DNA of 50,889 bases. Source: a virus (taxonomy: Duplodnaviria > Caudoviricetes). The position numbers were made by a program, and so were the translations under genes. The DNA is taken from IMG/VR virus record IMGVR_UViG_3300020034_000026, positions 1 to 50,889 of that record; one strand, given 5' to 3'. The notes below the pieces were generated by a model. That model worked only from the letters and a program-made list of their open reading frames with translations, had not been told where the DNA came from and ran no database searches. Positions 1 to 50,889 of this stretch are shown piece after piece (position 1 is the first letter of the stretch; each line of letters starts with the position of its first letter).

Positions 1-410
1 CGTAGCCCCACCAGAGCGACCGCATCGGTGACCGAGTGGGCTCGGTCATCTCCAGGATCAACTTCGTTCCCTGTGGTTTTCCATCTGTCGATTGATACAT
101 CGACAAAGATGAGTAGAGCGGTATCCCCTACTGCTACAGGGTAGGTAGTCCTGAATCCCCCACCTCCGAGAAACATGATTGGTACATTGGGGACAACGGC
201 ACGACGGTAGGCAATCCGACTACCATCTTCTCCAATCACTACTCTTCTCAGGAGTGGCTGGATGTCTGCTCTCTGAGTAGCAGAAGAGTACCTTTCAATT
301 CTGCCTGGCATGGACACGTGAAGCTCGCCAGCTAGATGAGACTCAATAGCCTTTACAATCACCTCAGAGAAAGTAGGGACCGCTCCATTGTCATCGTCAT
401 CGATGCTCAT
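1..410 (-). CDS. Baseplate spike protein (Gp138/gpV-like), N-terminal part; continues across the window end
   Basis: Not in the ORF track. ATG at 410 overlaps the stop of 407..1264 (ATGA). Translation MSIDDD...LHVSMPGRIERYSSATQRADIQPLL...VPNVPIMFLGGGGFRTTYPVAVGDTALLIFVDVSIDRW...RAHSVTDAVALVGL matches the Gp138 N-terminal pattern. Confidence 0.8.
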   Translation of the reverse strand, partial: MSIDDDDNGAVPTFSEVIVKAIESHLAGELHVSMPGRIERYSSATQRADIQPLLRRVVIGEDGSRIAYRRAVVPNVPIMFLGGGGFRTTYPVAVGDTALLIFVDVSIDRWKTTGNEVDPGDDRAHSVTDAVALVGL

Positions 411-1264
411 AGGGGATTCCCGTCTATCTGAGTGTGGCAGTCTGTTCCATGGGTATCGATGGTATGCCTAAGCTTCAAGACTTTGAATCGACCATGGATG
501 TATCTGGATCGAACTTCCATGGTCCCCCCTGGTACAAGTCGCGGGTACAGGAGATTCTTGACGGTGAGTATTGGAGGCTTTCCCTTTTCTGGGGGACTGC
601 CATACTCAGGTGAACCGATCATTCCACTATTGCTTCCAGGCAGAGAGCTAATCACTGCTACTTGATCCTTGCGTAGTTCTCCCTCGCCTAGAATCTGAAC
701 CGTCCCATCCTGTATCGACCACTGCTTTTGAAATGGGCGCAGAAGACGAGTCAACTCTTTGGAGATCAGTCCATCTACAACGATGCCCGATGCGACAGTG
801 GCAGTCATATCAGCCAGCAGATTGACTCTATCGAATGGGGCGCCCATGGCAGATAGAAGATCAAAGACCACGTTACGAACGGGCGTTCCCGCTCGGTACG
901 ATTGGCTCACTTGAGCGAAACGAAATGCTCTATCTCCATCACCAACTTGGATCTTGGTAACCCAAGATGTTCCATCTTTGACACTCTCACACCAGCGCAT
1001 GTCTCCTTCGAAAACTCTTTCTAAGGAACCATCAAAGCCAGCCTCAAGTCTGATGTACAGGGGCTTTTGCTGCAGTTCTCCACGAGTCTTCTCACTGAGA
1101 TTGATGACGACCAGATCACAATTGTTTGGATCTTTCCCTAGATGCTTGTCGATGTCTGCAATGATATGCAGGTCACGGATGACAATCGCATTAGGAGATT
1201 GTGAAAAGAACGATTGCGGTCTTGCAATCGTGAGAGAGACTCCTGTCTTGAAAAGCCTAGACAT
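407..1264 (-). CDS. Baseplate hub protein
   Basis: INLS...LEAG...VFEGD...GDGD...WSIQDG...GMIGSPE pattern; lies between the Dit-like/plug genes and the spike. Confidence 0.75.
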   Translation of the reverse strand: MSRLFKTGVSLTIARPQSFFSQSPNAIVIRDLHIIADIDKHLGKDPNNCDLVVINLSEKTRGELQQKPLYIRLEAGFDGSLERVFEGDMRWCESVKDGTSWVTKIQVGDGDRAFRFAQVSQSYRAGTPVRNVVFDLLSAMGAPFDRVNLLADMTATVASGIVVDGLISKELTRLLRPFQKQWSIQDGTVQILGEGELRKDQVAVISSLPGSNSGMIGSPEYGSPPEKGKPPILTVKNLLYPRLVPGGTMEVRSRYIHGRFKVLKLRHTIDTHGTDCHTQIDGNPL

Positions 1265-1601
1265 CGATTTCTAGATCAAGCATCTCTTGCGCTGAGAAGT
1301 AGTACACGACCACCCGGGTACCCATGTCTTCTAGAGTAGCGTCCACACCAGTGTGGGATTGATCGAACACGCGCAGAAGCCCTGGGGGGAATCGAGGATC
1401 AGTCACACGACCACCAATCGACGCCCCTAGAACTAGCTTGAGACCAGCCCTAATCATGTCTCCATCTGCGGTGAGTACATCCATGTACCAGGCTGAATCC
1501 CTAATGTTCCATCTGATATCGAGTGTGTATTGCACACCATCGAGTGCGGTCCCAACTCGATAGTTGGGCTCGTTAGGAACTAGTGGAAGAATGCCAGGCA
1601 T
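1257..1601 (-). CDS. Baseplate protein (plug-like)
   Basis: 114 aa with LDGVQYTLDIRWNIRDSAWYMDV...GLKLVLG; typical small gene between Dit-like and hub genes. Confidence 0.65.
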   Translation of the reverse strand: MPGILPLVPNEPNYRVGTALDGVQYTLDIRWNIRDSAWYMDVLTADGDMIRAGLKLVLGASIGGRVTDPRFPPGLLRVFDQSHTGVDATLEDMGTRVVVYYFSAQEMLDLEIDV

Positions 1602-1602
1602 T

Positions 1603-2262
1603 CTAGAAACTTCCGCCTGCTCCCGGCACTCCGCCCCCAGAACCTACAAGAGTTCTAGTTGGGGATCCTGCATTGTGGGCAGCGGTGAACCTTTGACGTA
1701 GGTAACGCTTGCGCTCTACCTCAGCGTTATCCTCATCGATCATCTCTTGACGAGTGATGCCCCTGCTCTTGGTATACTGGTCAACTGTCATTGCATTCTC
1801 ACGGTCAAGAGCTTTACTGCCTCGATTGACCTTGTGAGCAGCAGTAGGGGTAGCCACCAGCAGAATGGTTCGTTCATTCTGAACGATGGTGATCTCTCTA
1901 AATGTAGCCCTGAACCTCAACCCATTCATCGTGGATGTAGGTGGAGTGAGATTGGTAATGAACATACTGTTGAAGACTTCTTTGCTAGTCTCAACAGAAA
2001 AGGGTTCCTTTTTTAGACGCAAGTCTTTCAGAAACGCATAGGCATCTTGTGAGGGAAGAGTGGTCGGATTCCGCCTATCCGCAAGAGCACCTATTGGATT
2101 GTCGGAAACCACACCTTCGACCTGTAGAACCGTAGGCAGTAGCTTGACGTTGTTAGTTAGATCAGAACCATCTTCGACAGGGTCACTTGTCACTTCTGAG
2201 TCGAAGGAAGGTTCCTCTGCCAGAGCAACATCAATCTCGAATCCTGCGATGAACATAGGCAT
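1603..2262 (-). CDS. Dit-like tail tube initiator/baseplate protein
   Basis: IDVALAEEPSFDSEVTSDPVEDGSDLTNNV...GVVSDNP motif, immediately after the tape measure gene. Confidence 0.7.
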   Translation of the reverse strand: MPMFIAGFEIDVALAEEPSFDSEVTSDPVEDGSDLTNNVKLLPTVLQVEGVVSDNPIGALADRRNPTTLPSQDAYAFLKDLRLKKEPFSVETSKEVFNSMFITNLTPPTSTMNGLRFRATFREITIVQNERTILLVATPTAAHKVNRGSKALDRENAMTVDQYTKSRGITRQEMIDEDNAEVERKRYLRQRFTAAHNAGSPTRTLVGSGGGVPGAGGSF

Positions 2263-2276
2263 TGATATCTACCTAC

Positions 2277-3850
2277 CTATCTTCCTCGCGTGGTCGCACC
2301 AGCGCGACGCATGTTCGAGTCCCAGAGCGACTGAACTGCCTTGCGCACCTCGGTACCGATGCCGCCTGCGTCGGCTCCCGGGCTGGTGTGCACGTGGATC
2401 TGAGCGCTGAACTGGGGCGCCTGCACCTCTACTGCACCTCCGCTTACACCTGCGGCCAGAGGCGTACGCGCCACGCTACCGGCGACCACAGGGGCACCGC
2501 CCTCGCCTCGGGAGATCGCCCGCGCGCGATCAAGGAACTTGTGGGGACCGTCACCGAATCCGATGACGTCTTTAAGAGCTTCTTTTATGTTGTGGGGAAT
2601 CTGTTTGATTCCATCGATCACCCACTGAAAGAACTCTGCAAACTGTTGCTTCCACCATGCGATGGATTCATCGAAGGTACGAGTTAGCCACTGGTCAAGT
2701 TTCTTGAGAGTGCTCTCCCCACCATTGACCCACTTCCATAGATCTCTGATTGCCCAGTTGACCCCTGCAATGATGGCTATCAAGGCAACAAAAGGCGCAG
2801 CCGCAGCAACCCATGCCGCAGCACTAGCAACCGCGGTAGCGATCGCAACCCCCTTAACGACCAAGAAAGTAGTGGCAAGAGTCGTCAATACCAAACTAAG
2901 ATTTTCACTGTTCTCGGAAGACTAACTATTTTCTCTGTGACCTTGCCAATGATGGTTCCGACTTTCTCCGCTACTGGCCACACGAGCTTGAAGACGCGCA
3001 GTAGTATCTCCCCTACCTTGCGTGAGATGCCTGCTATGCGCACAAGCACTGGCCAAAGTTTGTGAAAGAAGCCGACCATGGAAACAACCCATCCGCGGAT
3101 CTTGCTAGCGATGAGTTCTCTGTTTGCCTTGATCCATTCGATACTCTTGTCTGCCACTCTTTGCAGAGTAGGAATCAGAGCAGAGACCAGTGTGTTTCGA
3201 AACGCTGCTGCAGCTGTCTTGACCTTGTCTACCTTGTCGCCCCACTCCTCAAGCGAGCGGGCATCGTCACCAGACAGCCCCCCACCCAGCTCCTTGAACT
3301 CCTCGCGTAGCTTGGCAATCCCACTCCGCCCCTCATTCAGGAATGGGATCATCTCCACACCTGATCGACCAAATATCTTCATGGCCCCGGCACTCTTCAG
3401 GGCACCATTAGGTATCTTGGAGAATACCTCTGCTATATCTCCGAGCACCTCATCAGTGTTGCGAACATGCCCACTAGCGTCCTCAACAGCTATGCCCATT
3501 TCCTTGAATAGCTTTTTTGATTCCTTGCTCCCATGGATTGCCCCATCCATGTTTTTGGCAAGAAACTTCAGGCCAGTAGATAGACCCTCGGCCCCGAGTC
3601 CAGATAGCTTTCCTGCAAACTCCAGCTCCTGAAGAGTTTCAATCAGGACTCCGGTCTTCTCACTGGTCTCTACAAGACGTCCAGCTAGCTCGGCAGTGTC
3701 ATCGATGAGAGAACCGAACCATTTGATTGTCTTGAATGCAACGATGCCAATCAGTGCCCGCTTGACGTTCTCTAACAGTTTGTCTGCAGCAGAGAATGAA
3801 GGCTTATCCGCCTTCAATGTCATCTTGGCAACTAGTTCGGCAAAAGTCAT
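2277..3850 (-). CDS. Tape measure protein, split into two frames (2885..3850 and 2277..2894) by a single -1 shift near 2890-2925
   Basis: Helical Ala/Gly-rich TMP-like sequence (SEKTGVLIETLQELEFA, AMKIFGRSG). The downstream frame continues with hydrophobic TMP-type segments. Joined length is about 525 aa. Confidence 0.8.
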
Positions 3851-3853
3851 TCT

Positions 3854-4081
3854 TTATCTCTTGGCTCTCTGTTCAGCGATGTCTCGCGCGCGAGCTATGC
3901 AATCAAGTACACGATTGGCATCGATGACGTACCCCAGGGTCACTCGATCAAACTCAGTGATCCTTAGTTGTCCCTCCTGGACAAGTCTCCAGACGACCCA
4001 TGTATCTCGGAGATCGTCGGGGAGGATGATGGGCTCTCCTCCTTGAGACGAATAAGGAACGTACTCACGAAGTCTAAAAAA
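3854..4081 (-). CDS. -1 frameshift extension of tail chaperone (gpGT-like)
   Basis: T TTT TTA heptamer at 4081-4075 (minus strand). The -1 frame is open: RLREYVPYSSQGGEPIILPDDLRDTWVVWRLVQEGQLRITEFDRVTLGYVIDANRVLDCIARARDIAEQRAKR*, ending 3 nt before the TMP ATG. Confidence 0.8.
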   Translation of the reverse strand, partial: FFRLREYVPYSSQGGEPIILPDDLRDTWVVWRLVQEGQLRITEFDRVTLGYVIDANRVLDCIARARDIAEQRAKR

Positions 4082-4524
4082 TCGGAGAAGTTCACCTCCA
4101 AGGAAAAGCGCAGAACCTTGAAGAGACTCATCCTCTTTCCTAGAAAAGCAAAATCGATATCCCCTCCGTTAGCCAAGTCGTATCGTTTCTTCTTCCCCTC
4201 GCGTTCTACGATGACACTCACGGGTGCCAAGAGCTGGCCAATCAGCGACCGCTGCTCGTCCACGGTCAGGCGCGCAAACAGCTGATCGACCACAGGGGCC
4301 AAGGCCCCTGCGTTGATTTTGGCAAGGCCCTCACCCACCCCGCCCGCACTTTTTGAGGGCCAGAGGCCTGCCAGGCCAGCCAGAGCGGGCCCAACAATGC
4401 GAATGAGTGCGTTCGCCAGATCAAGACTCTTCATGACAGGTAGTTGATAGACAGTAACCTCAAGTCCATCAATCGTCCGAGTCTCCGACGGCATCTCAGA
4501 GGAAGATGAGGATGGGGATGCCAT
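3964..4524 (-). CDS. Tail assembly chaperone (gpG-like)
   Basis: Between tube and TMP; ATG at 4524 overlaps the tube stop (TAATG); has EVNFSDFL at a slippery site. Confidence 0.75.
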   Translation of the reverse strand: MASPSSSSSEMPSETRTIDGLEVTVYQLPVMKSLDLANALIRIVGPALAGLAGLWPSKSAGGVGEGLAKINAGALAPVVDQLFARLTVDEQRSLIGQLLAPVSVIVEREGKKKRYDLANGGDIDFAFLGKRMSLFKVLRFSLEVNFSDFLDFVSTFLIRLKEESPSSSPTISEIHGSSGDLSRRDN

Positions 4525-4964
4525 TAGAAGCCGACCACCGAGCTTCCTGCATGGGCGGTGATCTGGGCGCAGAGGAACGCCCACTCGATCGCTCGTTGAC
4601 CATCACCGAATTCCAGGTTCGGCATCCTCTGGATTCGTGAGATAGCAGCCTCAACTACAGTGAGATTGTTTAGATCTTTCAACATGTAGTTACCGTATCC
4701 CGCAAGAGTGACTCTTCGACCCGCGTTGAAGCGGGCACTCAACAGATCATTGGAGGGGCTCTCTGCCTTGAGAGTAGTACGGATAATGCCACTCTCATTA
4801 TTGTTGATAATGAAAGTGACATCACCGGCGGGACCCACGTGGAGTTCACTGCCCTCTGCAGCATACTCGATGCTGATGAACACCCCATCCATCGGAGCCA
4901 GCAAGTCGATTCCACCCCACGACTGTGCAACTTCGCGAGGATTGTACTGTCCATAAAGAGGCAT
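4524..4964 (-). CDS. Tail tube protein (DUF3277-like)
   Basis: 146 aa, QYNPREV..SWGG.....DGVFISI motif; follows the sheath gene. Confidence 0.75.
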   Translation of the reverse strand: MPLYGQYNPREVAQSWGGIDLLAPMDGVFISIEYAAEGSELHVGPAGDVTFIINNNESGIIRTTLKAESPSNDLLSARFNAGRRVTLAGYGNYMLKDLNNLTVVEAAISRIQRMPNLEFGDGQRAIEWAFLCAQITAHAGSSVVGF

Positions 4965-4992
4965 CTTTTATCCTTTCTTTTTCTGCTCAGTC

Positions 4993-6351
4993 TCAGCGAG
5001 ACAGGATGATTCGGACGCCCACCTTATGGACGGCACCGGTCAACCGACCATTGGCTTCTAGCCCCGGAAAGTATCGAGCGATTCGGTCTGCTACAGACAT
5101 GTCCTCCACACGTGAGGTGATGAACTGAGGAGACTGTGGCGTCGGAGGATCATCCGAGGCGTCTGTCTCATCGATCATCACTCGATTGATGGCTCGACGG
5201 AAGGTGCCCCGAAGGGCTCCCTCAAGCTTGGTAACATCCTTGTTCGTATATGCCACCTTGGTAGGGGCGTTGAATATAACATCAGCGATGCTCTTGATGG
5301 CGTCATCCTTGATCCAGTCGATCGATCTCTGGATGTCAATGAAGTCGCCGTCCCCTGTGGTCCCGTTGAACGTGACATTGCGGCCTGCAACACGCTCGAT
5401 GGAGTTGCCATTCTTGGCTACAAGATTCCCTCTCTGAGTAGGAGTGAGGGCAACAGCGGGAACTCCGGCTAGCGTCTTCCCGAACCAAGTCTCACTGCCT
5501 GCATCCAGAGGTAGAACCTTCCCCATCCATGCGGCACCGAACATAGAAGCAGGGGAAGGATGGTAGTTGCCCATCACACGTGCGTGCGCATCGGAGGCAA
5601 TCGTATCCACGAGATCCCCACCCCCAGCAACAGTCGTAATGACCGCGCTGTCATTGGTATCGATGAGGGCAGTCTTCTCATTCGCCTCCACCCAGTCCTT
5701 TACGGCAGAGCCATAGGCAAAGGAGTTGAACATGGGGTAGACGCAGTAGAAGTCATCGTTCTCCAGACGAATAGCCGCAAGATCCGTGGCCACCCCTGGG
5801 TCAACGTGAGTCTGTGCAACAGCGAAGTCATCTACCGTAGAAACCTCGACAGAGAACCATCCCCCTGCCGCGTTAGCCGTGAGCACCAAAGTGGTGGTCC
5901 CCGTTGCCGTGTAGTTCTTCGATGCAACACCGTTGAATGCAGCAATCAGCTGGGTGACAATGGTTCCCGCTGTCGGCGATGCCGCCGAGGTAATCGACAG
6001 AACCGTGCGGCTGAAACCCTCCCCTTCTACAGTGACGTAGTAGATATGCGAGTTCCTCACCACAGGGGTAAGAATGTAGACCTGAGTTGGCGGGAGCAAA
6101 CCTCGACCGACCCGGGCATTCTGGGGATGAGGAGTCTGTGCCATGATGGCGTTGACAGCCCGCACCTCAGCGTCATCTGCGGCATACCCATCCGCCACCA
6201 TGTCAACCCCGCTAGCGTACAGACGCGAACGTTCAGAAGTTAACCATGGAGCATTGTACCCCAAGACAAAAGGAGTCCCGAACCCCAGACGAGTGAGGCC
6301 CCGAGAGTCTTTGGTAATGACCGCGTCAACGTAGTTTCTGATATCAGCCAT
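4993..6351 (-). CDS. Tail sheath protein (DUF3383-like)
   Basis: 452 aa; GSETWFGKTLAGV, GDFIDIQRSIDW and terminal LTGAVHKV motifs. Confidence 0.85.
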   Translation of the reverse strand: MADIRNYVDAVITKDSRGLTRLGFGTPFVLGYNAPWLTSERSRLYASGVDMVADGYAADDAEVRAVNAIMAQTPHPQNARVGRGLLPPTQVYILTPVVRNSHIYYVTVEGEGFSRTVLSITSAASPTAGTIVTQLIAAFNGVASKNYTATGTTTLVLTANAAGGWFSVEVSTVDDFAVAQTHVDPGVATDLAAIRLENDDFYCVYPMFNSFAYGSAVKDWVEANEKTALIDTNDSAVITTVAGGGDLVDTIASDAHARVMGNYHPSPASMFGAAWMGKVLPLDAGSETWFGKTLAGVPAVALTPTQRGNLVAKNGNSIERVAGRNVTFNGTTGDGDFIDIQRSIDWIKDDAIKSIADVIFNAPTKVAYTNKDVTKLEGALRGTFRRAINRVMIDETDASDDPPTPQSPQFITSRVEDMSVADRIARYFPGLEANGRLTGAVHKVGVRIILSR

Positions 6352-6376
6352 GTTCTCTCCTCACCTCAATCATCTG

Positions 6377-6958
6377 TCATGGTTCGGGAACATCAAACTC
6401 AAGAGTCTTGATCACCCCTGCATCTTCCAGATTCAGGGTGACTCCAACTCTCTCAATATAGGTGGTGTACTCTTCAACCTGAGAAGAAATGAAAGCTCTC
6501 ATCTCTGTCTGAGCGCGAGCCTCGAATCGAGCCCCAACGATTCCATCAATAGACAGGATAGGACTCCATGCGGCCACTCCGATGCCTGCATTGTTCAGTG
6601 CATAGTTCACTGAGTCTGTGAAGGAACGGGCAACGATGTTGTTCAACTCAAACTCAGGAGTAGTAGCAACATCCTCCATGTCTCCGAAGTAGCGAACCGT
6701 AATTGTCATCTCTCGCTGGCCACGAGTCTTGACAATAAGCTCTCTACCATCGGAGCCTGTAGAGTCTGGGTTATCGGCCACTACGTTGTAGTCTTGTCCA
6801 CGCGACACGATACTCATGATGGCAAAATCGATCATGGGTACCGGAGGACGAGGGGCATCCTTTGGCTGTCTGGACCAAATGACTTTGTTGACAGGTAGAC
6901 CACTACTCACAACAAGCATATGGTGAAGTGCCCGCTTGACTTGATCCCACTGAATCAT
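6377..6958 (-). CDS. Neck/tail terminator protein
   Basis: VIWSRQ..DAPRPPVP and YTTYIERV motifs; directly upstream of the sheath. Confidence 0.7.
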   Translation of the reverse strand: MIQWDQVKRALHHMLVVSSGLPVNKVIWSRQPKDAPRPPVPMIDFAIMSIVSRGQDYNVVADNPDSTGSDGRELIVKTRGQREMTITVRYFGDMEDVATTPEFELNNIVARSFTDSVNYALNNAGIGVAAWSPILSIDGIVGARFEARAQTEMRAFISSQVEEYTTYIERVGVTLNLEDAGVIKTLEFDVPEP

Positions 6959-8424
6959 CAGGGCACCCCAATCCGTGAGACATAGGCTCTATAGAAGCGC
7001 TGCCCAAACGCTTGCCAGTCTTCTACCTTGATAACTTCCCACTCCTCATCTTGAATGACTACTAGATCAGGGTCTCCTTGCGCGCGCGTACGCAGGCGCG
7101 TGTTTGTGTAGACAGCCTTTACCTCACTGGCACTTTGCCCCTCACGAGGGATCTCAAGCTTGCGGCCAGTGACGGGATGATGAAAGGCAACCACAGGGAA
7201 GGGAGCGCGAGCGTTTCGTATGTACGAGCCATCAACCCATGCCCCGACCGAGGCCCGTAAAACGATCAGCGTTCCAACTCCCTCGCCACCAGCGAAGGAA
7301 GCTATCGCCCCTGTGGTTGCGCCAAAATCTTCAGTCTCAAAAGCATCAACAAACATGATGCCGAATGCTTCAGAGACATCCTCAGCAAGGCCTTCAGGAA
7401 AAAAGGTACCTTGGGCAAATCCAATTGCGAAAGCTTCAGAGGTGCTCTCAGAGATGCCAACCGGATTGACGTCACCAGAGAGAGCCCCCGTAGCTTCCGA
7501 CGTGCTCTCGGCCAGGCCCAGGGCAGTAGAGGTAGCGGCCAGGGTTCCGAGCGCCTCGCTGATATCCTGTGCCAGCCCGGTGGGCAGGGCCCAGCCAACC
7601 AAGGTACCGGTCGCCTCGGAGGTGCTCTCGGCCAGCCCTGTGGTCGCCACTCGAGCGGTCCCGACACCGACGGCGTCCGAGGGTCCGTCTTGTGCAAGCC
7701 CAGCTCCGACAGCCAGCGTCGTCTCACGAATTCGTAGGATGACAGTGGCGCCAGTCGGAAAGAATGTTGCTGCGCTTGTACCAAGAGTAGCAGTATAGGC
7801 AACTGCTACGTTTGCTGTTCCTGCGGTGACCGATTGATGAGACATGAAAAACTGCATGTCATCACCAGCGGTATTCGATGCATCTCCACGCTCGACAGCT
7901 GTACCTAAAGTGATGCCAGTAGCTGTCATCACTTCTGCACCTACACCGGAAGCAACATCTCCATTGATTCCGGTAACAGCAAGGAGCATATCCCCAGACT
8001 GAATGTCTAGAGTCTGATCTGTAACGACAGACCATGGCAGAGTAGGAACTTCGTCCACTCCGCTAACACAAGCCATTGCCCATGATAGGAGGGCACTCTT
8101 GGTCCAGCGGTACATTCGACCCCGTCCGCCATTACCTCCGGGAACGGAAAGAATGAGATTGCCTGTTTCTGTGCCATCGGCAATCTTGACCATCCACTGA
8201 ACTAGTACCTGTCCAGTGTCTACTCCAGATGGGCCAAGGCCTCCGGAACGGGATCCATTGGTTAGGATCGACCAGCCAGAGGGGACCACAGGGGGAGTGG
8301 CGGGATACTTCTCTGCGATCGCTATTGTGAGAAGATCGCCAGCCGCAATGCTAGCTGGATAGGGAAGCGTGTATGACGTGCTCCCGTTTCCCTCTGCGCC
8401 AGCTGTTCCGAATGCGACAGTCAT
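6958..8424 (-). CDS. Virion protein: beta-rich N-terminal domain + 20-aa repeats + C-terminal head-closure-like domain
   Basis: Repeats of GLA(E/Q)xxSEAxG. The C-terminal ~115 aa (GAWVDG...PVTGRKLEIPREGQ...VYTNTRL...PDLVVIQDEEWEVIKVEDW) resembles head-closure proteins. Confidence 0.6.
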   Translation of the reverse strand: MTVAFGTAGAEGNGSTSYTLPYPASIAAGDLLTIAIAEKYPATPPVVPSGWSILTNGSRSGGLGPSGVDTGQVLVQWMVKIADGTETGNLILSVPGGNGGRGRMYRWTKSALLSWAMACVSGVDEVPTLPWSVVTDQTLDIQSGDMLLAVTGINGDVASGVGAEVMTATGITLGTAVERGDASNTAGDDMQFFMSHQSVTAGTANVAVAYTATLGTSAATFFPTGATVILRIRETTLAVGAGLAQDGPSDAVGVGTARVATTGLAESTSEATGTLVGWALPTGLAQDISEALGTLAATSTALGLAESTSEATGALSGDVNPVGISESTSEAFAIGFAQGTFFPEGLAEDVSEAFGIMFVDAFETEDFGATTGAIASFAGGEGVGTLIVLRASVGAWVDGSYIRNARAPFPVVAFHHPVTGRKLEIPREGQSASEVKAVYTNTRLRTRAQGDPDLVVIQDEEWEVIKVEDWQAFGQRFYRAYVSRIGVP

Positions 8425-8457
8425 CAGACATGCAGATCAAACAAGAAAAGAAGACAA

Positions 8458-8892
8458 CTAGAGTTGACGTACAAGAATGGTAGGAACAGGTGTAACACCA
8501 TTCCCTAGTGTCACGTTGGGAGTGAGAGGACCTTTGCGTAGAAGCTTCCCAATCCCCGTGGGCGCCGTACCGACACCGAAGAAAGCGGCAACCGGACTAG
8601 CCCCAACTCCCCCCTGCGGAAAAGTCACAGGGTTGACCGGAACTGCCTCATTGATGGTCACTGTCCATCCGCCTGCAGTTCGGGGAACAGCGACACGAGC
8701 ATAGTTGGTATAGGCAACTTCACTCGTGGTTTGATCCCCACCAACGCCGGGGTCGGCAGTGTGCAGACTGATGTATAGGTTTCCTGCTACGGCACTGGGC
8801 TGCAGTCCTGCGGCATCCCCCATGAGAGAGAAAGCAACATTGTTGAACTCCAAGAGTAGGAGCCCGTTCCTCCAAGTTGTGACCATCGTCAT
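8458..8892 (-). CDS. Virion structural protein (LYISLHTADPG family)
   Basis: LYISLHTADPG...SEVAYTNYARVAV...VTFP motif, common in phage minor structural proteins. Confidence 0.6.
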   Translation of the reverse strand: MTMVTTWRNGLLLLEFNNVAFSLMGDAAGLQPSAVAGNLYISLHTADPGVGGDQTTSEVAYTNYARVAVPRTAGGWTVTINEAVPVNPVTFPQGGVGASPVAAFFGVGTAPTGIGKLLRKGPLTPNVTLGNGVTPVPTILVRQL

Positions 8893-8895
8893 CGC

Positions 8896-9354
8896 TTACG
8901 TTCCTTTCACAACTAGGTGGCTGATTGCGCCAACAAGACGACCAGTGTCAACCAAGGGGCGATCGCTACCCTTGCGATCAATGGTTGATTGAGCTAGCGG
9001 AGGGGGAACACCAGCCCCCTCAGTGATTGTCTTTTTCATCTCTGTTGAAACAACTAGTCCGAGAGCCTCATGAGCATTATTGAGACTCATCTTTTTGAGC
9101 ACTACAGCACGAGCTAGCTTGACCTGAGTCTCCCTGATCAGTTCTGCTTTGTCTGCGAGAGTCCTGCGCATGAAGGATCTCTCGGGAACATTGATGGTGC
9201 CAAACTCATGAAAAGCCGCAAGCTCGGCCATGGAAACACCATCATGGTCCACGGCACTAGCACTGATAACGCCTATCTTTACGTAAGCCTCTTCCTTGAG
9301 TCTCTTCTTCAGAGACTTCCACTCCTCGTCATTGACTATGATGTCATCCATCAC
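8896..9354 (-). CDS. Neck/tail completion protein
   Basis: HEFGT..VPERSFMR...PPLAQSTIDRKGSDRPLVDTGRL motif. Confidence 0.8.
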   Translation of the reverse strand: MMDDIIVNDEEWKSLKKRLKEEAYVKIGVISASAVDHDGVSMAELAAFHEFGTINVPERSFMRRTLADKAELIRETQVKLARAVVLKKMSLNNAHEALGLVVSTEMKKTITEGAGVPPPLAQSTIDRKGSDRPLVDTGRLVGAISHLVVKGT

Positions 9355-9366
9355 CCATCACTCACC

Positions 9367-9726
9367 CTAGATCAACACTACCCCTAGACCTAAGGTATCC
9401 AGAAGTGCCTGGTACTCTGCACCGTAGGGAGTTGTGCTGAGTTGACCCGACGAGCTACTCATAGCGAATGACCGTGAGATAGGACCTATCGTTTCCGATG
9501 TCACGGCCCCTGTGGTTCCCGAGATTCCCGAACGTGGTACCGATCCCAAGTGAGCCGCAAGAAAGAGACGGCCCAGGTACAAAGTCTCTGAGTCTTCCCC
9601 GCCCCACACTTCGACATTGAAGTCATTGTTGACGTACAAAAGAATGGCATTCTGCAGCAATGGGTCAACTGCAGCTAGCTGGGCGCCAACTGCTACAACT
9701 TCAGACCATGATACTATAGGTGCCAT
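9367..9726 (-). CDS. Head-tail adaptor (DUF4054-like)
   Basis: LFLAAHL...GAVTSETIGPISRSF...TPYGAEY motif. Confidence 0.8.
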   Translation of the reverse strand: MAPIVSWSEVVAVGAQLAAVDPLLQNAILLYVNNDFNVEVWGGEDSETLYLGRLFLAAHLGSVPRSGISGTTGAVTSETIGPISRSFAMSSSSGQLSTTPYGAEYQALLDTLGLGVVLI

Positions 9727-9735
9727 TTCCTAGAA

Positions 9736-9939
9736 CTACGCTTGTGCTACTCGATCATGAATGACGACGGATGACTCTTCCTGATCTCGATAAGGATGAC
9801 ACCAGCATAGAATTGATGTCGAATGTTCTCGTTCACCTTCGAACTGGGGAACGATATGAACATCATCTGGTTTGTCTTCTAGCTCCCGTACCAAGTTCTC
9901 AGGTCTACTTGTCCGTGCCTGCCTCTTCCTAAACGCCAT
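9736..9939 (-). CDS. Small hypothetical protein with H/C motif (H...H....CWCHP...H)
   Basis: Fills the gap between capsid and adaptor genes; likely start MAFRKR at 9939. Confidence 0.55.
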   Translation of the reverse strand: MAFRKRQARTSRPENLVRELEDKPDDVHIVPQFEGEREHSTSILCWCHPYRDQEESSVVIHDRVAQA

Positions 9940-10876
9940 CCGCATAGATGATCGCGCCCGGACGGTGGACGACGGTTCCCCCGGTTCGACCCATACAAAT
10001 GGTCTCAACCTTCAGGTTGTGCCACTGCGGTGGGAACTGTTCGAAGTCCTGTGGCAGAAGACCCTTGAGCACTCGTGGGTCACGTCGATAGCCAACCACT
10101 CGCTTGGTTCCACCCACGCCAGCAGTCTCCAGCTTTTCCGACTGGAAGACATTCTTGATGTAAGGGTCATTAGCTAGGAAGATGTTCATCAGGGTGTCAC
10201 CAGAGATATCATCTCGGCGAGTGATGAGACTTCCGTGGCTGGTAGTAGCTACAACGAGCGTATCGATTCTCTCGACACGATTGCTCTGCTGATAGACCTG
10301 CGCACTCAGTGCATGGAGATCCAGGAGGATCTCTGCACCAGTCTTGTCATCCCACTCGGGACTCGCATCTTCCCCATCAGGAACCGTGTACTCACGAACG
10401 GCCCCCACTCCGGTGAGTGGCTGGGTGAACAGACCAGCCATACCGACTTCGGTATCACCAGTGAGAAGGACGACGTCGAGGAATTCCTCGAAAGCGTCAC
10501 GTGCCGCAGCGGGTTTCTCCACGTCTAGACCAATGCCATTGGCTTGGGCCGTACGAAGCTCCTGAACATCCCATCCATACGCATCACCGAAATTCTTGAA
10601 GCGGGCAACTGCCGTCTTCACGAACACGTCAACGCGAGGAAAGTCATCAGACTTGCCACGTACCCACGCAGCACGTCCAACTCGGTCAAGGATCTTGTAT
10701 TCGATCTCTTCCTTGCCATTGGAAATGCCATACGAGCTAGTGGGAACAAGCACTCGTCCCATTAGCTCTGGATATTCGATTCTCTCAACTTCTCCACGTA
10801 CAGCGGCGATCTCCTGCGAAGTGAAGATCGACAGTGGAGCGTCAAGGCGTTCAAGTTCATCGAAACGATAATGCAT
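9929..10876 (-). CDS. Major capsid protein (DUF2184-like, HK97 fold)
   Basis: DDFPRVDV, YGWDVQEL, GLF and RTGGTVVHRPGAIIYADGV motifs; AGGAG RBS upstream. Confidence 0.9.
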   Translation of the reverse strand: MHYRFDELERLDAPLSIFTSQEIAAVRGEVERIEYPELMGRVLVPTSSYGISNGKEEIEYKILDRVGRAAWVRGKSDDFPRVDVFVKTAVARFKNFGDAYGWDVQELRTAQANGIGLDVEKPAAARDAFEEFLDVVLLTGDTEVGMAGLFTQPLTGVGAVREYTVPDGEDASPEWDDKTGAEILLDLHALSAQVYQQSNRVERIDTLVVATTSHGSLITRRDDISGDTLMNIFLANDPYIKNVFQSEKLETAGVGGTKRVVGYRRDPRVLKGLLPQDFEQFPPQWHNLKVETICMGRTGGTVVHRPGAIIYADGV

Positions 10877-10897
10877 CTTTTCTTCTCCTGCCTTGAC

Positions 10898-11437
10898 CTA
10901 TGATGCCAGGTTGACGAAGTCGACTTCTAGCTCAGCGATGGCCCCGGCTGAGGCAGCCGTCAACCACTCACCCTGGCCAGTGCAGTCGCGCGTGTCGGTA
11001 CCATCGGTGGCCGAGCGCAGGGCACCAGAGATCTCGGCGCCAGCGATGATTGCACGCACGTGCAAACGCTGCCCACGCGTACAGCCATTCTCGCAGATGA
11101 CCCAAATGCGACCCCTGCGCAGGATGGCCATCGTATTCTTCGGCTTGACGGCCCCGACAAAGAGCCCAGCAAACGTGTACCCCGAGTCTGCCAGGGCACT
11201 CGGAGCATAGTCGGTGCTGTAGATATGGATACCAAGGATGGTATCCAGAATGGCTTCCACGGGCTCCGCCGCCATCTTGCTGCCCGTGGCTGCACGGGCG
11301 ACAGCCGATCCGAACGGGATGGCTAGAGTGGCGTGAGTGTTGATGCCAGTGATGGTATCCTTGTCACCAACATCAGAGAGCATTCCAGGGAATGCAATGG
11401 CTGGCGCCAGAGGATACGTATCTTGGATGATAGCCAC
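10898..11437 (-). CDS. Capsid decoration/cement protein
   Basis: QDTY...AFPGML...IPFGSAV...ILRRGRIWV; sits between protease and MCP. Confidence 0.75.
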   Translation of the reverse strand: MAIIQDTYPLAPAIAFPGMLSDVGDKDTITGINTHATLAIPFGSAVARAATGSKMAAEPVEAILDTILGIHIYSTDYAPSALADSGYTFAGLFVGAVKPKNTMAILRRGRIWVICENGCTRGQRLHVRAIIAGAEISGALRSATDGTDTRDCTGQGEWLTAASAGAIAELEVDFVNLAS

Positions 11438-11440
11438 TAG

Positions 11441-12676
11441 CTATGCTCCCTTCTTCACAAAGCTCTGAGTCTTCCAGGCATCCCGACCCTTCTTGAGTCT
11501 CTCCTCACGAGCAACAAGCTCGGGATCCTTGCCGCTCACGTCCGTACGAGTGCCCCCGGACGAATGGGCTCGGACATGATCCGTGGCGTTCTGGGTCTCT
11601 TCCCGCGACTCCATCACAGAGTCATACCGGAAGTCCACGTAGTCATCGCTCTTGTCGGAAGGGATATCCTTGTTCGTCAGCTTCTTGACGATATCTTCCT
11701 TGACCTTGCGATCAGTGAGGCCATCCGTCTTGTAGTCCTTGCCCATGACTGAAGAGGCCTGTGTCTCGATTGCCATGCGCGCGCGGAGCTTGCCGGGAAT
11801 AGCCTTGATCTCCTCGGCATGATCCTTGACGAGCTTTTCACTCGTCTCCTTCAGAGTGTCTCTCTCAGCCTCGGCCTTGTCGGCACGAAGCTTCTCCGCA
11901 TCTCGAGTCTTGTTCGCCTCAACAAGACTCTTCTCAAGACTATCAACCTTGATAGTCAAAGTGCTCACCTGAGTGAGAGCTTCCGCCAGCTTCGGCAGAT
12001 CATCGGTTCCCGCCATCGTTCTTTCTCCTTGTCTACTGAAGATTGACTGAAGTCCCTGAACAATCGTATCCACAGATGGCATCTCACCATCTTCACAAGA
12101 CAACGAATCAGTGCGCATGTAGGCGCTGTCATCGTCATCATCAATGAAACTCTTTCCATCCATACGAATGGAAACAGTCTTCCCCGCGCGTCCAGCGGTC
12201 ACCACTGCAACATGGTTTCCACGGATCTTGCGCTGGACTAGATCGTAACGCTCACCCTCTGGGGTAACCCCAGGGGTGTGATCTGGCTCCATCGAGTAGC
12301 CAGACGAAATCTCTGTCTTACCCCCTTCTATCTTTTTGATGAGAATTTCATCAAAGACAGTAAGGGCACTCTTGACATGATCGTTCTCTAGATCACGGAC
12401 AACAGTCTCCCCAAGACTTCCTCGCGTATATTTGCTTGCATTGCGCGAAGTGACTTTCTCGTGAGGATGTTCATCCGTGACAGGAACTAGAGCAAAAGAG
12501 TCAAGAGTTTCTTCGGAAAATACTTCCTCAGGGGGACGATACTCTCTACTAATCTTCCCCTTGGAATCAACATAGATAAAGACACCAGTTCGACTGATGT
12601 AAGCATCGGCCCGGATCCTTCCATCATCAAGACGACGGACAGGACGAAGGGAGCCTCTGTCAAACCGGAACGCCAT
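11441..12676 (-). CDS. Prohead protease/scaffold (DUF2213-like)
   Basis: RTGVFIY, YRPPEEVF, PVTDEHP, EISSGY and GNHVAVVTAGRAG motifs, plus a coiled-coil C-terminus. Confidence 0.85.
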   Translation of the reverse strand: MAFRFDRGSLRPVRRLDDGRIRADAYISRTGVFIYVDSKGKISREYRPPEEVFSEETLDSFALVPVTDEHPHEKVTSRNASKYTRGSLGETVVRDLENDHVKSALTVFDEILIKKIEGGKTEISSGYSMEPDHTPGVTPEGERYDLVQRKIRGNHVAVVTAGRAGKTVSIRMDGKSFIDDDDDSAYMRTDSLSCEDGEMPSVDTIVQGLQSIFSRQGERTMAGTDDLPKLAEALTQVSTLTIKVDSLEKSLVEANKTRDAEKLRADKAEAERDTLKETSEKLVKDHAEEIKAIPGKLRARMAIETQASSVMGKDYKTDGLTDRKVKEDIVKKLTNKDIPSDKSDDYVDFRYDSVMESREETQNATDHVRAHSSGGTRTDVSGKDPELVAREERLKKGRDAWKTQSFVKKGA

Positions 12677-12723
12677 GGCGCGGAGGATTAATTGACAAAC
12701 CCTCGACGCGTCAAGGTATTTAC

Positions 12724-13014
12724 CTACTTTTTACGGGTCCAGCGAACGACAGATCGACGCTCAATCGAATCTTTTCGCTCATTTACCAGATCGAACGCCT
12801 TGCCCGCGTGGTAGGGAGCCGATCGCCCAGCCCTACGGATCTTCTGTTCAGTGACTCCATGGAACCTAGCGATCATCTTGGGATCCACCCCCCGACCCAG
12901 TTGAACGCGAACTTGCCTGATCTCGACAGCGCTGAGACCACAGGGGAGCCCATCTCGACGTCGCTGTATGCGATGCCTAGCCTTGATCAAGTGTAGGCGA
13001 TCGGCCCTTTTCAT
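12724..13014 (-). CDS. Basic hypothetical protein, possible HTH
   Basis: GVDPKMIARFHGVTEQKIRR resembles an HTH; start abuts the stop of the upstream gene. Confidence 0.45.
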   Translation of the reverse strand: MKRADRLHLIKARHRIQRRRDGLPCGLSAVEIRQVRVQLGRGVDPKMIARFHGVTEQKIRRAGRSAPYHAGKAFDLVNERKDSIERRSVVRWTRKK

Positions 13015-13236
13015 CTACCTTTTCTTTCCTACCTTGACATTGGCAGTGGGAGGATCCGTCCACTTGTCATCTGAGTCATCTCCCCCGTCACGACTTGGAG
13101 GAAGTGGAATAGCACTTGGCTCCCTCCCTTCAAGATTCAGGGGCAACTGTTCCATGGGCGGTGCACTACCTCGTGCAAGACGCACCTTTTCCGCATACTC
13201 ATCTTGCACCTTCTTTTTATCATTGATTTCACTCAT
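13015..13236 (-). CDS. Hypothetical protein
   Basis: GAGGA RBS before ATG; packed against the next gene. Confidence 0.55.
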   Translation of the reverse strand: MSEINDKKKVQDEYAEKVRLARGSAPPMEQLPLNLEGREPSAIPLPPSRDGGDDSDDKWTDPPTANVKVGKKR

Positions 13237-13249
13237 GATTTTTCCTCTC

Positions 13250-13278
13250 TTGACTTGTTACCAGGGATTCGGTAACCT
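13250..13278 (+). promoter_or_regulatory. Sigma70-type promoter for 13290..13544
   Basis: TTGACT-17 bp-TAACCT. Confidence 0.6.
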
Positions 13279-13289
13279 AACCAGTTGAC

Positions 13290-13544
13290 ATGTCACTAAA
13301 ACAAGACGACCCAAAAGCAGCCGCAGATTTCTATCGAGCACAGAGAATCTCGGGTGAATGGCAACCCAGGTTTGGCGAAAGCCTCATGATGCTACAGACA
13401 ACCGAGCACAACAGGGATGAACTCCTGAAACTCATGCATGAAGTTGACAATGATCTGGGACCCCCTCCAGATCCCTTGACCACAGGGGCCGGGGAAGATA
13501 CCGAACATCTCCTGAAGATCATGGCCACCCCTGAGCCTCAATAG
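13290..13544 (+). CDS. Hypothetical protein, lone plus-strand gene in the head module
   Basis: Has its own promoter; its 3' end overlaps the 3' end of the MuF gene. Confidence 0.55.
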   Translation: MSLKQDDPKAAADFYRAQRISGEWQPRFGESLMMLQTTEHNRDELLKLMHEVDNDLGPPPDPLTTGAGEDTEHLLKIMATPEPQ

Positions 13545-15246
13545 CTTCGATCATAGTCATTCTCTGCTGCCCAACTATTCCTAAGTCGTCAACGAAAGCT
13601 CCAACATGCTCACGTATTGTTGTGTGGCTTGTTGATCTCTTCTTGAATATCTCTGCTGCTCTCTCAAGTCTAGTAACTGATTCGGATACGCTATCACCTG
13701 TGATGCTTTGGATAGAGCCCAGCATAGAAGTAATTTGTTTTTGGTAGGCTTGCCCAGGTGCGCGTGTCTGCAGTGACGGAAGCCCAGGGATACCGATCTC
13801 TTCCCGTACCACTTTGCGGGATAGTACCTCGGTAACCACTTCCTCCACGCGTAGTCCCCCACCGTACAGGAAGCCGTGAGTTAACGGTGGACCATGCCCA
13901 TGGATTACTTCATGGGCGATGGTTGCCACTGCGTTGATGCGTTCGCTGGCAAGACCTATCTCCGCACCTTTGAACAGAGTACCTGCAGCCGAATGTTCAA
14001 AGAATTCTGAAGCTCTCTTAGCTACTTTGGGATTTATCCTAATGTTTGATGACCCAATGGCATGGTCCGCTTGTACCCCTGGGTCTAACCATTTAACAGC
14101 TACACTAGGGGTAAAAGCTGCATCGGAATTGTGCAGACCCCGCTTTGCCATGATGGCATCGAAGTTCTCCCGCACAACTACGGCTTCTGCAGAGATGCCT
14201 ACCTCAGTAAGCCCGCCCAGAGCAGCAGCGATCTCAACCGCACTAGATGCCCCGGCCACCATCCCTACAACCACAGGGGCCACGATCACTGGCGTCGGCA
14301 CTGGCGCCGGTGCTGGCTCAGGTAGGGGCTCGACCACCGGTGCGGGCTCAGGAACCAGAGGGGGTATGTCGGGCTCGACAGGCTCAGCGGGCTCGACCGT
14401 TTCCTCGGGTTCCTCTGGGGACTCTTCTACCTCATCCAGAATGTCATCTAGGACAGGGTCGGGGAAACAGCGGCAGTTGATGGGTTGACCGGGATGCCCA
14501 TCTTCTGGCGGGTCATCCCACTCAAAGATTTCTCCATCACGCTGGGCATGTTCATCTCGCACACGTTCATCATGAACAGTGCGCCAGAAGTACCGCTTGA
14601 TCCCTATCTCAGTTTGACGGGTACGGTTGAGGTTCCCGTAGAACTTCCCTACCTGATCTCTGGCAATCAGTCGCGCGCGATCGCGACCGAACCCTAGGCG
14701 GTTCTCTAGGTCTTCTGCGATGTCCCCGTGCAACTTCCCTGTGGTCACTCCACTAGTGATAGTACGCTCTATGTCACCAATCATCTTAGTGGGAATGTCT
14801 TTGATGAGAGCGACATTCTCAGCGGTGAATGTCTCGATCATTCCTCCGATCTTGCGATCAAGGAACTGAATATCGATGCCTAAGCCAGCCTCTATCTGTT
14901 TCGATAGCTGCCTACTCTGGTATCTACTAGTCTTGTCCGCGACTAGGGCAGCAACACTTTCTATATTTTGAGTGTTGAGTACAACCTTGTCGCGCGCACG
15001 TTGCGCGAGAACGGCAATGGTCCGAGCTTCGCCCTGGTCATGCTTTAGATCATCTGCAGCCTGAGCAAGTAGTCGAGGCGCCGCATCCAGTAGAGGCTGC
15101 AGAGCTTTCTCTGTACGATCTACTAGACCAAGTAAGATCGCAGCATACTCACCTTCGATGAGGCGAGGGGGTACTTGCTTGGGTACCTTGCGCCGCCTTT
15201 TGGCAAGGCTGTCACTTATCCCCCGAAGTAAGATACTAAGAGCCAC
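13519..15246 (-). CDS. Minor head protein (SPP1 gp7/MuF) with Pro-rich linker and C-terminal HExxH metallopeptidase-like domain
   Basis: RARLIARDQ, WRTVHDERVRDEH and HPGQPINCRC (MuF motifs); AHEVIH...EE in the extension. Confidence 0.85.
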   Translation of the reverse strand: MALSILLRGISDSLAKRRRKVPKQVPPRLIEGEYAAILLGLVDRTEKALQPLLDAAPRLLAQAADDLKHDQGEARTIAVLAQRARDKVVLNTQNIESVAALVADKTSRYQSRQLSKQIEAGLGIDIQFLDRKIGGMIETFTAENVALIKDIPTKMIGDIERTITSGVTTGKLHGDIAEDLENRLGFGRDRARLIARDQVGKFYGNLNRTRQTEIGIKRYFWRTVHDERVRDEHAQRDGEIFEWDDPPEDGHPGQPINCRCFPDPVLDDILDEVEESPEEPEETVEPAEPVEPDIPPLVPEPAPVVEPLPEPAPAPVPTPVIVAPVVVGMVAGASSAVEIAAALGGLTEVGISAEAVVVRENFDAIMAKRGLHNSDAAFTPSVAVKWLDPGVQADHAIGSSNIRINPKVAKRASEFFEHSAAGTLFKGAEIGLASERINAVATIAHEVIHGHGPPLTHGFLYGGGLRVEEVVTEVLSRKVVREEIGIPGLPSLQTRAPGQAYQKQITSMLGSIQSITGDSVSESVTRLERAAEIFKKRSTSHTTIREHVGAFVDDLGIVGQQRMTMIEAIEAQGWP

Positions 15247-15247
15247 G

Positions 15248-16885
15248 TTATCCGCGGCGCCTCTTGCCCCTGCCTTTGCTCTTGTACTTTCTTCTCTTGC
15301 TATCCTCTACAATGTCCGCTTCCTCGTCATCATCTTCACCTTTAATGGGAAGTCCATTCTCATCGACTCCGGCGGAGATCATCTTCTTTGCCTGTTCAGT
15401 CTTGATCTTTAGAGCATCCTCGATCTCATCGATATCCACGTTAGTATCCAGACTAAAACGTGCACTGGAGAATCTACTCTTGGTTACATCGATGGGGCGA
15501 ATGACTCCTTCGCGGATGTAGTTGATGTCTGCTGTACTCTGAGTGAGGTGAGTCTCGGCTCGTTCCTTCTCCGTCGGTTGCCACAGGGGGCGATAGGTAA
15601 TGTCCCAACTGAGTGGTTCTTCAGCCCCAAGTTTCTTGAAGACGAATCGAGTAACAGTCTCGACAGTAGAGGTTAGCTCTCGGCCTTGCGCAGCCTTGAC
15701 TCTGTCATAGAAGAATCGTACATCGCTGTCACCCGTGGCGTTCAACCCCCCTGGGCTGATTCCAAAAAGCCGAGTGACTGGTATGTCTGCAACCGCCGCA
15801 GTCCTCTGCATCCACAGAGTCATCATCTCAGGAAGCTGAGAAAGATTGACACTCTTCCTCTCAAAATCCTCTTGCTTGTCCAGGAGCATGAGGCGGAAGT
15901 TACTTCGAAACATGTCAATAGCAGTCATGCGATTGACAAAGATATCATTCTTCCCGCGTCCTACCATATCAGCAAGCTTATCCATCTTGATGATATCGAG
16001 ACTCATCACTTCGATCAATGCTGCAGCATTAGCCCACGTAAGGCCGAAGTCTCGCAAGACTTCGTGAGCAGCAGTGAGAGTGTTGTCCCCCCACCCAGGC
16101 AGCACCCCACTCAAGTACCCTCGAGTGACTTTCTTCCCTGAAAAAGTCGATAGCCTAGACTCATGAATCTGAATAGGCTGGCTGTTGCGTTCCCCTGTGG
16201 TTGACGCAAGCTCCCAAATCTTGACCTTGCCATACTTGGCTTCCCTAGGCTCGCTGTATCTTTCCTTGGGAGTGAGGAACTGGGGCTCTATGAAGTTGAG
16301 AAATTGAACATCAGTGACACGATCTATGTCCAGAGGAGTTGACCATCGCGAGATGTTCTCCGCCCCATCAAGAGTACCATAGATGGTCGCCCCTCCACCA
16401 AAGGCTCTCTTCCATGCAGAACACCAGTAGAGAGCATCATTGAGCTCTAGGTCATCCCAGACACCATGAACATCTGTCTGTAGATCAGTCTCTTCCCCAG
16501 GTACATCAAGGTCAAAGCCCTCACGCAACATCTCTTCAGGCCAGACCTCAATGATCTTGGAAGCAATGTCATTGCTACGCCATAGATCAATGGCAGTGTC
16601 TGTGTTGACAGTTGTAGTCGGTTGGACGAGGTAGGATTGACGCTTGTCCCGGACCGTCCCCATGGCAGTCTGCAGAGACATCCACCCATCACCACGCAAC
16701 TGATCCCGCAGCCCATCGAGGCGATCCTCGATGCGAGCGGCGTCGCCGGTGCCAGCTCGCGCGCGCGGGGGTGGGTGCAGGGGCGGGCGCCCGTCCGGGT
16801 TGGGCGACTCACCCCCCTTTTGCCACCCAGGATTGCCCCTCTTGCCGTTTCTGCCCGCAGGAGGGGAGCTATTTTGTTTTCCCAC
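15248..16885 (-). CDS. Portal protein (DUF1073-like)
   Basis: IHESRL, GWGD, ADIPVTRLFGISPGGLNATGDSD..FYD and PLWQPTEKE motifs; follows the terminase. Confidence 0.9.
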   Translation of the reverse strand: MGKQNSSPPAGRNGKRGNPGWQKGGESPNPDGRPPLHPPPRARAGTGDAARIEDRLDGLRDQLRGDGWMSLQTAMGTVRDKRQSYLVQPTTTVNTDTAIDLWRSNDIASKIIEVWPEEMLREGFDLDVPGEETDLQTDVHGVWDDLELNDALYWCSAWKRAFGGGATIYGTLDGAENISRWSTPLDIDRVTDVQFLNFIEPQFLTPKERYSEPREAKYGKVKIWELASTTGERNSQPIQIHESRLSTFSGKKVTRGYLSGVLPGWGDNTLTAAHEVLRDFGLTWANAAALIEVMSLDIIKMDKLADMVGRGKNDIFVNRMTAIDMFRSNFRLMLLDKQEDFERKSVNLSQLPEMMTLWMQRTAAVADIPVTRLFGISPGGLNATGDSDVRFFYDRVKAAQGRELTSTVETVTRFVFKKLGAEEPLSWDITYRPLWQPTEKERAETHLTQSTADINYIREGVIRPIDVTKSRFSSARFSLDTNVDIDEIEDALKIKTEQAKKMISAGVDENGLPIKGEDDDEEADIVEDSKRRKYKSKGRGKRRRG

Positions 16886-16908
16886 GGATCAAATTCTTAA
16901 CCGATCGT

Positions 16909-17058
16909 CTAGGTCGAGGGCAAGCCCCGATGCGTCCGAGGGCACTGGGCCCCGCCAAGCCATATACGCCAGCCATTTTTCATGGCTTCGTCTAAGGTGG
17001 CAACTATCTTCTTTCCACAGAGAACGCAGACGATCGTATTCTTGACTCTCTTAGGCAT
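16909..17058 (-). CDS. Small zinc-finger-like protein (49 aa)
   Basis: Below the ORF-track cutoff; MPKRVKNTIVCVLCGKKIVATLDEAMKNGWRIWLGGAQCPRTHRGLPST fills the terL-portal gap. Confidence 0.55.
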   Translation of the reverse strand: MPKRVKNTIVCVLCGKKIVATLDEAMKNGWRIWLGGAQCPRTHRGLPST

Positions 17059-17082
17059 TGTTACTTTTACTTTTTACTTTAC

Positions 17083-18609
17083 TTACATCTGTCCGAGCAT
17101 GATGGTTCGAAGTTCATCGATGTTCTGAGACCCATAGATGATGCCTTGAGAAGTAGCATCTACACGGTCATTCTTGCGACCTAGCTTGGGGAAGGTGTTC
17201 CACTCATGGAACCACTTGCCTAGCCATGGTGCGCCCTCGGGAATAACCACCTGTCCTGCTTTGACCACAGGGACAATCGCGTTGCCACGAGCTTCCTTGC
17301 CACCTTCGGGATCTACTTCGATGATGCCGCGAACCTTTTTGAACAGATGATTGACAATGGCCGAGCCATTAGCCTTCGCTTCCACAAGTACACGACCAAT
17401 GCGATTGTCTCCTTCGGTTACTGCAACGATGTTCTCGCATGTCTCATCGAAGGTCATATGGTCGGTGTAGTCTTCCAAGACAAACACAAGGGCATCAAGA
17501 AAGCCTAGCTTTACCATCCCTACTCTAGAGCCCGTGTCAATCTTTTTGAAGGCTGCGTCTACCGACAACAGAATCGCATCGAAGTCATCATCATCAGGAA
17601 GTATGATAGAGCTATTTGAATTGCAACCCTTTGGGCGAACGTAAGCTCTGTTATCCCCTTTACGCTTCCAGAAGTTCCACCATGTCTGCTTAAACATGCC
17701 ACCGCCGCGAGGTGCGGGCGCCTGTTGAAACTGGGCAGCTGTAGCGTAGGGACCCATGGCTTTCTTGTCGCGCTCAACTACTTCACGAGTCATCTTCTCA
17801 GGCCACAGAAGCTCATTGTCCAGAGTACGTGGATCCTGAAAGAACAGCCGCTCGTTGATGTACACAAAGCACTTGCGATCTGGTTCGAATTCCATAGGCA
17901 GCATGAGGTGCGTGTACCCAAGCTGTGCCTCGAGGATATGACCGCTTACATCAGAGTCACCAACACGCTGCATAATGACGATGATCGCAGACTTCTGCGC
18001 ATCGGCTAGCCGAGTGGGCAACACCTCATCAAACCACAGGAGGACCTCTTTCTGCTTAGCCTCCGATTCCCCTTCTTTGATGTTGTGGGGGTCATCAACA
18101 ATGACGCGATCGGCTCTCTCACCGGTACCTAGACCACCAACCGAAGAGGCAATCTTCCACCCCATCTTGTTGGTGTCGAATCGAATCTTGGAGTTCTGAT
18201 CTCCGACAACATGAAAACGATCACCCCACCGGGACTGATACCACTTACTCTGGATGATGTTTCGAGAACGGCGGTTGTCTCTCTTAGTCAACTCATGGGA
18301 ATACGACATGCACAGGTATCGTAGCCCTGCATGATTCTTTGGGCCCCACTCCCACGTCGGCCAAAAGACTTCAGTCGATAGACTTTTCATCAGCCCCGGA
18401 GGCTCATTGATGAGAAGCCTGTTGATATGACCCGCAGATACCGCGCTCAGATGGTCATTGACTGCATCTTGATGCCACCCAGGAATCATGTCTCGGGTAG
18501 GCTCAACAATATGCCACGCCAGGCGCGAGTAAGCCGATAGGCTCTCAGCGCTATCAATGATATCTAGCTGTCGTAGAGTCTCTTCAGGATCTAAATCAAA
18601 AGCGTACAC
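17083..18609 (-). CDS. terL: Terminase large subunit
   Basis: RLLINEPPGLMKS (Walker A), TGERADRVIVDDPH (Walker B), IIVIMQR, SVDAAFK, VEAKANG and NDRVDATSQ (nuclease). Confidence 0.95.
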   Translation of the reverse strand: MYAFDLDPEETLRQLDIIDSAESLSAYSRLAWHIVEPTRDMIPGWHQDAVNDHLSAVSAGHINRLLINEPPGLMKSLSTEVFWPTWEWGPKNHAGLRYLCMSYSHELTKRDNRRSRNIIQSKWYQSRWGDRFHVVGDQNSKIRFDTNKMGWKIASSVGGLGTGERADRVIVDDPHNIKEGESEAKQKEVLLWFDEVLPTRLADAQKSAIIVIMQRVGDSDVSGHILEAQLGYTHLMLPMEFEPDRKCFVYINERLFFQDPRTLDNELLWPEKMTREVVERDKKAMGPYATAAQFQQAPAPRGGGMFKQTWWNFWKRKGDNRAYVRPKGCNSNSSIILPDDDDFDAILLSVDAAFKKIDTGSRVGMVKLGFLDALVFVLEDYTDHMTFDETCENIVAVTEGDNRIGRVLVEAKANGSAIVNHLFKKVRGIIEVDPEGGKEARGNAIVPVVKAGQVVIPEGAPWLGKWFHEWNTFPKLGRKNDRVDATSQGIIYGSQNIDELRTIMLGQM

Positions 18610-18612
18610 AAT

Positions 18613-19023
18613 CTACTCGTCATCACTGGACTCAGAGTCTCGCTTGACTCGAGTCTTCAGTAGGATGTTTCGTAGATCCTGGCGTTCCTTGGGACCGAGT
18701 TTCTCAAGGTCCATGGTCTGAATCGGACCACCATCGGCACCGGTATGCTGCATGATGACAGTGTCGGTCTGTCCGAGATACTGGCGCCCCAGCCACTTGG
18801 CCATGGCCGCGTTGCCGTGCGCCAGGATCATCTGCGAGCGGCGCAGTCCCACAAGTCCCTGTTGACGCCCGTCTTCCCAGGCCTGAGCGGCGCGCGCATC
18901 GTATTTCAGGATCCGCTTGAACCATTTGACGCGAACCCCAAAGAATCCCGCCGCTTCCCGTTCAGTCACCTGAAGCATGGACAGCTTGCGGATTTCACTA
19001 ACCTTGATCTCTTTGCGCGGCAC
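18613..19023 (-). CDS. terS: Terminase small subunit
   Basis: Directly upstream of terL; N-terminal HTH, GNAAMAKWLGRQYLGQ and HTGADGGPI motifs. Start GTG at 19023 (alternative 19047). Confidence 0.75.
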   Translation of the reverse strand: MPRKEIKVSEIRKLSMLQVTEREAAGFFGVRVKWFKRILKYDARAAQAWEDGRQQGLVGLRRSQMILAHGNAAMAKWLGRQYLGQTDTVIMQHTGADGGPIQTMDLEKLGPKERQDLRNILLKTRVKRDSESSDDE

Positions 19024-19029
19024 GCCCCG

Positions 19030-19057
19030 AGTATACCCACGACGCACAAAAAGACAA
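19030..19057 (-). promoter_or_regulatory. Putative promoter of terS/late operon (leaderless)
   Basis: TTGTCT-16-TATACT, then 6 nt to GTG at 19023. Confidence 0.4.
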
Positions 19058-19096
19058 AGGGCCCAGTAGGTTCCGAATCACCTGAGCCCTTTGCCT
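19047..19096. terminator. Intrinsic terminator-like hairpin
   Basis: CAAAGGGCCCAG...CTGAGCCCTTTG stem with T-rich tails on both strands. Confidence 0.5.
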
Positions 19097-19230
19097 TTAC
19101 TTCTTTTTGTCTTGTATGGTCTTCCTTGGGGATAGACACTTTCAGCTTACACCATTGGCACCCTCTTCTTATTTATTTTTTAGGTTTACAAGAATGAGAA
19201 AGAGGACTATTCCCCTTCCTTCACCCGCCT

Positions 19231-19749
19231 TCACCAGTAAGCGTTGTACGGGATGGGATCCCCAGGAGATATACCCAACTTGGCTTTCAAGTCTCTGATC
19301 TCTGCTTTCATTTGAGAGATCGCTAGTAGGTCATCCATGATCTGCATCTGCAGCTTGTGAATTTCCTCATGCGCTGCATCGACGTGCGAGGGGACACGCA
19401 TCAGAACATCGTAGGCAACCTGCAGGTCATGGCGAAGTTCAGAAGAAGCCCTCTCGCTGTGACGCCCACGATCGATCATCTGAAAGATCGCAGCAAGACT
19501 CTTCTCTTCCTCGCGAGTCCTGATGATGTTTTTCATGCACCATCGACAGCTTTCCTCATCCTCGCGATCAGACATGGACTGAGGTGCAGACTTCGTTTCC
19601 TCTGTTTCATTCTTGAGAACATCCATCACGAAGTTATGCAGCTGATTCTTGATCTCTTCGACAGTACCCTCGAGAATGATCGGCTTAATTTCCTTCCCCC
19701 CAAACGTGAAAGTTACACCTTCCTCATTCGGCTTTTCTGGATCACTCAT
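19231..19749 (-). CDS. Hypothetical coiled-coil protein
   Basis: Start MSDPEKP overlaps the upstream stop; CxxC plus heptad-rich C-terminus. Confidence 0.6.
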   Translation of the reverse strand: MSDPEKPNEEGVTFTFGGKEIKPIILEGTVEEIKNQLHNFVMDVLKNETEETKSAPQSMSDREDEESCRWCMKNIIRTREEEKSLAAIFQMIDRGRHSERASSELRHDLQVAYDVLMRVPSHVDAAHEEIHKLQMQIMDDLLAISQMKAEIRDLKAKLGISPGDPIPYNAYW

Positions 19750-20117
19750 AGCTTGACCATTCCTCTCACGATGAGATCGGTTGCGATGGCACGTGCACAC
19801 TCACACAAGATGCCCTCGGGAATCTTGCACGACGGCAGTTGATACTCGTTGATGCGTCGCAGCCCATTCTCGACAGCCTGCACTACGGCATCAGAGCACA
19901 GCGTGTGGCCATCCTCCCCGTGGTCAACATGGACATGGACCTGGGTATCCATGGTACCGAAGTCCACGCCTACATCCGTCAAGTCGAACCTGAGTTGCCG
20001 GGAAACCACAGGGGGGCCATCCGCGAGATCGGAAAGGGACTGTTCTGAGGGACTGCTCAGACGCTCTGAAAGAGAAAGATTGTCATACCCCGGGAAAGGG
20101 GCGTAGCGGAAACTCAT
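19746..20117 (-). CDS. Hypothetical protein
   Basis: Fits operon packing; C-terminal Cys cluster. Confidence 0.5.
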   Translation of the reverse strand: MSFRYAPFPGYDNLSLSERLSSPSEQSLSDLADGPPVVSRQLRFDLTDVGVDFGTMDTQVHVHVDHGEDGHTLCSDAVVQAVENGLRRINEYQLPSCKIPEGILCECARAIATDLIVRGMVKL

Positions 20118-20151
20118 TTGGTTGGGCCTTTTGGTGAGAGTGAGGTGAGAG

Positions 20152-20301
20152 TTAGGGAGATGCTTCTAGAAGTCTTCTGATCAGTTCGGAGAGACTGATA
20201 TCTTGCCTCGATGCTTTTGCAAGATATTTGGCATGTTGTTCGACAGTTACCCTAGAACGAATCGTGCGCGTTTTGGCAGGTAAGCTATCAGACACCTCCA
20301 T
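20152..20301 (-). CDS. Ribbon-helix-helix DNA-binding protein (49 aa)
   Basis: Below the ORF-track cutoff; MEVSDSLPAKTRTIRSRVTVEQHAKYLAKASRQDISLSELIRRLLEASP shows the RHH strand (TIRSRVT) and SLSELIR helix. Confidence 0.7.
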   Translation of the reverse strand: MEVSDSLPAKTRTIRSRVTVEQHAKYLAKASRQDISLSELIRRLLEASP

Positions 20302-20330
20302 CTGCTTTTCTTTCTTAGTGATGGCCTGAG

Positions 20331-20359
20331 ACTGTAGCTACATCGTCGCGCTAGGTCAA
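20331..20359 (-). promoter_or_regulatory. Promoter of RHH gene with palindromic operator TGTAGCTACA (20333-20342)
   Basis: TTGACC-17-TACAGT on the minus strand; the palindrome overlaps the -10 box. Confidence 0.65.
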
Positions 20360-20647
20360 CTCGGAAACCACGGCTTCCGCTAGATCCCGCAGATCGCGTA
20401 GCTTGGCGCGCATTCGAGCGATGGTCACACGGCGCGCCCGCGCGTACTCAGGCGCCCCAGCTCGGCGGTTCCAGCGTGTCTTGCACAACCCCTCGCTAGG
20501 TCCCTTCACCATGGGAAGCGCAGGACACCATGTCGTGAGGCATCGAACTACCCATCCATAGCCCCGGGATGGATCGATTTCCTGCCAAACCACAGGGGCC
20601 ATCCCACAGAAGGGACAACTTTTTATCTTCTCCGATGTAGACTTCAT
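20351..20647 (-). CDS. Lar-like (restriction alleviation family) zinc-finger protein
   Basis: KSCPFCG...VRC...C...WNRRA motif. Confidence 0.65.
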   Translation of the reverse strand: MKSTSEKIKSCPFCGMAPVVWQEIDPSRGYGWVVRCLTTWCPALPMVKGPSEGLCKTRWNRRAGAPEYARARRVTIARMRAKLRDLRDLAEAVVSELT

Positions 20648-20844
20648 TCTTTCTTCCCTTCCCTCATGGAATCGAGATAGCGATAGCCATACCATTCGGA
20701 CCTATCTTTGGTAGCCTCATTGAATGCCTCTAGGCACCGGATCAAGTATTTGGCTAGGATGAAATCAGGGGTATCACTCTCCTTTTCTTTGCTGGTTCTG
20801 TTCAGTAGTCTACCCAATTCAATCTCAAAATCACTTACACTCAT
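20644..20844 (-). CDS. Small phage protein (SDTPDFILAKYL motif)
   Basis: ATGA-coupled on both sides. Confidence 0.6.
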   Translation of the reverse strand: MSVSDFEIELGRLLNRTSKEKESDTPDFILAKYLIRCLEAFNEATKDRSEWYGYRYLDSMREGKKE

Positions 20845-21233
20845 TCTGATGAATTCTCCTTCCACTCGTTATGTCTATCGTATTTTTGCCAGCCAGTTTG
20901 GCGCATCGCCTCGGCAAAAGCAGCGAACAAACGATCGTTAACCCTATCACTTACCTGTGCTTGCCATGAGCTAATTAGATCCTCCCGGTAGTACATCTTG
21001 TACACCGAGTTTGTGTACCACGTGATCTCAGCGTGGGCAAAGACCTGCATGATAGTGATCGACTCACCATCGTGATCTTCCTCTACCTCGATTTCTAAGT
21101 CGAGCGTCCCATCGGCCCATCGAGTCACACAGTAGGTGTGAGCTCTGTAGGAGAACTCCATGAGGTGAACGAGACCACTGTCCTCCTGTGCGGTTATCCC
21201 CACCTCCGATACTCGAATCTTGTGCTTTGGCAT
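20841..21233 (-). CDS. Hypothetical protein
   Basis: 130-aa ORF at the head of the leftward early operon. Confidence 0.55.
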   Translation of the reverse strand: MPKHKIRVSEVGITAQEDSGLVHLMEFSYRAHTYCVTRWADGTLDLEIEVEEDHDGESITIMQVFAHAEITWYTNSVYKMYYREDLISSWQAQVSDRVNDRLFAAFAEAMRQTGWQKYDRHNEWKENSSE

Positions 21234-21305
21234 ACTTCCGATTATCCGTTATCCCAGAGAAGAAAAGCAAGACTATCATCAGAAAAGTATCTCCAAAGAT
21301 TTTTC

Positions 21306-21334
21306 TTGCGTGTGGCTACATTGTAGCTACAATG
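21306..21334 (+). promoter_or_regulatory. Rightward early promoter with tandem operators TGTGGCTACA/TGTAGCTACA
   Basis: TTGCGT-16-TACAAT; 16-bp perfect palindrome CATTGTAGCTACAATG at 21319-21334. Confidence 0.6.
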
Positions 21335-21339
21335 CCCGT

Positions 21340-21471
21340 ATGCCCCAGCCCAAGTCAACTCCCGAGATTCCCAATGTTATTCACACGTTGGTCCAGAAGT
21401 ACATCGAGGATGCAAAGACCGCATCCCAGAGAATCGACATCCTCCTGAGAAATCTTTCAAAAAGAATTTGA
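21340..21471 (+). CDS. Small hypothetical protein (43 aa, likely leaderless)
   Basis: ATG 6 nt after TACAAT; MPQPKSTPEIPNVIHTLVQKYIEDAKTASQRIDILLRNLSKRI. Confidence 0.45.
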   Translation: MPQPKSTPEIPNVIHTLVQKYIEDAKTASQRIDILLRNLSKRI

Positions 21472-21496
21472 CTAATCTCCCCCCATGATGCACACT
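21468..21496 (+). promoter_or_regulatory. Repeated early promoter element, copy 1
   Basis: TTGACT-17-CACACT; 21/25 identical to 22845-22869. Confidence 0.55.
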
Positions 21497-21502
21497 GAGG
21501 AC

Positions 21503-22786
21503 ATGAACAAGATGACGAACCGGACCAGCAACGTTTCTTCTTTCAGCATCGCGGGCCAGGCCGCGGCTGGCGAGGGCGCCATGGCCGGCTGGCGTGGCCA
21601 GAGCAAGCTCTCCCACCAGAGCATCCTTGCGGGTCTGGAGAGCGCAAGTCTTCCGTCCAACTGGGCCCCGAAGGTGAAGAGTCCGATCGCTCAGGCTGGC
21701 CACGCGGTGCGCCTGCTCAACAACAAGAGCTATGTCGTGCGCCGCGACAAGACCGCTGATCTCTCCCCCGTCAAGGGTCTCGCCCGCACCTGCGATGCGC
21801 GATGGTCGATTGGCAAGGCGCTGCAGGGGAAGAACGTGGGCGACGCCATGGGCCCCCTGGTCTGCACGGTCGAGGTAAGTGGCACCACCCTCACCTACAA
21901 GGGGGACGACAAGCTCGGAGAGAGCATCCTGGCCACCTTCAACGGCCTCATGGACAACCAAGTTCATCAGGCAGGTGACGTCACCACCTGGATTTCAGAT
22001 CTTCTGTGGAACCATTGCGGTGCCACCGGCCTGGGCCTGGGCTACTACATCCCCCAGACGGGCAAGACGCTGGCGCAGAAGATCACCGACATGGTGGCGT
22101 CACTGGGCTGGGGAACCAACTGGATCAACCCCCTCCTTCCGATTGCCACAAGCGATCAGCTCAAGCTCGGCATCGCAAGGAGTCTGGCGGATGACGTCAA
22201 GAGCATCGGCGCCACCCTGAACACCTACATCGAAAAGAACGAGATGGACGCGGGCAAGGCAGGTCTCCTCCTCAACAAGACGACCACCATCCAGGATCGT
22301 CTCACGAGCTACCGCCTTTTCTGCGGCGAGGAAGCGATGGACTCCACCATCCGAATTCTCAACTCTCTGATCGAGACTCTCAACACCTACATCGACGACA
22401 CCAGCAAGAGGTTCGCTCTCCTCGACATCAAGAGCATCCGAGAGATCACCGCAGACAACGTTCGTACCCTGAACATCGATGAGAACACCTCCCTCAAGCT
22501 CAGCGCCAAGTCGTCAACCCCGGTGAAGGATCTCCTGGCCCGCATGGACTCTTGTACCTCCCTGGGCGCTCTCCGCCCGCTGGGTGAGTCGCTGCGCACC
22601 TACCCCGAGGGCCCAAGCAAGGAAGCCCTCCGCAAGGCCTACCGCGCGGCTCAGGAGCGCATCGTCAAGCTCCCCACGGCCACTGCCACCCCCATCGTCC
22701 GCACCCCTGCCAAGCCCACCCAGCCCGCCGAGCCCCAGGAGCCCAGCGACGCGGACACGCGGTTCTCCCTGATCGAGATGGACTAA
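21503..22786 (+). CDS. Large early hypothetical protein
   Basis: ~427 aa with strong C/G-ending codon bias; Pro-rich linker and terminal RFSLIEMD. Confidence 0.8.
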   Translation: MNKMTNRTSNVSSFSIAGQAAAGEGAMAGWRGQSKLSHQSILAGLESASLPSNWAPKVKSPIAQAGHAVRLLNNKSYVVRRDKTADLSPVKGLARTCDARWSIGKALQGKNVGDAMGPLVCTVEVSGTTLTYKGDDKLGESILATFNGLMDNQVHQAGDVTTWISDLLWNHCGATGLGLGYYIPQTGKTLAQKITDMVASLGWGTNWINPLLPIATSDQLKLGIARSLADDVKSIGATLNTYIEKNEMDAGKAGLLLNKTTTIQDRLTSYRLFCGEEAMDSTIRILNSLIETLNTYIDDTSKRFALLDIKSIREITADNVRTLNIDENTSLKLSAKSSTPVKDLLARMDSCTSLGALRPLGESLRTYPEGPSKEALRKAYRAAQERIVKLPTATATPIVRTPAKPTQPAEPQEPSDADTRFSLIEMD

Positions 22787-22800
22787 GATAAAACTTCCAT

Positions 22801-22850
22801 GGTTGGGCAAGGTTAAGAAAGAGCAAAATCTTTCTTAATCTTGCTTGACC
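22801..22850 (+). other. Long intergenic RNA hairpin (22-bp stem)
   Basis: GGTTGGGCAAGGTTAAGAAAGA-gcaaaa-TCTTTCTTAATCTTGCTTGACC; every non-Watson-Crick position is a G-U pair on the plus strand. Confidence 0.65.
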
Positions 22851-22869
22851 AATCTTTCCCAATGATGCA
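22845..22869 (+). promoter_or_regulatory. Repeated early promoter element, copy 2
   Basis: TTGACCAATCTTTCCCAATGATGCA versus TTGACTAATCTCCCCCCATGATGCA at 21468. Confidence 0.5.
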
Positions 22870-22882
22870 AGGATACTAAATC

Positions 22883-23158
22883 ATGAACACGCACCCAGAA
22901 CTTCGCATCGACGTCACCATGCAAGATATCCAAAAGGGTCAACCCAAAACGGCTTGCGATTGCCCAGTCGCTCTAGCCATCAAGAGGAACCCAAAGGTAG
23001 TCAACGCAATCGTAACCTACGATAAGATCACAGTATTCATACATGACCAAGCTTGGTATGATATGGAGGTACCGGAGATAGTTGGGCACTTCCTCAACAA
23101 GTTCGACAGATACGAGCTTGTGGAACCCTTCTCCTTCACGCTAGATCTAACCAAATGA
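22883..23158 (+). CDS. Hypothetical protein, CP(V/I)ALA paralog 1
   Basis: IDVTMQDIQKG...CPVALAIKR...FLNKFD...PFSF. Confidence 0.75.
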   Translation: MNTHPELRIDVTMQDIQKGQPKTACDCPVALAIKRNPKVVNAIVTYDKITVFIHDQAWYDMEVPEIVGHFLNKFDRYELVEPFSFTLDLTK

Positions 23159-23502
23159 ATCTAAAGACCATGACCATGACCGACGTCAAGAAATTATTTA
23201 TCATCGTCACCCAGGAGCATATCGACAAGGGTATCCCCAGGGATTCCTGCAAGTGTCCGATAGCCCTAGCCATCATGGATCATCCAGATGTAACCAAGGT
23301 ACTCATAAGCTATGCTTACATCGTCTTCAGGCTCACCGATGGGGCATACTATCGAGTAATGACTGATGATTTCATAAAAAACTTCCTGGATAGGTTCGAT
23401 TCGGGGGACGCTATCTACATCTCCTCCCCGTTCTCTTTCTTCCTGCCTCTGATAAAGGCCCCCTCCCATTCCATCCACTATAAGGACGAGGCATCCATAT
23501 GA
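23155..23502 (+). CDS. Hypothetical protein, CP(V/I)ALA paralog 2
   Basis: IIVTQEHIDKG...CPIALAI...FLDRFD...PFSF. Confidence 0.75.
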   Translation: MNLKTMTMTDVKKLFIIVTQEHIDKGIPRDSCKCPIALAIMDHPDVTKVLISYAYIVFRLTDGAYYRVMTDDFIKNFLDRFDSGDAIYISSPFSFFLPLIKAPSHSIHYKDEASI

Positions 23503-23816
23503 TAATCAACGTAACCGCCCTCCATATCATCACTGGAGTAGGCAGGAGTTCCGAGGAGTGCCCCGTCGCTCTAGCGGTGAAGGAAGCAACGAGAGCCTTC
23601 CGAGTTACAGTTACACTCAACGATATCAGTATCAGGCAAACCATCAATGATATCTATGAGTCCATAAGTACCCCAGATGTAGCTAGGCAGTTCATCGCAC
23701 GATTCGACCAGCAAGCCCTACACAACCCCGAACGTTACCCCGGGCACTTCAAGCCCTTCTTCTTCTTCATTTATCCCCATGAAAAATCAACTCGATACAG
23801 GACTTTGGAGTTCTGA
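23499..23816 (+). CDS. Hypothetical protein, CP(V/I)ALA paralog 3
   Basis: INVTALHIITG...CPVALAVKE...FIARFD...PFFF. Confidence 0.75.
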   Translation: MIINVTALHIITGVGRSSEECPVALAVKEATRAFRVTVTLNDISIRQTINDIYESISTPDVARQFIARFDQQALHNPERYPGHFKPFFFFIYPHEKSTRYRTLEF

Positions 23817-23859
23817 TCTCCGACAACATGAAAAATCAACTCAATGAAAATCAGGACTT
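23778..23859 (+). repeat. Imperfect direct repeat flanking a 30-bp copy of terL sequence
   Basis: CATGAAAAATCAACTC...CAGGACTT occurs twice; 23805-23834 is identical to 18188-18217. Confidence 0.85.
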
Positions 23860-24064
23860 GAAACCATTGACACCTGCACAGAGAACTCAGCGAGTCAAGG
23901 AGTGGGCCAAGATCTACAAGAAAGAAGCGATGCACCTAACGAGCAACAAAGTCCTTGAGAAGTTCCTTCTCATGATTTATGATGAGGCCTACCTTGAAGG
24001 TCTCTTTTCAGGAATGACTCGGGAAAAGAAGAGAGGAAAAGCCTGTGCCTTCGGACACGAGTAA
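23828..24064 (+). CDS. Hypothetical protein
   Basis: 78-aa ORF in the early operon. Confidence 0.55.
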   Translation: MKNQLNENQDLKPLTPAQRTQRVKEWAKIYKKEAMHLTSNKVLEKFLLMIYDEAYLEGLFSGMTREKKRGKACAFGHE

Positions 24065-24635
24065 AGAAGAAAAGAAGGACACAAGTCCACTGATTCTAGA
24101 TGACCCGTACATCGCAGAAGATGTCACCGACAATCCCGAGATACGCAAGAAAATAAATGATTGGTTTCAGAGTACATACGAAAAGGAATGGGCGCTAGAA
24201 CAACAGAGAAAGTACGTAGAATCCCTGGAAGAGAAGATAGCAGTACTCATCAGGGAGAATGAAGCGCAGGCAGAGAAGATCAGAAAGATGCGTAAGGAGG
24301 GTGGCCACTTCCGCAAGTACCATCTTCTCCTCAATCCTCTAGACCCAGAAGTCGTCTGCGGCCGCGCCTACACCATAGGTATGAAAGTCAAGCACAACAC
24401 TCGAGACTTCATGCTTAGTGATATCGTAAGGTGTAAAAACTGCACAAGGCACCGCCCCATGCACTCAACCACAGGGGCCACGCCAGTAGGAGCCGCAGCT
24501 GAGCCCCTCGACTCAGGGGATAGAATCTTCCCATGCTGCGGGTATGTCATGTCGCGTCATGAGTACAACCAGTTCAAGTATCAACCCCAGTGCCCCAGAT
24601 GTACCAAAGATCCAGACCGCAAGTTCTTTACTTAG
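24045..24635 (+). CDS. Hypothetical protein with coiled coil and Cys clusters
   Basis: CKNC, PCCG and CPRC motifs; GAGGA RBS. Confidence 0.6.
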   Translation: MPSDTSKEEKKDTSPLILDDPYIAEDVTDNPEIRKKINDWFQSTYEKEWALEQQRKYVESLEEKIAVLIRENEAQAEKIRKMRKEGGHFRKYHLLLNPLDPEVVCGRAYTIGMKVKHNTRDFMLSDIVRCKNCTRHRPMHSTTGATPVGAAAEPLDSGDRIFPCCGYVMSRHEYNQFKYQPQCPRCTKDPDRKFFT

Positions 24636-24663
24636 CAAAACGAAACGAAAGACAAAGGCCACA

Positions 24664-24915
24664 ATGAACATCTCTGATATCATAGCTGCAGCCATCACTG
24701 TTTTCCGTGACATGTCCATCATCACCATCGATGGACCCCCACAGGATGGCATAGGCACCTATACCCCCAACTTCGCAGATGACCCACTCCTGCGCACAGT
24801 CCTCATCACGTCGATCATCGACCATATCCACACCACGTTCGGAGTTCAGATTACATGCATCGAGCGCCCCCCGAATCAAATGCAGCTGCAGATCCAAGGA
24901 AATATCCAGGTATGA
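24664..24915 (+). CDS. Hypothetical protein
   Basis: Start MNISDII; ATGA-coupled to the next gene. Confidence 0.5.
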   Translation: MNISDIIAAAITVFRDMSIITIDGPPQDGIGTYTPNFADDPLLRTVLITSIIDHIHTTFGVQITCIERPPNQMQLQIQGNIQV

Positions 24916-25352
24916 AACCAACAGACCCAAACTCCGAGATTGAGCGCATCGTGAACGAAGCGATCGCTCGCTGGAACATCGGAAAAAGTGGCCTGAGTTT
25001 TCGAGAAAATATCCTCCTCGCCGTCGAAGCCGCCCGCGAGCTGGGCCGGGCTGAAAAACCTCTAGCCGTGACGGTAGGTCAATACAAGCTCTTGGAGGCA
25101 GTTGGGCCTGAACTGGACCGGATGCTCGCCGACTCCAAGACCGAGGGGGCGCGTGAGGAACGCGAGACGATCATGCGGACCGACAAGCCGTGGCCGCTCG
25201 TCTCGATCGTCGAGACACTTGCCAACTCGGTCCAACACTATCTGTTAGCGCACGACTGCGATCACCATGGATGGGAGTCCTTGAGGGAGGCGGGGGAGGC
25301 GTCCATCGCGGCGGATGAATGGACTGCCGCCAACCGCGCCTGCGGCGACTAA
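24912..25352 (+). CDS. Hypothetical protein
   Basis: Start MKPTDPN; C-terminal HDCDHHGWE. Confidence 0.6.
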   Translation: MKPTDPNSEIERIVNEAIARWNIGKSGLSFRENILLAVEAARELGRAEKPLAVTVGQYKLLEAVGPELDRMLADSKTEGAREERETIMRTDKPWPLVSIVETLANSVQHYLLAHDCDHHGWESLREAGEASIAADEWTAANRACGD

Positions 25353-25437
25353 TTTGATCCCCGCGCATCCAGAGGAAAAACAAATTAGCCCCCCGTAGAA
25401 GCCTCCAAAAACAAATTTCCCGCGCAAGAGCGAAAAG

Positions 25438-25472
25438 AAAAAAGGCGCCCTACCCAAAGGTAGGCGCCTTTT
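25438..25472. terminator. Bidirectional intrinsic terminator
   Basis: AAAAGGCGCC.TACC-caaa-GGTAGGCGCCTTTT between convergent operons. Confidence 0.8.
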
Positions 25473-25507
25473 CTCATTTCAACTGTAAGGCCTTTTCTAA
25501 TTTCTTT

Positions 25508-25966
25508 TTACTTTTCTTCCCTATGTTTCGTGCTGCTAGCCATACCTGTCTCTTCTGAGTCCGCACCAGAGCGATCAAGCGCAGGCATTTTATCCGTATC
25601 CCCCTCCCTATCCACCTCTATAACCTCACCTTTTCTTTTCTCTTTCTTCTCTTGGGGCACTTCCCGAACAACAATGCTTCGAAATCCATCTGAAACACTG
25701 CCGCTTTTCTTCAAGATTCCTATCACTCCAGACAACTCCAGTTGCAGCCGCATGACGTCAACGCACAACCTTTCGCATGTACCCTGCAACTCCATGATGC
25801 GATTTTCAGCTGCATTCAGCCGATCTCGTTCCGATTCATCCCCCACCCCACCACCCGCACCGGCGTCTGCACCCGCGCCCGAGCCAGCGCCTACGGGTGG
25901 TGTCACACGTAGGGGCCGCGTAGGCCCACTCCCCCCACGCCTACTACCTCGCCCACTTTCAGACAT
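25508..25966 (-). CDS. Hypothetical protein (Gly-rich N-terminus, coiled coil)
   Basis: Start MSESGRG overlaps the upstream gene end. Confidence 0.5.
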   Translation of the reverse strand: MSESGRGSRRGGSGPTRPLRVTPPVGAGSGAGADAGAGGGVGDESERDRLNAAENRIMELQGTCERLCVDVMRLQLELSGVIGILKKSGSVSDGFRSIVVREVPQEKKEKRKGEVIEVDREGDTDKMPALDRSGADSEETGMASSTKHREEK

Positions 25967-26153
25967 CGGTCTGCCTCCACTTGGCATAGGCATGGGGCCA
26001 CAGGCGACACTCACGCGTCTGGCAGTGCTTGGCATCCGGTATAGACCCCCCTACACACTCCACACAGAACAGCCGAATTGCGGTACTCTTTCGCTTGAGG
26101 GCAAGCTCTGCAAGTCGTGGATTTTTCTTATCCATTTCCTCGCGTAGAGTCAT
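25959..26153 (-). CDS. Small Cys-rich zinc-binding protein
   Basis: AIRLFCVECVGG...C....C.LWP motif. Confidence 0.65.
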   Translation of the reverse strand: MTLREEMDKKNPRLAELALKRKSTAIRLFCVECVGGSIPDAKHCQTRECRLWPHAYAKWRQTDV

Positions 26154-26317
26154 GGCTGAGATGCCTCCCTAGGTGTCCATCCTAGGTCCAAACGAGCACT
26201 GAATCTACTGCGGGGCACCCCATTGGCTTTGCACTCCGCACGGTAGCGGTCCCATAGCCCTTTACGCTGTCGCAGGATCAAGTCCTGCCATGCCCACCAA
26301 ATCGTCGCGCTCGTCAT
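26150..26317 (-). CDS. Small putative DNA-binding protein (55 aa)
   Basis: Below the ORF-track cutoff; AGGAGG RBS; KANGVPRSRFSARLDLGWTPREA motif; ATGA-coupled. Confidence 0.6.
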   Translation of the reverse strand: MTSATIWWAWQDLILRQRKGLWDRYRAECKANGVPRSRFSARLDLGWTPREASQP

Positions 26318-26445
26318 GACCCCTCCTGCGTTTGTTAAAAGTAACTCTGTTCTGCACCGGAAACCTGATTCACTGCCGATTTCAGCGTACCCCGCCAGGT
26401 GGCAGCCCGCAAATTGAAAGTACCCCTCTGGTGCACGTGCGAGCG

Positions 26446-26865
26446 TTATTTTCTCTTCCTACGAGTTTCGCGGGCGATGTCTCGGGCGAGCTTTTCCAGA
26501 ATTGCATTCACGCGCGGCACCTCGGCAGCGGTGTAGCGCCACCCCGCCTCACGGCCACGCGCACCCAGGCGCCCAGCCCGTAGCGCAGAGCGGGCCCTGT
26601 GTGGGGGTACATCCGCATCTGCACACAGGTGCAAGAGGCTGGTGTGGTCCGGCCACAGCCCAGCGTTGACCACAGGGGCCAGGTCTTCCTGCACCTCAGG
26701 GTCAACGTCGCTTTCGTCTTCTGCATTTTCCTCATCCGAGGAATCGATATCTTCTGTGTCAACATCATCGGCATCCCAGCCTGCCTCAGTTTCCAGCAGG
26801 GCACCAACATTGGCAGTCTTCTTTGCAGCAGGCTTCACGTAAGTTTTCTTGGCCATAAAATTCAT
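26446..26865 (-). CDS. Hypothetical protein: acidic tract plus C-terminal HTH-like domain
   Basis: LLHLCADADVPPHRARSALR...WRY and a basic tail. Confidence 0.6.
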   Translation of the reverse strand: MNFMAKKTYVKPAAKKTANVGALLETEAGWDADDVDTEDIDSSDEENAEDESDVDPEVQEDLAPVVNAGLWPDHTSLLHLCADADVPPHRARSALRAGRLGARGREAGWRYTAAEVPRVNAILEKLARDIARETRRKRK

Positions 26866-27263
26866 CCTTCCCTTTCTTGAATCAAATCATCGGAGACCAC
26901 AGGGGCCACGGAGGTCACGGGTGAAATATACTCGTTCCTCAAGTTTGCGTAACGTCGCAAAGCTTGCTTGTAAGTCAAGTCTGCTTCTCCTGGACCTGTA
27001 AGACCTACAAGAATCGACGATGCCCCAAACTGAAGAATCGACTCAACTACGACACAGCAAGAAAAGCTATCGCAGACCACAGGGGCCAAGGTCACCTCAC
27101 GAGTGTTCACACGACACCAGGCCACGACAGGCATCGTAATCAGGTCTGGCAAACCTCCGGGTCCATCTGTCCCGGTAGCCGCACTTTTCATGAAGTAGGC
27201 TTTCCATCCTACCGCGGGTAGAAAACCCCCATACCTACCTCTCGAGTTCTTTTCATTCATCAT
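26862..27263 (-). CDS. Hypothetical protein
   Basis: Coupled ORF; contains two copies of the ACCACAGGGG motif. Confidence 0.55.
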   Translation of the reverse strand: MMNEKNSRGRYGGFLPAVGWKAYFMKSAATGTDGPGGLPDLITMPVVAWCRVNTREVTLAPVVCDSFSCCVVVESILQFGASSILVGLTGPGEADLTYKQALRRYANLRNEYISPVTSVAPVVSDDLIQEREG

Positions 27264-27527
27264 CTAAAAAACATCCTCAAGTCCTGCCCATTCATCATCT
27301 GAATCAAACCTCCCATCATATATGGAATATTTCTTCTCTTGTTTCATGACTAGATGTTGCACCATAATTGTTGCAGCCCTTTCGCATCTTACGTAAGTAC
27401 AAGACTGTCGTACAAATTCCTCTTGGTTTGGTTCTGTAATGAATGGTTTTTGTTTGCCCATCAAACAACAGGTAACCTGAACAATGAGACCTGTCTCAAA
27501 CTCCATTTTTCGCCTTTTTTCATCCAT
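27264..27527 (-). CDS. Hypothetical protein
   Basis: 87 aa; GGGGA RBS. Confidence 0.45.
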   Translation of the reverse strand: MDEKRRKMEFETGLIVQVTCCLMGKQKPFITEPNQEEFVRQSCTYVRCERAATIMVQHLVMKQEKKYSIYDGRFDSDDEWAGLEDVF

Positions 27528-27689
27528 CGATCTTTCCCCATTCGTCCCTAGTTAAAAAAAGTGTTGCACAAACTACGATTGGCTTCCGTCTCGTGTGATA
27601 ACTCACTGTATCGAGTATGCTAACCCATTGGCATATCAATAATATCGCACACTTAATCGCTCAACGCGTTACGCGTTAACACACCCCGG

Positions 27690-27890
27690 TACTGAGTGCT
27701 TTGTAGTATATATATATGTTATTATTATTGTATTAACAAAGAACATGGGTATTTTTGTTCTTTGCGCTTTGTGTCGAGTTGACCTTTGTGCCCCCTTGAC
27801 AAAGGTCAACTCACAAAGAACAGCTTACCCCCAATGTTCCTTGTCATGTTCTTTGTGAAGCTACCTGTAATCATTCTAGTTTCCCCCCTA
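27690..27890. other. Putative replication origin
   Basis: Part of the longest non-coding stretch, next to the primase gene. AT-rich TATATATATATGTTATTATTATTG tract, 14-bp perfect inverted repeat (27776-27789/27799-27812) and repeated ACAAAGAAC/GTTCTTTG. Confidence 0.55.
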
Positions 27891-27940
27891 AACAGGGTAC
27901 AAAGGTCCCAATTCCCCCCTGCTAGAAGACCCCCTCGATT

Positions 27941-30055
27941 TCAGCCCCCCGAGACGACGGGCAGCGACCACGTCCAGAATTTCTGGTGACCCCGTCTTGG
28001 CCCCTTCGGCAGGGTAACAACTCCAATAGTCTTTGCTGCTCTTTTCAAGGTTTCCCAAGAAAATGATAACTCCGTTTCGGCAAGCCTTTTCACAGCACCG
28101 ATATTCATAGGGCCATCCGCTAGTTTCGATCGTAGCCATTCTGCTGCGCTACTACGAATCGCCGCGCGGCCCCCGCGTACTCCACCTTTATGCTGATTTT
28201 TGACAACATAATCGGCACTAAGTTCACTTACATCGGGGCACCATTCGAAACAAGTCCCTTGTTTTATGACTACTTTACGTGAATTTATGCATGTAGCAGA
28301 GTAAAAAGTCTCTTCCCGAATTCGATACATTTGACCGGGGGGGATAAGATCCGTACGAACATTGTTATTCTTCCCGTTCCATACCCCACTGTAATCCTCT
28401 TCAAAGTATTTCCCTTCTTTTATTTTGGCAACTACCATTCCGTTACGAGCGGTATTACCAAAGGCTGCAGAACCCATACTTTTATTAACAACAGTAGTCT
28501 TTTCATCAGTCCCTTTGTTAAAGTGATTGACAAGGATCATTGCACACCCCACTTCTGCAGCAAGTTTCTTAAGCAGAAGCATTGCATTGGTTACTTCATT
28601 AGCGCGATGAGTATCTGTACCTGCAAGATACGAGTGAATCGTATCAAGTATTACTAGCTTAGGCTTAAACTCTACAACTTCACGAGCAAAATCCGCAAAG
28701 GTATCCATATCAGTTAAGCTAAAACTCTCACTGTACAGGGCCCATCGCTGTTCCCCGAGGGGTTTCCATTTTCTTCTAAAGCCGTTTCGTACAGCTTGTA
28801 TATGACGATCAATATAGGTACGACAATCAAGCTTTGTAAATCTCTCGTCTAGGATATCTTCCCCAGTTTCTTGGGTGCAGATCATTACCTTACCCATAAT
28901 CCCACTAGGTTGTAATGATGGCATCGTATCAGTGGTACCATCTAGAACATGCTTAGCTATCTCAAAAGCTAACCATGATTTGCAGCTATCCCCATACCCT
29001 GTCATCATGGATAATTCACCTACCCGAACATAGGGGAACCATATCCATGGACCGCGCCGAGTATCCAAGTCTTCTACCCCTTTTAACTTGCTAACCCACC
29101 CATCGGTACCTCCCTTGCCTTTCCCCTCCCCACGAATGATGGCATCTATTTTCTCCTCTTTCTTGCGTTCAACAATACTAGGGTCTTTACTCCACGACGA
29201 TTCTATCGCACGACGTAATCCATCGACTCCGCGAGACTCATACTTAGCAGCCCAAGAGTTTCCGCGTAAAACATCTTCAACTCCATCTAAATCAAATTTT
29301 GCCTCACGTAACCCGCGTACTAGAAGATGGAAAACATCACTTCTATTACCTTTTGTTGCAGGTCTCTTAAGTATCTGTTGCAGACGTGGGGGTACCCTAG
29401 CTTTCAGTACACCACTAGAGTTCACACGAGCGGTAACCTCATCAATGGGGGGAATCAGTCTCTCTAGTTCTCCTAGGGTGTACGTAGGTCCATCACTCCA
29501 TATCATGCGCCCATGATGCGGAGGTGAGTACAACCCCTTTACGGGATCCCCATAGTTAACAGTCCCAGGAACACGTAATACCTGATTCTGTTTCCAGCAC
29601 GCACGATCGGCTCGTAAGTAGTATGTAAGGCGCTTGTTGAGATCCTCGGTCATGTACCCATCCGAGATGATCCACACACCTTGCCACTTACCAGCAGATG
29701 TCTCCCACGCCATCGTAGGCAGGGGCACAACATCAGCAGGACCAGCCCCACCATCCATATCAACCCATAGAAATCCAGGGGCGAGACACCCTTGTTTTTG
29801 GGCGCCGATCTCTATGTTATCCGCCCCGGCACACTGCCAGTAGATGTTATCCCCAGCGTGGGATGAAATACATTCCAAAAGCTCAGTCTTTAACTGATTC
29901 TTGGAAAACCACCGTCCAGATGAAAATTGCCCCGCAGGACTCTTCCAGCACAGGCGATACCAGGCACCCGTCCCTTTCTCCTTCCACAGAGTCTGAAAGA
30001 GGTATTCCAGGTCCGCCGAGCTTCCATTAGTAGATAGCCCATTGGCTCCAGCCAT
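27941..30055 (-). CDS. Primase-helicase (RepB-type AEP primase + AAA_25/RecA-fold helicase)
   Basis: LWVDMD, WETSAGKWQGVW and LRVPGTVNY (primase); GYGDSCKS, LVILDT and VNHFNK...GSAAF (helicase). Confidence 0.85.
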   Translation of the reverse strand: MAGANGLSTNGSSADLEYLFQTLWKEKGTGAWYRLCWKSPAGQFSSGRWFSKNQLKTELLECISSHAGDNIYWQCAGADNIEIGAQKQGCLAPGFLWVDMDGGAGPADVVPLPTMAWETSAGKWQGVWIISDGYMTEDLNKRLTYYLRADRACWKQNQVLRVPGTVNYGDPVKGLYSPPHHGRMIWSDGPTYTLGELERLIPPIDEVTARVNSSGVLKARVPPRLQQILKRPATKGNRSDVFHLLVRGLREAKFDLDGVEDVLRGNSWAAKYESRGVDGLRRAIESSWSKDPSIVERKKEEKIDAIIRGEGKGKGGTDGWVSKLKGVEDLDTRRGPWIWFPYVRVGELSMMTGYGDSCKSWLAFEIAKHVLDGTTDTMPSLQPSGIMGKVMICTQETGEDILDERFTKLDCRTYIDRHIQAVRNGFRRKWKPLGEQRWALYSESFSLTDMDTFADFAREVVEFKPKLVILDTIHSYLAGTDTHRANEVTNAMLLLKKLAAEVGCAMILVNHFNKGTDEKTTVVNKSMGSAAFGNTARNGMVVAKIKEGKYFEEDYSGVWNGKNNNVRTDLIPPGQMYRIREETFYSATCINSRKVVIKQGTCFEWCPDVSELSADYVVKNQHKGGVRGGRAAIRSSAAEWLRSKLADGPMNIGAVKRLAETELSFSWETLKRAAKTIGVVTLPKGPRRGHQKFWTWSLPVVSGG

Positions 30056-30385
30056 CTACTTCCCCTCACGACGCTTGCCGCGCCACGTCCATCCTCGGGT
30101 ACGAACCGCGCCAGGCCCAACCTCATGGGAGGGGGGAGCACCAAGGCCCCACTTGGAAGATCGGCGGTAGCGATGGTTCATTATGATCACCTCAGCTACC
30201 GCGTTGGTGACGTACCATCTCCCACCGTAACGGAATGCTTCAGGAATCAACCCTCGTTTTATTCGTATGCGAATTGCTTGAGGAGAGATCTTTAACTCTT
30301 GCGCCAACTCTGTGATTGACGTATGATCCGATCGTACGAAAGAACCATCGTTAACAACGGACCGGTACCTAGAAGACAAATTCAC
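30056..30385 (-). CDS. HTH DNA-binding protein (excisionase/MerR-like)
   Basis: SITELAQELKISPQAIRIRIKRGLIPEAFRYGGRWYV; start uncertain (GTG 30385 after GGGGGGA). Confidence 0.7.
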   Translation of the reverse strand: MNLSSRYRSVVNDGSFVRSDHTSITELAQELKISPQAIRIRIKRGLIPEAFRYGGRWYVTNAVAEVIIMNHRYRRSSKWGLGAPPSHEVGPGAVRTRGWTWRGKRREGK

Positions 30386-30496
30386 AATCCCCCCCTTGAC
30401 TTTCAGACGAGCCGACCACACTATCCAAATCAGCAGCACCGCGCAACCCTTTTAGGTAACCCCTCACAATCACACACAAAAAGGACACACAACATC

Positions 30497-31060
30497 ATGG
30501 CCATCATCAAGACCAGCAACGTCAAGACCGTCACCGCCAAGACCAACGGATCCACCCCGCAGAAGCAGACCAGCACCGACAAGGACAAGGACAAGGACAA
30601 GCCCACCAAGGCCAAGAAGGGTCGTGGCGACTACGACAACCTTCCCCCGGCGCAAAAGGCACACGTGCAGGTCCTCTCCCTTGCCAAGAAGCTTGGCCAG
30701 GCTCACGAGCGCCTGAGCAAGTGGGATGACGATGAGGCGAACAACATCTCCGCCGCTGCCCAGGAGCTGGGTGAGGCTCTCACCAGGGTGAACAGCGCAG
30801 CCGAGCACTACGGCAACGTGTCCGCCGACTACGTCCGTGGGGGCCAGGCGACTGCCGCTCGGGTGGACGTGGGAGACATCGTCGCCATGAGGGAGAAATT
30901 CCGCGCCGCCTACACTTCCTCCGGTGTCCCCGAGGAGGATCTGGTCAAGCTCAAGGTCGTAGCTGTCTCCGATGGTGGTATGGTCCGCCTCAAGGCCCCT
31001 ACCTCCAAGATGGACCTCATGCTCTCCCGCCGCATGATCGAGGTGCCCATCCAGGCGTGA
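30497..31060 (+). CDS. Lys-rich hypothetical protein, probably highly expressed
   Basis: AAGGA RBS, TTGACT-17-CACTAT upstream, extreme C/G-ending codons, (DK)4 repeat, own terminator. Confidence 0.75.
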   Translation: MAIIKTSNVKTVTAKTNGSTPQKQTSTDKDKDKDKPTKAKKGRGDYDNLPPAQKAHVQVLSLAKKLGQAHERLSKWDDDEANNISAAAQELGEALTRVNSAAEHYGNVSADYVRGGQATAARVDVGDIVAMREKFRAAYTSSGVPEEDLVKLKVVAVSDGGMVRLKAPTSKMDLMLSRRMIEVPIQA

Positions 31061-31106
31061 GGCTCCCCGACCCAAAGGTGCACACAAAGTAAAAAGGCCC
31101 CTAGTC

Positions 31107-31140
31107 AAGCTCTACCACTCCCCTGTGGTAGGGCTTTTCT
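31107..31140 (+). terminator. Intrinsic terminator
   Basis: AAGCTCTACCAC-tcccct-GTGGTAGGGCTT followed by TTCT. Confidence 0.6.
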
Positions 31141-31161
31141 AGTTTTACCTATCAAGGATTC

Positions 31162-33549
31162 ATGCCACTTCTCTACGACCCGAACTGTACGAGATGCCCT
31201 CTGAGTAACCAGGCATTCTCTGTGTGCCTGCAGGGTAACGGACCACTCAACTCTAAGGCTCTCATCCTGTCGCAAGCTCCGTCCAGGTTCGATGATCTGA
31301 ATGGAGTGACCCTGGCAGGATCCCAGGCCAAGATCCTGAACCAAGCTCTGGCAGAGGTAGGCCTCCACAGGGCCACCATGCGCGCGACCAATCTCGTGCG
31401 CTGCCTACCCCCAGGTGATCGCCCCCCGACCGCGGCTGAGCAGCGCGCCTGTCGCCCCTACCTCGACAGTGAGCTAGAAGCCAGCGGCGCCACCCACGTG
31501 CTGCTGTTGGGCGCTGTTCCCCTGAGAGCGGTGACCACAGGGGCCAAGCTGCCCAAGCAACTGCGCGGGCGACCATTCACTCATGCAGGAAAAACCTACC
31601 TCCCCACGTTCCATCCGAATTATATCGTAAGATCCCCAAGGGCGAGATCCCAGCTGATCTCAGACCTAAGATTGTTCAAGTCTCTCATCGATGGAACGCA
31701 CAAGGAGGAACGCTTATCTATTGAGTATGTCACCCTTGACAACTTCACTACGTTCCTCTCCTACCTCCAAGGTGTGGTCTCACTAGATATAGAGACAACA
31801 TCACTGTATCCGTGGGCAGAAGATGCCAAGATTGTCTCTATCGGAGTTGGCACAAGACAGGCCCAGTACATATGGCCTATCAACTACCCTAGCCATCCCC
31901 TGTGGTCATATACATCCCCACGAGTAAAGCAGTTGATGGTGCAGAAACTCGTGCAGGCCCTAAGAATCTGTGAAGTAGCCACTCAATTCGGGAAGTTTGA
32001 CTCACTGTTTTTCAAGGTCATCTATGATGTAAACATCATTCCAGATATTGACACTGGACTGATGCACTACTCCATAGACGAAAACTCACCTCATGACCTT
32101 GAGTACTTGTCTCAGTCCTACTACGGCACCCCAGCATACGATGTTCCTCTGGAGACCAAGCATGGTAAGGATGGAGACATCGTAAAGCACGCCACTTACC
32201 TTGCCAAGGATCTAAAGTACACACGGAAGCTCTGCTTTGACATACGCAAGGATCTGGACAACCAGCCCAGCTCAAGGAAGATCTACGATACCCTCACCTT
32301 TCCAGTGTCGAAGATCTATCGGCAGATTGAGCTTAACGGTGTCCCTATCGACGTTCCCCGCATGGGTGAGGTAAAAACTCATCTAGAGAATCAGATCCAA
32401 GAGTCAACCTCAGCCCTAGATAAGATCGTCCCAGGGGTGAACTGGGCAAGCCACAAGCAAGTGGCAGTAGCCTTGTTCGATACGCTGGAACTACCGAGCC
32501 TGAAGGCTACCAAAAAGGGTGGGGATTCTGCAGATGAGTCTGTCCTACTGCAGATAGATCATCCCGTAGCTACTGCACTCTTGAAGCATCGCAGGGCGAA
32601 AAAGCTCCTGGGTACCTACATCAAGGGATGGGGACCCTATCTTGTAGGCGGAAGAATTCATCCCACCTTCAAGATTCACGGAACGGTAACATCAAGACCA
32701 TCCTGTGAACATCCGAACATTCAGCAGACAGACAGAGATCCTATCATCAGATCTCTGATCGCATCAGATGACCTAGACTGGGAAATAGTAGAGGTAGACC
32801 TATCCCAGGCAGAGCTTAGAATTACCGCGCACTGTTCCGGTGATAAGCGAATGAAGCGAATCTTTCAAGAGGGGGGTGACATCCACTCTGTTACCGCTTC
32901 AGAGATTCTAGAGATAGCTATCAACCTGATCACTAGCGAACAACGGTTCATAGCAAAGTCATTAAACTTTGGTCTCATTTATGGGATGTTCTGGAAAAAG
33001 CTAATCATCTATGCCCGAGATAACTACGGAGTGCACCTCACTCCGCGTCAAGCTCAGGACTTCAGAAACCGATTCTTCAGGCTGTACGCTTCCCTGCTAC
33101 CCTGGCACGAGAGAACGAGAAAATTCGTCCGCGCCAATGGATGGGTGCGGAACCTGTCCGGCAGAGTGAGAAGACTTCCTCTGGCACAGCTGCAGTATGA
33201 TTCCCCAGAGCGCGGGGAAGCCGAGAGACAAGCCATCAACTCGCCCATCCAGTCATTCGTGAGTGACATGGTACTCTCCTCCCTCATCATGGCAGACCAG
33301 GAGTTCACCTTAGACAATGTTAGAATTATTGCCACGGTACACGACTCCGTCTTAGCTCAAGTACATAAGTCTTACATCCCAGAGTACGCAGAGAAGATGT
33401 CAAGCTTCATAACCCATCCATTTATCCTAGATGAGTGGCGTATCAAGCTTGACGTTCCGATGGTGGCTGATGTCAAAATCGGCCCCTGGTCCAAAGGCAT
33501 CTCACTCGAGAAATGGATGCAACAATCACAAAAAGGAAAGGATTTTTAA
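31162..33549 (+). CDS. polA: Family A DNA polymerase with N-terminal family-4 uracil-DNA-glycosylase-like domain and 3'-5' exonuclease
   Basis: CTRCPL...TNLVRCLPP...ACRPYL...PTFHPNY (UDG-like); LDIETT (ExoI); VDLSQAELR, KSLNFGLIYG and TVHDS (polymerase motifs A, B, C). Confidence 0.92.
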   Translation: MPLLYDPNCTRCPLSNQAFSVCLQGNGPLNSKALILSQAPSRFDDLNGVTLAGSQAKILNQALAEVGLHRATMRATNLVRCLPPGDRPPTAAEQRACRPYLDSELEASGATHVLLLGAVPLRAVTTGAKLPKQLRGRPFTHAGKTYLPTFHPNYIVRSPRARSQLISDLRLFKSLIDGTHKEERLSIEYVTLDNFTTFLSYLQGVVSLDIETTSLYPWAEDAKIVSIGVGTRQAQYIWPINYPSHPLWSYTSPRVKQLMVQKLVQALRICEVATQFGKFDSLFFKVIYDVNIIPDIDTGLMHYSIDENSPHDLEYLSQSYYGTPAYDVPLETKHGKDGDIVKHATYLAKDLKYTRKLCFDIRKDLDNQPSSRKIYDTLTFPVSKIYRQIELNGVPIDVPRMGEVKTHLENQIQESTSALDKIVPGVNWASHKQVAVALFDTLELPSLKATKKGGDSADESVLLQIDHPVATALLKHRRAKKLLGTYIKGWGPYLVGGRIHPTFKIHGTVTSRPSCEHPNIQQTDRDPIIRSLIASDDLDWEIVEVDLSQAELRITAHCSGDKRMKRIFQEGGDIHSVTASEILEIAINLITSEQRFIAKSLNFGLIYGMFWKKLIIYARDNYGVHLTPRQAQDFRNRFFRLYASLLPWHERTRKFVRANGWVRNLSGRVRRLPLAQLQYDSPERGEAERQAINSPIQSFVSDMVLSSLIMADQEFTLDNVRIIATVHDSVLAQVHKSYIPEYAEKMSSFITHPFILDEWRIKLDVPMVADVKIGPWSKGISLEKWMQQSQKGKDF

Positions 33550-33554
33550 AAGTC

Positions 33555-34598
33555 ATGCCAACGTCACTGAAAGTCTGGGACCCTACATGGGCAATCAATC
33601 AATCGCGGGTGGCCATCGCAAGGCACTGCCCCCAAGCTCACCAGTATCACTATATCGAAAACCTAGTCCCGGTGAAGAATCCGAGACCGTTCGCTTTCGG
33701 CACCCTAGCCCACAAGGTACTTGAGACCTACGCTGAGACAGGATCATCCTTGCAAGCTCTGGAAGAGATTCGTAAGGTCTCTCCTGAAGACTTCCGCATG
33801 TTCTCAGAAGAAAAGGAGTACTACGGAGACATCCTCAATGACATATACGACATCATGTATGAGTATTTTCGGACATGGAACCCGAGGGAGTTCAAGTTCA
33901 TCAAGGTCGCAGAGAGAAACTCAGAGCATGAGTTCTGCACAGACATCTTGTACAAAGGCAAAAAGTTCAAGGTCAAGGGTACCATCGATGCCATCGTGCA
34001 GACCACCAATGGCAAGATCTGGCTAGTCGAAAACAAGACGTTCGGAACCTCTTTACCGAGTGAGGACGATCGATGGCGTAATCTTCAGACCAGCGTCTAC
34101 ATCAAGATTGCGCTGAAGCTCAAGATGGCCAAGCGCATTGATGGAATCCTGTGGAACTACATCTTGAGTAAGCCCCCAACCGTTCCTCAAGAGTTGAGGG
34201 ATGGGAGACTATCTCAGCGAGAGATCATCACACTTCCTAGCGTAGTCGAGCGCGAGCTGGGTGCCCGCTCCCTGCTCTCCTCCCCGAGCTACACCAAGCT
34301 CCGGGCCATGGCCGAGACGGGCCGCGGTCGCTACTTCCAGCGCATCTACAACCCGGTGGCGGCCCCTGTGGTTGACGCTCTGTGGCGCGGGTTCCTTGAC
34401 ACCGCTCTACTGATTGTAGATAATCGATTGCCGAATTACCGCAACATAGGCCGCCACTGCGGATGGTGCCAGTATGAGAGACTCTGCCGCACCGACTTGA
34501 CGGGAGGAGACCTCGAGTATGTTAAAGAGAAAGAGTACAAGGCTGGCGACGAAGATCAGCCCGGGAGCAAGAAACATCTCCCAGGTGATACTCAGTAA
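33555..34598 (+). CDS. PD-(D/E)XK RecB/Cas4-like exonuclease
   Basis: CP...FGTLAHKVLE...GTIDAI...VENKT...QTSVY...CGWCQYERLC. Confidence 0.8.
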   Translation: MPTSLKVWDPTWAINQSRVAIARHCPQAHQYHYIENLVPVKNPRPFAFGTLAHKVLETYAETGSSLQALEEIRKVSPEDFRMFSEEKEYYGDILNDIYDIMYEYFRTWNPREFKFIKVAERNSEHEFCTDILYKGKKFKVKGTIDAIVQTTNGKIWLVENKTFGTSLPSEDDRWRNLQTSVYIKIALKLKMAKRIDGILWNYILSKPPTVPQELRDGRLSQREIITLPSVVERELGARSLLSSPSYTKLRAMAETGRGRYFQRIYNPVAAPVVDALWRGFLDTALLIVDNRLPNYRNIGRHCGWCQYERLCRTDLTGGDLEYVKEKEYKAGDEDQPGSKKHLPGDTQ

Positions 34599-35349
34599 GC
34601 CTGGTAGAGACGAGTTCAGATCGTACGTCTTGTACGGTAGAAGCGGTACGGGAAAGACTACTCTGGCCGCATCATGGCCAAAGAAGCTAGTTCTGTTCGA
34701 TGTCAATGATAAGGGTACAGACTCTATCTCAGACATTCACGACGATGATATTGACATCATCAATGTTCGTTCCTGGGATGACTTCGAGGCTGGCTATTGG
34801 TACGTCTACGAGAAATCAAAAGACTACAGCACAGTCATCGTAGATACCGTATCTCAGCTGCAGCAGATCCTGGTGTATGAGATGTCGAAGAACAAGGACA
34901 AGCCTGGTCACTGGGGAACCATGACCAGGCAGGCGTGGGGCGACCTAACCTCCAAGATGAAAACGTGGATCACCTACTTCAGAGATCTACCTATGGAAGT
35001 TGTCTTTATCGCACAAGATAGAGTCTTTTCTGGGGATGAGGAGTCTGATGACAACCATATGATCGACCCGGAGGTAGGCCCAGCACTATCTCCTAGCGTA
35101 GCCAAGCATCTCAACGCCAGCGCTCACGTCATTGTCAACACTTTCATCAGAAGGAGAATCGTCAAGACCAAGCCCATCAAAGGCAAGTCCCAAAAGATAG
35201 AGAAGATCGACTACTGCCTCCGAGTAGGTCCGAATCCAATCTATGCCACCAAGTTTCGCAAGCCCAAGAGCATCATCCTCCCATCTGTCTTGAGCAATCC
35301 AGACTACGACAAGATCCGTTCCATCATGCTTCCCGAAAAGAAAGAATAA
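34519..35349 (+). CDS. Sak4-like AAA_24 ATPase (recombination)
   Basis: LYGRSGTGKTTLA, TVIVDTVS and VVFIAQ motifs; between nuclease and SSB-like genes. Confidence 0.8.
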   Translation: MLKRKSTRLATKISPGARNISQVILSKPGRDEFRSYVLYGRSGTGKTTLAASWPKKLVLFDVNDKGTDSISDIHDDDIDIINVRSWDDFEAGYWYVYEKSKDYSTVIVDTVSQLQQILVYEMSKNKDKPGHWGTMTRQAWGDLTSKMKTWITYFRDLPMEVVFIAQDRVFSGDEESDDNHMIDPEVGPALSPSVAKHLNASAHVIVNTFIRRRIVKTKPIKGKSQKIEKIDYCLRVGPNPIYATKFRKPKSIILPSVLSNPDYDKIRSIMLPEKKE

Positions 35350-35364
35350 AAAGGAAAAGAAAAC

Positions 35365-36171
35365 ATGCCAATCAACAATAAGAACAAGGCTCCCCATCGC
35401 AAGGTGAAGACCAATGTCATCAAGGTTGACTTCACCGACACCGACAAGCGGGTACTCCTACCCGAAGGAGACTACCGATTCCGCGTCGGAGAGGTGACCC
35501 AGGAAGTTGGCGCAGAGTCTCAGAAGGATTACCTGAAGTGGATACTTGTCGTCATCGACGATGACGACAAGCTCAATGGACAGAAGCTGTACTACCAGAC
35601 CAGTCTACAGCCTCAGTCCCTCTGGGTTCTCCGGGATCTACTTGAGGCTCTGGGGATCGAAACGGCACAGGACGAATTCGAGATCGATCTGGATGACGTG
35701 ATCGACCGTGAGGCAGTGGCCTCCGTCTTCCACGAGCGCTGGGAGGGCAAGGACAGATCCAAGGTCTCCCAGATCACCCCCTTCGATCCCGATGACGTGT
35801 CCCCTGTGGTCAACGATGATGGTGAGGAAGAGGAGGGGGAAGCCGAAGTAGTCGAAGAGGAAGAGGAGGAAGCCCTCCCTCCCCCCAAGAAGCAGACGAC
35901 CACAGGGAAAGAGTACAAGTCCAGCAAGAAAGCAGCCCAGCCGGACCCGGAGCCTGAAGAGGAAGCCGAGGAAGAGGCAGAGGGGGAAGAGGGAACGGAA
36001 GTCCAGATGGTCACCGCGACGGAGGTGAATGCCATGGACGATGACGAGTTGAATGATCTCGTCACGGTGTTCGGCCTATCCAAGAGCCTCAAGGTTGTTC
36101 GCCCAGCCAAGCTCAAGAAGAGTCGAGTCATCGCCGCTCTGGAAAAGGCAGAACTCCTGTCCGAGGAGTAG
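35365..36171 (+). CDS. SSB-like protein (DUF669-like OB fold) with acidic tail
   Basis: LLPEGDY...YLKW...SLWVLRDLLEALG; Glu-rich C-terminal half. Confidence 0.7.
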   Translation: MPINNKNKAPHRKVKTNVIKVDFTDTDKRVLLPEGDYRFRVGEVTQEVGAESQKDYLKWILVVIDDDDKLNGQKLYYQTSLQPQSLWVLRDLLEALGIETAQDEFEIDLDDVIDREAVASVFHERWEGKDRSKVSQITPFDPDDVSPVVNDDGEEEEGEAEVVEEEEEEALPPPKKQTTTGKEYKSSKKAAQPDPEPEEEAEEEAEGEEGTEVQMVTATEVNAMDDDELNDLVTVFGLSKSLKVVRPAKLKKSRVIAALEKAELLSEE

Positions 36172-36176
36172 AGACA

Positions 36177-36275
36177 GTGACTTTCTGGGAACTGTTGGCC
36201 ATCATATGGATCGTTGTCTACCTTGTCGCAGTGATCCTTTTCTTTGCCATAACTAGCAAAGATAGGCATGACTAA
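36177..36275 (+). CDS. Tiny single-TM membrane protein (32 aa)
   Basis: GTG after GAGGAG; TFWELLAIIWIVVYLVAVILFFAITSKDRHD; stop overlaps the next ATG. Confidence 0.5.
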   Translation: MTFWELLAIIWIVVYLVAVILFFAITSKDRHD

Positions 36276-36544
36276 TGTCCATAGACAACCTAGTTCTACC
36301 CCATCCAGAACCTTGGAAAGCTACGGAGTGGACCTACAAAGGTAGGATCTTCCGTTTAGTGCTTACAGTGGAAAACAAGTTTACCATAGAACATGTTACT
36401 AGGGATTCTCTAGGGTTTTCCAAGTGGGAAATTCTCCATACCTACGAGATAAATGGGATAGAAGAATTCTCCAATGACCATGTAGATCTTCTCACCACTG
36501 CAATCATATCCTTGGTCAATGATAAACTAGAGCACGTTTGTTGA
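36275..36544 (+). CDS. Hypothetical protein
   Basis: Coupled ORF. Confidence 0.55.
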   Translation: MSIDNLVLPHPEPWKATEWTYKGRIFRLVLTVENKFTIEHVTRDSLGFSKWEILHTYEINGIEEFSNDHVDLLTTAIISLVNDKLEHVC

Positions 36545-36547
36545 CCA

Positions 36548-36859
36548 ATGGCTTCGCAGGCTGAAAGCAGGCTGTCACGTAAAATCAGAAAGACTCTGGA
36601 AGAAAAGTATCCAGAGTCTTTCTGGTTTAAACTGCATATCTCACGATTCCAGCAGTCGGGAATCCCAGACATTATCGGATGCGTGGATGGAGTTCCCATC
36701 GCTCTTGAAACAAAGATGCCGGGCGCCCCAGGGGCAACCAAGATCCAGGAGCGCACTCATAAGAAGATGAGAAAGGCTGGGTACTACGTATACGTAATCA
36801 CTAGTGTTCTTTCGGCACTGGAAGTAGTAGACCAAACACTAAGCTATAAGCACCCATGA
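36548..36859 (+). CDS. VRR-NUC nuclease
   Basis: ES.L...GIPDII...ALETK...Q motif, next to an SNF2 helicase. Confidence 0.85.
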   Translation: MASQAESRLSRKIRKTLEEKYPESFWFKLHISRFQQSGIPDIIGCVDGVPIALETKMPGAPGATKIQERTHKKMRKAGYYVYVITSVLSALEVVDQTLSYKHP

Positions 36860-36860
36860 T

Positions 36861-38246
36861 ATGAACACCATCTCATCCCAGCTGTTGCCTCATCAAACCC
36901 AGGCCTTAGACTTCGCCCTCAATAAGATCTGTTCTGCTCTGTACCTTGAGCAAGGATTGGGCAAGACATGGGTAGCGGCTGGGATGATCGAGAAACTCAT
37001 AAACCAGGGTCTCATAGTATCTTACGATGTTCAGATACTAGTCATCTGCAACAAATCTAACTTGATATCTACCTGGGTCACTACACTTAAGAAGATTCAG
37101 GGACTTGATATCTACCTCAACTGGCCTGAGTTCAAAGATGCCTCCGGGCACAGAGTCTTGATTGTCAACTACGAGAAGATGATCGATCGACGGATGCCCG
37201 CGGGAATCATCAAGGGACTTGTCTCAAAGGTACAAAAAAGAACATTCGATTTGATCGTGTACGATGAGTGTCATCGCCTAAAAGATAGGGGCTCCAAGCA
37301 CTCAAGAGTCGCAGCACGCCTCAAGTCGATTTACAAGCTAGCCTTGAGTGGCACTCCCCTAGAGCAGAAACCAATGGATCTGTTCGGACAAATGCGGTTC
37401 CTGGATAAAGACCTATTAGGAACCTTCACACAGTTCTCCCAAGAGTTTCTCCGCCCCTGTGGTTACATGGGCATGGAATGGGAGATGCGTCCCACTAAAT
37501 ACAAAGCATTCAAAAACCTCATCTCTCCGCATATCTTGCGTATGACAAAGAAAGAGACTCTGAATCTCCCTGTGCTTACCATCAAGAAAGTACCTGTCCT
37601 ACTCCTAGGTAAGCAGCGCAAGATCTACAACGAGCTACGAGATGAAATGGTAGCTGATCTATCTAGGGGTCAAGTCACGGCACCCATGGCCATGACCAAG
37701 ATCCTACGCTTGCAGCAAGTCTGTGGCGGCTTCGTACCGAACGATGATGGAGACGTGATGACCACAGGGGAAGCGAAGCTCCGCAAGCTGGGCGTCCTAC
37801 TCAGGCGGCTCCCCTCCCCTGTGGTCATCTTCTGCCGCTTCCTGAGCGAGGTGAACGCTGTGCTGGGCTCCCTCAACGGCCACCAAAGGGACACCGGTCG
37901 AGCCTGGAAGATTGACGGCTCAGTGGGTGAGAAGGGTCGCGCGGAAATTCTACGTAAGTTTCAGGCTGGACAAGTTGACTACTTGGTCTGCCAGATCAAG
38001 ACAGGAGGGGTAGGGGTAGACTTGTATGCAGCTAACTCAGCCATCATCTACTCTCAGACTTGGTCCAGCATAGACAACGATCAGGCTATCTCGAGACTGC
38101 ATCGAATGATGCAGGAGAGACCAGTAACCATCTACAAGCTTGTGGCAGTGGATACCGTAGATGAGGATATCAACGATGCCATTGACTACAAGAGAGATGT
38201 TATCAAGTATGTACTCAAAGGACTAAACAAAACATGTCTAGGGTAA
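36861..38246 (+). CDS. SNF2-family helicase
   Basis: EQGLGKT, DECH, LSGTP, GGVGVDL and QAISRLHR motifs. Confidence 0.9.
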   Translation: MNTISSQLLPHQTQALDFALNKICSALYLEQGLGKTWVAAGMIEKLINQGLIVSYDVQILVICNKSNLISTWVTTLKKIQGLDIYLNWPEFKDASGHRVLIVNYEKMIDRRMPAGIIKGLVSKVQKRTFDLIVYDECHRLKDRGSKHSRVAARLKSIYKLALSGTPLEQKPMDLFGQMRFLDKDLLGTFTQFSQEFLRPCGYMGMEWEMRPTKYKAFKNLISPHILRMTKKETLNLPVLTIKKVPVLLLGKQRKIYNELRDEMVADLSRGQVTAPMAMTKILRLQQVCGGFVPNDDGDVMTTGEAKLRKLGVLLRRLPSPVVIFCRFLSEVNAVLGSLNGHQRDTGRAWKIDGSVGEKGRAEILRKFQAGQVDYLVCQIKTGGVGVDLYAANSAIIYSQTWSSIDNDQAISRLHRMMQERPVTIYKLVAVDTVDEDINDAIDYKRDVIKYVLKGLNKTCLG

Positions 38247-38491
38247 ACCCTGCAATCTATACAGTGGAAGACATAGCTAAGGTCTTGAAGATCGAACCTG
38301 TCACTGTCCGCTACAGACTTCGCAGTAAAGGAATCCTGAAGAATAAGGATACCGGTATGTATGGGTGGAATGATTGGGGAGAGTTCACCAAGGTGTGCAT
38401 CTTCCTTTCAGAAAACCTTGACTCAAACGTCAAGTTTATCGAGATGACAAAGAGACTGAAGTCCATCTACATAAAGCCAACCCCACCATGA
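38234..38491 (+). CDS. HTH DNA-binding protein
   Basis: YTVEDIAKVLKIEPVTVRYRLR. Confidence 0.7.
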   Translation: MSRVNPAIYTVEDIAKVLKIEPVTVRYRLRSKGILKNKDTGMYGWNDWGEFTKVCIFLSENLDSNVKFIEMTKRLKSIYIKPTPP

Positions 38492-38703
38492 AGGCTAATA
38501 CTCCTTACGTAGTGGAGAAAGGTACACCTCGAACCATTGGCTCTAGTGATTTTCGATACTTCATAGTGCATCAAAAATCGGATGCTACTGTAGTCTCCAC
38601 CTACAGTAAAGTTAATGCCGAGATGATTTGTGATGCCCTCAACTCCTTTGACCCAGATGGTGAAATCTACATGTCAAAGATCCGCAAGTGGAGCGATCTG
38701 TGA
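38488..38703 (+). CDS. Hypothetical protein
   Basis: Coupled ORF; AEMICDALN motif. Confidence 0.55.
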   Translation: MKANTPYVVEKGTPRTIGSSDFRYFIVHQKSDATVVSTYSKVNAEMICDALNSFDPDGEIYMSKIRKWSDL

Positions 38704-38942
38704 TTTGCATCCGCTGCGGTAAGGGTGAGGCAAGTGTGATGGACACACGTAATAGGGTAGCTCCGAGTCCATACGTCTATCGCCACAGAACGTGTGATGA
38801 GTGCGGACACAAGTTTCAGACTATCGAGATCCCCATCGATACGATCTCGGGTGTGGTCACCATCCCTGTCATGGGGCTTCCCAAGGGAAAGCGCCCAGCC
38901 TCTGGTGTACCCATTCTGATCGTAGACCCGCCAGAGAAGTAG
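38700..38942 (+). CDS. NrdR-like zinc-ribbon protein
   Basis: CIRCG...VMDTR...RHRTCDECGHKFQTIE. Confidence 0.7.
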   Translation: MICIRCGKGEASVMDTRNRVAPSPYVYRHRTCDECGHKFQTIEIPIDTISGVVTIPVMGLPKGKRPASGVPILIVDPPEK

Positions 38943-38953
38943 TACCCATACCC

Positions 38954-39295
38954 ATGCCTCCCAATGCAGACGCTGTCATCATGCGATTGATCAGGTACGT
39001 ACACAACCACAGGGGGGTGCATGATTTCTGCAGCGTCAAGGATTGCTGGCTACTCAGCAAGCTTTCGAACCTGGCGGAGACAGCGCGCATGGTGGGCAGC
39101 AACGAGCGTCAAGACGATATCGTCAAGTGGCTACACAGCATCGGTCAAGAGGAGATAGCCGCAAGAATCGACGAGCATATGTTCAGTCGAGACTTTCAAA
39201 AATACAATGAAATCGGATCCGAGAAAGTCATCGTTGACTCATCAATCACAGATCTAAACAGACCAGAAAAAGGCAAAGGCGCAGACGAACCATGA
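38954..39295 (+). CDS. Hypothetical protein
   Basis: Start MPPNADA; ATGA-coupled to the next gene. Confidence 0.5.
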   Translation: MPPNADAVIMRLIRYVHNHRGVHDFCSVKDCWLLSKLSNLAETARMVGSNERQDDIVKWLHSIGQEEIAARIDEHMFSRDFQKYNEIGSEKVIVDSSITDLNRPEKGKGADEP

Positions 39296-40413
39296 TGGAT
39301 GATCCTCAAGAGTATGAGCTTATCAAGGTTGGATACGTTGCTCACCCCGTGTCTGGCAACGTTGAACAGAACTTGGCTAACATGGATCGTTGGCTGCGAT
39401 GGCTAGTTGCTGCTCATGACGATTGGGGTTTCTGCATCCCCTGGTATGCCTACGTATCAGCATTCATGGGATGGGAGTCCCTCTATCGTAATACGGGAAT
39501 GAGAGATGACAAAGCCATCCTCATTCGATGCGACGCTATCTTCCTGGTAGGGGGAAGGATCAGCGACGGCATGAAGGAGGAACTCGACGTTGCAATCTAT
39601 AACAGGATGGATATCTACGACTATACTCACTTGGGTACCTACCCACCTGATGCCAATCCTAGACCTAGGCCTAGACCCAATATACAGATTTCAAGTCAAA
39701 CTCTTGTTCCTGGATCCCTAGAGTCTGAGGCTGTATCAATTACTCTGGGGGGCATTACCAGCAACATCAAATACAACATCGATACACCACAGGAGCAACC
39801 CATGCCAGTTATTGCGCCGTTAGGCCACACCTTGATCCCCATCTCTTTTGACGACCTGCGAAGGGCATCGAAATGGAGACTCCCCCTGTTCAAGAATCGA
39901 CGAGGGGGGCTAGCTCACTCCAAGCCGGACGGCTCCGACTGGACCATCTCTCAGTGGCTGCAGGCAGTGCTCGGGGAGCTGGGTGAGTTTGCCAACCTGC
40001 ACAAAAAGTTCTTCCGGGGAGACTTCCAGGATGAACAGGAATTCTTGCTTCAAGCTGGCAAGGAGCTGGCAGACATCGTCATCTATCTAGATATCCTGGC
40101 GATGCAACTCACCCTAGATCTTGGGCGTGAGGTAGCAGCCAAGTTCAATGAGGTGTCTGAACGCATCGGCTGCAACATCTTCCTAGGGACCCCCACCCTG
40201 AACACAGAGAGCGAAGCCCAGAGAATAAAAGATGCAGCCTATGCAGACATGGCCAAAAAAGAGCAAGCATTGGTCAAAGAAGTGGCCGCCTGCAATAATC
40301 GGATCATGGAACTTGCACAAGAAAATGACAGGATAAAGACAGAACTACTCTTCCAAAGCAATAAAGCAAAACTCTTGGGTGATGTAATCGCAGATCTCAG
40401 ACCCGATACCTAG
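39292..40413 (+). CDS. Fusion: nucleoside-deoxyribosyltransferase-like (DUF4406-type) domain + MazG-like NTP pyrophosphohydrolase + coiled coil
   Basis: YVAHP...RCDAIFLVGGRISDGMKEE; GELGEFANLHKK...KELADIVIYLDILA. Confidence 0.7.
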   Translation: MMDDPQEYELIKVGYVAHPVSGNVEQNLANMDRWLRWLVAAHDDWGFCIPWYAYVSAFMGWESLYRNTGMRDDKAILIRCDAIFLVGGRISDGMKEELDVAIYNRMDIYDYTHLGTYPPDANPRPRPRPNIQISSQTLVPGSLESEAVSITLGGITSNIKYNIDTPQEQPMPVIAPLGHTLIPISFDDLRRASKWRLPLFKNRRGGLAHSKPDGSDWTISQWLQAVLGELGEFANLHKKFFRGDFQDEQEFLLQAGKELADIVIYLDILAMQLTLDLGREVAAKFNEVSERIGCNIFLGTPTLNTESEAQRIKDAAYADMAKKEQALVKEVAACNNRIMELAQENDRIKTELLFQSNKAKLLGDVIADLRPDT

Positions 40414-40424
40414 GATGACCTAGG

Positions 40425-40946
40425 ATGAAAAACAAAATCAAGATTCGTAGAACAATGGCTAGTGTTAAATTGACACTCTCGTGTGGGCATTACATCATCT
40501 ATTCATCCATTTTGACCATCCCAGAATTCATCACCATGAAATGCGGGAATCCGAAATGCATCAAGAGAGCACTGAGAAAGCAAAGGAATAGAGATAGGAT
40601 CTCGGCAATCTTGACTCAAGGTAGAGTGAGCATCCTACTAGGTACAGTGGCGGCTATCTTTATGTACCTAAACCAAGGACTCACCCCATACGTCATGTCC
40701 AAAGTATGGCTGATGTCTGTAGGTATCTCTGCAATAGTATGTTGTAGGTTCAAGAAACTTCCGTGGGGTAGTGGGTGGCACGGTCTTGGGGGACCTGTAC
40801 CGATGTCTAGACTGAATCCCTACCCTGTCGCAAGAATACAAAGAATGGGAGCAAGATGGCCAATCGTCCGGTACCTCCGGGGGTACCCAAGAAACGAGTT
40901 CACAAAACCACGTCAACTGAATGGCCGCCACAGGAGAGGTTGTTGA
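40425..40946 (+). CDS. Basic membrane protein, holin candidate
   Basis: Two hydrophobic segments; directly upstream of the endolysin. Confidence 0.4.
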   Translation: MKNKIKIRRTMASVKLTLSCGHYIIYSSILTIPEFITMKCGNPKCIKRALRKQRNRDRISAILTQGRVSILLGTVAAIFMYLNQGLTPYVMSKVWLMSVGISAIVCCRFKKLPWGSGWHGLGGPVPMSRLNPYPVARIQRMGARWPIVRYLRGYPRNEFTKPRQLNGRHRRGC

Positions 40947-40960
40947 AGCAAGGAAGTGAC

Positions 40961-41716
40961 ATGACCATCAATCTGAACATCTCTCCCATCGCCAATCAAG
41001 AGGATGACCTAGTCCCCGATAGGGAGCGCCGTAACTCTGTCTTTGGCCTGGCAGTCCATACCACAGGGGGAGGGATCTTAGAGGAGGCCAAAAAGGATGG
41101 CGTCAACATCCAAGGTCCAGATCTCATCTGGTATATCATCAAATACTATGCCAGGGCCAAGTACTCCTGCAACTACATCATTCACTACGATGGCAAGATC
41201 TATCAAGTCACTCACGATGATAGACGAGTCTCCCATATAGGTGTTGATGTTCCAGAGAGAGACAAGTATCTCTCTGGCAAGTGGATCACCCAGGTGCCAA
41301 AGACTCCCCTACTTCTGTGGCAAAAGACTTGGCAGGGAAAGTCAAGCCCCCAAGTTCTCTTCCCCAACCACTTCCCCAACGATGACTACGTCGGAGCCGA
41401 GATGCCGATCCTGGCCACGCCGCGAGCCAACGGGCTTCGCTACACGGACGAACAACACCACTCGGTCGCACGCCTGGCCATCGACCTGTGGCGACGCCAC
41501 GGCTGGCCCAGGGAGACCCTGGTGCAGGCCTCCAAGGACTCCCGGGCGCTCCCCTGTGGTCGCCTGCTGGGTCACGAGGACCTGGATGCCTTCGGGCGCT
41601 GGCAGGCGACCGGGGGGTGGGACCCAGGCGCTCTACGGCCGCGCCCCTGGTGGAGCTGGCCGCTGGTCCGGTTCTTCCTGCAACTGGAATTAGCCAACCA
41701 AACCCTTGCAACCTAG
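40961..41716 (+). CDS. Endolysin, N-acetylmuramoyl-L-alanine amidase (Amidase_2)
   Basis: AVHTTG, NYIIHYDGKIYQ, SHIG, N..VGAE, TDEQ and LLGHEDL...DPG motifs. Confidence 0.8.
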   Translation: MTINLNISPIANQEDDLVPDRERRNSVFGLAVHTTGGGILEEAKKDGVNIQGPDLIWYIIKYYARAKYSCNYIIHYDGKIYQVTHDDRRVSHIGVDVPERDKYLSGKWITQVPKTPLLLWQKTWQGKSSPQVLFPNHFPNDDYVGAEMPILATPRANGLRYTDEQHHSVARLAIDLWRRHGWPRETLVQASKDSRALPCGRLLGHEDLDAFGRWQATGGWDPGALRPRPWWSWPLVRFFLQLELANQTLAT

Positions 41717-41787
41717 GGTCCAGCCGGCTATCCTATCAGGGCGGAAAACTCGGTGCTTTTGGCATGAGTACCGAGGCTCCTTCCCTC

Positions 41788-41840
41788 CTTTCCCTCCCTC
41801 TGGTTTACTGGCCTTTTCCAGGGGGAGGGAAAGACTTTTC
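41788..41840. terminator. Terminator hairpin between convergent transcription units
   Basis: CTTTCCCTCCCTCTGG...CCAGGGGGAGGGAAAG 16-bp stem, then ACTTTTC. Confidence 0.65.
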
Positions 41841-41850
41841 TACCTCTACT

Positions 41851-42156
41851 CTACTTCTCTGAAGATGACGGAGGGTGAGTAGGCGATGGAGACTTCTTTC
41901 CCTTCGAAGTCTCTCGCCTGAGGCTCTCGGCAACGGCAGGATCAACATCTTGAGTTTGCTTGCTGGAGTTCCGCAGGCCCTCAAGATAGTTGTTCGCCTC
42001 TTGCTGAGTAGTGAACTGGGGCTCGGGGCTCAGGCTTTCCCCAGAGTCCGTGTCATAGACTTCGTATCTCTGATTAACATTGATACGAGTGTCCATCGGC
42101 TTTTCCTTGAGAGCTTGGGCCTCTTGTGCAGACGCTTCCCTCTTGTCCTTGTCCAT
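41851..42156 (-). CDS. Hypothetical protein
   Basis: Last gene of the leftward block. Confidence 0.5.
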   Translation of the reverse strand: MDKDKREASAQEAQALKEKPMDTRINVNQRYEVYDTDSGESLSPEPQFTTQQEANNYLEGLRNSSKQTQDVDPAVAESLRRETSKGKKSPSPTHPPSSSEK

Positions 42157-42161
42157 CGATA

Positions 42162-42596
42162 TCACCCTTTCTGAATGTATACAAAGATCCAGATGATCCC
42201 TAGGATTAGTCCTGCGATCATCAGTCCGATCATGAGATGAAAAGCTACAACAAAGTCTCGTAAGGTCTTTGTCAAAAGAGCCATATGACGTATCAACGTT
42301 CCCGTAGGAACGATGGTAGACGTCATCATCTTAGTTTCTCGATCGACCATCGGGGGTGAGGGATTCATCTGTCGTGTGGACTCTTGGCTAGGGCGCCCCC
42401 CCGCCGCAAGCGCCACCGCTTCCTCTGCTGCCCGGCTCATCACCCCCGCAGGTACCCGCTCAGGCAAGGCGAACAGGCTTCCGTCCCCGGCTACAGCTGT
42501 GCTGTACCCTGGTAGAGGCGGGGGTGGCAGGGGTGCAGGCGGGGGTACCGGAGGGGATGAGGGAGCGGGCGGGGGAAGCTTGGTGGTTTTTGCCAC
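42162..42596 (-). CDS. Pro-rich protein with C-terminal TM segment
   Basis: PPP tracts; FHLMIGLMIAGLILGIIWIFVYI. Confidence 0.55.
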   Translation of the reverse strand: MAKTTKLPPPAPSSPPVPPPAPLPPPPLPGYSTAVAGDGSLFALPERVPAGVMSRAAEEAVALAAGGRPSQESTRQMNPSPPMVDRETKMMTSTIVPTGTLIRHMALLTKTLRDFVVAFHLMIGLMIAGLILGIIWIFVYIQKG

Positions 42597-42598
42597 AC

Positions 42599-42841
42599 CT
42601 AGTTCTCTTCCTCTTCGCTGTCATCAGCAACACTGGTCGAGCGCAGGCTCTCCAGAGTTCTCATCAGCCTAGCCCGAGTGGACAGAAGATCATCGGTGAT
42701 CTCTGGATAGTCGTCTGCCAGTGACGTGCTGATTTTGCGAAGCATTTCCTCCATTTGGAGGATCTGCGCACCTGCGATTATCAGCCTGGCATCATGCGGG
42801 GATGTTGCCATGCTGAGCCCCATGTCGATCAAGTCCAGCAT
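42599..42841 (-). CDS. Hypothetical protein
   Basis: 80-aa helical ORF. Confidence 0.5.
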   Translation of the reverse strand: MLDLIDMGLSMATSPHDARLIIAGAQILQMEEMLRKISTSLADDYPEITDDLLSTRARLMRTLESLRSTSVADDSEEEEN

Positions 42842-42895
42842 TTGAGCATGTATTACCCCACCACAGGGGTATTGCGCAAGCTGAAAAATGAATCG

Positions 42896-43291
42896 TCATC
42901 CGCAAGTTTTTGATAATAACAACATAGAAAGAATCGTTAAGCACACAAGTATAAAGCCTCTAGTATGCCGACAAATTCTTTCTAATCCTTGAATCTGCAT
43001 GAATATCGAATTGCATCGATCGCTCATGACTCCGGCTACTCTCTCAAGACTCTGCTGAGATACCATGCCAGGCAAAGGCATTATCACAGGTACATCACTT
43101 ACATTACTTACATCACTTACCTCAGTCACTACCTCTGCATCATCTACAGCTGGCCACGTATCACTCTCTGTAGGAGATGATAAGGATGGGGGTGGTAAAG
43201 GTAAGGATATCCTTGTCATCTTAGAACCCTTGGAGTAGTACTCAACAGCCCCTTTAAGGCCCCTCTGGAAAGAGTATCTACTCCTAGCCAC
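42896..43291 (-). CDS. Hypothetical protein with C-terminal TM segment
   Basis: AT-rich ORF with VS(D/N) 9-bp tandem repeats and a hydrophobic C-terminus. Confidence 0.45.
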   Translation of the reverse strand: MARSRYSFQRGLKGAVEYYSKGSKMTRISLPLPPPSLSSPTESDTWPAVDDAEVVTEVSDVSNVSDVPVIMPLPGMVSQQSLERVAGVMSDRCNSIFMQIQGLERICRHTRGFILVCLTILSMLLLSKTCG

Positions 43292-43298
43292 CTTTACC

Positions 43299-43766
43299 TT
43301 ATAGCTTTCCTAGAGGAGGAAGCTTGACGGTAGTATTCTCGTTACCATTCTTTTTGGTAGCAACAGGAGTGGTAAGACTTTTCAGCTCAACCATCTCTGA
43401 AAGTTTCTTGGCGGCTTTGTCCATTCTGTCTGCCGCAGGTCCAGACAAGGAAGCCATGGCAGAGTTGAAGATTGCTTTACTATGGGAATCCCATAGGGAG
43501 ACAAAAATCTCATCCACAATCTTTCCGATCTGAGGGGTGAAAGTCCATCCTGCACCGATGATAGCCGCTTCCCCCCAGTTCAGGAATAGCTTGCGAGCTT
43601 CCGCCTTGTCGGTCGGCATGAATTGAACAACCTGAGAAAAGACGGCACGAGTCACTTTCTTGATCTGTTCGGTAGTGGCATCATGCTTTCTTTTCATGTA
43701 GTCAAACACTCTCTCTATAACCAGAGGAATGGGAATGAGTGAGAGTAGCCACTGAGGATCCATCAT
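43299..43766 (-). CDS. Hypothetical protein with N-terminal hydrophobic segment
   Basis: WLLSLIPIPLVI; ATGA-coupled. Confidence 0.55.
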   Translation of the reverse strand: MMDPQWLLSLIPIPLVIERVFDYMKRKHDATTEQIKKVTRAVFSQVVQFMPTDKAEARKLFLNWGEAAIIGAGWTFTPQIGKIVDEIFVSLWDSHSKAIFNSAMASLSGPAADRMDKAAKKLSEMVELKSLTTPVATKKNGNENTTVKLPPLGKL

Positions 43767-44209
43767 GGTTGCTTTACCTCCGGGGTAGGGGCTTGGGTGG
43801 GCGCTACAGGCAAGGGACTGGTAGGGGATGGGACAACCACAGGGGCCCGATTTGCTTTCTTCAAGCGACGAGCGTCTGCCTTCGGAAGATTGCGAGCTAG
43901 CACTGCTTTGATGATTGCAAGGTCGGCAATGATCGCATCGATCTTGTCACCCTGATCTTGATCTGTATCTTCCTTCGCTGCCTGATCTCTGATGATGCGC
44001 GTGCTAACGACCTTGGCTTGCTTGGCTACCGCATCCGTGTTGTCAAGTGACTCGTTCGTCTCGACGACTTTATCCTCAACCTTAGTGCTCTTGTAGTAAG
44101 CACCTCCACCGAGACCCCCTGCCCCTAGAAGAACACTAACGATAAAGACTGCCCAAGACTTCTTGACCGGTATGTAGAACGTCCGATCATTGTCTCTCTC
44201 AAACATCAT
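43763..44209 (-). CDS. Membrane-anchored coiled-coil protein (lysis/spanin candidate)
   Basis: WAVFIVSVLLGAGGLGGGAYY TM, coiled coil and Pro-rich tail. Confidence 0.5.
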   Translation of the reverse strand: MMFERDNDRTFYIPVKKSWAVFIVSVLLGAGGLGGGAYYKSTKVEDKVVETNESLDNTDAVAKQAKVVSTRIIRDQAAKEDTDQDQGDKIDAIIADLAIIKAVLARNLPKADARRLKKANRAPVVVPSPTSPLPVAPTQAPTPEVKQP

Positions 44210-45048
44210 GGATTCCGGGGGCGGTTCCATATGATAATAGCTCCTCGGATGATGTCTGCCGCAATCGCGGGAGCCTGGTACTCCATCTGGTAGACGCCAG
44301 GAATCAGCACAGTGTCGGGAAAGTTGAAAGTCCGCGGCCCCTCCCCTGTGGTTGACACAGTGATGGTCGAGACGATCGCGCTTCCGATTCCTCCGCTGTC
44401 GATCTTGTGCAATCTTAGGAGTCTGTTGCCAGCTTCATTGGCCTCACCATGAATGATGACGGACAACAGCTGGGCACCTTCCATGATTGGTACAGGGATA
44501 TGCAGGCGACCATTGTTGGCAACAAGCCACCCTCCTGCATCTACTCCTGTAGAAGTGAGGTAGGAGCAAGCTGCAGGAGTTGGAGTATTCATCATGCAGG
44601 CAGCGATACCCAGACGATCACTCACAGTGAAGTAATTGCGATCGGACTGGAGATCTCCACCAACATCCATGGGTCCAGCAAACTCGGCCCCACCGGTAGA
44701 GAACAGAAGTGCCCCATTCAGGATCGATATCTCATCATTGAAAGTAACGTTACCGTTGATCTCGACAGCATTCTCGAAACCACAGGGGCCCTGAACTTCA
44801 AGTTCTCCCTCAATGGCTAGGTTCCCGTCTCCGGTACCATCGGCATTGATGCTATGGTTCCCGAAGAGTACTCCATCCCGGAGGTACTCTTGCCACTGAA
44901 AATCCAGGTTGGCTAGCCAATTGAAGTACTCAGCTGGAGGTGCAACTTCACCGGCGAGCCATCCACTATCTTTCTTGATCGATGGGGGCTCAACGATCAG
45001 ACCCCCAACGTTTGCCCATCGTCCAACTTGTGTCGGCTTGACTGCCAT
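44206..45048 (-). CDS. Tail fibre/baseplate-attached protein
   Basis: KKDSGWLAGEVAPPAEYFNWL...QW N-terminal anchor motif; follows the DUF2612-like gene. Confidence 0.65.
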   Translation of the reverse strand: MAVKPTQVGRWANVGGLIVEPPSIKKDSGWLAGEVAPPAEYFNWLANLDFQWQEYLRDGVLFGNHSINADGTGDGNLAIEGELEVQGPCGFENAVEINGNVTFNDEISILNGALLFSTGGAEFAGPMDVGGDLQSDRNYFTVSDRLGIAACMMNTPTPAACSYLTSTGVDAGGWLVANNGRLHIPVPIMEGAQLLSVIIHGEANEAGNRLLRLHKIDSGGIGSAIVSTITVSTTGEGPRTFNFPDTVLIPGVYQMEYQAPAIAADIIRGAIIIWNRPRNP

Positions 45049-45072
45049 AGGTATCTATCTCCTTACCTAAAC

Positions 45073-45741
45073 TCAGTTGGAGCGGGCGCCCCCGAGAATG
45101 CCAGAATCGAATCCTGGGCCATCATTGAACGTAAACATGTCTTCTGTAGGAGCGGGTGAAAACTCCATGACTGTTCTCACCCCTGCTGAAGTAGCAGCAC
45201 CCAGGAACATGATGAGTTGATCCGCTTGTTCGACACCCACAATCATATCTGTGAAGTCGATCAGCTGAGTTGCCGGTGGTGAGATCGTGTAGACAAGAAT
45301 CCCGGCCCCACTAGACAACACAAGACGAGCTATATGGAGCAACTCTTCTGGTGTACCACTACTCTGATTGACCAGAATTCTGGCATTGATGAGATTGAGG
45401 TACTCTGGATCAGTCAACGTTCCACGATCTCGTTGTCCAACAATCCTACCGATGACATTCAGCTGTTCCCCTTCTGAAGTGGTAAGGGAACGGTTGTGAA
45501 GCATTTGGCAGAACATCTCTTCTATCTGTTGAACCGGTGCAATAAAAGCACTCAGCAGAGCTTGAATTTTGGGGCGACGGAATCTCTCAATCAGTCTTTC
45601 GAGGGCTTGAGCAGTGTGGTCATGGATGCAAAGATCAGCACCTATGACCACAGGGGGGATGTCATCGTCATCTCCACCACCAAGGGGACCGAACAGTCCG
45701 CCCCACTCGGAGAATCCCCAGTATCCGTCACCCCAGCTCAT
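45073..45741 (-). CDS. Baseplate wedge protein (DUF2612-like)
   Basis: GEQLNVIGRIVG...LTDPEY..LI.ARILVNQSSGT motif. Confidence 0.75.
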   Translation of the reverse strand: MSWGDGYWGFSEWGGLFGPLGGGDDDDIPPVVIGADLCIHDHTAQALERLIERFRRPKIQALLSAFIAPVQQIEEMFCQMLHNRSLTTSEGEQLNVIGRIVGQRDRGTLTDPEYLNLINARILVNQSSGTPEELLHIARLVLSSGAGILVYTISPPATQLIDFTDMIVGVEQADQLIMFLGAATSAGVRTVMEFSPAPTEDMFTFNDGPGFDSGILGGARSN

Positions 45742-45744
45742 TGG

Positions 45745-48700
45745 TTACCATCCAAATGCGGTCAACGAATTGGCTGCATTGTCGATAGCTTCTGCAGCGG
45801 CACCGGTGAATACCCATTGCCGCAGACAGAAAGCAACAGGACTGGTTCCCGTACCCCCACCGATACCCTTGAAAGAACCATCGGTCACAGTGGCATTGTA
45901 AGTGCCTGTGATGGTCTCATAGGGAGTACGTACTCTAACTCTTCCAGCCGTACGATTGTACGCAGCAAGGATAGGAAGAACATGACGCCTATGATCCACA
46001 AGTCCGTCCGTCGTCACTCCTGCGCAGTTGATACGTAGGATTCCTGTCGATTGTACAGCGACCCAAAGCGGTGTTCCTGAAGTAGCACCGATGACATAGA
46101 ACTCCCGCGCGGCACCAGCACTAATAAACTGCCACCATCCATAGAAAGCAACACTGGTAGAGTTGGGGTTGTAGAGAGCTTGATTGGAGAAGATGAATCT
46201 CTGAGTTGCTACCTCAGTGAATCCCACCCCATTCTCGGCCCACCCAATAATGTCATTGACAAAGGTGGGGCTAGCGTTTGCGTCCAGAGTTGCCGCGCCT
46301 ACCACAGGGGCCAGGGGCGTGGAGGCATCCTGCATCAACCATCCAGCGGTCGGCGAGGGGAGCGCAGGGTCGGCTCCGGTGAACTCTGCAGCTGTGGCGG
46401 GGATGACCCCGGTGCCCCAGTTGCCAGCCTCGCGCGTGTACACGGTACGGCTCTTGAAGGCCCCCGTGAGCCGGCGCGCGGTCGATCCATCGGGCGCGGA
46501 AAACGGCGGGTCTGAGTCCGCCGAGTAGATGTAGTCGCCGACGGTACCGAGTCCCTGTCCTCCACCAATCTGAATGATGGGGGCTACGGCAATACCATCG
46601 ATGCCAGTACCATCACCCGTGTTCCCACAGATGAATGGTACACGCGGCAAGGCACCAAATCCTCCGATACCGCCAAGCTTCACCTTTCCGCTAGTGATGC
46701 CACGATAGTGATTGAAAGTAATCTGAAGCCCCTCGATGCCGAATGTACTAGACACCGATAGACCATTGACTAGTACGCCTGGGCCACGATTGACGATCAG
46801 ATTGCCCTGAAACAGAACGTTGTCTGATCGAATACTGTTGGCATTGATGATGACAGACTGAGGAATCGATCCACTCGTGTGCCTATGCGTGAACTCGTTG
46901 CCCTGAACCATCAGCTCGGGAACGTTTTCAAAGTTGGCGCATGGAGCGATCCCGAACTGCTCAATCTTGTTTCCCTGAAACTGAACCTGCGCAGGATTCG
47001 ATCCACCTGTAGCAGCAATCAGGACTGCCTCATTGTCTGTGTCACTCACCGGTCGCGTGATGGTGTTGCCACGGAAAATGAGCTTGTTGAAAGTAGACCG
47101 GAACGACACTACAGGCTGGTTGTGGTTACTCGGAGGCTCAATGATGTTGTCCTCAAACAACATGTTGCTGCAGTCGAGTGCGTCAATACATCCTGCAACG
47201 CGGTTGCGCGCAAAGATGAACGAGGAGTTTGGATGGGTGTTATTGAGCCCGGTAAGAGTGACAGCAATAGTTCCTGCTGTACTTTCGATGATGTTGTCGC
47301 AGATGATCGATCGACGCGGTGATGTATTCTCTGGATTCGATCCACCCGTGGGCTCATGGTCAATTGCCTGGTCTCCAGTGTTACGGAATCGATTTCCGAT
47401 AATCATATAGTCGTCAACATTGCGCTGCAGACCAATACCGCTTCGATTGCAGTAGTTAAAGTCACAGTGAGCAATGAGGATGTTGACAACACCACCAATG
47501 ACATCTCCACCGACGGCATGAAAACGCCACGTCACCCCACCATCGTTGATAGAACTACCAGTCCCCGTAGGAGCGGTGACCCCTGTCGTGCCAGCAGACA
47601 AAGCTTCATAGACATTTCCCGCGTTGGTGCGGTAGCCACCGAGTCCAACGACGCTCCCTGTGGTCCATGCCACGGGATGCCCCAAGGGCGCACCAACCAT
47701 CTGAATGGCATCACCAGGACTATTGTAGAACCAGCAGTTGGTGATGCTAACACCATCGACCAAACCTAGATCCGTGCTGTTCCCGCCGAACCGGAGATTG
47801 TGAGTTTGTTCCTCGATGTTGGTGAGATTGGCAACGTTGCCATCAAATGCCATGTCTCGGAAACTGATTCGAGAACAGTTGCCATGGACATAGACTCCAT
47901 ACCAAGTTCCGTCACCACCATCACCAGTCATTTTGATGATGGAACCGGGGCCTTCACCTACGATCTCGAAATCGTGGACGTTGTGAAGAATGACCGCTCC
48001 AAGGTCTTCCGCACGAGGAGTGAGATAGACACCTTTGGGAATAAAGATTCCCCGGAGACCATTGGCTTTGGCGAAATCAATAGCAGCCTGAATCGCTGCA
48101 AGGTCATCCGTTGCCCCATCGCCCACCGCTCCGCCAGCGTAGGCCACGTCTCTGATGTTGGCGTGGGTCCCCGCCCCACCCCCTCCGCTCCCCGGGGGCC
48201 CGGGCTCCCCTGGTTCGCCTGGGTCCCCCTGCTCTCCCTGCGGTCCTTCGAGCCCAACCACGTCGATCCAGTCGGGCACCCCAGCAGTCAACGAAAGGAT
48301 CTGTCCGTTGGACCCAGGAGCTAGGCGAGTGACTCGGCCAGCGCCATTTGCATACCAAACGGTGCCGGATGCAGCCCCTGCCAGCTGCCCTAGATCCGTC
48401 TTCTCATTCGTAGTCGGGATACGGGGGACTGCTGCCTCGAACAGAGATAGAGCAGCCTTCTCCCCGGTGGTCGGAAGCCTTGCATCAACATCTCTGATGA
48501 GTTGATCTTGCTCGATGTCCCATCCAGTGAATTGGAGGCTCTCTCCTCTACCAGGAATCCTCCTCCCATTTGGAAGTAGAACAGCAATAGCTCCCTGCGT
48601 ACTCTTGAATCTTGTGGCATCAGATGGATCCGTTTCGAATGATGACTCTTCTCCTTCACCATCACTAAAGGTGTACTTGAGAAGATAGGTCCCTGATACG

Positions 48701-48930
48701 TCAAGCGGGAACGTTGCCGAGGCAGATGTACTACCAGTCAAGACAGAAGATGACCCCGGGGGACGAACCAGGGCCCACTGCCGAGTCCCTGCACCTGCGT
48801 TGCTTGGGTCGGTTGCCGTCGCTGTAACTGAACCACCTGCGATCAGCGAGGCAGGGAACGCGCGGGACTGCCCACCGATGCCGGCACTCTGGCCAGCAAC
48901 GTCAAGCTTGATCGTGATTGGATTGGCCAT
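45745..48930 (-). CDS. Tailspike/receptor-binding protein: Ig-like N-terminus, collagen-like G-X-Y linker, pectate-lyase-like beta-helix, C-terminal lectin-like domain
   Basis: GPQGEQGDPGEPGEPGPPG; GAVGDGATDDLAAIQAAID...IFIPKGVY; repeated I.GN beta-helix rungs. Start MANPIT at 48930. Confidence 0.8.
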   Translation of the reverse strand: MANPITIKLDVAGQSAGIGGQSRAFPASLIAGGSVTATATDPSNAGAGTRQWALVRPPGSSSVLTGSTSASATFPLDVSGTYLLKYTFSDGEGEESSFETDPSDATRFKSTQGAIAVLLPNGRRIPGRGESLQFTGWDIEQDQLIRDVDARLPTTGEKAALSLFEAAVPRIPTTNEKTDLGQLAGAASGTVWYANGAGRVTRLAPGSNGQILSLTAGVPDWIDVVGLEGPQGEQGDPGEPGEPGPPGSGGGGAGTHANIRDVAYAGGAVGDGATDDLAAIQAAIDFAKANGLRGIFIPKGVYLTPRAEDLGAVILHNVHDFEIVGEGPGSIIKMTGDGGDGTWYGVYVHGNCSRISFRDMAFDGNVANLTNIEEQTHNLRFGGNSTDLGLVDGVSITNCWFYNSPGDAIQMVGAPLGHPVAWTTGSVVGLGGYRTNAGNVYEALSAGTTGVTAPTGTGSSINDGGVTWRFHAVGGDVIGGVVNILIAHCDFNYCNRSGIGLQRNVDDYMIIGNRFRNTGDQAIDHEPTGGSNPENTSPRRSIICDNIIESTAGTIAVTLTGLNNTHPNSSFIFARNRVAGCIDALDCSNMLFEDNIIEPPSNHNQPVVSFRSTFNKLIFRGNTITRPVSDTDNEAVLIAATGGSNPAQVQFQGNKIEQFGIAPCANFENVPELMVQGNEFTHRHTSGSIPQSVIINANSIRSDNVLFQGNLIVNRGPGVLVNGLSVSSTFGIEGLQITFNHYRGITSGKVKLGGIGGFGALPRVPFICGNTGDGTGIDGIAVAPIIQIGGGQGLGTVGDYIYSADSDPPFSAPDGSTARRLTGAFKSRTVYTREAGNWGTGVIPATAAEFTGADPALPSPTAGWLMQDASTPLAPVVGAATLDANASPTFVNDIIGWAENGVGFTEVATQRFIFSNQALYNPNSTSVAFYGWWQFISAGAAREFYVIGATSGTPLWVAVQSTGILRINCAGVTTDGLVDHRRHVLPILAAYNRTAGRVRVRTPYETITGTYNATVTDGSFKGIGGGTGTSPVAFCLRQWVFTGAAAEAIDNAANSLTAFGW

Positions 48931-48931
48931 C

Positions 48932-50269
48932 TTATGGAGTCCCATCGGTTGCGATGACAATAATGCGGCTACTATCATACAGAGCTAGTTGCCGCAAACT
49001 CATTGGTAGAACAGCGGTACCCGCAGGACTAGGGGAAAATCCAACTCGAACATCAGTGACATTCAGAACTCCCTGAACCTTAAATGCTTGTCCTGAGATT
49101 GCGCTAGGGACAACATCCCGTCCAGACTCTTGGTTATCCCCGTAGTCAATGATGGCCCTCACCACAGCCGCACTGCCTGGGTATACTCGTCTATCCTTTT
49201 GCAAGGCAACACTGATGTAAACAGGTATCTCAGTAGGACGAGTATGGAAGATGTCTTGTACCGTTCCTTCACTGTCGATGATGGTGCCGGCTATACTTCC
49301 GAAAGTTGGGATACCACCAGAGACACAAGCCCAGAGAGTATCTCTGATATCTTGGTCCACCCCTCCACGTACGAGCGCCTCTACGGAATGGGGTGGTAGA
49401 CCAAAGGCATCATAGTAGTCTGTTGAATTCTTGAAGACGCTAGCAGCGATCACTCCAGGTAGGCGAAGCAGTCGTGCACGGATCGCATCAGGAGGGGAAG
49501 TCCCCTTCCCTGCAGTCTCTTGACCACGACGGATGCGTAAACTTTCGTTCGATTCCTTCGATCGCCCCAAGTCTGCATCTAGAAGATTCCGAACGCTCTG
49601 CAGACCACCAACGGCAGTCACAATTTCATTGATAGTGTTGGCTAACCCAAGAATGGCATCTAGCTCAACAGACTCTATCGGGGTATCGATGACAGCCGTT
49701 CCCTCACCGATGTACCTCCACGATACCGATCCATCGACGACCACAGGGAGGTCCGTCGTAGGCCCCCCGCTGGCTGCACTCACTCCATCGAAGAGTGCTT
49801 GGTAGACACGCGACGCATTAGTGACTCTGTCACCTTGGCTGTATCCAGTGCTGGCTATCCATGCAGTAGCAGCGACCAGCGTAATTGCCCCTATGGTCTG
49901 AAATTCTTTGCCAGTGACTTCGACAGCAAACTTGGTTCGGATAGGAACTACTGTTCCGGGGCTACCGGTGAGAGTCTCTATCACAGTCGATGGGGTGGGC
50001 AGTCTTGGCTCAGTCCCAGTGATAGCCGAGACCTGAACCAAAGACTCATCCACTGCTGCATCAGGATCAGCCGATGCGTTGACTGCCTGCCCAAACTGGC
50101 AGAGCAAAGCAAGACGTTCAGAGAAGATAGAGATCAGGTGGCCCACCAGACTCTTGTCTTCCAGAGCTTCTACTGGAATGGACAGAACTCCAGCTATACT
50201 ACTCCTCAGTCCTGCAGCTATCTCTTCCTGAGTCTCGATAACCAACCCTTGGGGAGTAAGAGCAATCAT
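48932..50269 (-). CDS. Baseplate J-like protein with inserted CBM-like module
   Basis: LTPQGL...DPDAA...GRSKESNESLRIRR...GLPPHSVEALVRGG...GIPTFG. Confidence 0.85.
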   Translation of the reverse strand: MIALTPQGLVIETQEEIAAGLRSSIAGVLSIPVEALEDKSLVGHLISIFSERLALLCQFGQAVNASADPDAAVDESLVQVSAITGTEPRLPTPSTVIETLTGSPGTVVPIRTKFAVEVTGKEFQTIGAITLVAATAWIASTGYSQGDRVTNASRVYQALFDGVSAASGGPTTDLPVVVDGSVSWRYIGEGTAVIDTPIESVELDAILGLANTINEIVTAVGGLQSVRNLLDADLGRSKESNESLRIRRGQETAGKGTSPPDAIRARLLRLPGVIAASVFKNSTDYYDAFGLPPHSVEALVRGGVDQDIRDTLWACVSGGIPTFGSIAGTIIDSEGTVQDIFHTRPTEIPVYISVALQKDRRVYPGSAAVVRAIIDYGDNQESGRDVVPSAISGQAFKVQGVLNVTDVRVGFSPSPAGTAVLPMSLRQLALYDSSRIIVIATDGTP

Positions 50270-50641
50270 CTAGATACTCCTTTGGAAGTTGACTTTACCG
50301 AGTTCAGTGATAGCTACTATGTCAACGTCAAGTTTGCGTGTGCTTGTATTGAAATTGACAGTGAGTTTGTCGATGCCAGTGACGGCAAGACTTGTAAGAG
50401 TTGCATCTCGAAAGATAGACAGTGCTCGAACCTGCCTGAACTTGTGGCCCAGCAACTCCTGAAAGTAGGGAACACCCTGCTCTAGATTGTTGAACCATTC
50501 CCCAAGAAACGTGGAGATGGAGATATCCAGAAGTTGGCGAACACCAATGGATCCGAGAGCAAAATGCAACTGCCCCCCTGTGGTATCCAAGTCCCCATCA
50601 CTCTCAGAGAGCAGGATATCGAGTCTATCATTCTCAGTCAT
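50270..50641 (-). CDS. Baseplate wedge/sheath initiator (gp25-like)
   Basis: Q.L.I....FLGEWF.N...GVPY motif; between spike and J genes. Confidence 0.7.
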   Translation of the reverse strand: MTENDRLDILLSESDGDLDTTGGQLHFALGSIGVRQLLDISISTFLGEWFNNLEQGVPYFQELLGHKFRQVRALSIFRDATLTSLAVTGIDKLTVNFNTSTRKLDVDIVAITELGKVNFQRSI

Positions 50642-50645
50642 GTAT

Positions 50646-50889
50646 CTATCGTACCTTTGCAATGGTAGACAGATAGCTAGCGTTACCAGCCTTGAAGGTA
50701 GTAATGACCGCTCGTAACGCAGTGGCTGCAGGACCCCCGCCCGGGATCGCTGCGATGGCCGTGGCGATGGCGTCCAGCACCAAGTTCTCGGCCGCGCGGT
50801 ACGCCGGCGCGAGGATGGTGGGCTGGGCCCCCGCCCCTCCTACACGGATCTCGGTGGCGGAGTACTCAACCACAGGGCCCCCGTCCATC
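50646..50889 (-). CDS. Baseplate spike protein, C-terminal part
   Basis: In frame with 1..410 when the ends are joined (…VGLR|MDGGPVVEYSATEIRVGG…YLSTIAKVR). Confidence 0.7.
   Translation of the reverse strand, partial: MDGGPVVEYSATEIRVGGAGAQPTILAPAYRAAENLVLDAIATAIAAIPGGGPAATALRAVITTFKAGNASYLSTIAKVR

Follow-up and report, generated by a model that had tools for sequence, protein, structure and literature searches.

According to PMC12315714, phages LLS, P1 and MD8 have accumulated the Chi sequence of their host to one copy per 1.9 kb, making it their most frequent octamer. Mycobacteriophage stoperators are read by a monomer with two small domains, as described in PMC9283540, and Findlay & Redfield (PMC2817400) report that uptake sequences double the tripeptides that they encode and are placed at poorly conserved residues. 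Here we analysed a window of 50,889 nt, the whole of viral record IMGVR_UViG_3300020034_000026 (Caudoviricetes), in which ACCACAGGG occurs in 44 exact copies (27 on the plus and 17 on the minus strand; the first at 69, the last at 50869-50877). Expectation from 100 dinucleotide-preserving shuffles was a mean of 0.63 and a maximum of 5, and the excess of this word in a soil phage is far above chance.

Extension to ACCACAGGGG is present in 35 of the 44 copies (22 plus, 13 minus), and the totals of 44 and 35, the 27/17 strand split and the coordinates came out on recount as in the original prediction, which had been made from the letters alone. The ACCACAGGG motif read backwards has no copy in the window. 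Searching for the 10-mer with up to one mismatch revealed 53 matches, 18 of them with one mismatch (shuffle expectation 3.8); half of these 18 (9 of 18) differ at position 10 (A in seven, C in two), and outside position 10 there are nine variants versus approximately four expected. The motif has a sharp, asymmetric form of 9-11 bp, R-ACCACAGGG-R, of which we found no description in print in a microbial context, as the prediction had supposed. The prediction had also called the motif loosely DnaA-box-like and held that many copies read TTGACCACA or TCAACCACA; just 4 and 5 of the 44 do so, TTATCCACA and TTGTCCACA are absent, and TT[AG]TNCACA, the relaxed form of the box, is found once, which does not bear out the likeness.

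Such sharpness is typical of enzymatic recognition and both strands carry copies, as would suit targets of a site-specific nicking or modifying enzyme on whose marks replication, packaging or evasion of defence would depend. Models are the localised single-strand interruptions in T5-like phages and certain Pseudomonas phages, and motif-specific base modification. Consensus motifs for nicks are known from other phages. The genome here encodes a UDG-PolA fusion, a relative of nucleoside 2-deoxyribosyltransferases (DUF7768, 39292-40413) and numerous early proteins without known function. However, domain scans of 40 ORFs out of 74 (Pfam for 30, PHROGs for 30, with overlap) recognized no methyltransferase, nickase or HNH/GIY-YIG nuclease, and an enzyme of this kind would leave the absence of the motif from closer relatives unexplained. 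We consider this reading unlikely.

Within the gene model of 74 ORFs, 42 of the 44 copies are intragenic, distributed over about 30 genes, several frames and both strands, and 2 are intergenic (31120-31129 and 42860-42869). The copies, with strand, orientation to transcription, encoded residues and gene, are:

69-77, minus: copy (ACCACAGGGA), sense, T-T-G, ORF 3-410(-)
2485-2494, plus: copy, antisense, A-P-V-V, ORF 2277-2894(-)
4289-4298, plus: copy, antisense, A-P-V-V, ORF 3964-4584(-)
5352-5361, minus: copy, sense, T-T-G, tail sheath gene 4993-6351(-)
6059-6068, plus: copy, antisense, T-P-V-V, tail sheath gene 4993-6351(-)
7190-7198, plus: copy ending GGGA, antisense, F-P-V-V, ORF 6958-8424(-)
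7308-7317, minus: copy, sense, T-T-G, ORF 6958-8424(-)
7636-7644, minus: copy ending GGGC, sense, T-T-G, ORF 6958-8424(-)
8285-8294, plus: copy, antisense, P-P-V-V, ORF 6958-8424(-)
9507-9516, minus: copy, sense, T-T-G, ORF 9367-9726(-)
12937-12946, plus: copy, antisense, P-C-G, ORF 12724-13014(-)
13479-13488, plus: copy, antisense, A-P-V-V, ORF 13331-13528(-)
14270-14279, plus: copy, antisense, A-P-V-V, MuF-like gene 13519-15246(-)
14737-14745, minus: copy ending GGGA, sense, T-T-G, MuF-like gene 13519-15246(-)
16192-16201, minus: copy, sense, T-T-G, portal gene 15248-16885(-)
17264-17272, plus: copy ending GGGA, antisense, V-P-V-V, large terminase gene 17083-18609(-); columns differ in homologues
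20005-20014, plus: copy, antisense, P-P-V-V, ORF 19746-20117(-)
20589-20598, plus: copy, antisense, A-P-V-V, ORF 20351-20695(-)
24468-24477, plus: copy, sense, T-T-G, ORF 24045-24635(+)
26669-26678, plus: copy, antisense, A-P-V-V, ORF 26446-26865(-)
26896-26905, plus: copy, antisense, A-P-V-V, ORF 26862-27263(-)
27076-27085, plus: copy, antisense, A-P-V-V, ORF 26862-27263(-)
31120-31129, minus: copy, intergenic, divergent region between ORF 30470-31108(-) and UDG-PolA gene 31162-33549(+)
31534-31543, plus: copy, sense, T-T-G, UDG-PolA gene 31162-33549(+)
31897-31906, minus: copy, antisense, P-L-W, UDG-PolA gene; stretch missing from G001/G002 homologues
34363-34372, minus: copy, antisense, A-P-V-V, PD-(D/E)XK exonuclease gene 33513-34598(+); kept in contig L389
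35801-35810, minus: copy, antisense, S-P-V-V, DUF669 gene 35365-36171(+); kept in L389
35899-35907, plus: copy ending GGGA, sense, T-T-G, DUF669 gene 35365-36171(+); kept in L389
37454-37463, minus: copy, antisense, P-C-G, SNF2 helicase gene 36861-38246(+); kept in L389
37757-37829, both strands: convergent pair of copies (37761-37770 plus, 37816-37825 minus) in the SNF2 helicase gene; arms GATGACCACAGGGGA and TCCCCTGTGGTCATC pair over 15 bp; T-T-G-E ... S-P-V-V; kept in L389
39006-39015, plus: copy, sense, N-H-R-G, ORF 38801-39295(+); kept in L389
41060-41069, plus: copy, sense, T-T-G, amidase_2 endolysin gene 40856-41716(+); ACCACAGGAG in L389, synonymous GGG/GGA
41551-41560, minus: copy, antisense, P-C-G, endolysin gene 40856-41716(+); kept in L389
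42860-42869, plus: copy, intergenic, between ORFs 42599-42841 and 42896-43291; kept in L389
43836-43845, plus: copy, antisense, A-P-V-V, ORF 43763-44230(-)
44343-44352, minus: copy, sense, T-T-G, ORF 44206-45048(-)
44779-44788, plus: copy, antisense, P-C-G, ORF 44206-45048(-)
45647-45656, plus: copy, antisense, P-P-V-V, ORF 45073-45741(-)
46301-46310, plus: copy, antisense, A-P-V-V, tail fibre/spike-like gene 45745-48978(-)
47656-47664, minus: copy ending GGGA, sense, T-T-G, tail fibre/spike-like gene 45745-48978(-)
49740-49748, plus: copy ending GGGA, antisense, L-P-V-V, baseplate wedge gene 48932-50269(-)
50575-50584, minus: copy, sense, T-T-G, ORF 50270-50662(-)
50869-50877, plus: copy ending GGGC, antisense, G-P-V-V, ORF 50646-50888(-)

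The genic copies read x-P-V-V in 21 cases (the reverse complement being on the coding strand), T-T-G in 15, P-C-G in 4, and P-L-W and N-H-R-G in one each; the prediction had given the 42 coding copies and all of these frames, listing three P-C-G copies to which the one at 12937 is added. Relative to transcription, 16 copies are sense and 26 antisense, and polarity relative to strand or transcription is absent, as had been foreseen for transcription. Gaps between copies average 1181 bp, close to the predicted 1.2 kb, and are spaced as if at random, not more regularly (coefficient of variation 0.84 versus 0.96 for random placement, P=0.17), with a similar density in the structural region (0.92 copies per kb) and the early region (0.78).

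Shuffling synonymous codons within genes left 1.69 +/- 1.21 copies (maximum 7, 1000 shuffles) and shuffling codon order left 0.37, against 42 observed. The tripeptide TTG occurs 17 times against 5.3 expected, 15 of them encoded by the motif, and PVV 25 times against 4.9, 21 of them so encoded, an over-representation of 3-5 times; residues encoded by the motif fall at variable alignment columns. Together, the codon shuffles and the tripeptide excess indicate that the constraint acts on DNA, in agreement with the original prediction, and that motif pressure is strong enough to have altered phage proteins. An origin of the excess in composition, codon usage, recurring protein motifs or misassembly has a precedent in other viral contigs, where multiple ACCACAGGG copies stem from collagen-like Gly-Pro-Gln repeats. 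Here, however, the copies are spread over genes, frames and strands, an independent metagenome contig keeps the same sites, and dinucleotide, synonymous-codon and codon-order shuffles yield 0.4-1.7 copies against 42-44; we reject this explanation, to which we give practically no weight.

That metagenome contig, L389, is 92-99% identical to the window (4.2% of bases differ) and retains 9 sites out of 10; the single loss is a synonymous difference, and the single additional site involves a Gln/His change. A second contig, approximately 97% identical over positions 1-20000, comes from runs X3 and X4, which represent one sample from another study. Further afield, the core ACCACAG occurs with other flanks at approximately one per kb in three more soil viral contigs, as (C)ACCACAG(G) in G001, GnCCACAGG in G002 and GACCACAG in G003, likewise without polarity. 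Orthologues of G001 and G002 (55% amino-acid identity) hold 32 and 21 core sites, 4 of them at the same position, including a hairpin pair adjoining the SNF2 helicase gene. The number of sites is kept; their positions are not.

The hairpins would fit start or loading sites of the phage replication machinery, recognized by a primase-helicase in lagging-strand priming, with the hairpin pair in the replication module as the main origin: the G001/G002 pair holds its position by SNF2, the window has its 15-bp-stem pair inside its own SNF2 gene, and the phage encodes its own primase/helicase (27941-30055). With 27 sites on one strand and 17 on the other, the interval on each strand is 1.9-3 kb, which is also near the length of bacterial Okazaki fragments. 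However, known primase recognition sites are approximately 3 nt long, no homologue of the window's primase-helicase was detected in G001-G003, inverted pairs within 150 nt are at chance level (3 versus approximately 2.7 expected from site density), and the motif is missing from closer relatives whose module is of this kind. Priming thus seems quite improbable.

The window shares with G001 and G002 only a distant replication module (PolA 20-21% identity, TerL 32%) and with G003 only a weak Sak4-like match, with almost no detectable homology, and blastp and phmmer detected no small protein common to the window and these contigs. By contrast, the 9-mer occurs at most once in each of 25 TerL relatives (up to 48-55% identity), and MW202455, with 40% identity in PolA and the same module, has no flank-constrained motif. 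Because dialects occur in distant contigs and the motif is missing from closer relatives, the trait does not track phage phylogeny; this patchy distribution favours a reader from, or matched to, the host and speaks against a phage reader passed down vertically.

An alternative, doubtful as we hold it to be, is that the copies bind a monomeric, sequence-specific protein of the phage itself, which would silence, organize or protect the genome in the manner of an immunity repressor on stoperators or of a coating or compaction protein. A sharp asymmetric motif of 9-11 bp is of a size readable by a monomer with two small domains, approximately 44 sites in 51 kb are comparable in order of magnitude to the '>20' stoperators given in PMC9283540, and the copy at 31120-31129 lies in a divergent early intergenic region. 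Many early proteins lack a known function, and two of the four helix-turn-helix candidates of the prediction (30056-30439 and 38234-38491) gave weak HTH_17 matches below the Pfam cut-off, whereas those at 12724-13014 and 26446-26865 gave none. Against such a binder, the sites are mostly intragenic and without polarity, whereas stoperators, according to PMC9283540, are found in promoters and in short spaces between genes and are oriented with transcription; the core recurs in contigs with no detectable common small protein and is missing from closer relatives; and positional turnover is unusual for regulatory sites.

We tentatively favour, with a probability of about 0.3, the reading that the copies are recognized by a host-cell factor also present in the hosts of the three other soil viral contigs and serve, most likely, as a Chi-like 'self' signal, for which the accumulation of Chi in LLS, P1 and MD8 is a precedent. 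A host helicase-nuclease of the RecBCD/AddAB type would enter a free end of injected or rolling-circle phage DNA and read the motif-bearing strand, whereupon degradation would give way to recombination or end protection. The division of the tail/baseplate module between the two contig ends (wedge gene 48932-50269, hub gene 407-1264) suggests a permuted genome; in such a genome ends would fall anywhere and face either way, so that a site could act wherever it lies and whichever way it points. Selection could then gather sites at places where the protein can accept the encoded residues, mainly Thr-Thr-Gly or Pro-Val-Val. Were the core recognized by a single host factor, the flanks peculiar to each phage would call for host variants that differ as well, which is a further assumption.

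In the host-genome scan that the prediction had proposed, no enriched genome turned up among 301 Acidobacteriota (at most 16 copies of the 10-mer) or 401 Pseudomonadota (at most 21 of RACCACAGGGG), a handful of further cellular genomes had the motif at background, and among the at least 119 listed metagenome contigs with a convergent 10-mer pair none was a chromosomal contig with scattered copies. This counts against the Chi-like host factor. It also counts against an uptake-sequence-like signal or self-propagating 'molecular drive', a word favoured in uptake, recombination or conversion and spread in one host-phage community without benefit to the phage, which would call for a cellular genome with approximately one copy per kb. 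Competent bacteria usually have few uptake sequences in their prophages and islands, and a phage that brings its own polymerase, with no integrase recognized among the 40 scanned ORFs, would be a poor substrate for accumulation by uptake. Nevertheless, the window matches the uptake sequences (USS and DUS) of Pasteurellaceae and Neisseriaceae point by point: 9-10 bp with weaker flanks, either orientation at approximately one per kb, a strong frame bias (2 of the 6 frames hold 36 of the 42 genic copies), enriched tripeptides at poorly conserved residues, occasional inverted pairs forming hairpins, and dialects around a common core. On balance we regard this drive as rather improbable.

Further points stand against the favoured Chi-like signal. 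Chi sequences shorter than octamers are known. The Chi sequences in PMC12315714 are octamers, whereas the window motif constrains 9-10 bases, and the Chi-rich phages described there have a strong orientation bias (20/23 in LLS, 32/32 in MD8), in contrast to the 27/17 found here. Chi-rich lambdoid phages typically have no recombination module, according to the same text, whereas this phage encodes a Sak4-like AAA_24 protein, a PD-(D/E)XK exonuclease and a DUF669 protein.

The 9-mer ACCACAGGG, built on an ACCACAG core, occurred 44 times in 50.9 kb (27 copies on the plus strand and 17 on the minus, about 1 per kb), compared with 0.63 ± 0.94 copies in 100 dinucleotide-preserving shuffles, and the word read backwards gave no copy in the window. 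One-base variants within positions 1–9 were found at 9 sites, with about 4 expected for all one-mismatch variants. The tenth position was G in 35 copies, which extend to the 10-mer ACCACAGGGG, A in 7 and C in 2, and a purine directly preceded the motif in 37 of 43 copies, with diverse bases over the three upstream positions. The word comprises nine fixed bases with purine-biased flanks.

All but two of the 44 copies lay inside genes, spread over about 30 different genes, and strict polarity was absent, as the original prediction had stated: 16 copies were sense and 26 antisense relative to the local gene, with the two strands interleaved. Spacing was indistinguishable from random (CV 0.84 versus 0.96, P = 0.17); the longest gap, 4045 bp, was unremarkable, and sites stood at 0.92 per kb in the structural region and 0.78 per kb in the early region. 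Exact inverted pairs within 150 nt numbered 3, against about 2.7 expected by our own arithmetic from site density, and no hidden or cryptic inverted partner was found beside single copies in the window; the pair at 37761-37825, in the SNF2 gene, paired over 15 bp, more than the motif alone gives. This placement bears on the reading that the copies are stoperator-like sites for a phage-encoded monomeric binder. Like stoperators, the array repeats a single asymmetric word many times along a phage genome of some 50 kb, but stoperators are intergenic and follow transcription (PMC9283540) and the window sites do neither, and we regard a phage binder as possible but doubtful. Among the candidate HTH proteins only weak HTH_17 matches, below Pfam's cut-off, were obtained. 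A loose likeness of the word to the DnaA box (a TTATNCACA-type 9-mer), which had been proposed alongside, did not survive counting: TTATCCACA and TTGTCCACA had 0 copies each and TT[AG]TNCACA had 1. Full-text literature searches with the 10-mer, the 8-mer and the reverse complement of the latter brought up nothing but primers and unrelated eukaryotic sites, and a general literature search on such phage motifs returned nothing comparable.

A separate observation concerns the intergenic copy at 31120-31129, which sits in a small inverted repeat (CTACCAC ... GTGGTAG). The surrounding stretch, 31109-31161, separates the early genes, which run leftward, from the divergently oriented polymerase operon and may be a control region.

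The constraint acts on DNA and has altered the phage proteins. Shuffling synonymous codons within each gene, with the proteins unchanged, gave 1.69 ± 1.21 copies (maximum 7 in 1000 shuffles) and shuffling codon order gave 0.37, against 42 observed in ORFs, which bears out the proposal that selection is on DNA rather than protein. Composition or artefact is excluded as an explanation by these shuffles (0.37-1.69 against 42-44 copies) and by the retention of sites in L389, a metagenome contig matching part of the window. Most genic copies, 36 of 42, were confined to two of the six frames: 15 read Thr-Thr-Gly (ACC ACA GGG on the coding strand) and 21 read Pro-Val-Val (CCT GTG GTn, through the reverse complement). 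The proteome contained 17 Thr-Thr-Gly tripeptides against 5.3 expected from composition (3.2-fold), 15 of them spelled by the motif, and 25 Pro-Val-Val tripeptides against 4.9 expected (5.1-fold), 21 of them motif-spelled. In alignments of TerL with 10 homologues, and of PolA and SNF2 with 2 homologues each, the motif-encoded residues fell in variable columns or lineage-specific insertions. The array is a case of a phage proteome visibly reshaped by selection on a DNA word, an effect documented so far mainly in the chromosomes of competent bacteria.

L389 matches window positions 33248-42942 at 92–98.6% identity and retains 9 of the 10 sites of that stretch. At 41060 it differs from the window site by a synonymous GGG/GGA change, and it has one extra site, where the window has CAA (Gln) and L389 has CAC (His). 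Overall, 4.2% of bases differ between the two sequences, as against 1 of 90 motif bases, small numbers that are not significant alone. Contigs from X3 and X4, two public runs from one sample of another study, match window positions 1-20000 at about 97% identity, with 536 places of substitution. Within them, a 231-bp stretch in the region of the major head protein gene (10237-10469) is swapped for diverged sequence of equal length.

The window spans an entire IMG/VR virus record (50,889 bp; completeness 98% by CheckV estimate; class 'linear'), and its gene content, taken from our own ORF-based calls (74 ORFs), is that of a tailed phage with a contractile tail, which encodes a replication and recombination module of its own:

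Main genes of the phage (window coordinates)
407-1264, baseplate hub
4993-6351, tail sheath
9929-10876, major head protein
11441-12676, head protease
13519-15246, MuF-like protein
15248-16885, portal
17083-18609, large terminase
27941-30055, primase/helicase
31162-33549, UDG-PolA fusion
33513-34598, PD-(D/E)XK exonuclease
34519-35349, Sak4-like AAA_24 protein
35365-36171, DUF669 protein
36861-38246, SNF2 helicase
40856-41716, amidase_2 endolysin
48932-50269, baseplate wedge

The UDG-PolA protein joins a uracil-DNA-glycosylase-superfamily domain (residues 25–164), a 3'-5' exonuclease domain and a family A polymerase. At 39292-40413 lies a gene for a 373-aa protein with DUF7768 at its N terminus, related to nucleoside 2-deoxyribosyltransferases (PHROG 355), the remainder having no assignment; its product is possibly a nucleotide- or DNA-modification enzyme. 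Both contig ends interrupt tail or baseplate genes, which fits a permuted or arbitrarily opened circular map. The public runs containing the window sequence are labelled soil metagenomes. No close cultured phage was found, the best TerL match being at 38% identity and the best PolA match at 40%; tblastn against cultured phages gave no match above 40% identity, and megablast against phage records gave none. Ten early proteins had no family in PHROGs or Pfam, and Rfam had no match in the window. Family scans covered 40 of the 74 ORFs, so that an unrecognised enzyme may be present. Priming or loading sites for the replication machinery offer a further reading of the array, which we consider very unlikely.

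A scan of IMG/VR for convergent pairs of the 9-mer yielded three further records with many copies, all of them genome fragments with 'dialects' of the ACCACAG core. In G001 (46.7 kb, completeness about 52%) the 9-mer is present 20 times and the CCACAG hexamer 99 times, the latter against about 23 expected, and the preferred form is (C)ACCACAG(G); G002 (16.7 kb) prefers GnCCACAGG; and G003 (32.2 kb) holds 39 copies of GACCACAG. In all three, polarity is absent, most sites fall inside genes and the xTT and xVV frames again predominate. G001 and G002 are relatives of each other (45–67% amino-acid identity), and the window has in common with them only a very distant replication module and the terminase (PolA 20–21%, TerL 32%); with G003 it shares at most a weak Sak4-like match, G003 having its own exonuclease of the same PHROG. 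Among G001/G002 orthologues, which carry 32 and 21 core sites, only 4 sites occupy the same position, so that site number has been maintained and positions have not; two of these four form a hairpin pair adjoining the SNF2 helicase gene.

Convergent site pairs 36–56 nt apart, whose arms pair past the motif into long hairpins, occur at least once in each of the three fragments. The hairpin pair of G001 and G002 is conserved in position, within a small ORF that precedes the gene for the SNF2 helicase on its upstream side.

Long-hairpin pairs in the three fragments
G001, 9983-10044
G001, 13505-13567
G002, 12316-12389
G003, 27126-27179

Closer relatives do not carry the word, which gives the trait a patchy distribution over the phage tree: each of 25 TerL relatives (at identities of up to 48–55%) had 0–1 copy of the 9-mer, and in MW202455, with the same module and a PolA at 40% identity, CCACAG is frequent and the flank preference is absent. 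No additional motif-rich viral contig emerged from scans that looked for divergent pairs or for convergent pairs set wider apart.

Two other kinds of repeat were set aside. The repeats of TerL relatives (GTTTAAAC palindromes and iteron clusters) belong to a different kind, that of clustered regulatory repeats. Five loci of distant TerL relatives (L149, L150, L151, L153 and L136) have 6–24 copies of GTTTAAAC, centred in longer palindromes such as cagagagcGTTTAAACgctctctg and clustered in part of the genome, which are probably operators or terminators. Matches of a 14-mer scan in viruses proved to be collagen-like Gly-Pro-Gln repeats, a different thing; multiple copies of ACCACAGGG at seven loci (L179, L247, L258, L166, L271, L193 and L269) stem from genes for collagen-like Gly-X-Y repeats, where the spelling GGA CCA CAG GGn (Gly-Pro-Gln-Gly) confounds any search with the word.

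Cellular genomes approaching the phage density were not found among those sampled. The 10-mer reached at most 16 copies in a sparse sample of 301 Acidobacteriota genomes and RACCACAGGGG at most 21 in a sparse sample of 401 Pseudomonadota genomes, and none of these or of about 20 other genomes came near the density of the phage; these tallies count G033, G058, G161 and G705 (unpublished) solely as four extra negatives. The order of one genome, G017, showed a mild excess only (22–47 against 3–20 for the control across 7 genomes), and in an Alicyclobacillaceae genome the 7-mer numbered 805 copies, with 512 for the control. A cluster of 3 sites in genome G678 was not a motif-rich region, the 14-mer scan of genome contigs gave at least 120 matches, all single copies and taxonomically scattered, and a search of a protein atlas with the portal protein gave no host lead. 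These results weigh on a drive like that of DNA uptake sequences, under which the word would spread through preferential uptake: the pattern of the array fits such a drive best, but no enriched host carrier appeared among the genomes sampled, and we consider this reading improbable.

Convergent 10-mer pairs 30–60 nt apart were found on more than 119 metagenome contigs, against roughly 8 expected by our estimate; apart from L389, no contig with scattered copies was present among the matches listed, which were mostly hairpin elements. These elements, found chiefly on soil contigs with a G+C content of about 58%, are built of three phased units of the type ACCACAGGGG-rCACAGAGG-nnCACAGGG. A finer consensus, with units of about 10 bp, reads cttTA-A[A/C]CACAGGGG-rCACAGAGG-nnCACAGGGtaa. 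The element occurs at L302, L307, L318, L320, L331, L342 and some 80 others among the 119 loci L299-L417, and again in G005 (L418, L421, L452-L468), either alone or as two inverted copies that form a long hairpin, and a T run often follows it. Rfam had no family for it (10 loci with hairpin or repeat elements checked), and it could represent a REP/REPIN-like element or an array for protein binding. It was also found in an Acidobacteriaceae genome, and at first appearance the acidobacterial element could have been the source of the word, which was not upheld: of 17 elements sampled without bias, most had A(A)ACACAGGGG as their first unit, and because ACCACAG occurred in only 4 of the 17, the link is weak.

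Three further repeats carry the word. A second hairpin family (L299, L305, L369, L375, L391, L396 and L415, also L359 and L384), on low-GC contigs (32–43% G+C), reads gggcaACCACAGGGGgattgcccctac...gtaggggcaatcCCCCTGTGGTtgccc; a small GGGCAA/TTGCCC stem holds the word in its loop, with GTAG nearby; GTAG near a hairpin is a feature of classical REPs. In a third element (L300, L376, L387, L390, L392 and L401) the 10-mer stands at each end of a conserved 36-nt core flanked by direct repeats (gaccaat/gacaaat), giving a MITE-like look. G009, an Elusimicrobiales genome that includes locus L098, has at least 7 convergent 10-mer pairs, always spaced 109–113 bp apart, and this is another dispersed repeat, with the word within its terminal inverted repeats.

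Examples of 10-mer pairs in G009
C7:74771-74893
C11:212287-212405
C15:484060-484182

A sharp asymmetric word of 9–11 bp, under DNA-level selection irrespective of position and orientation and with a density of about 1 per kb, together with the turnover of its sites and the patchy occurrence of its core, points to a reader outside the phage lineage, either a host-cell factor or a gene moving between phages. Because Chi is the best documented route by which a phage accumulates a host-read word, we rank first, with a probability of roughly 0.3, the possibility that the word is by analogy a Chi-like 'self' signal. A host end-processing helicase-nuclease would read it as such, and in a permuted genome, whose ends may fall anywhere, absence of polarity would follow. 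The probability is kept this low by the strong polarity of Chi-rich phages, the greater length of the word compared with the Chi octamers of PMC12315714, the phage's own recombination module and the lack of an enriched host among the genomes sampled.

More broadly, we think it quite conceivable, though short of probable, that arrays with the ACCACAG core form a new class of phage 'genome barcode', that is, an orientation-free self-mark of 9–10 bp with dialects, a host or phage reader and strong selection. As reader one might think of a helicase-nuclease, of some other system for defence or recombination, or of an uptake-like system. Selection would be strong enough for a 3–5-fold rewriting of two tripeptide frequencies, and the mark would have had at least two, perhaps three, independent origins or arrivals among unrelated lineages of soil phages. 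Should the word be read by a machine of the cell or of the phage, the array is a handle on a recognition system in uncultured soil bacteria, which, if real, might turn out to be a Chi, a self/non-self mark or an uptake-type signal of a new kind. Its specificity is already spelled out, and the natural dialects allow co-variation tests; such words could also mark links among uncultured phages and to their hosts. The array is of interest for its density, for its visible effect on the proteome and for the dialects in unrelated phages, by which the reader can be found.

Among known systems, Chi-rich phages are close in several respects. The E. coli phages LLS and P1 and the Pseudomonas phage MD8 carry up to about 1 Chi per 1.9 kb (PMC12315714); in LLS and P1, Chi is the most frequent octamer and codon usage is not the explanation. 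The sites are mostly intragenic, strongly oriented toward the open DNA end (LLS 20/23, MD8 32/32) and clustered toward one end, and the Chi-rich lambdoids lack a recombination module (PMC12315714). The window shares with these phages a short asymmetric word, mostly in genes and selected on DNA. In contrast, its word has 9–10 fixed bases, its sites are randomly spaced and divided between the strands, and it has a Sak4-like AAA_24 protein, a PD-(D/E)XK exonuclease and a DUF669 protein. Chi is what a RecBCD/AddAB-type enzyme of the host recognises, is enriched and strand-skewed in that host's chromosome, and has a known host motif, whereas the reader of the window word is hypothetical and no host enrichment was found in the genomes sampled.

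Uptake sequences (USS of Pasteurellaceae, DUS of Neisseriaceae) show biased reading frames, enriched tripeptides and poorly conserved residues at the encoded positions (Findlay & Redfield, PMC2817400). The window parallels them in its frame bias (36 of 42), tripeptide excess and variable columns, and in having an asymmetric word, 9–12 bp in USS/DUS, at about 1 per kb in both orientations. USS and DUS also have lineage 'dialects' around a core and inverted pairs forming hairpins. They belong to the chromosomes of naturally competent bacteria, whose uptake machinery favours them, however, whereas the window word is borne by a phage with its own replication genes and by no enriched cellular genome among those sampled.

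Stoperators of Cluster A mycobacteriophages are asymmetric 13-mers, present in more than 20 copies per genome of about 50 kb; a monomeric protein reads them, and they lie in promoters and short intergenic gaps with an orientation that follows transcription (PMC9283540). The window differs in both placement and orientation. Its copies are likewise unlike REP/REPIN sequences, which are extragenic palindromic units, often in inverted pairs, in being single and intragenic, although REP-like hairpins with a related unit are present in soil bacterial contigs. T5-like and some Pseudomonas phages have localised nicks at an asymmetric consensus of about 9 nt, above chance in frequency, at about 5–15 sites, and nicking there has been shown biochemically. 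HIP1 (GCGATCGC), in cyanobacteria and their phages, is a palindrome found at about 1 per kb, mostly within genes, mirrored between host and phage and linked to a methyltransferase. That the window copies are targets for nicking or modification is unlikely. Their word resembles the T5-like nick consensus in length and asymmetry and HIP1 in density and placement, but it comprises 44 sites known from sequence, is asymmetric where HIP1 is palindromic, and has no accompanying methyltransferase among the 40 ORFs scanned. By analogy, the array appears to work like the genome-wide iterated recognition words exemplified by Chi, USS/DUS and stoperators, as a variant with features of its own; it departs in at least one defining property from each of these classes that could be tested.
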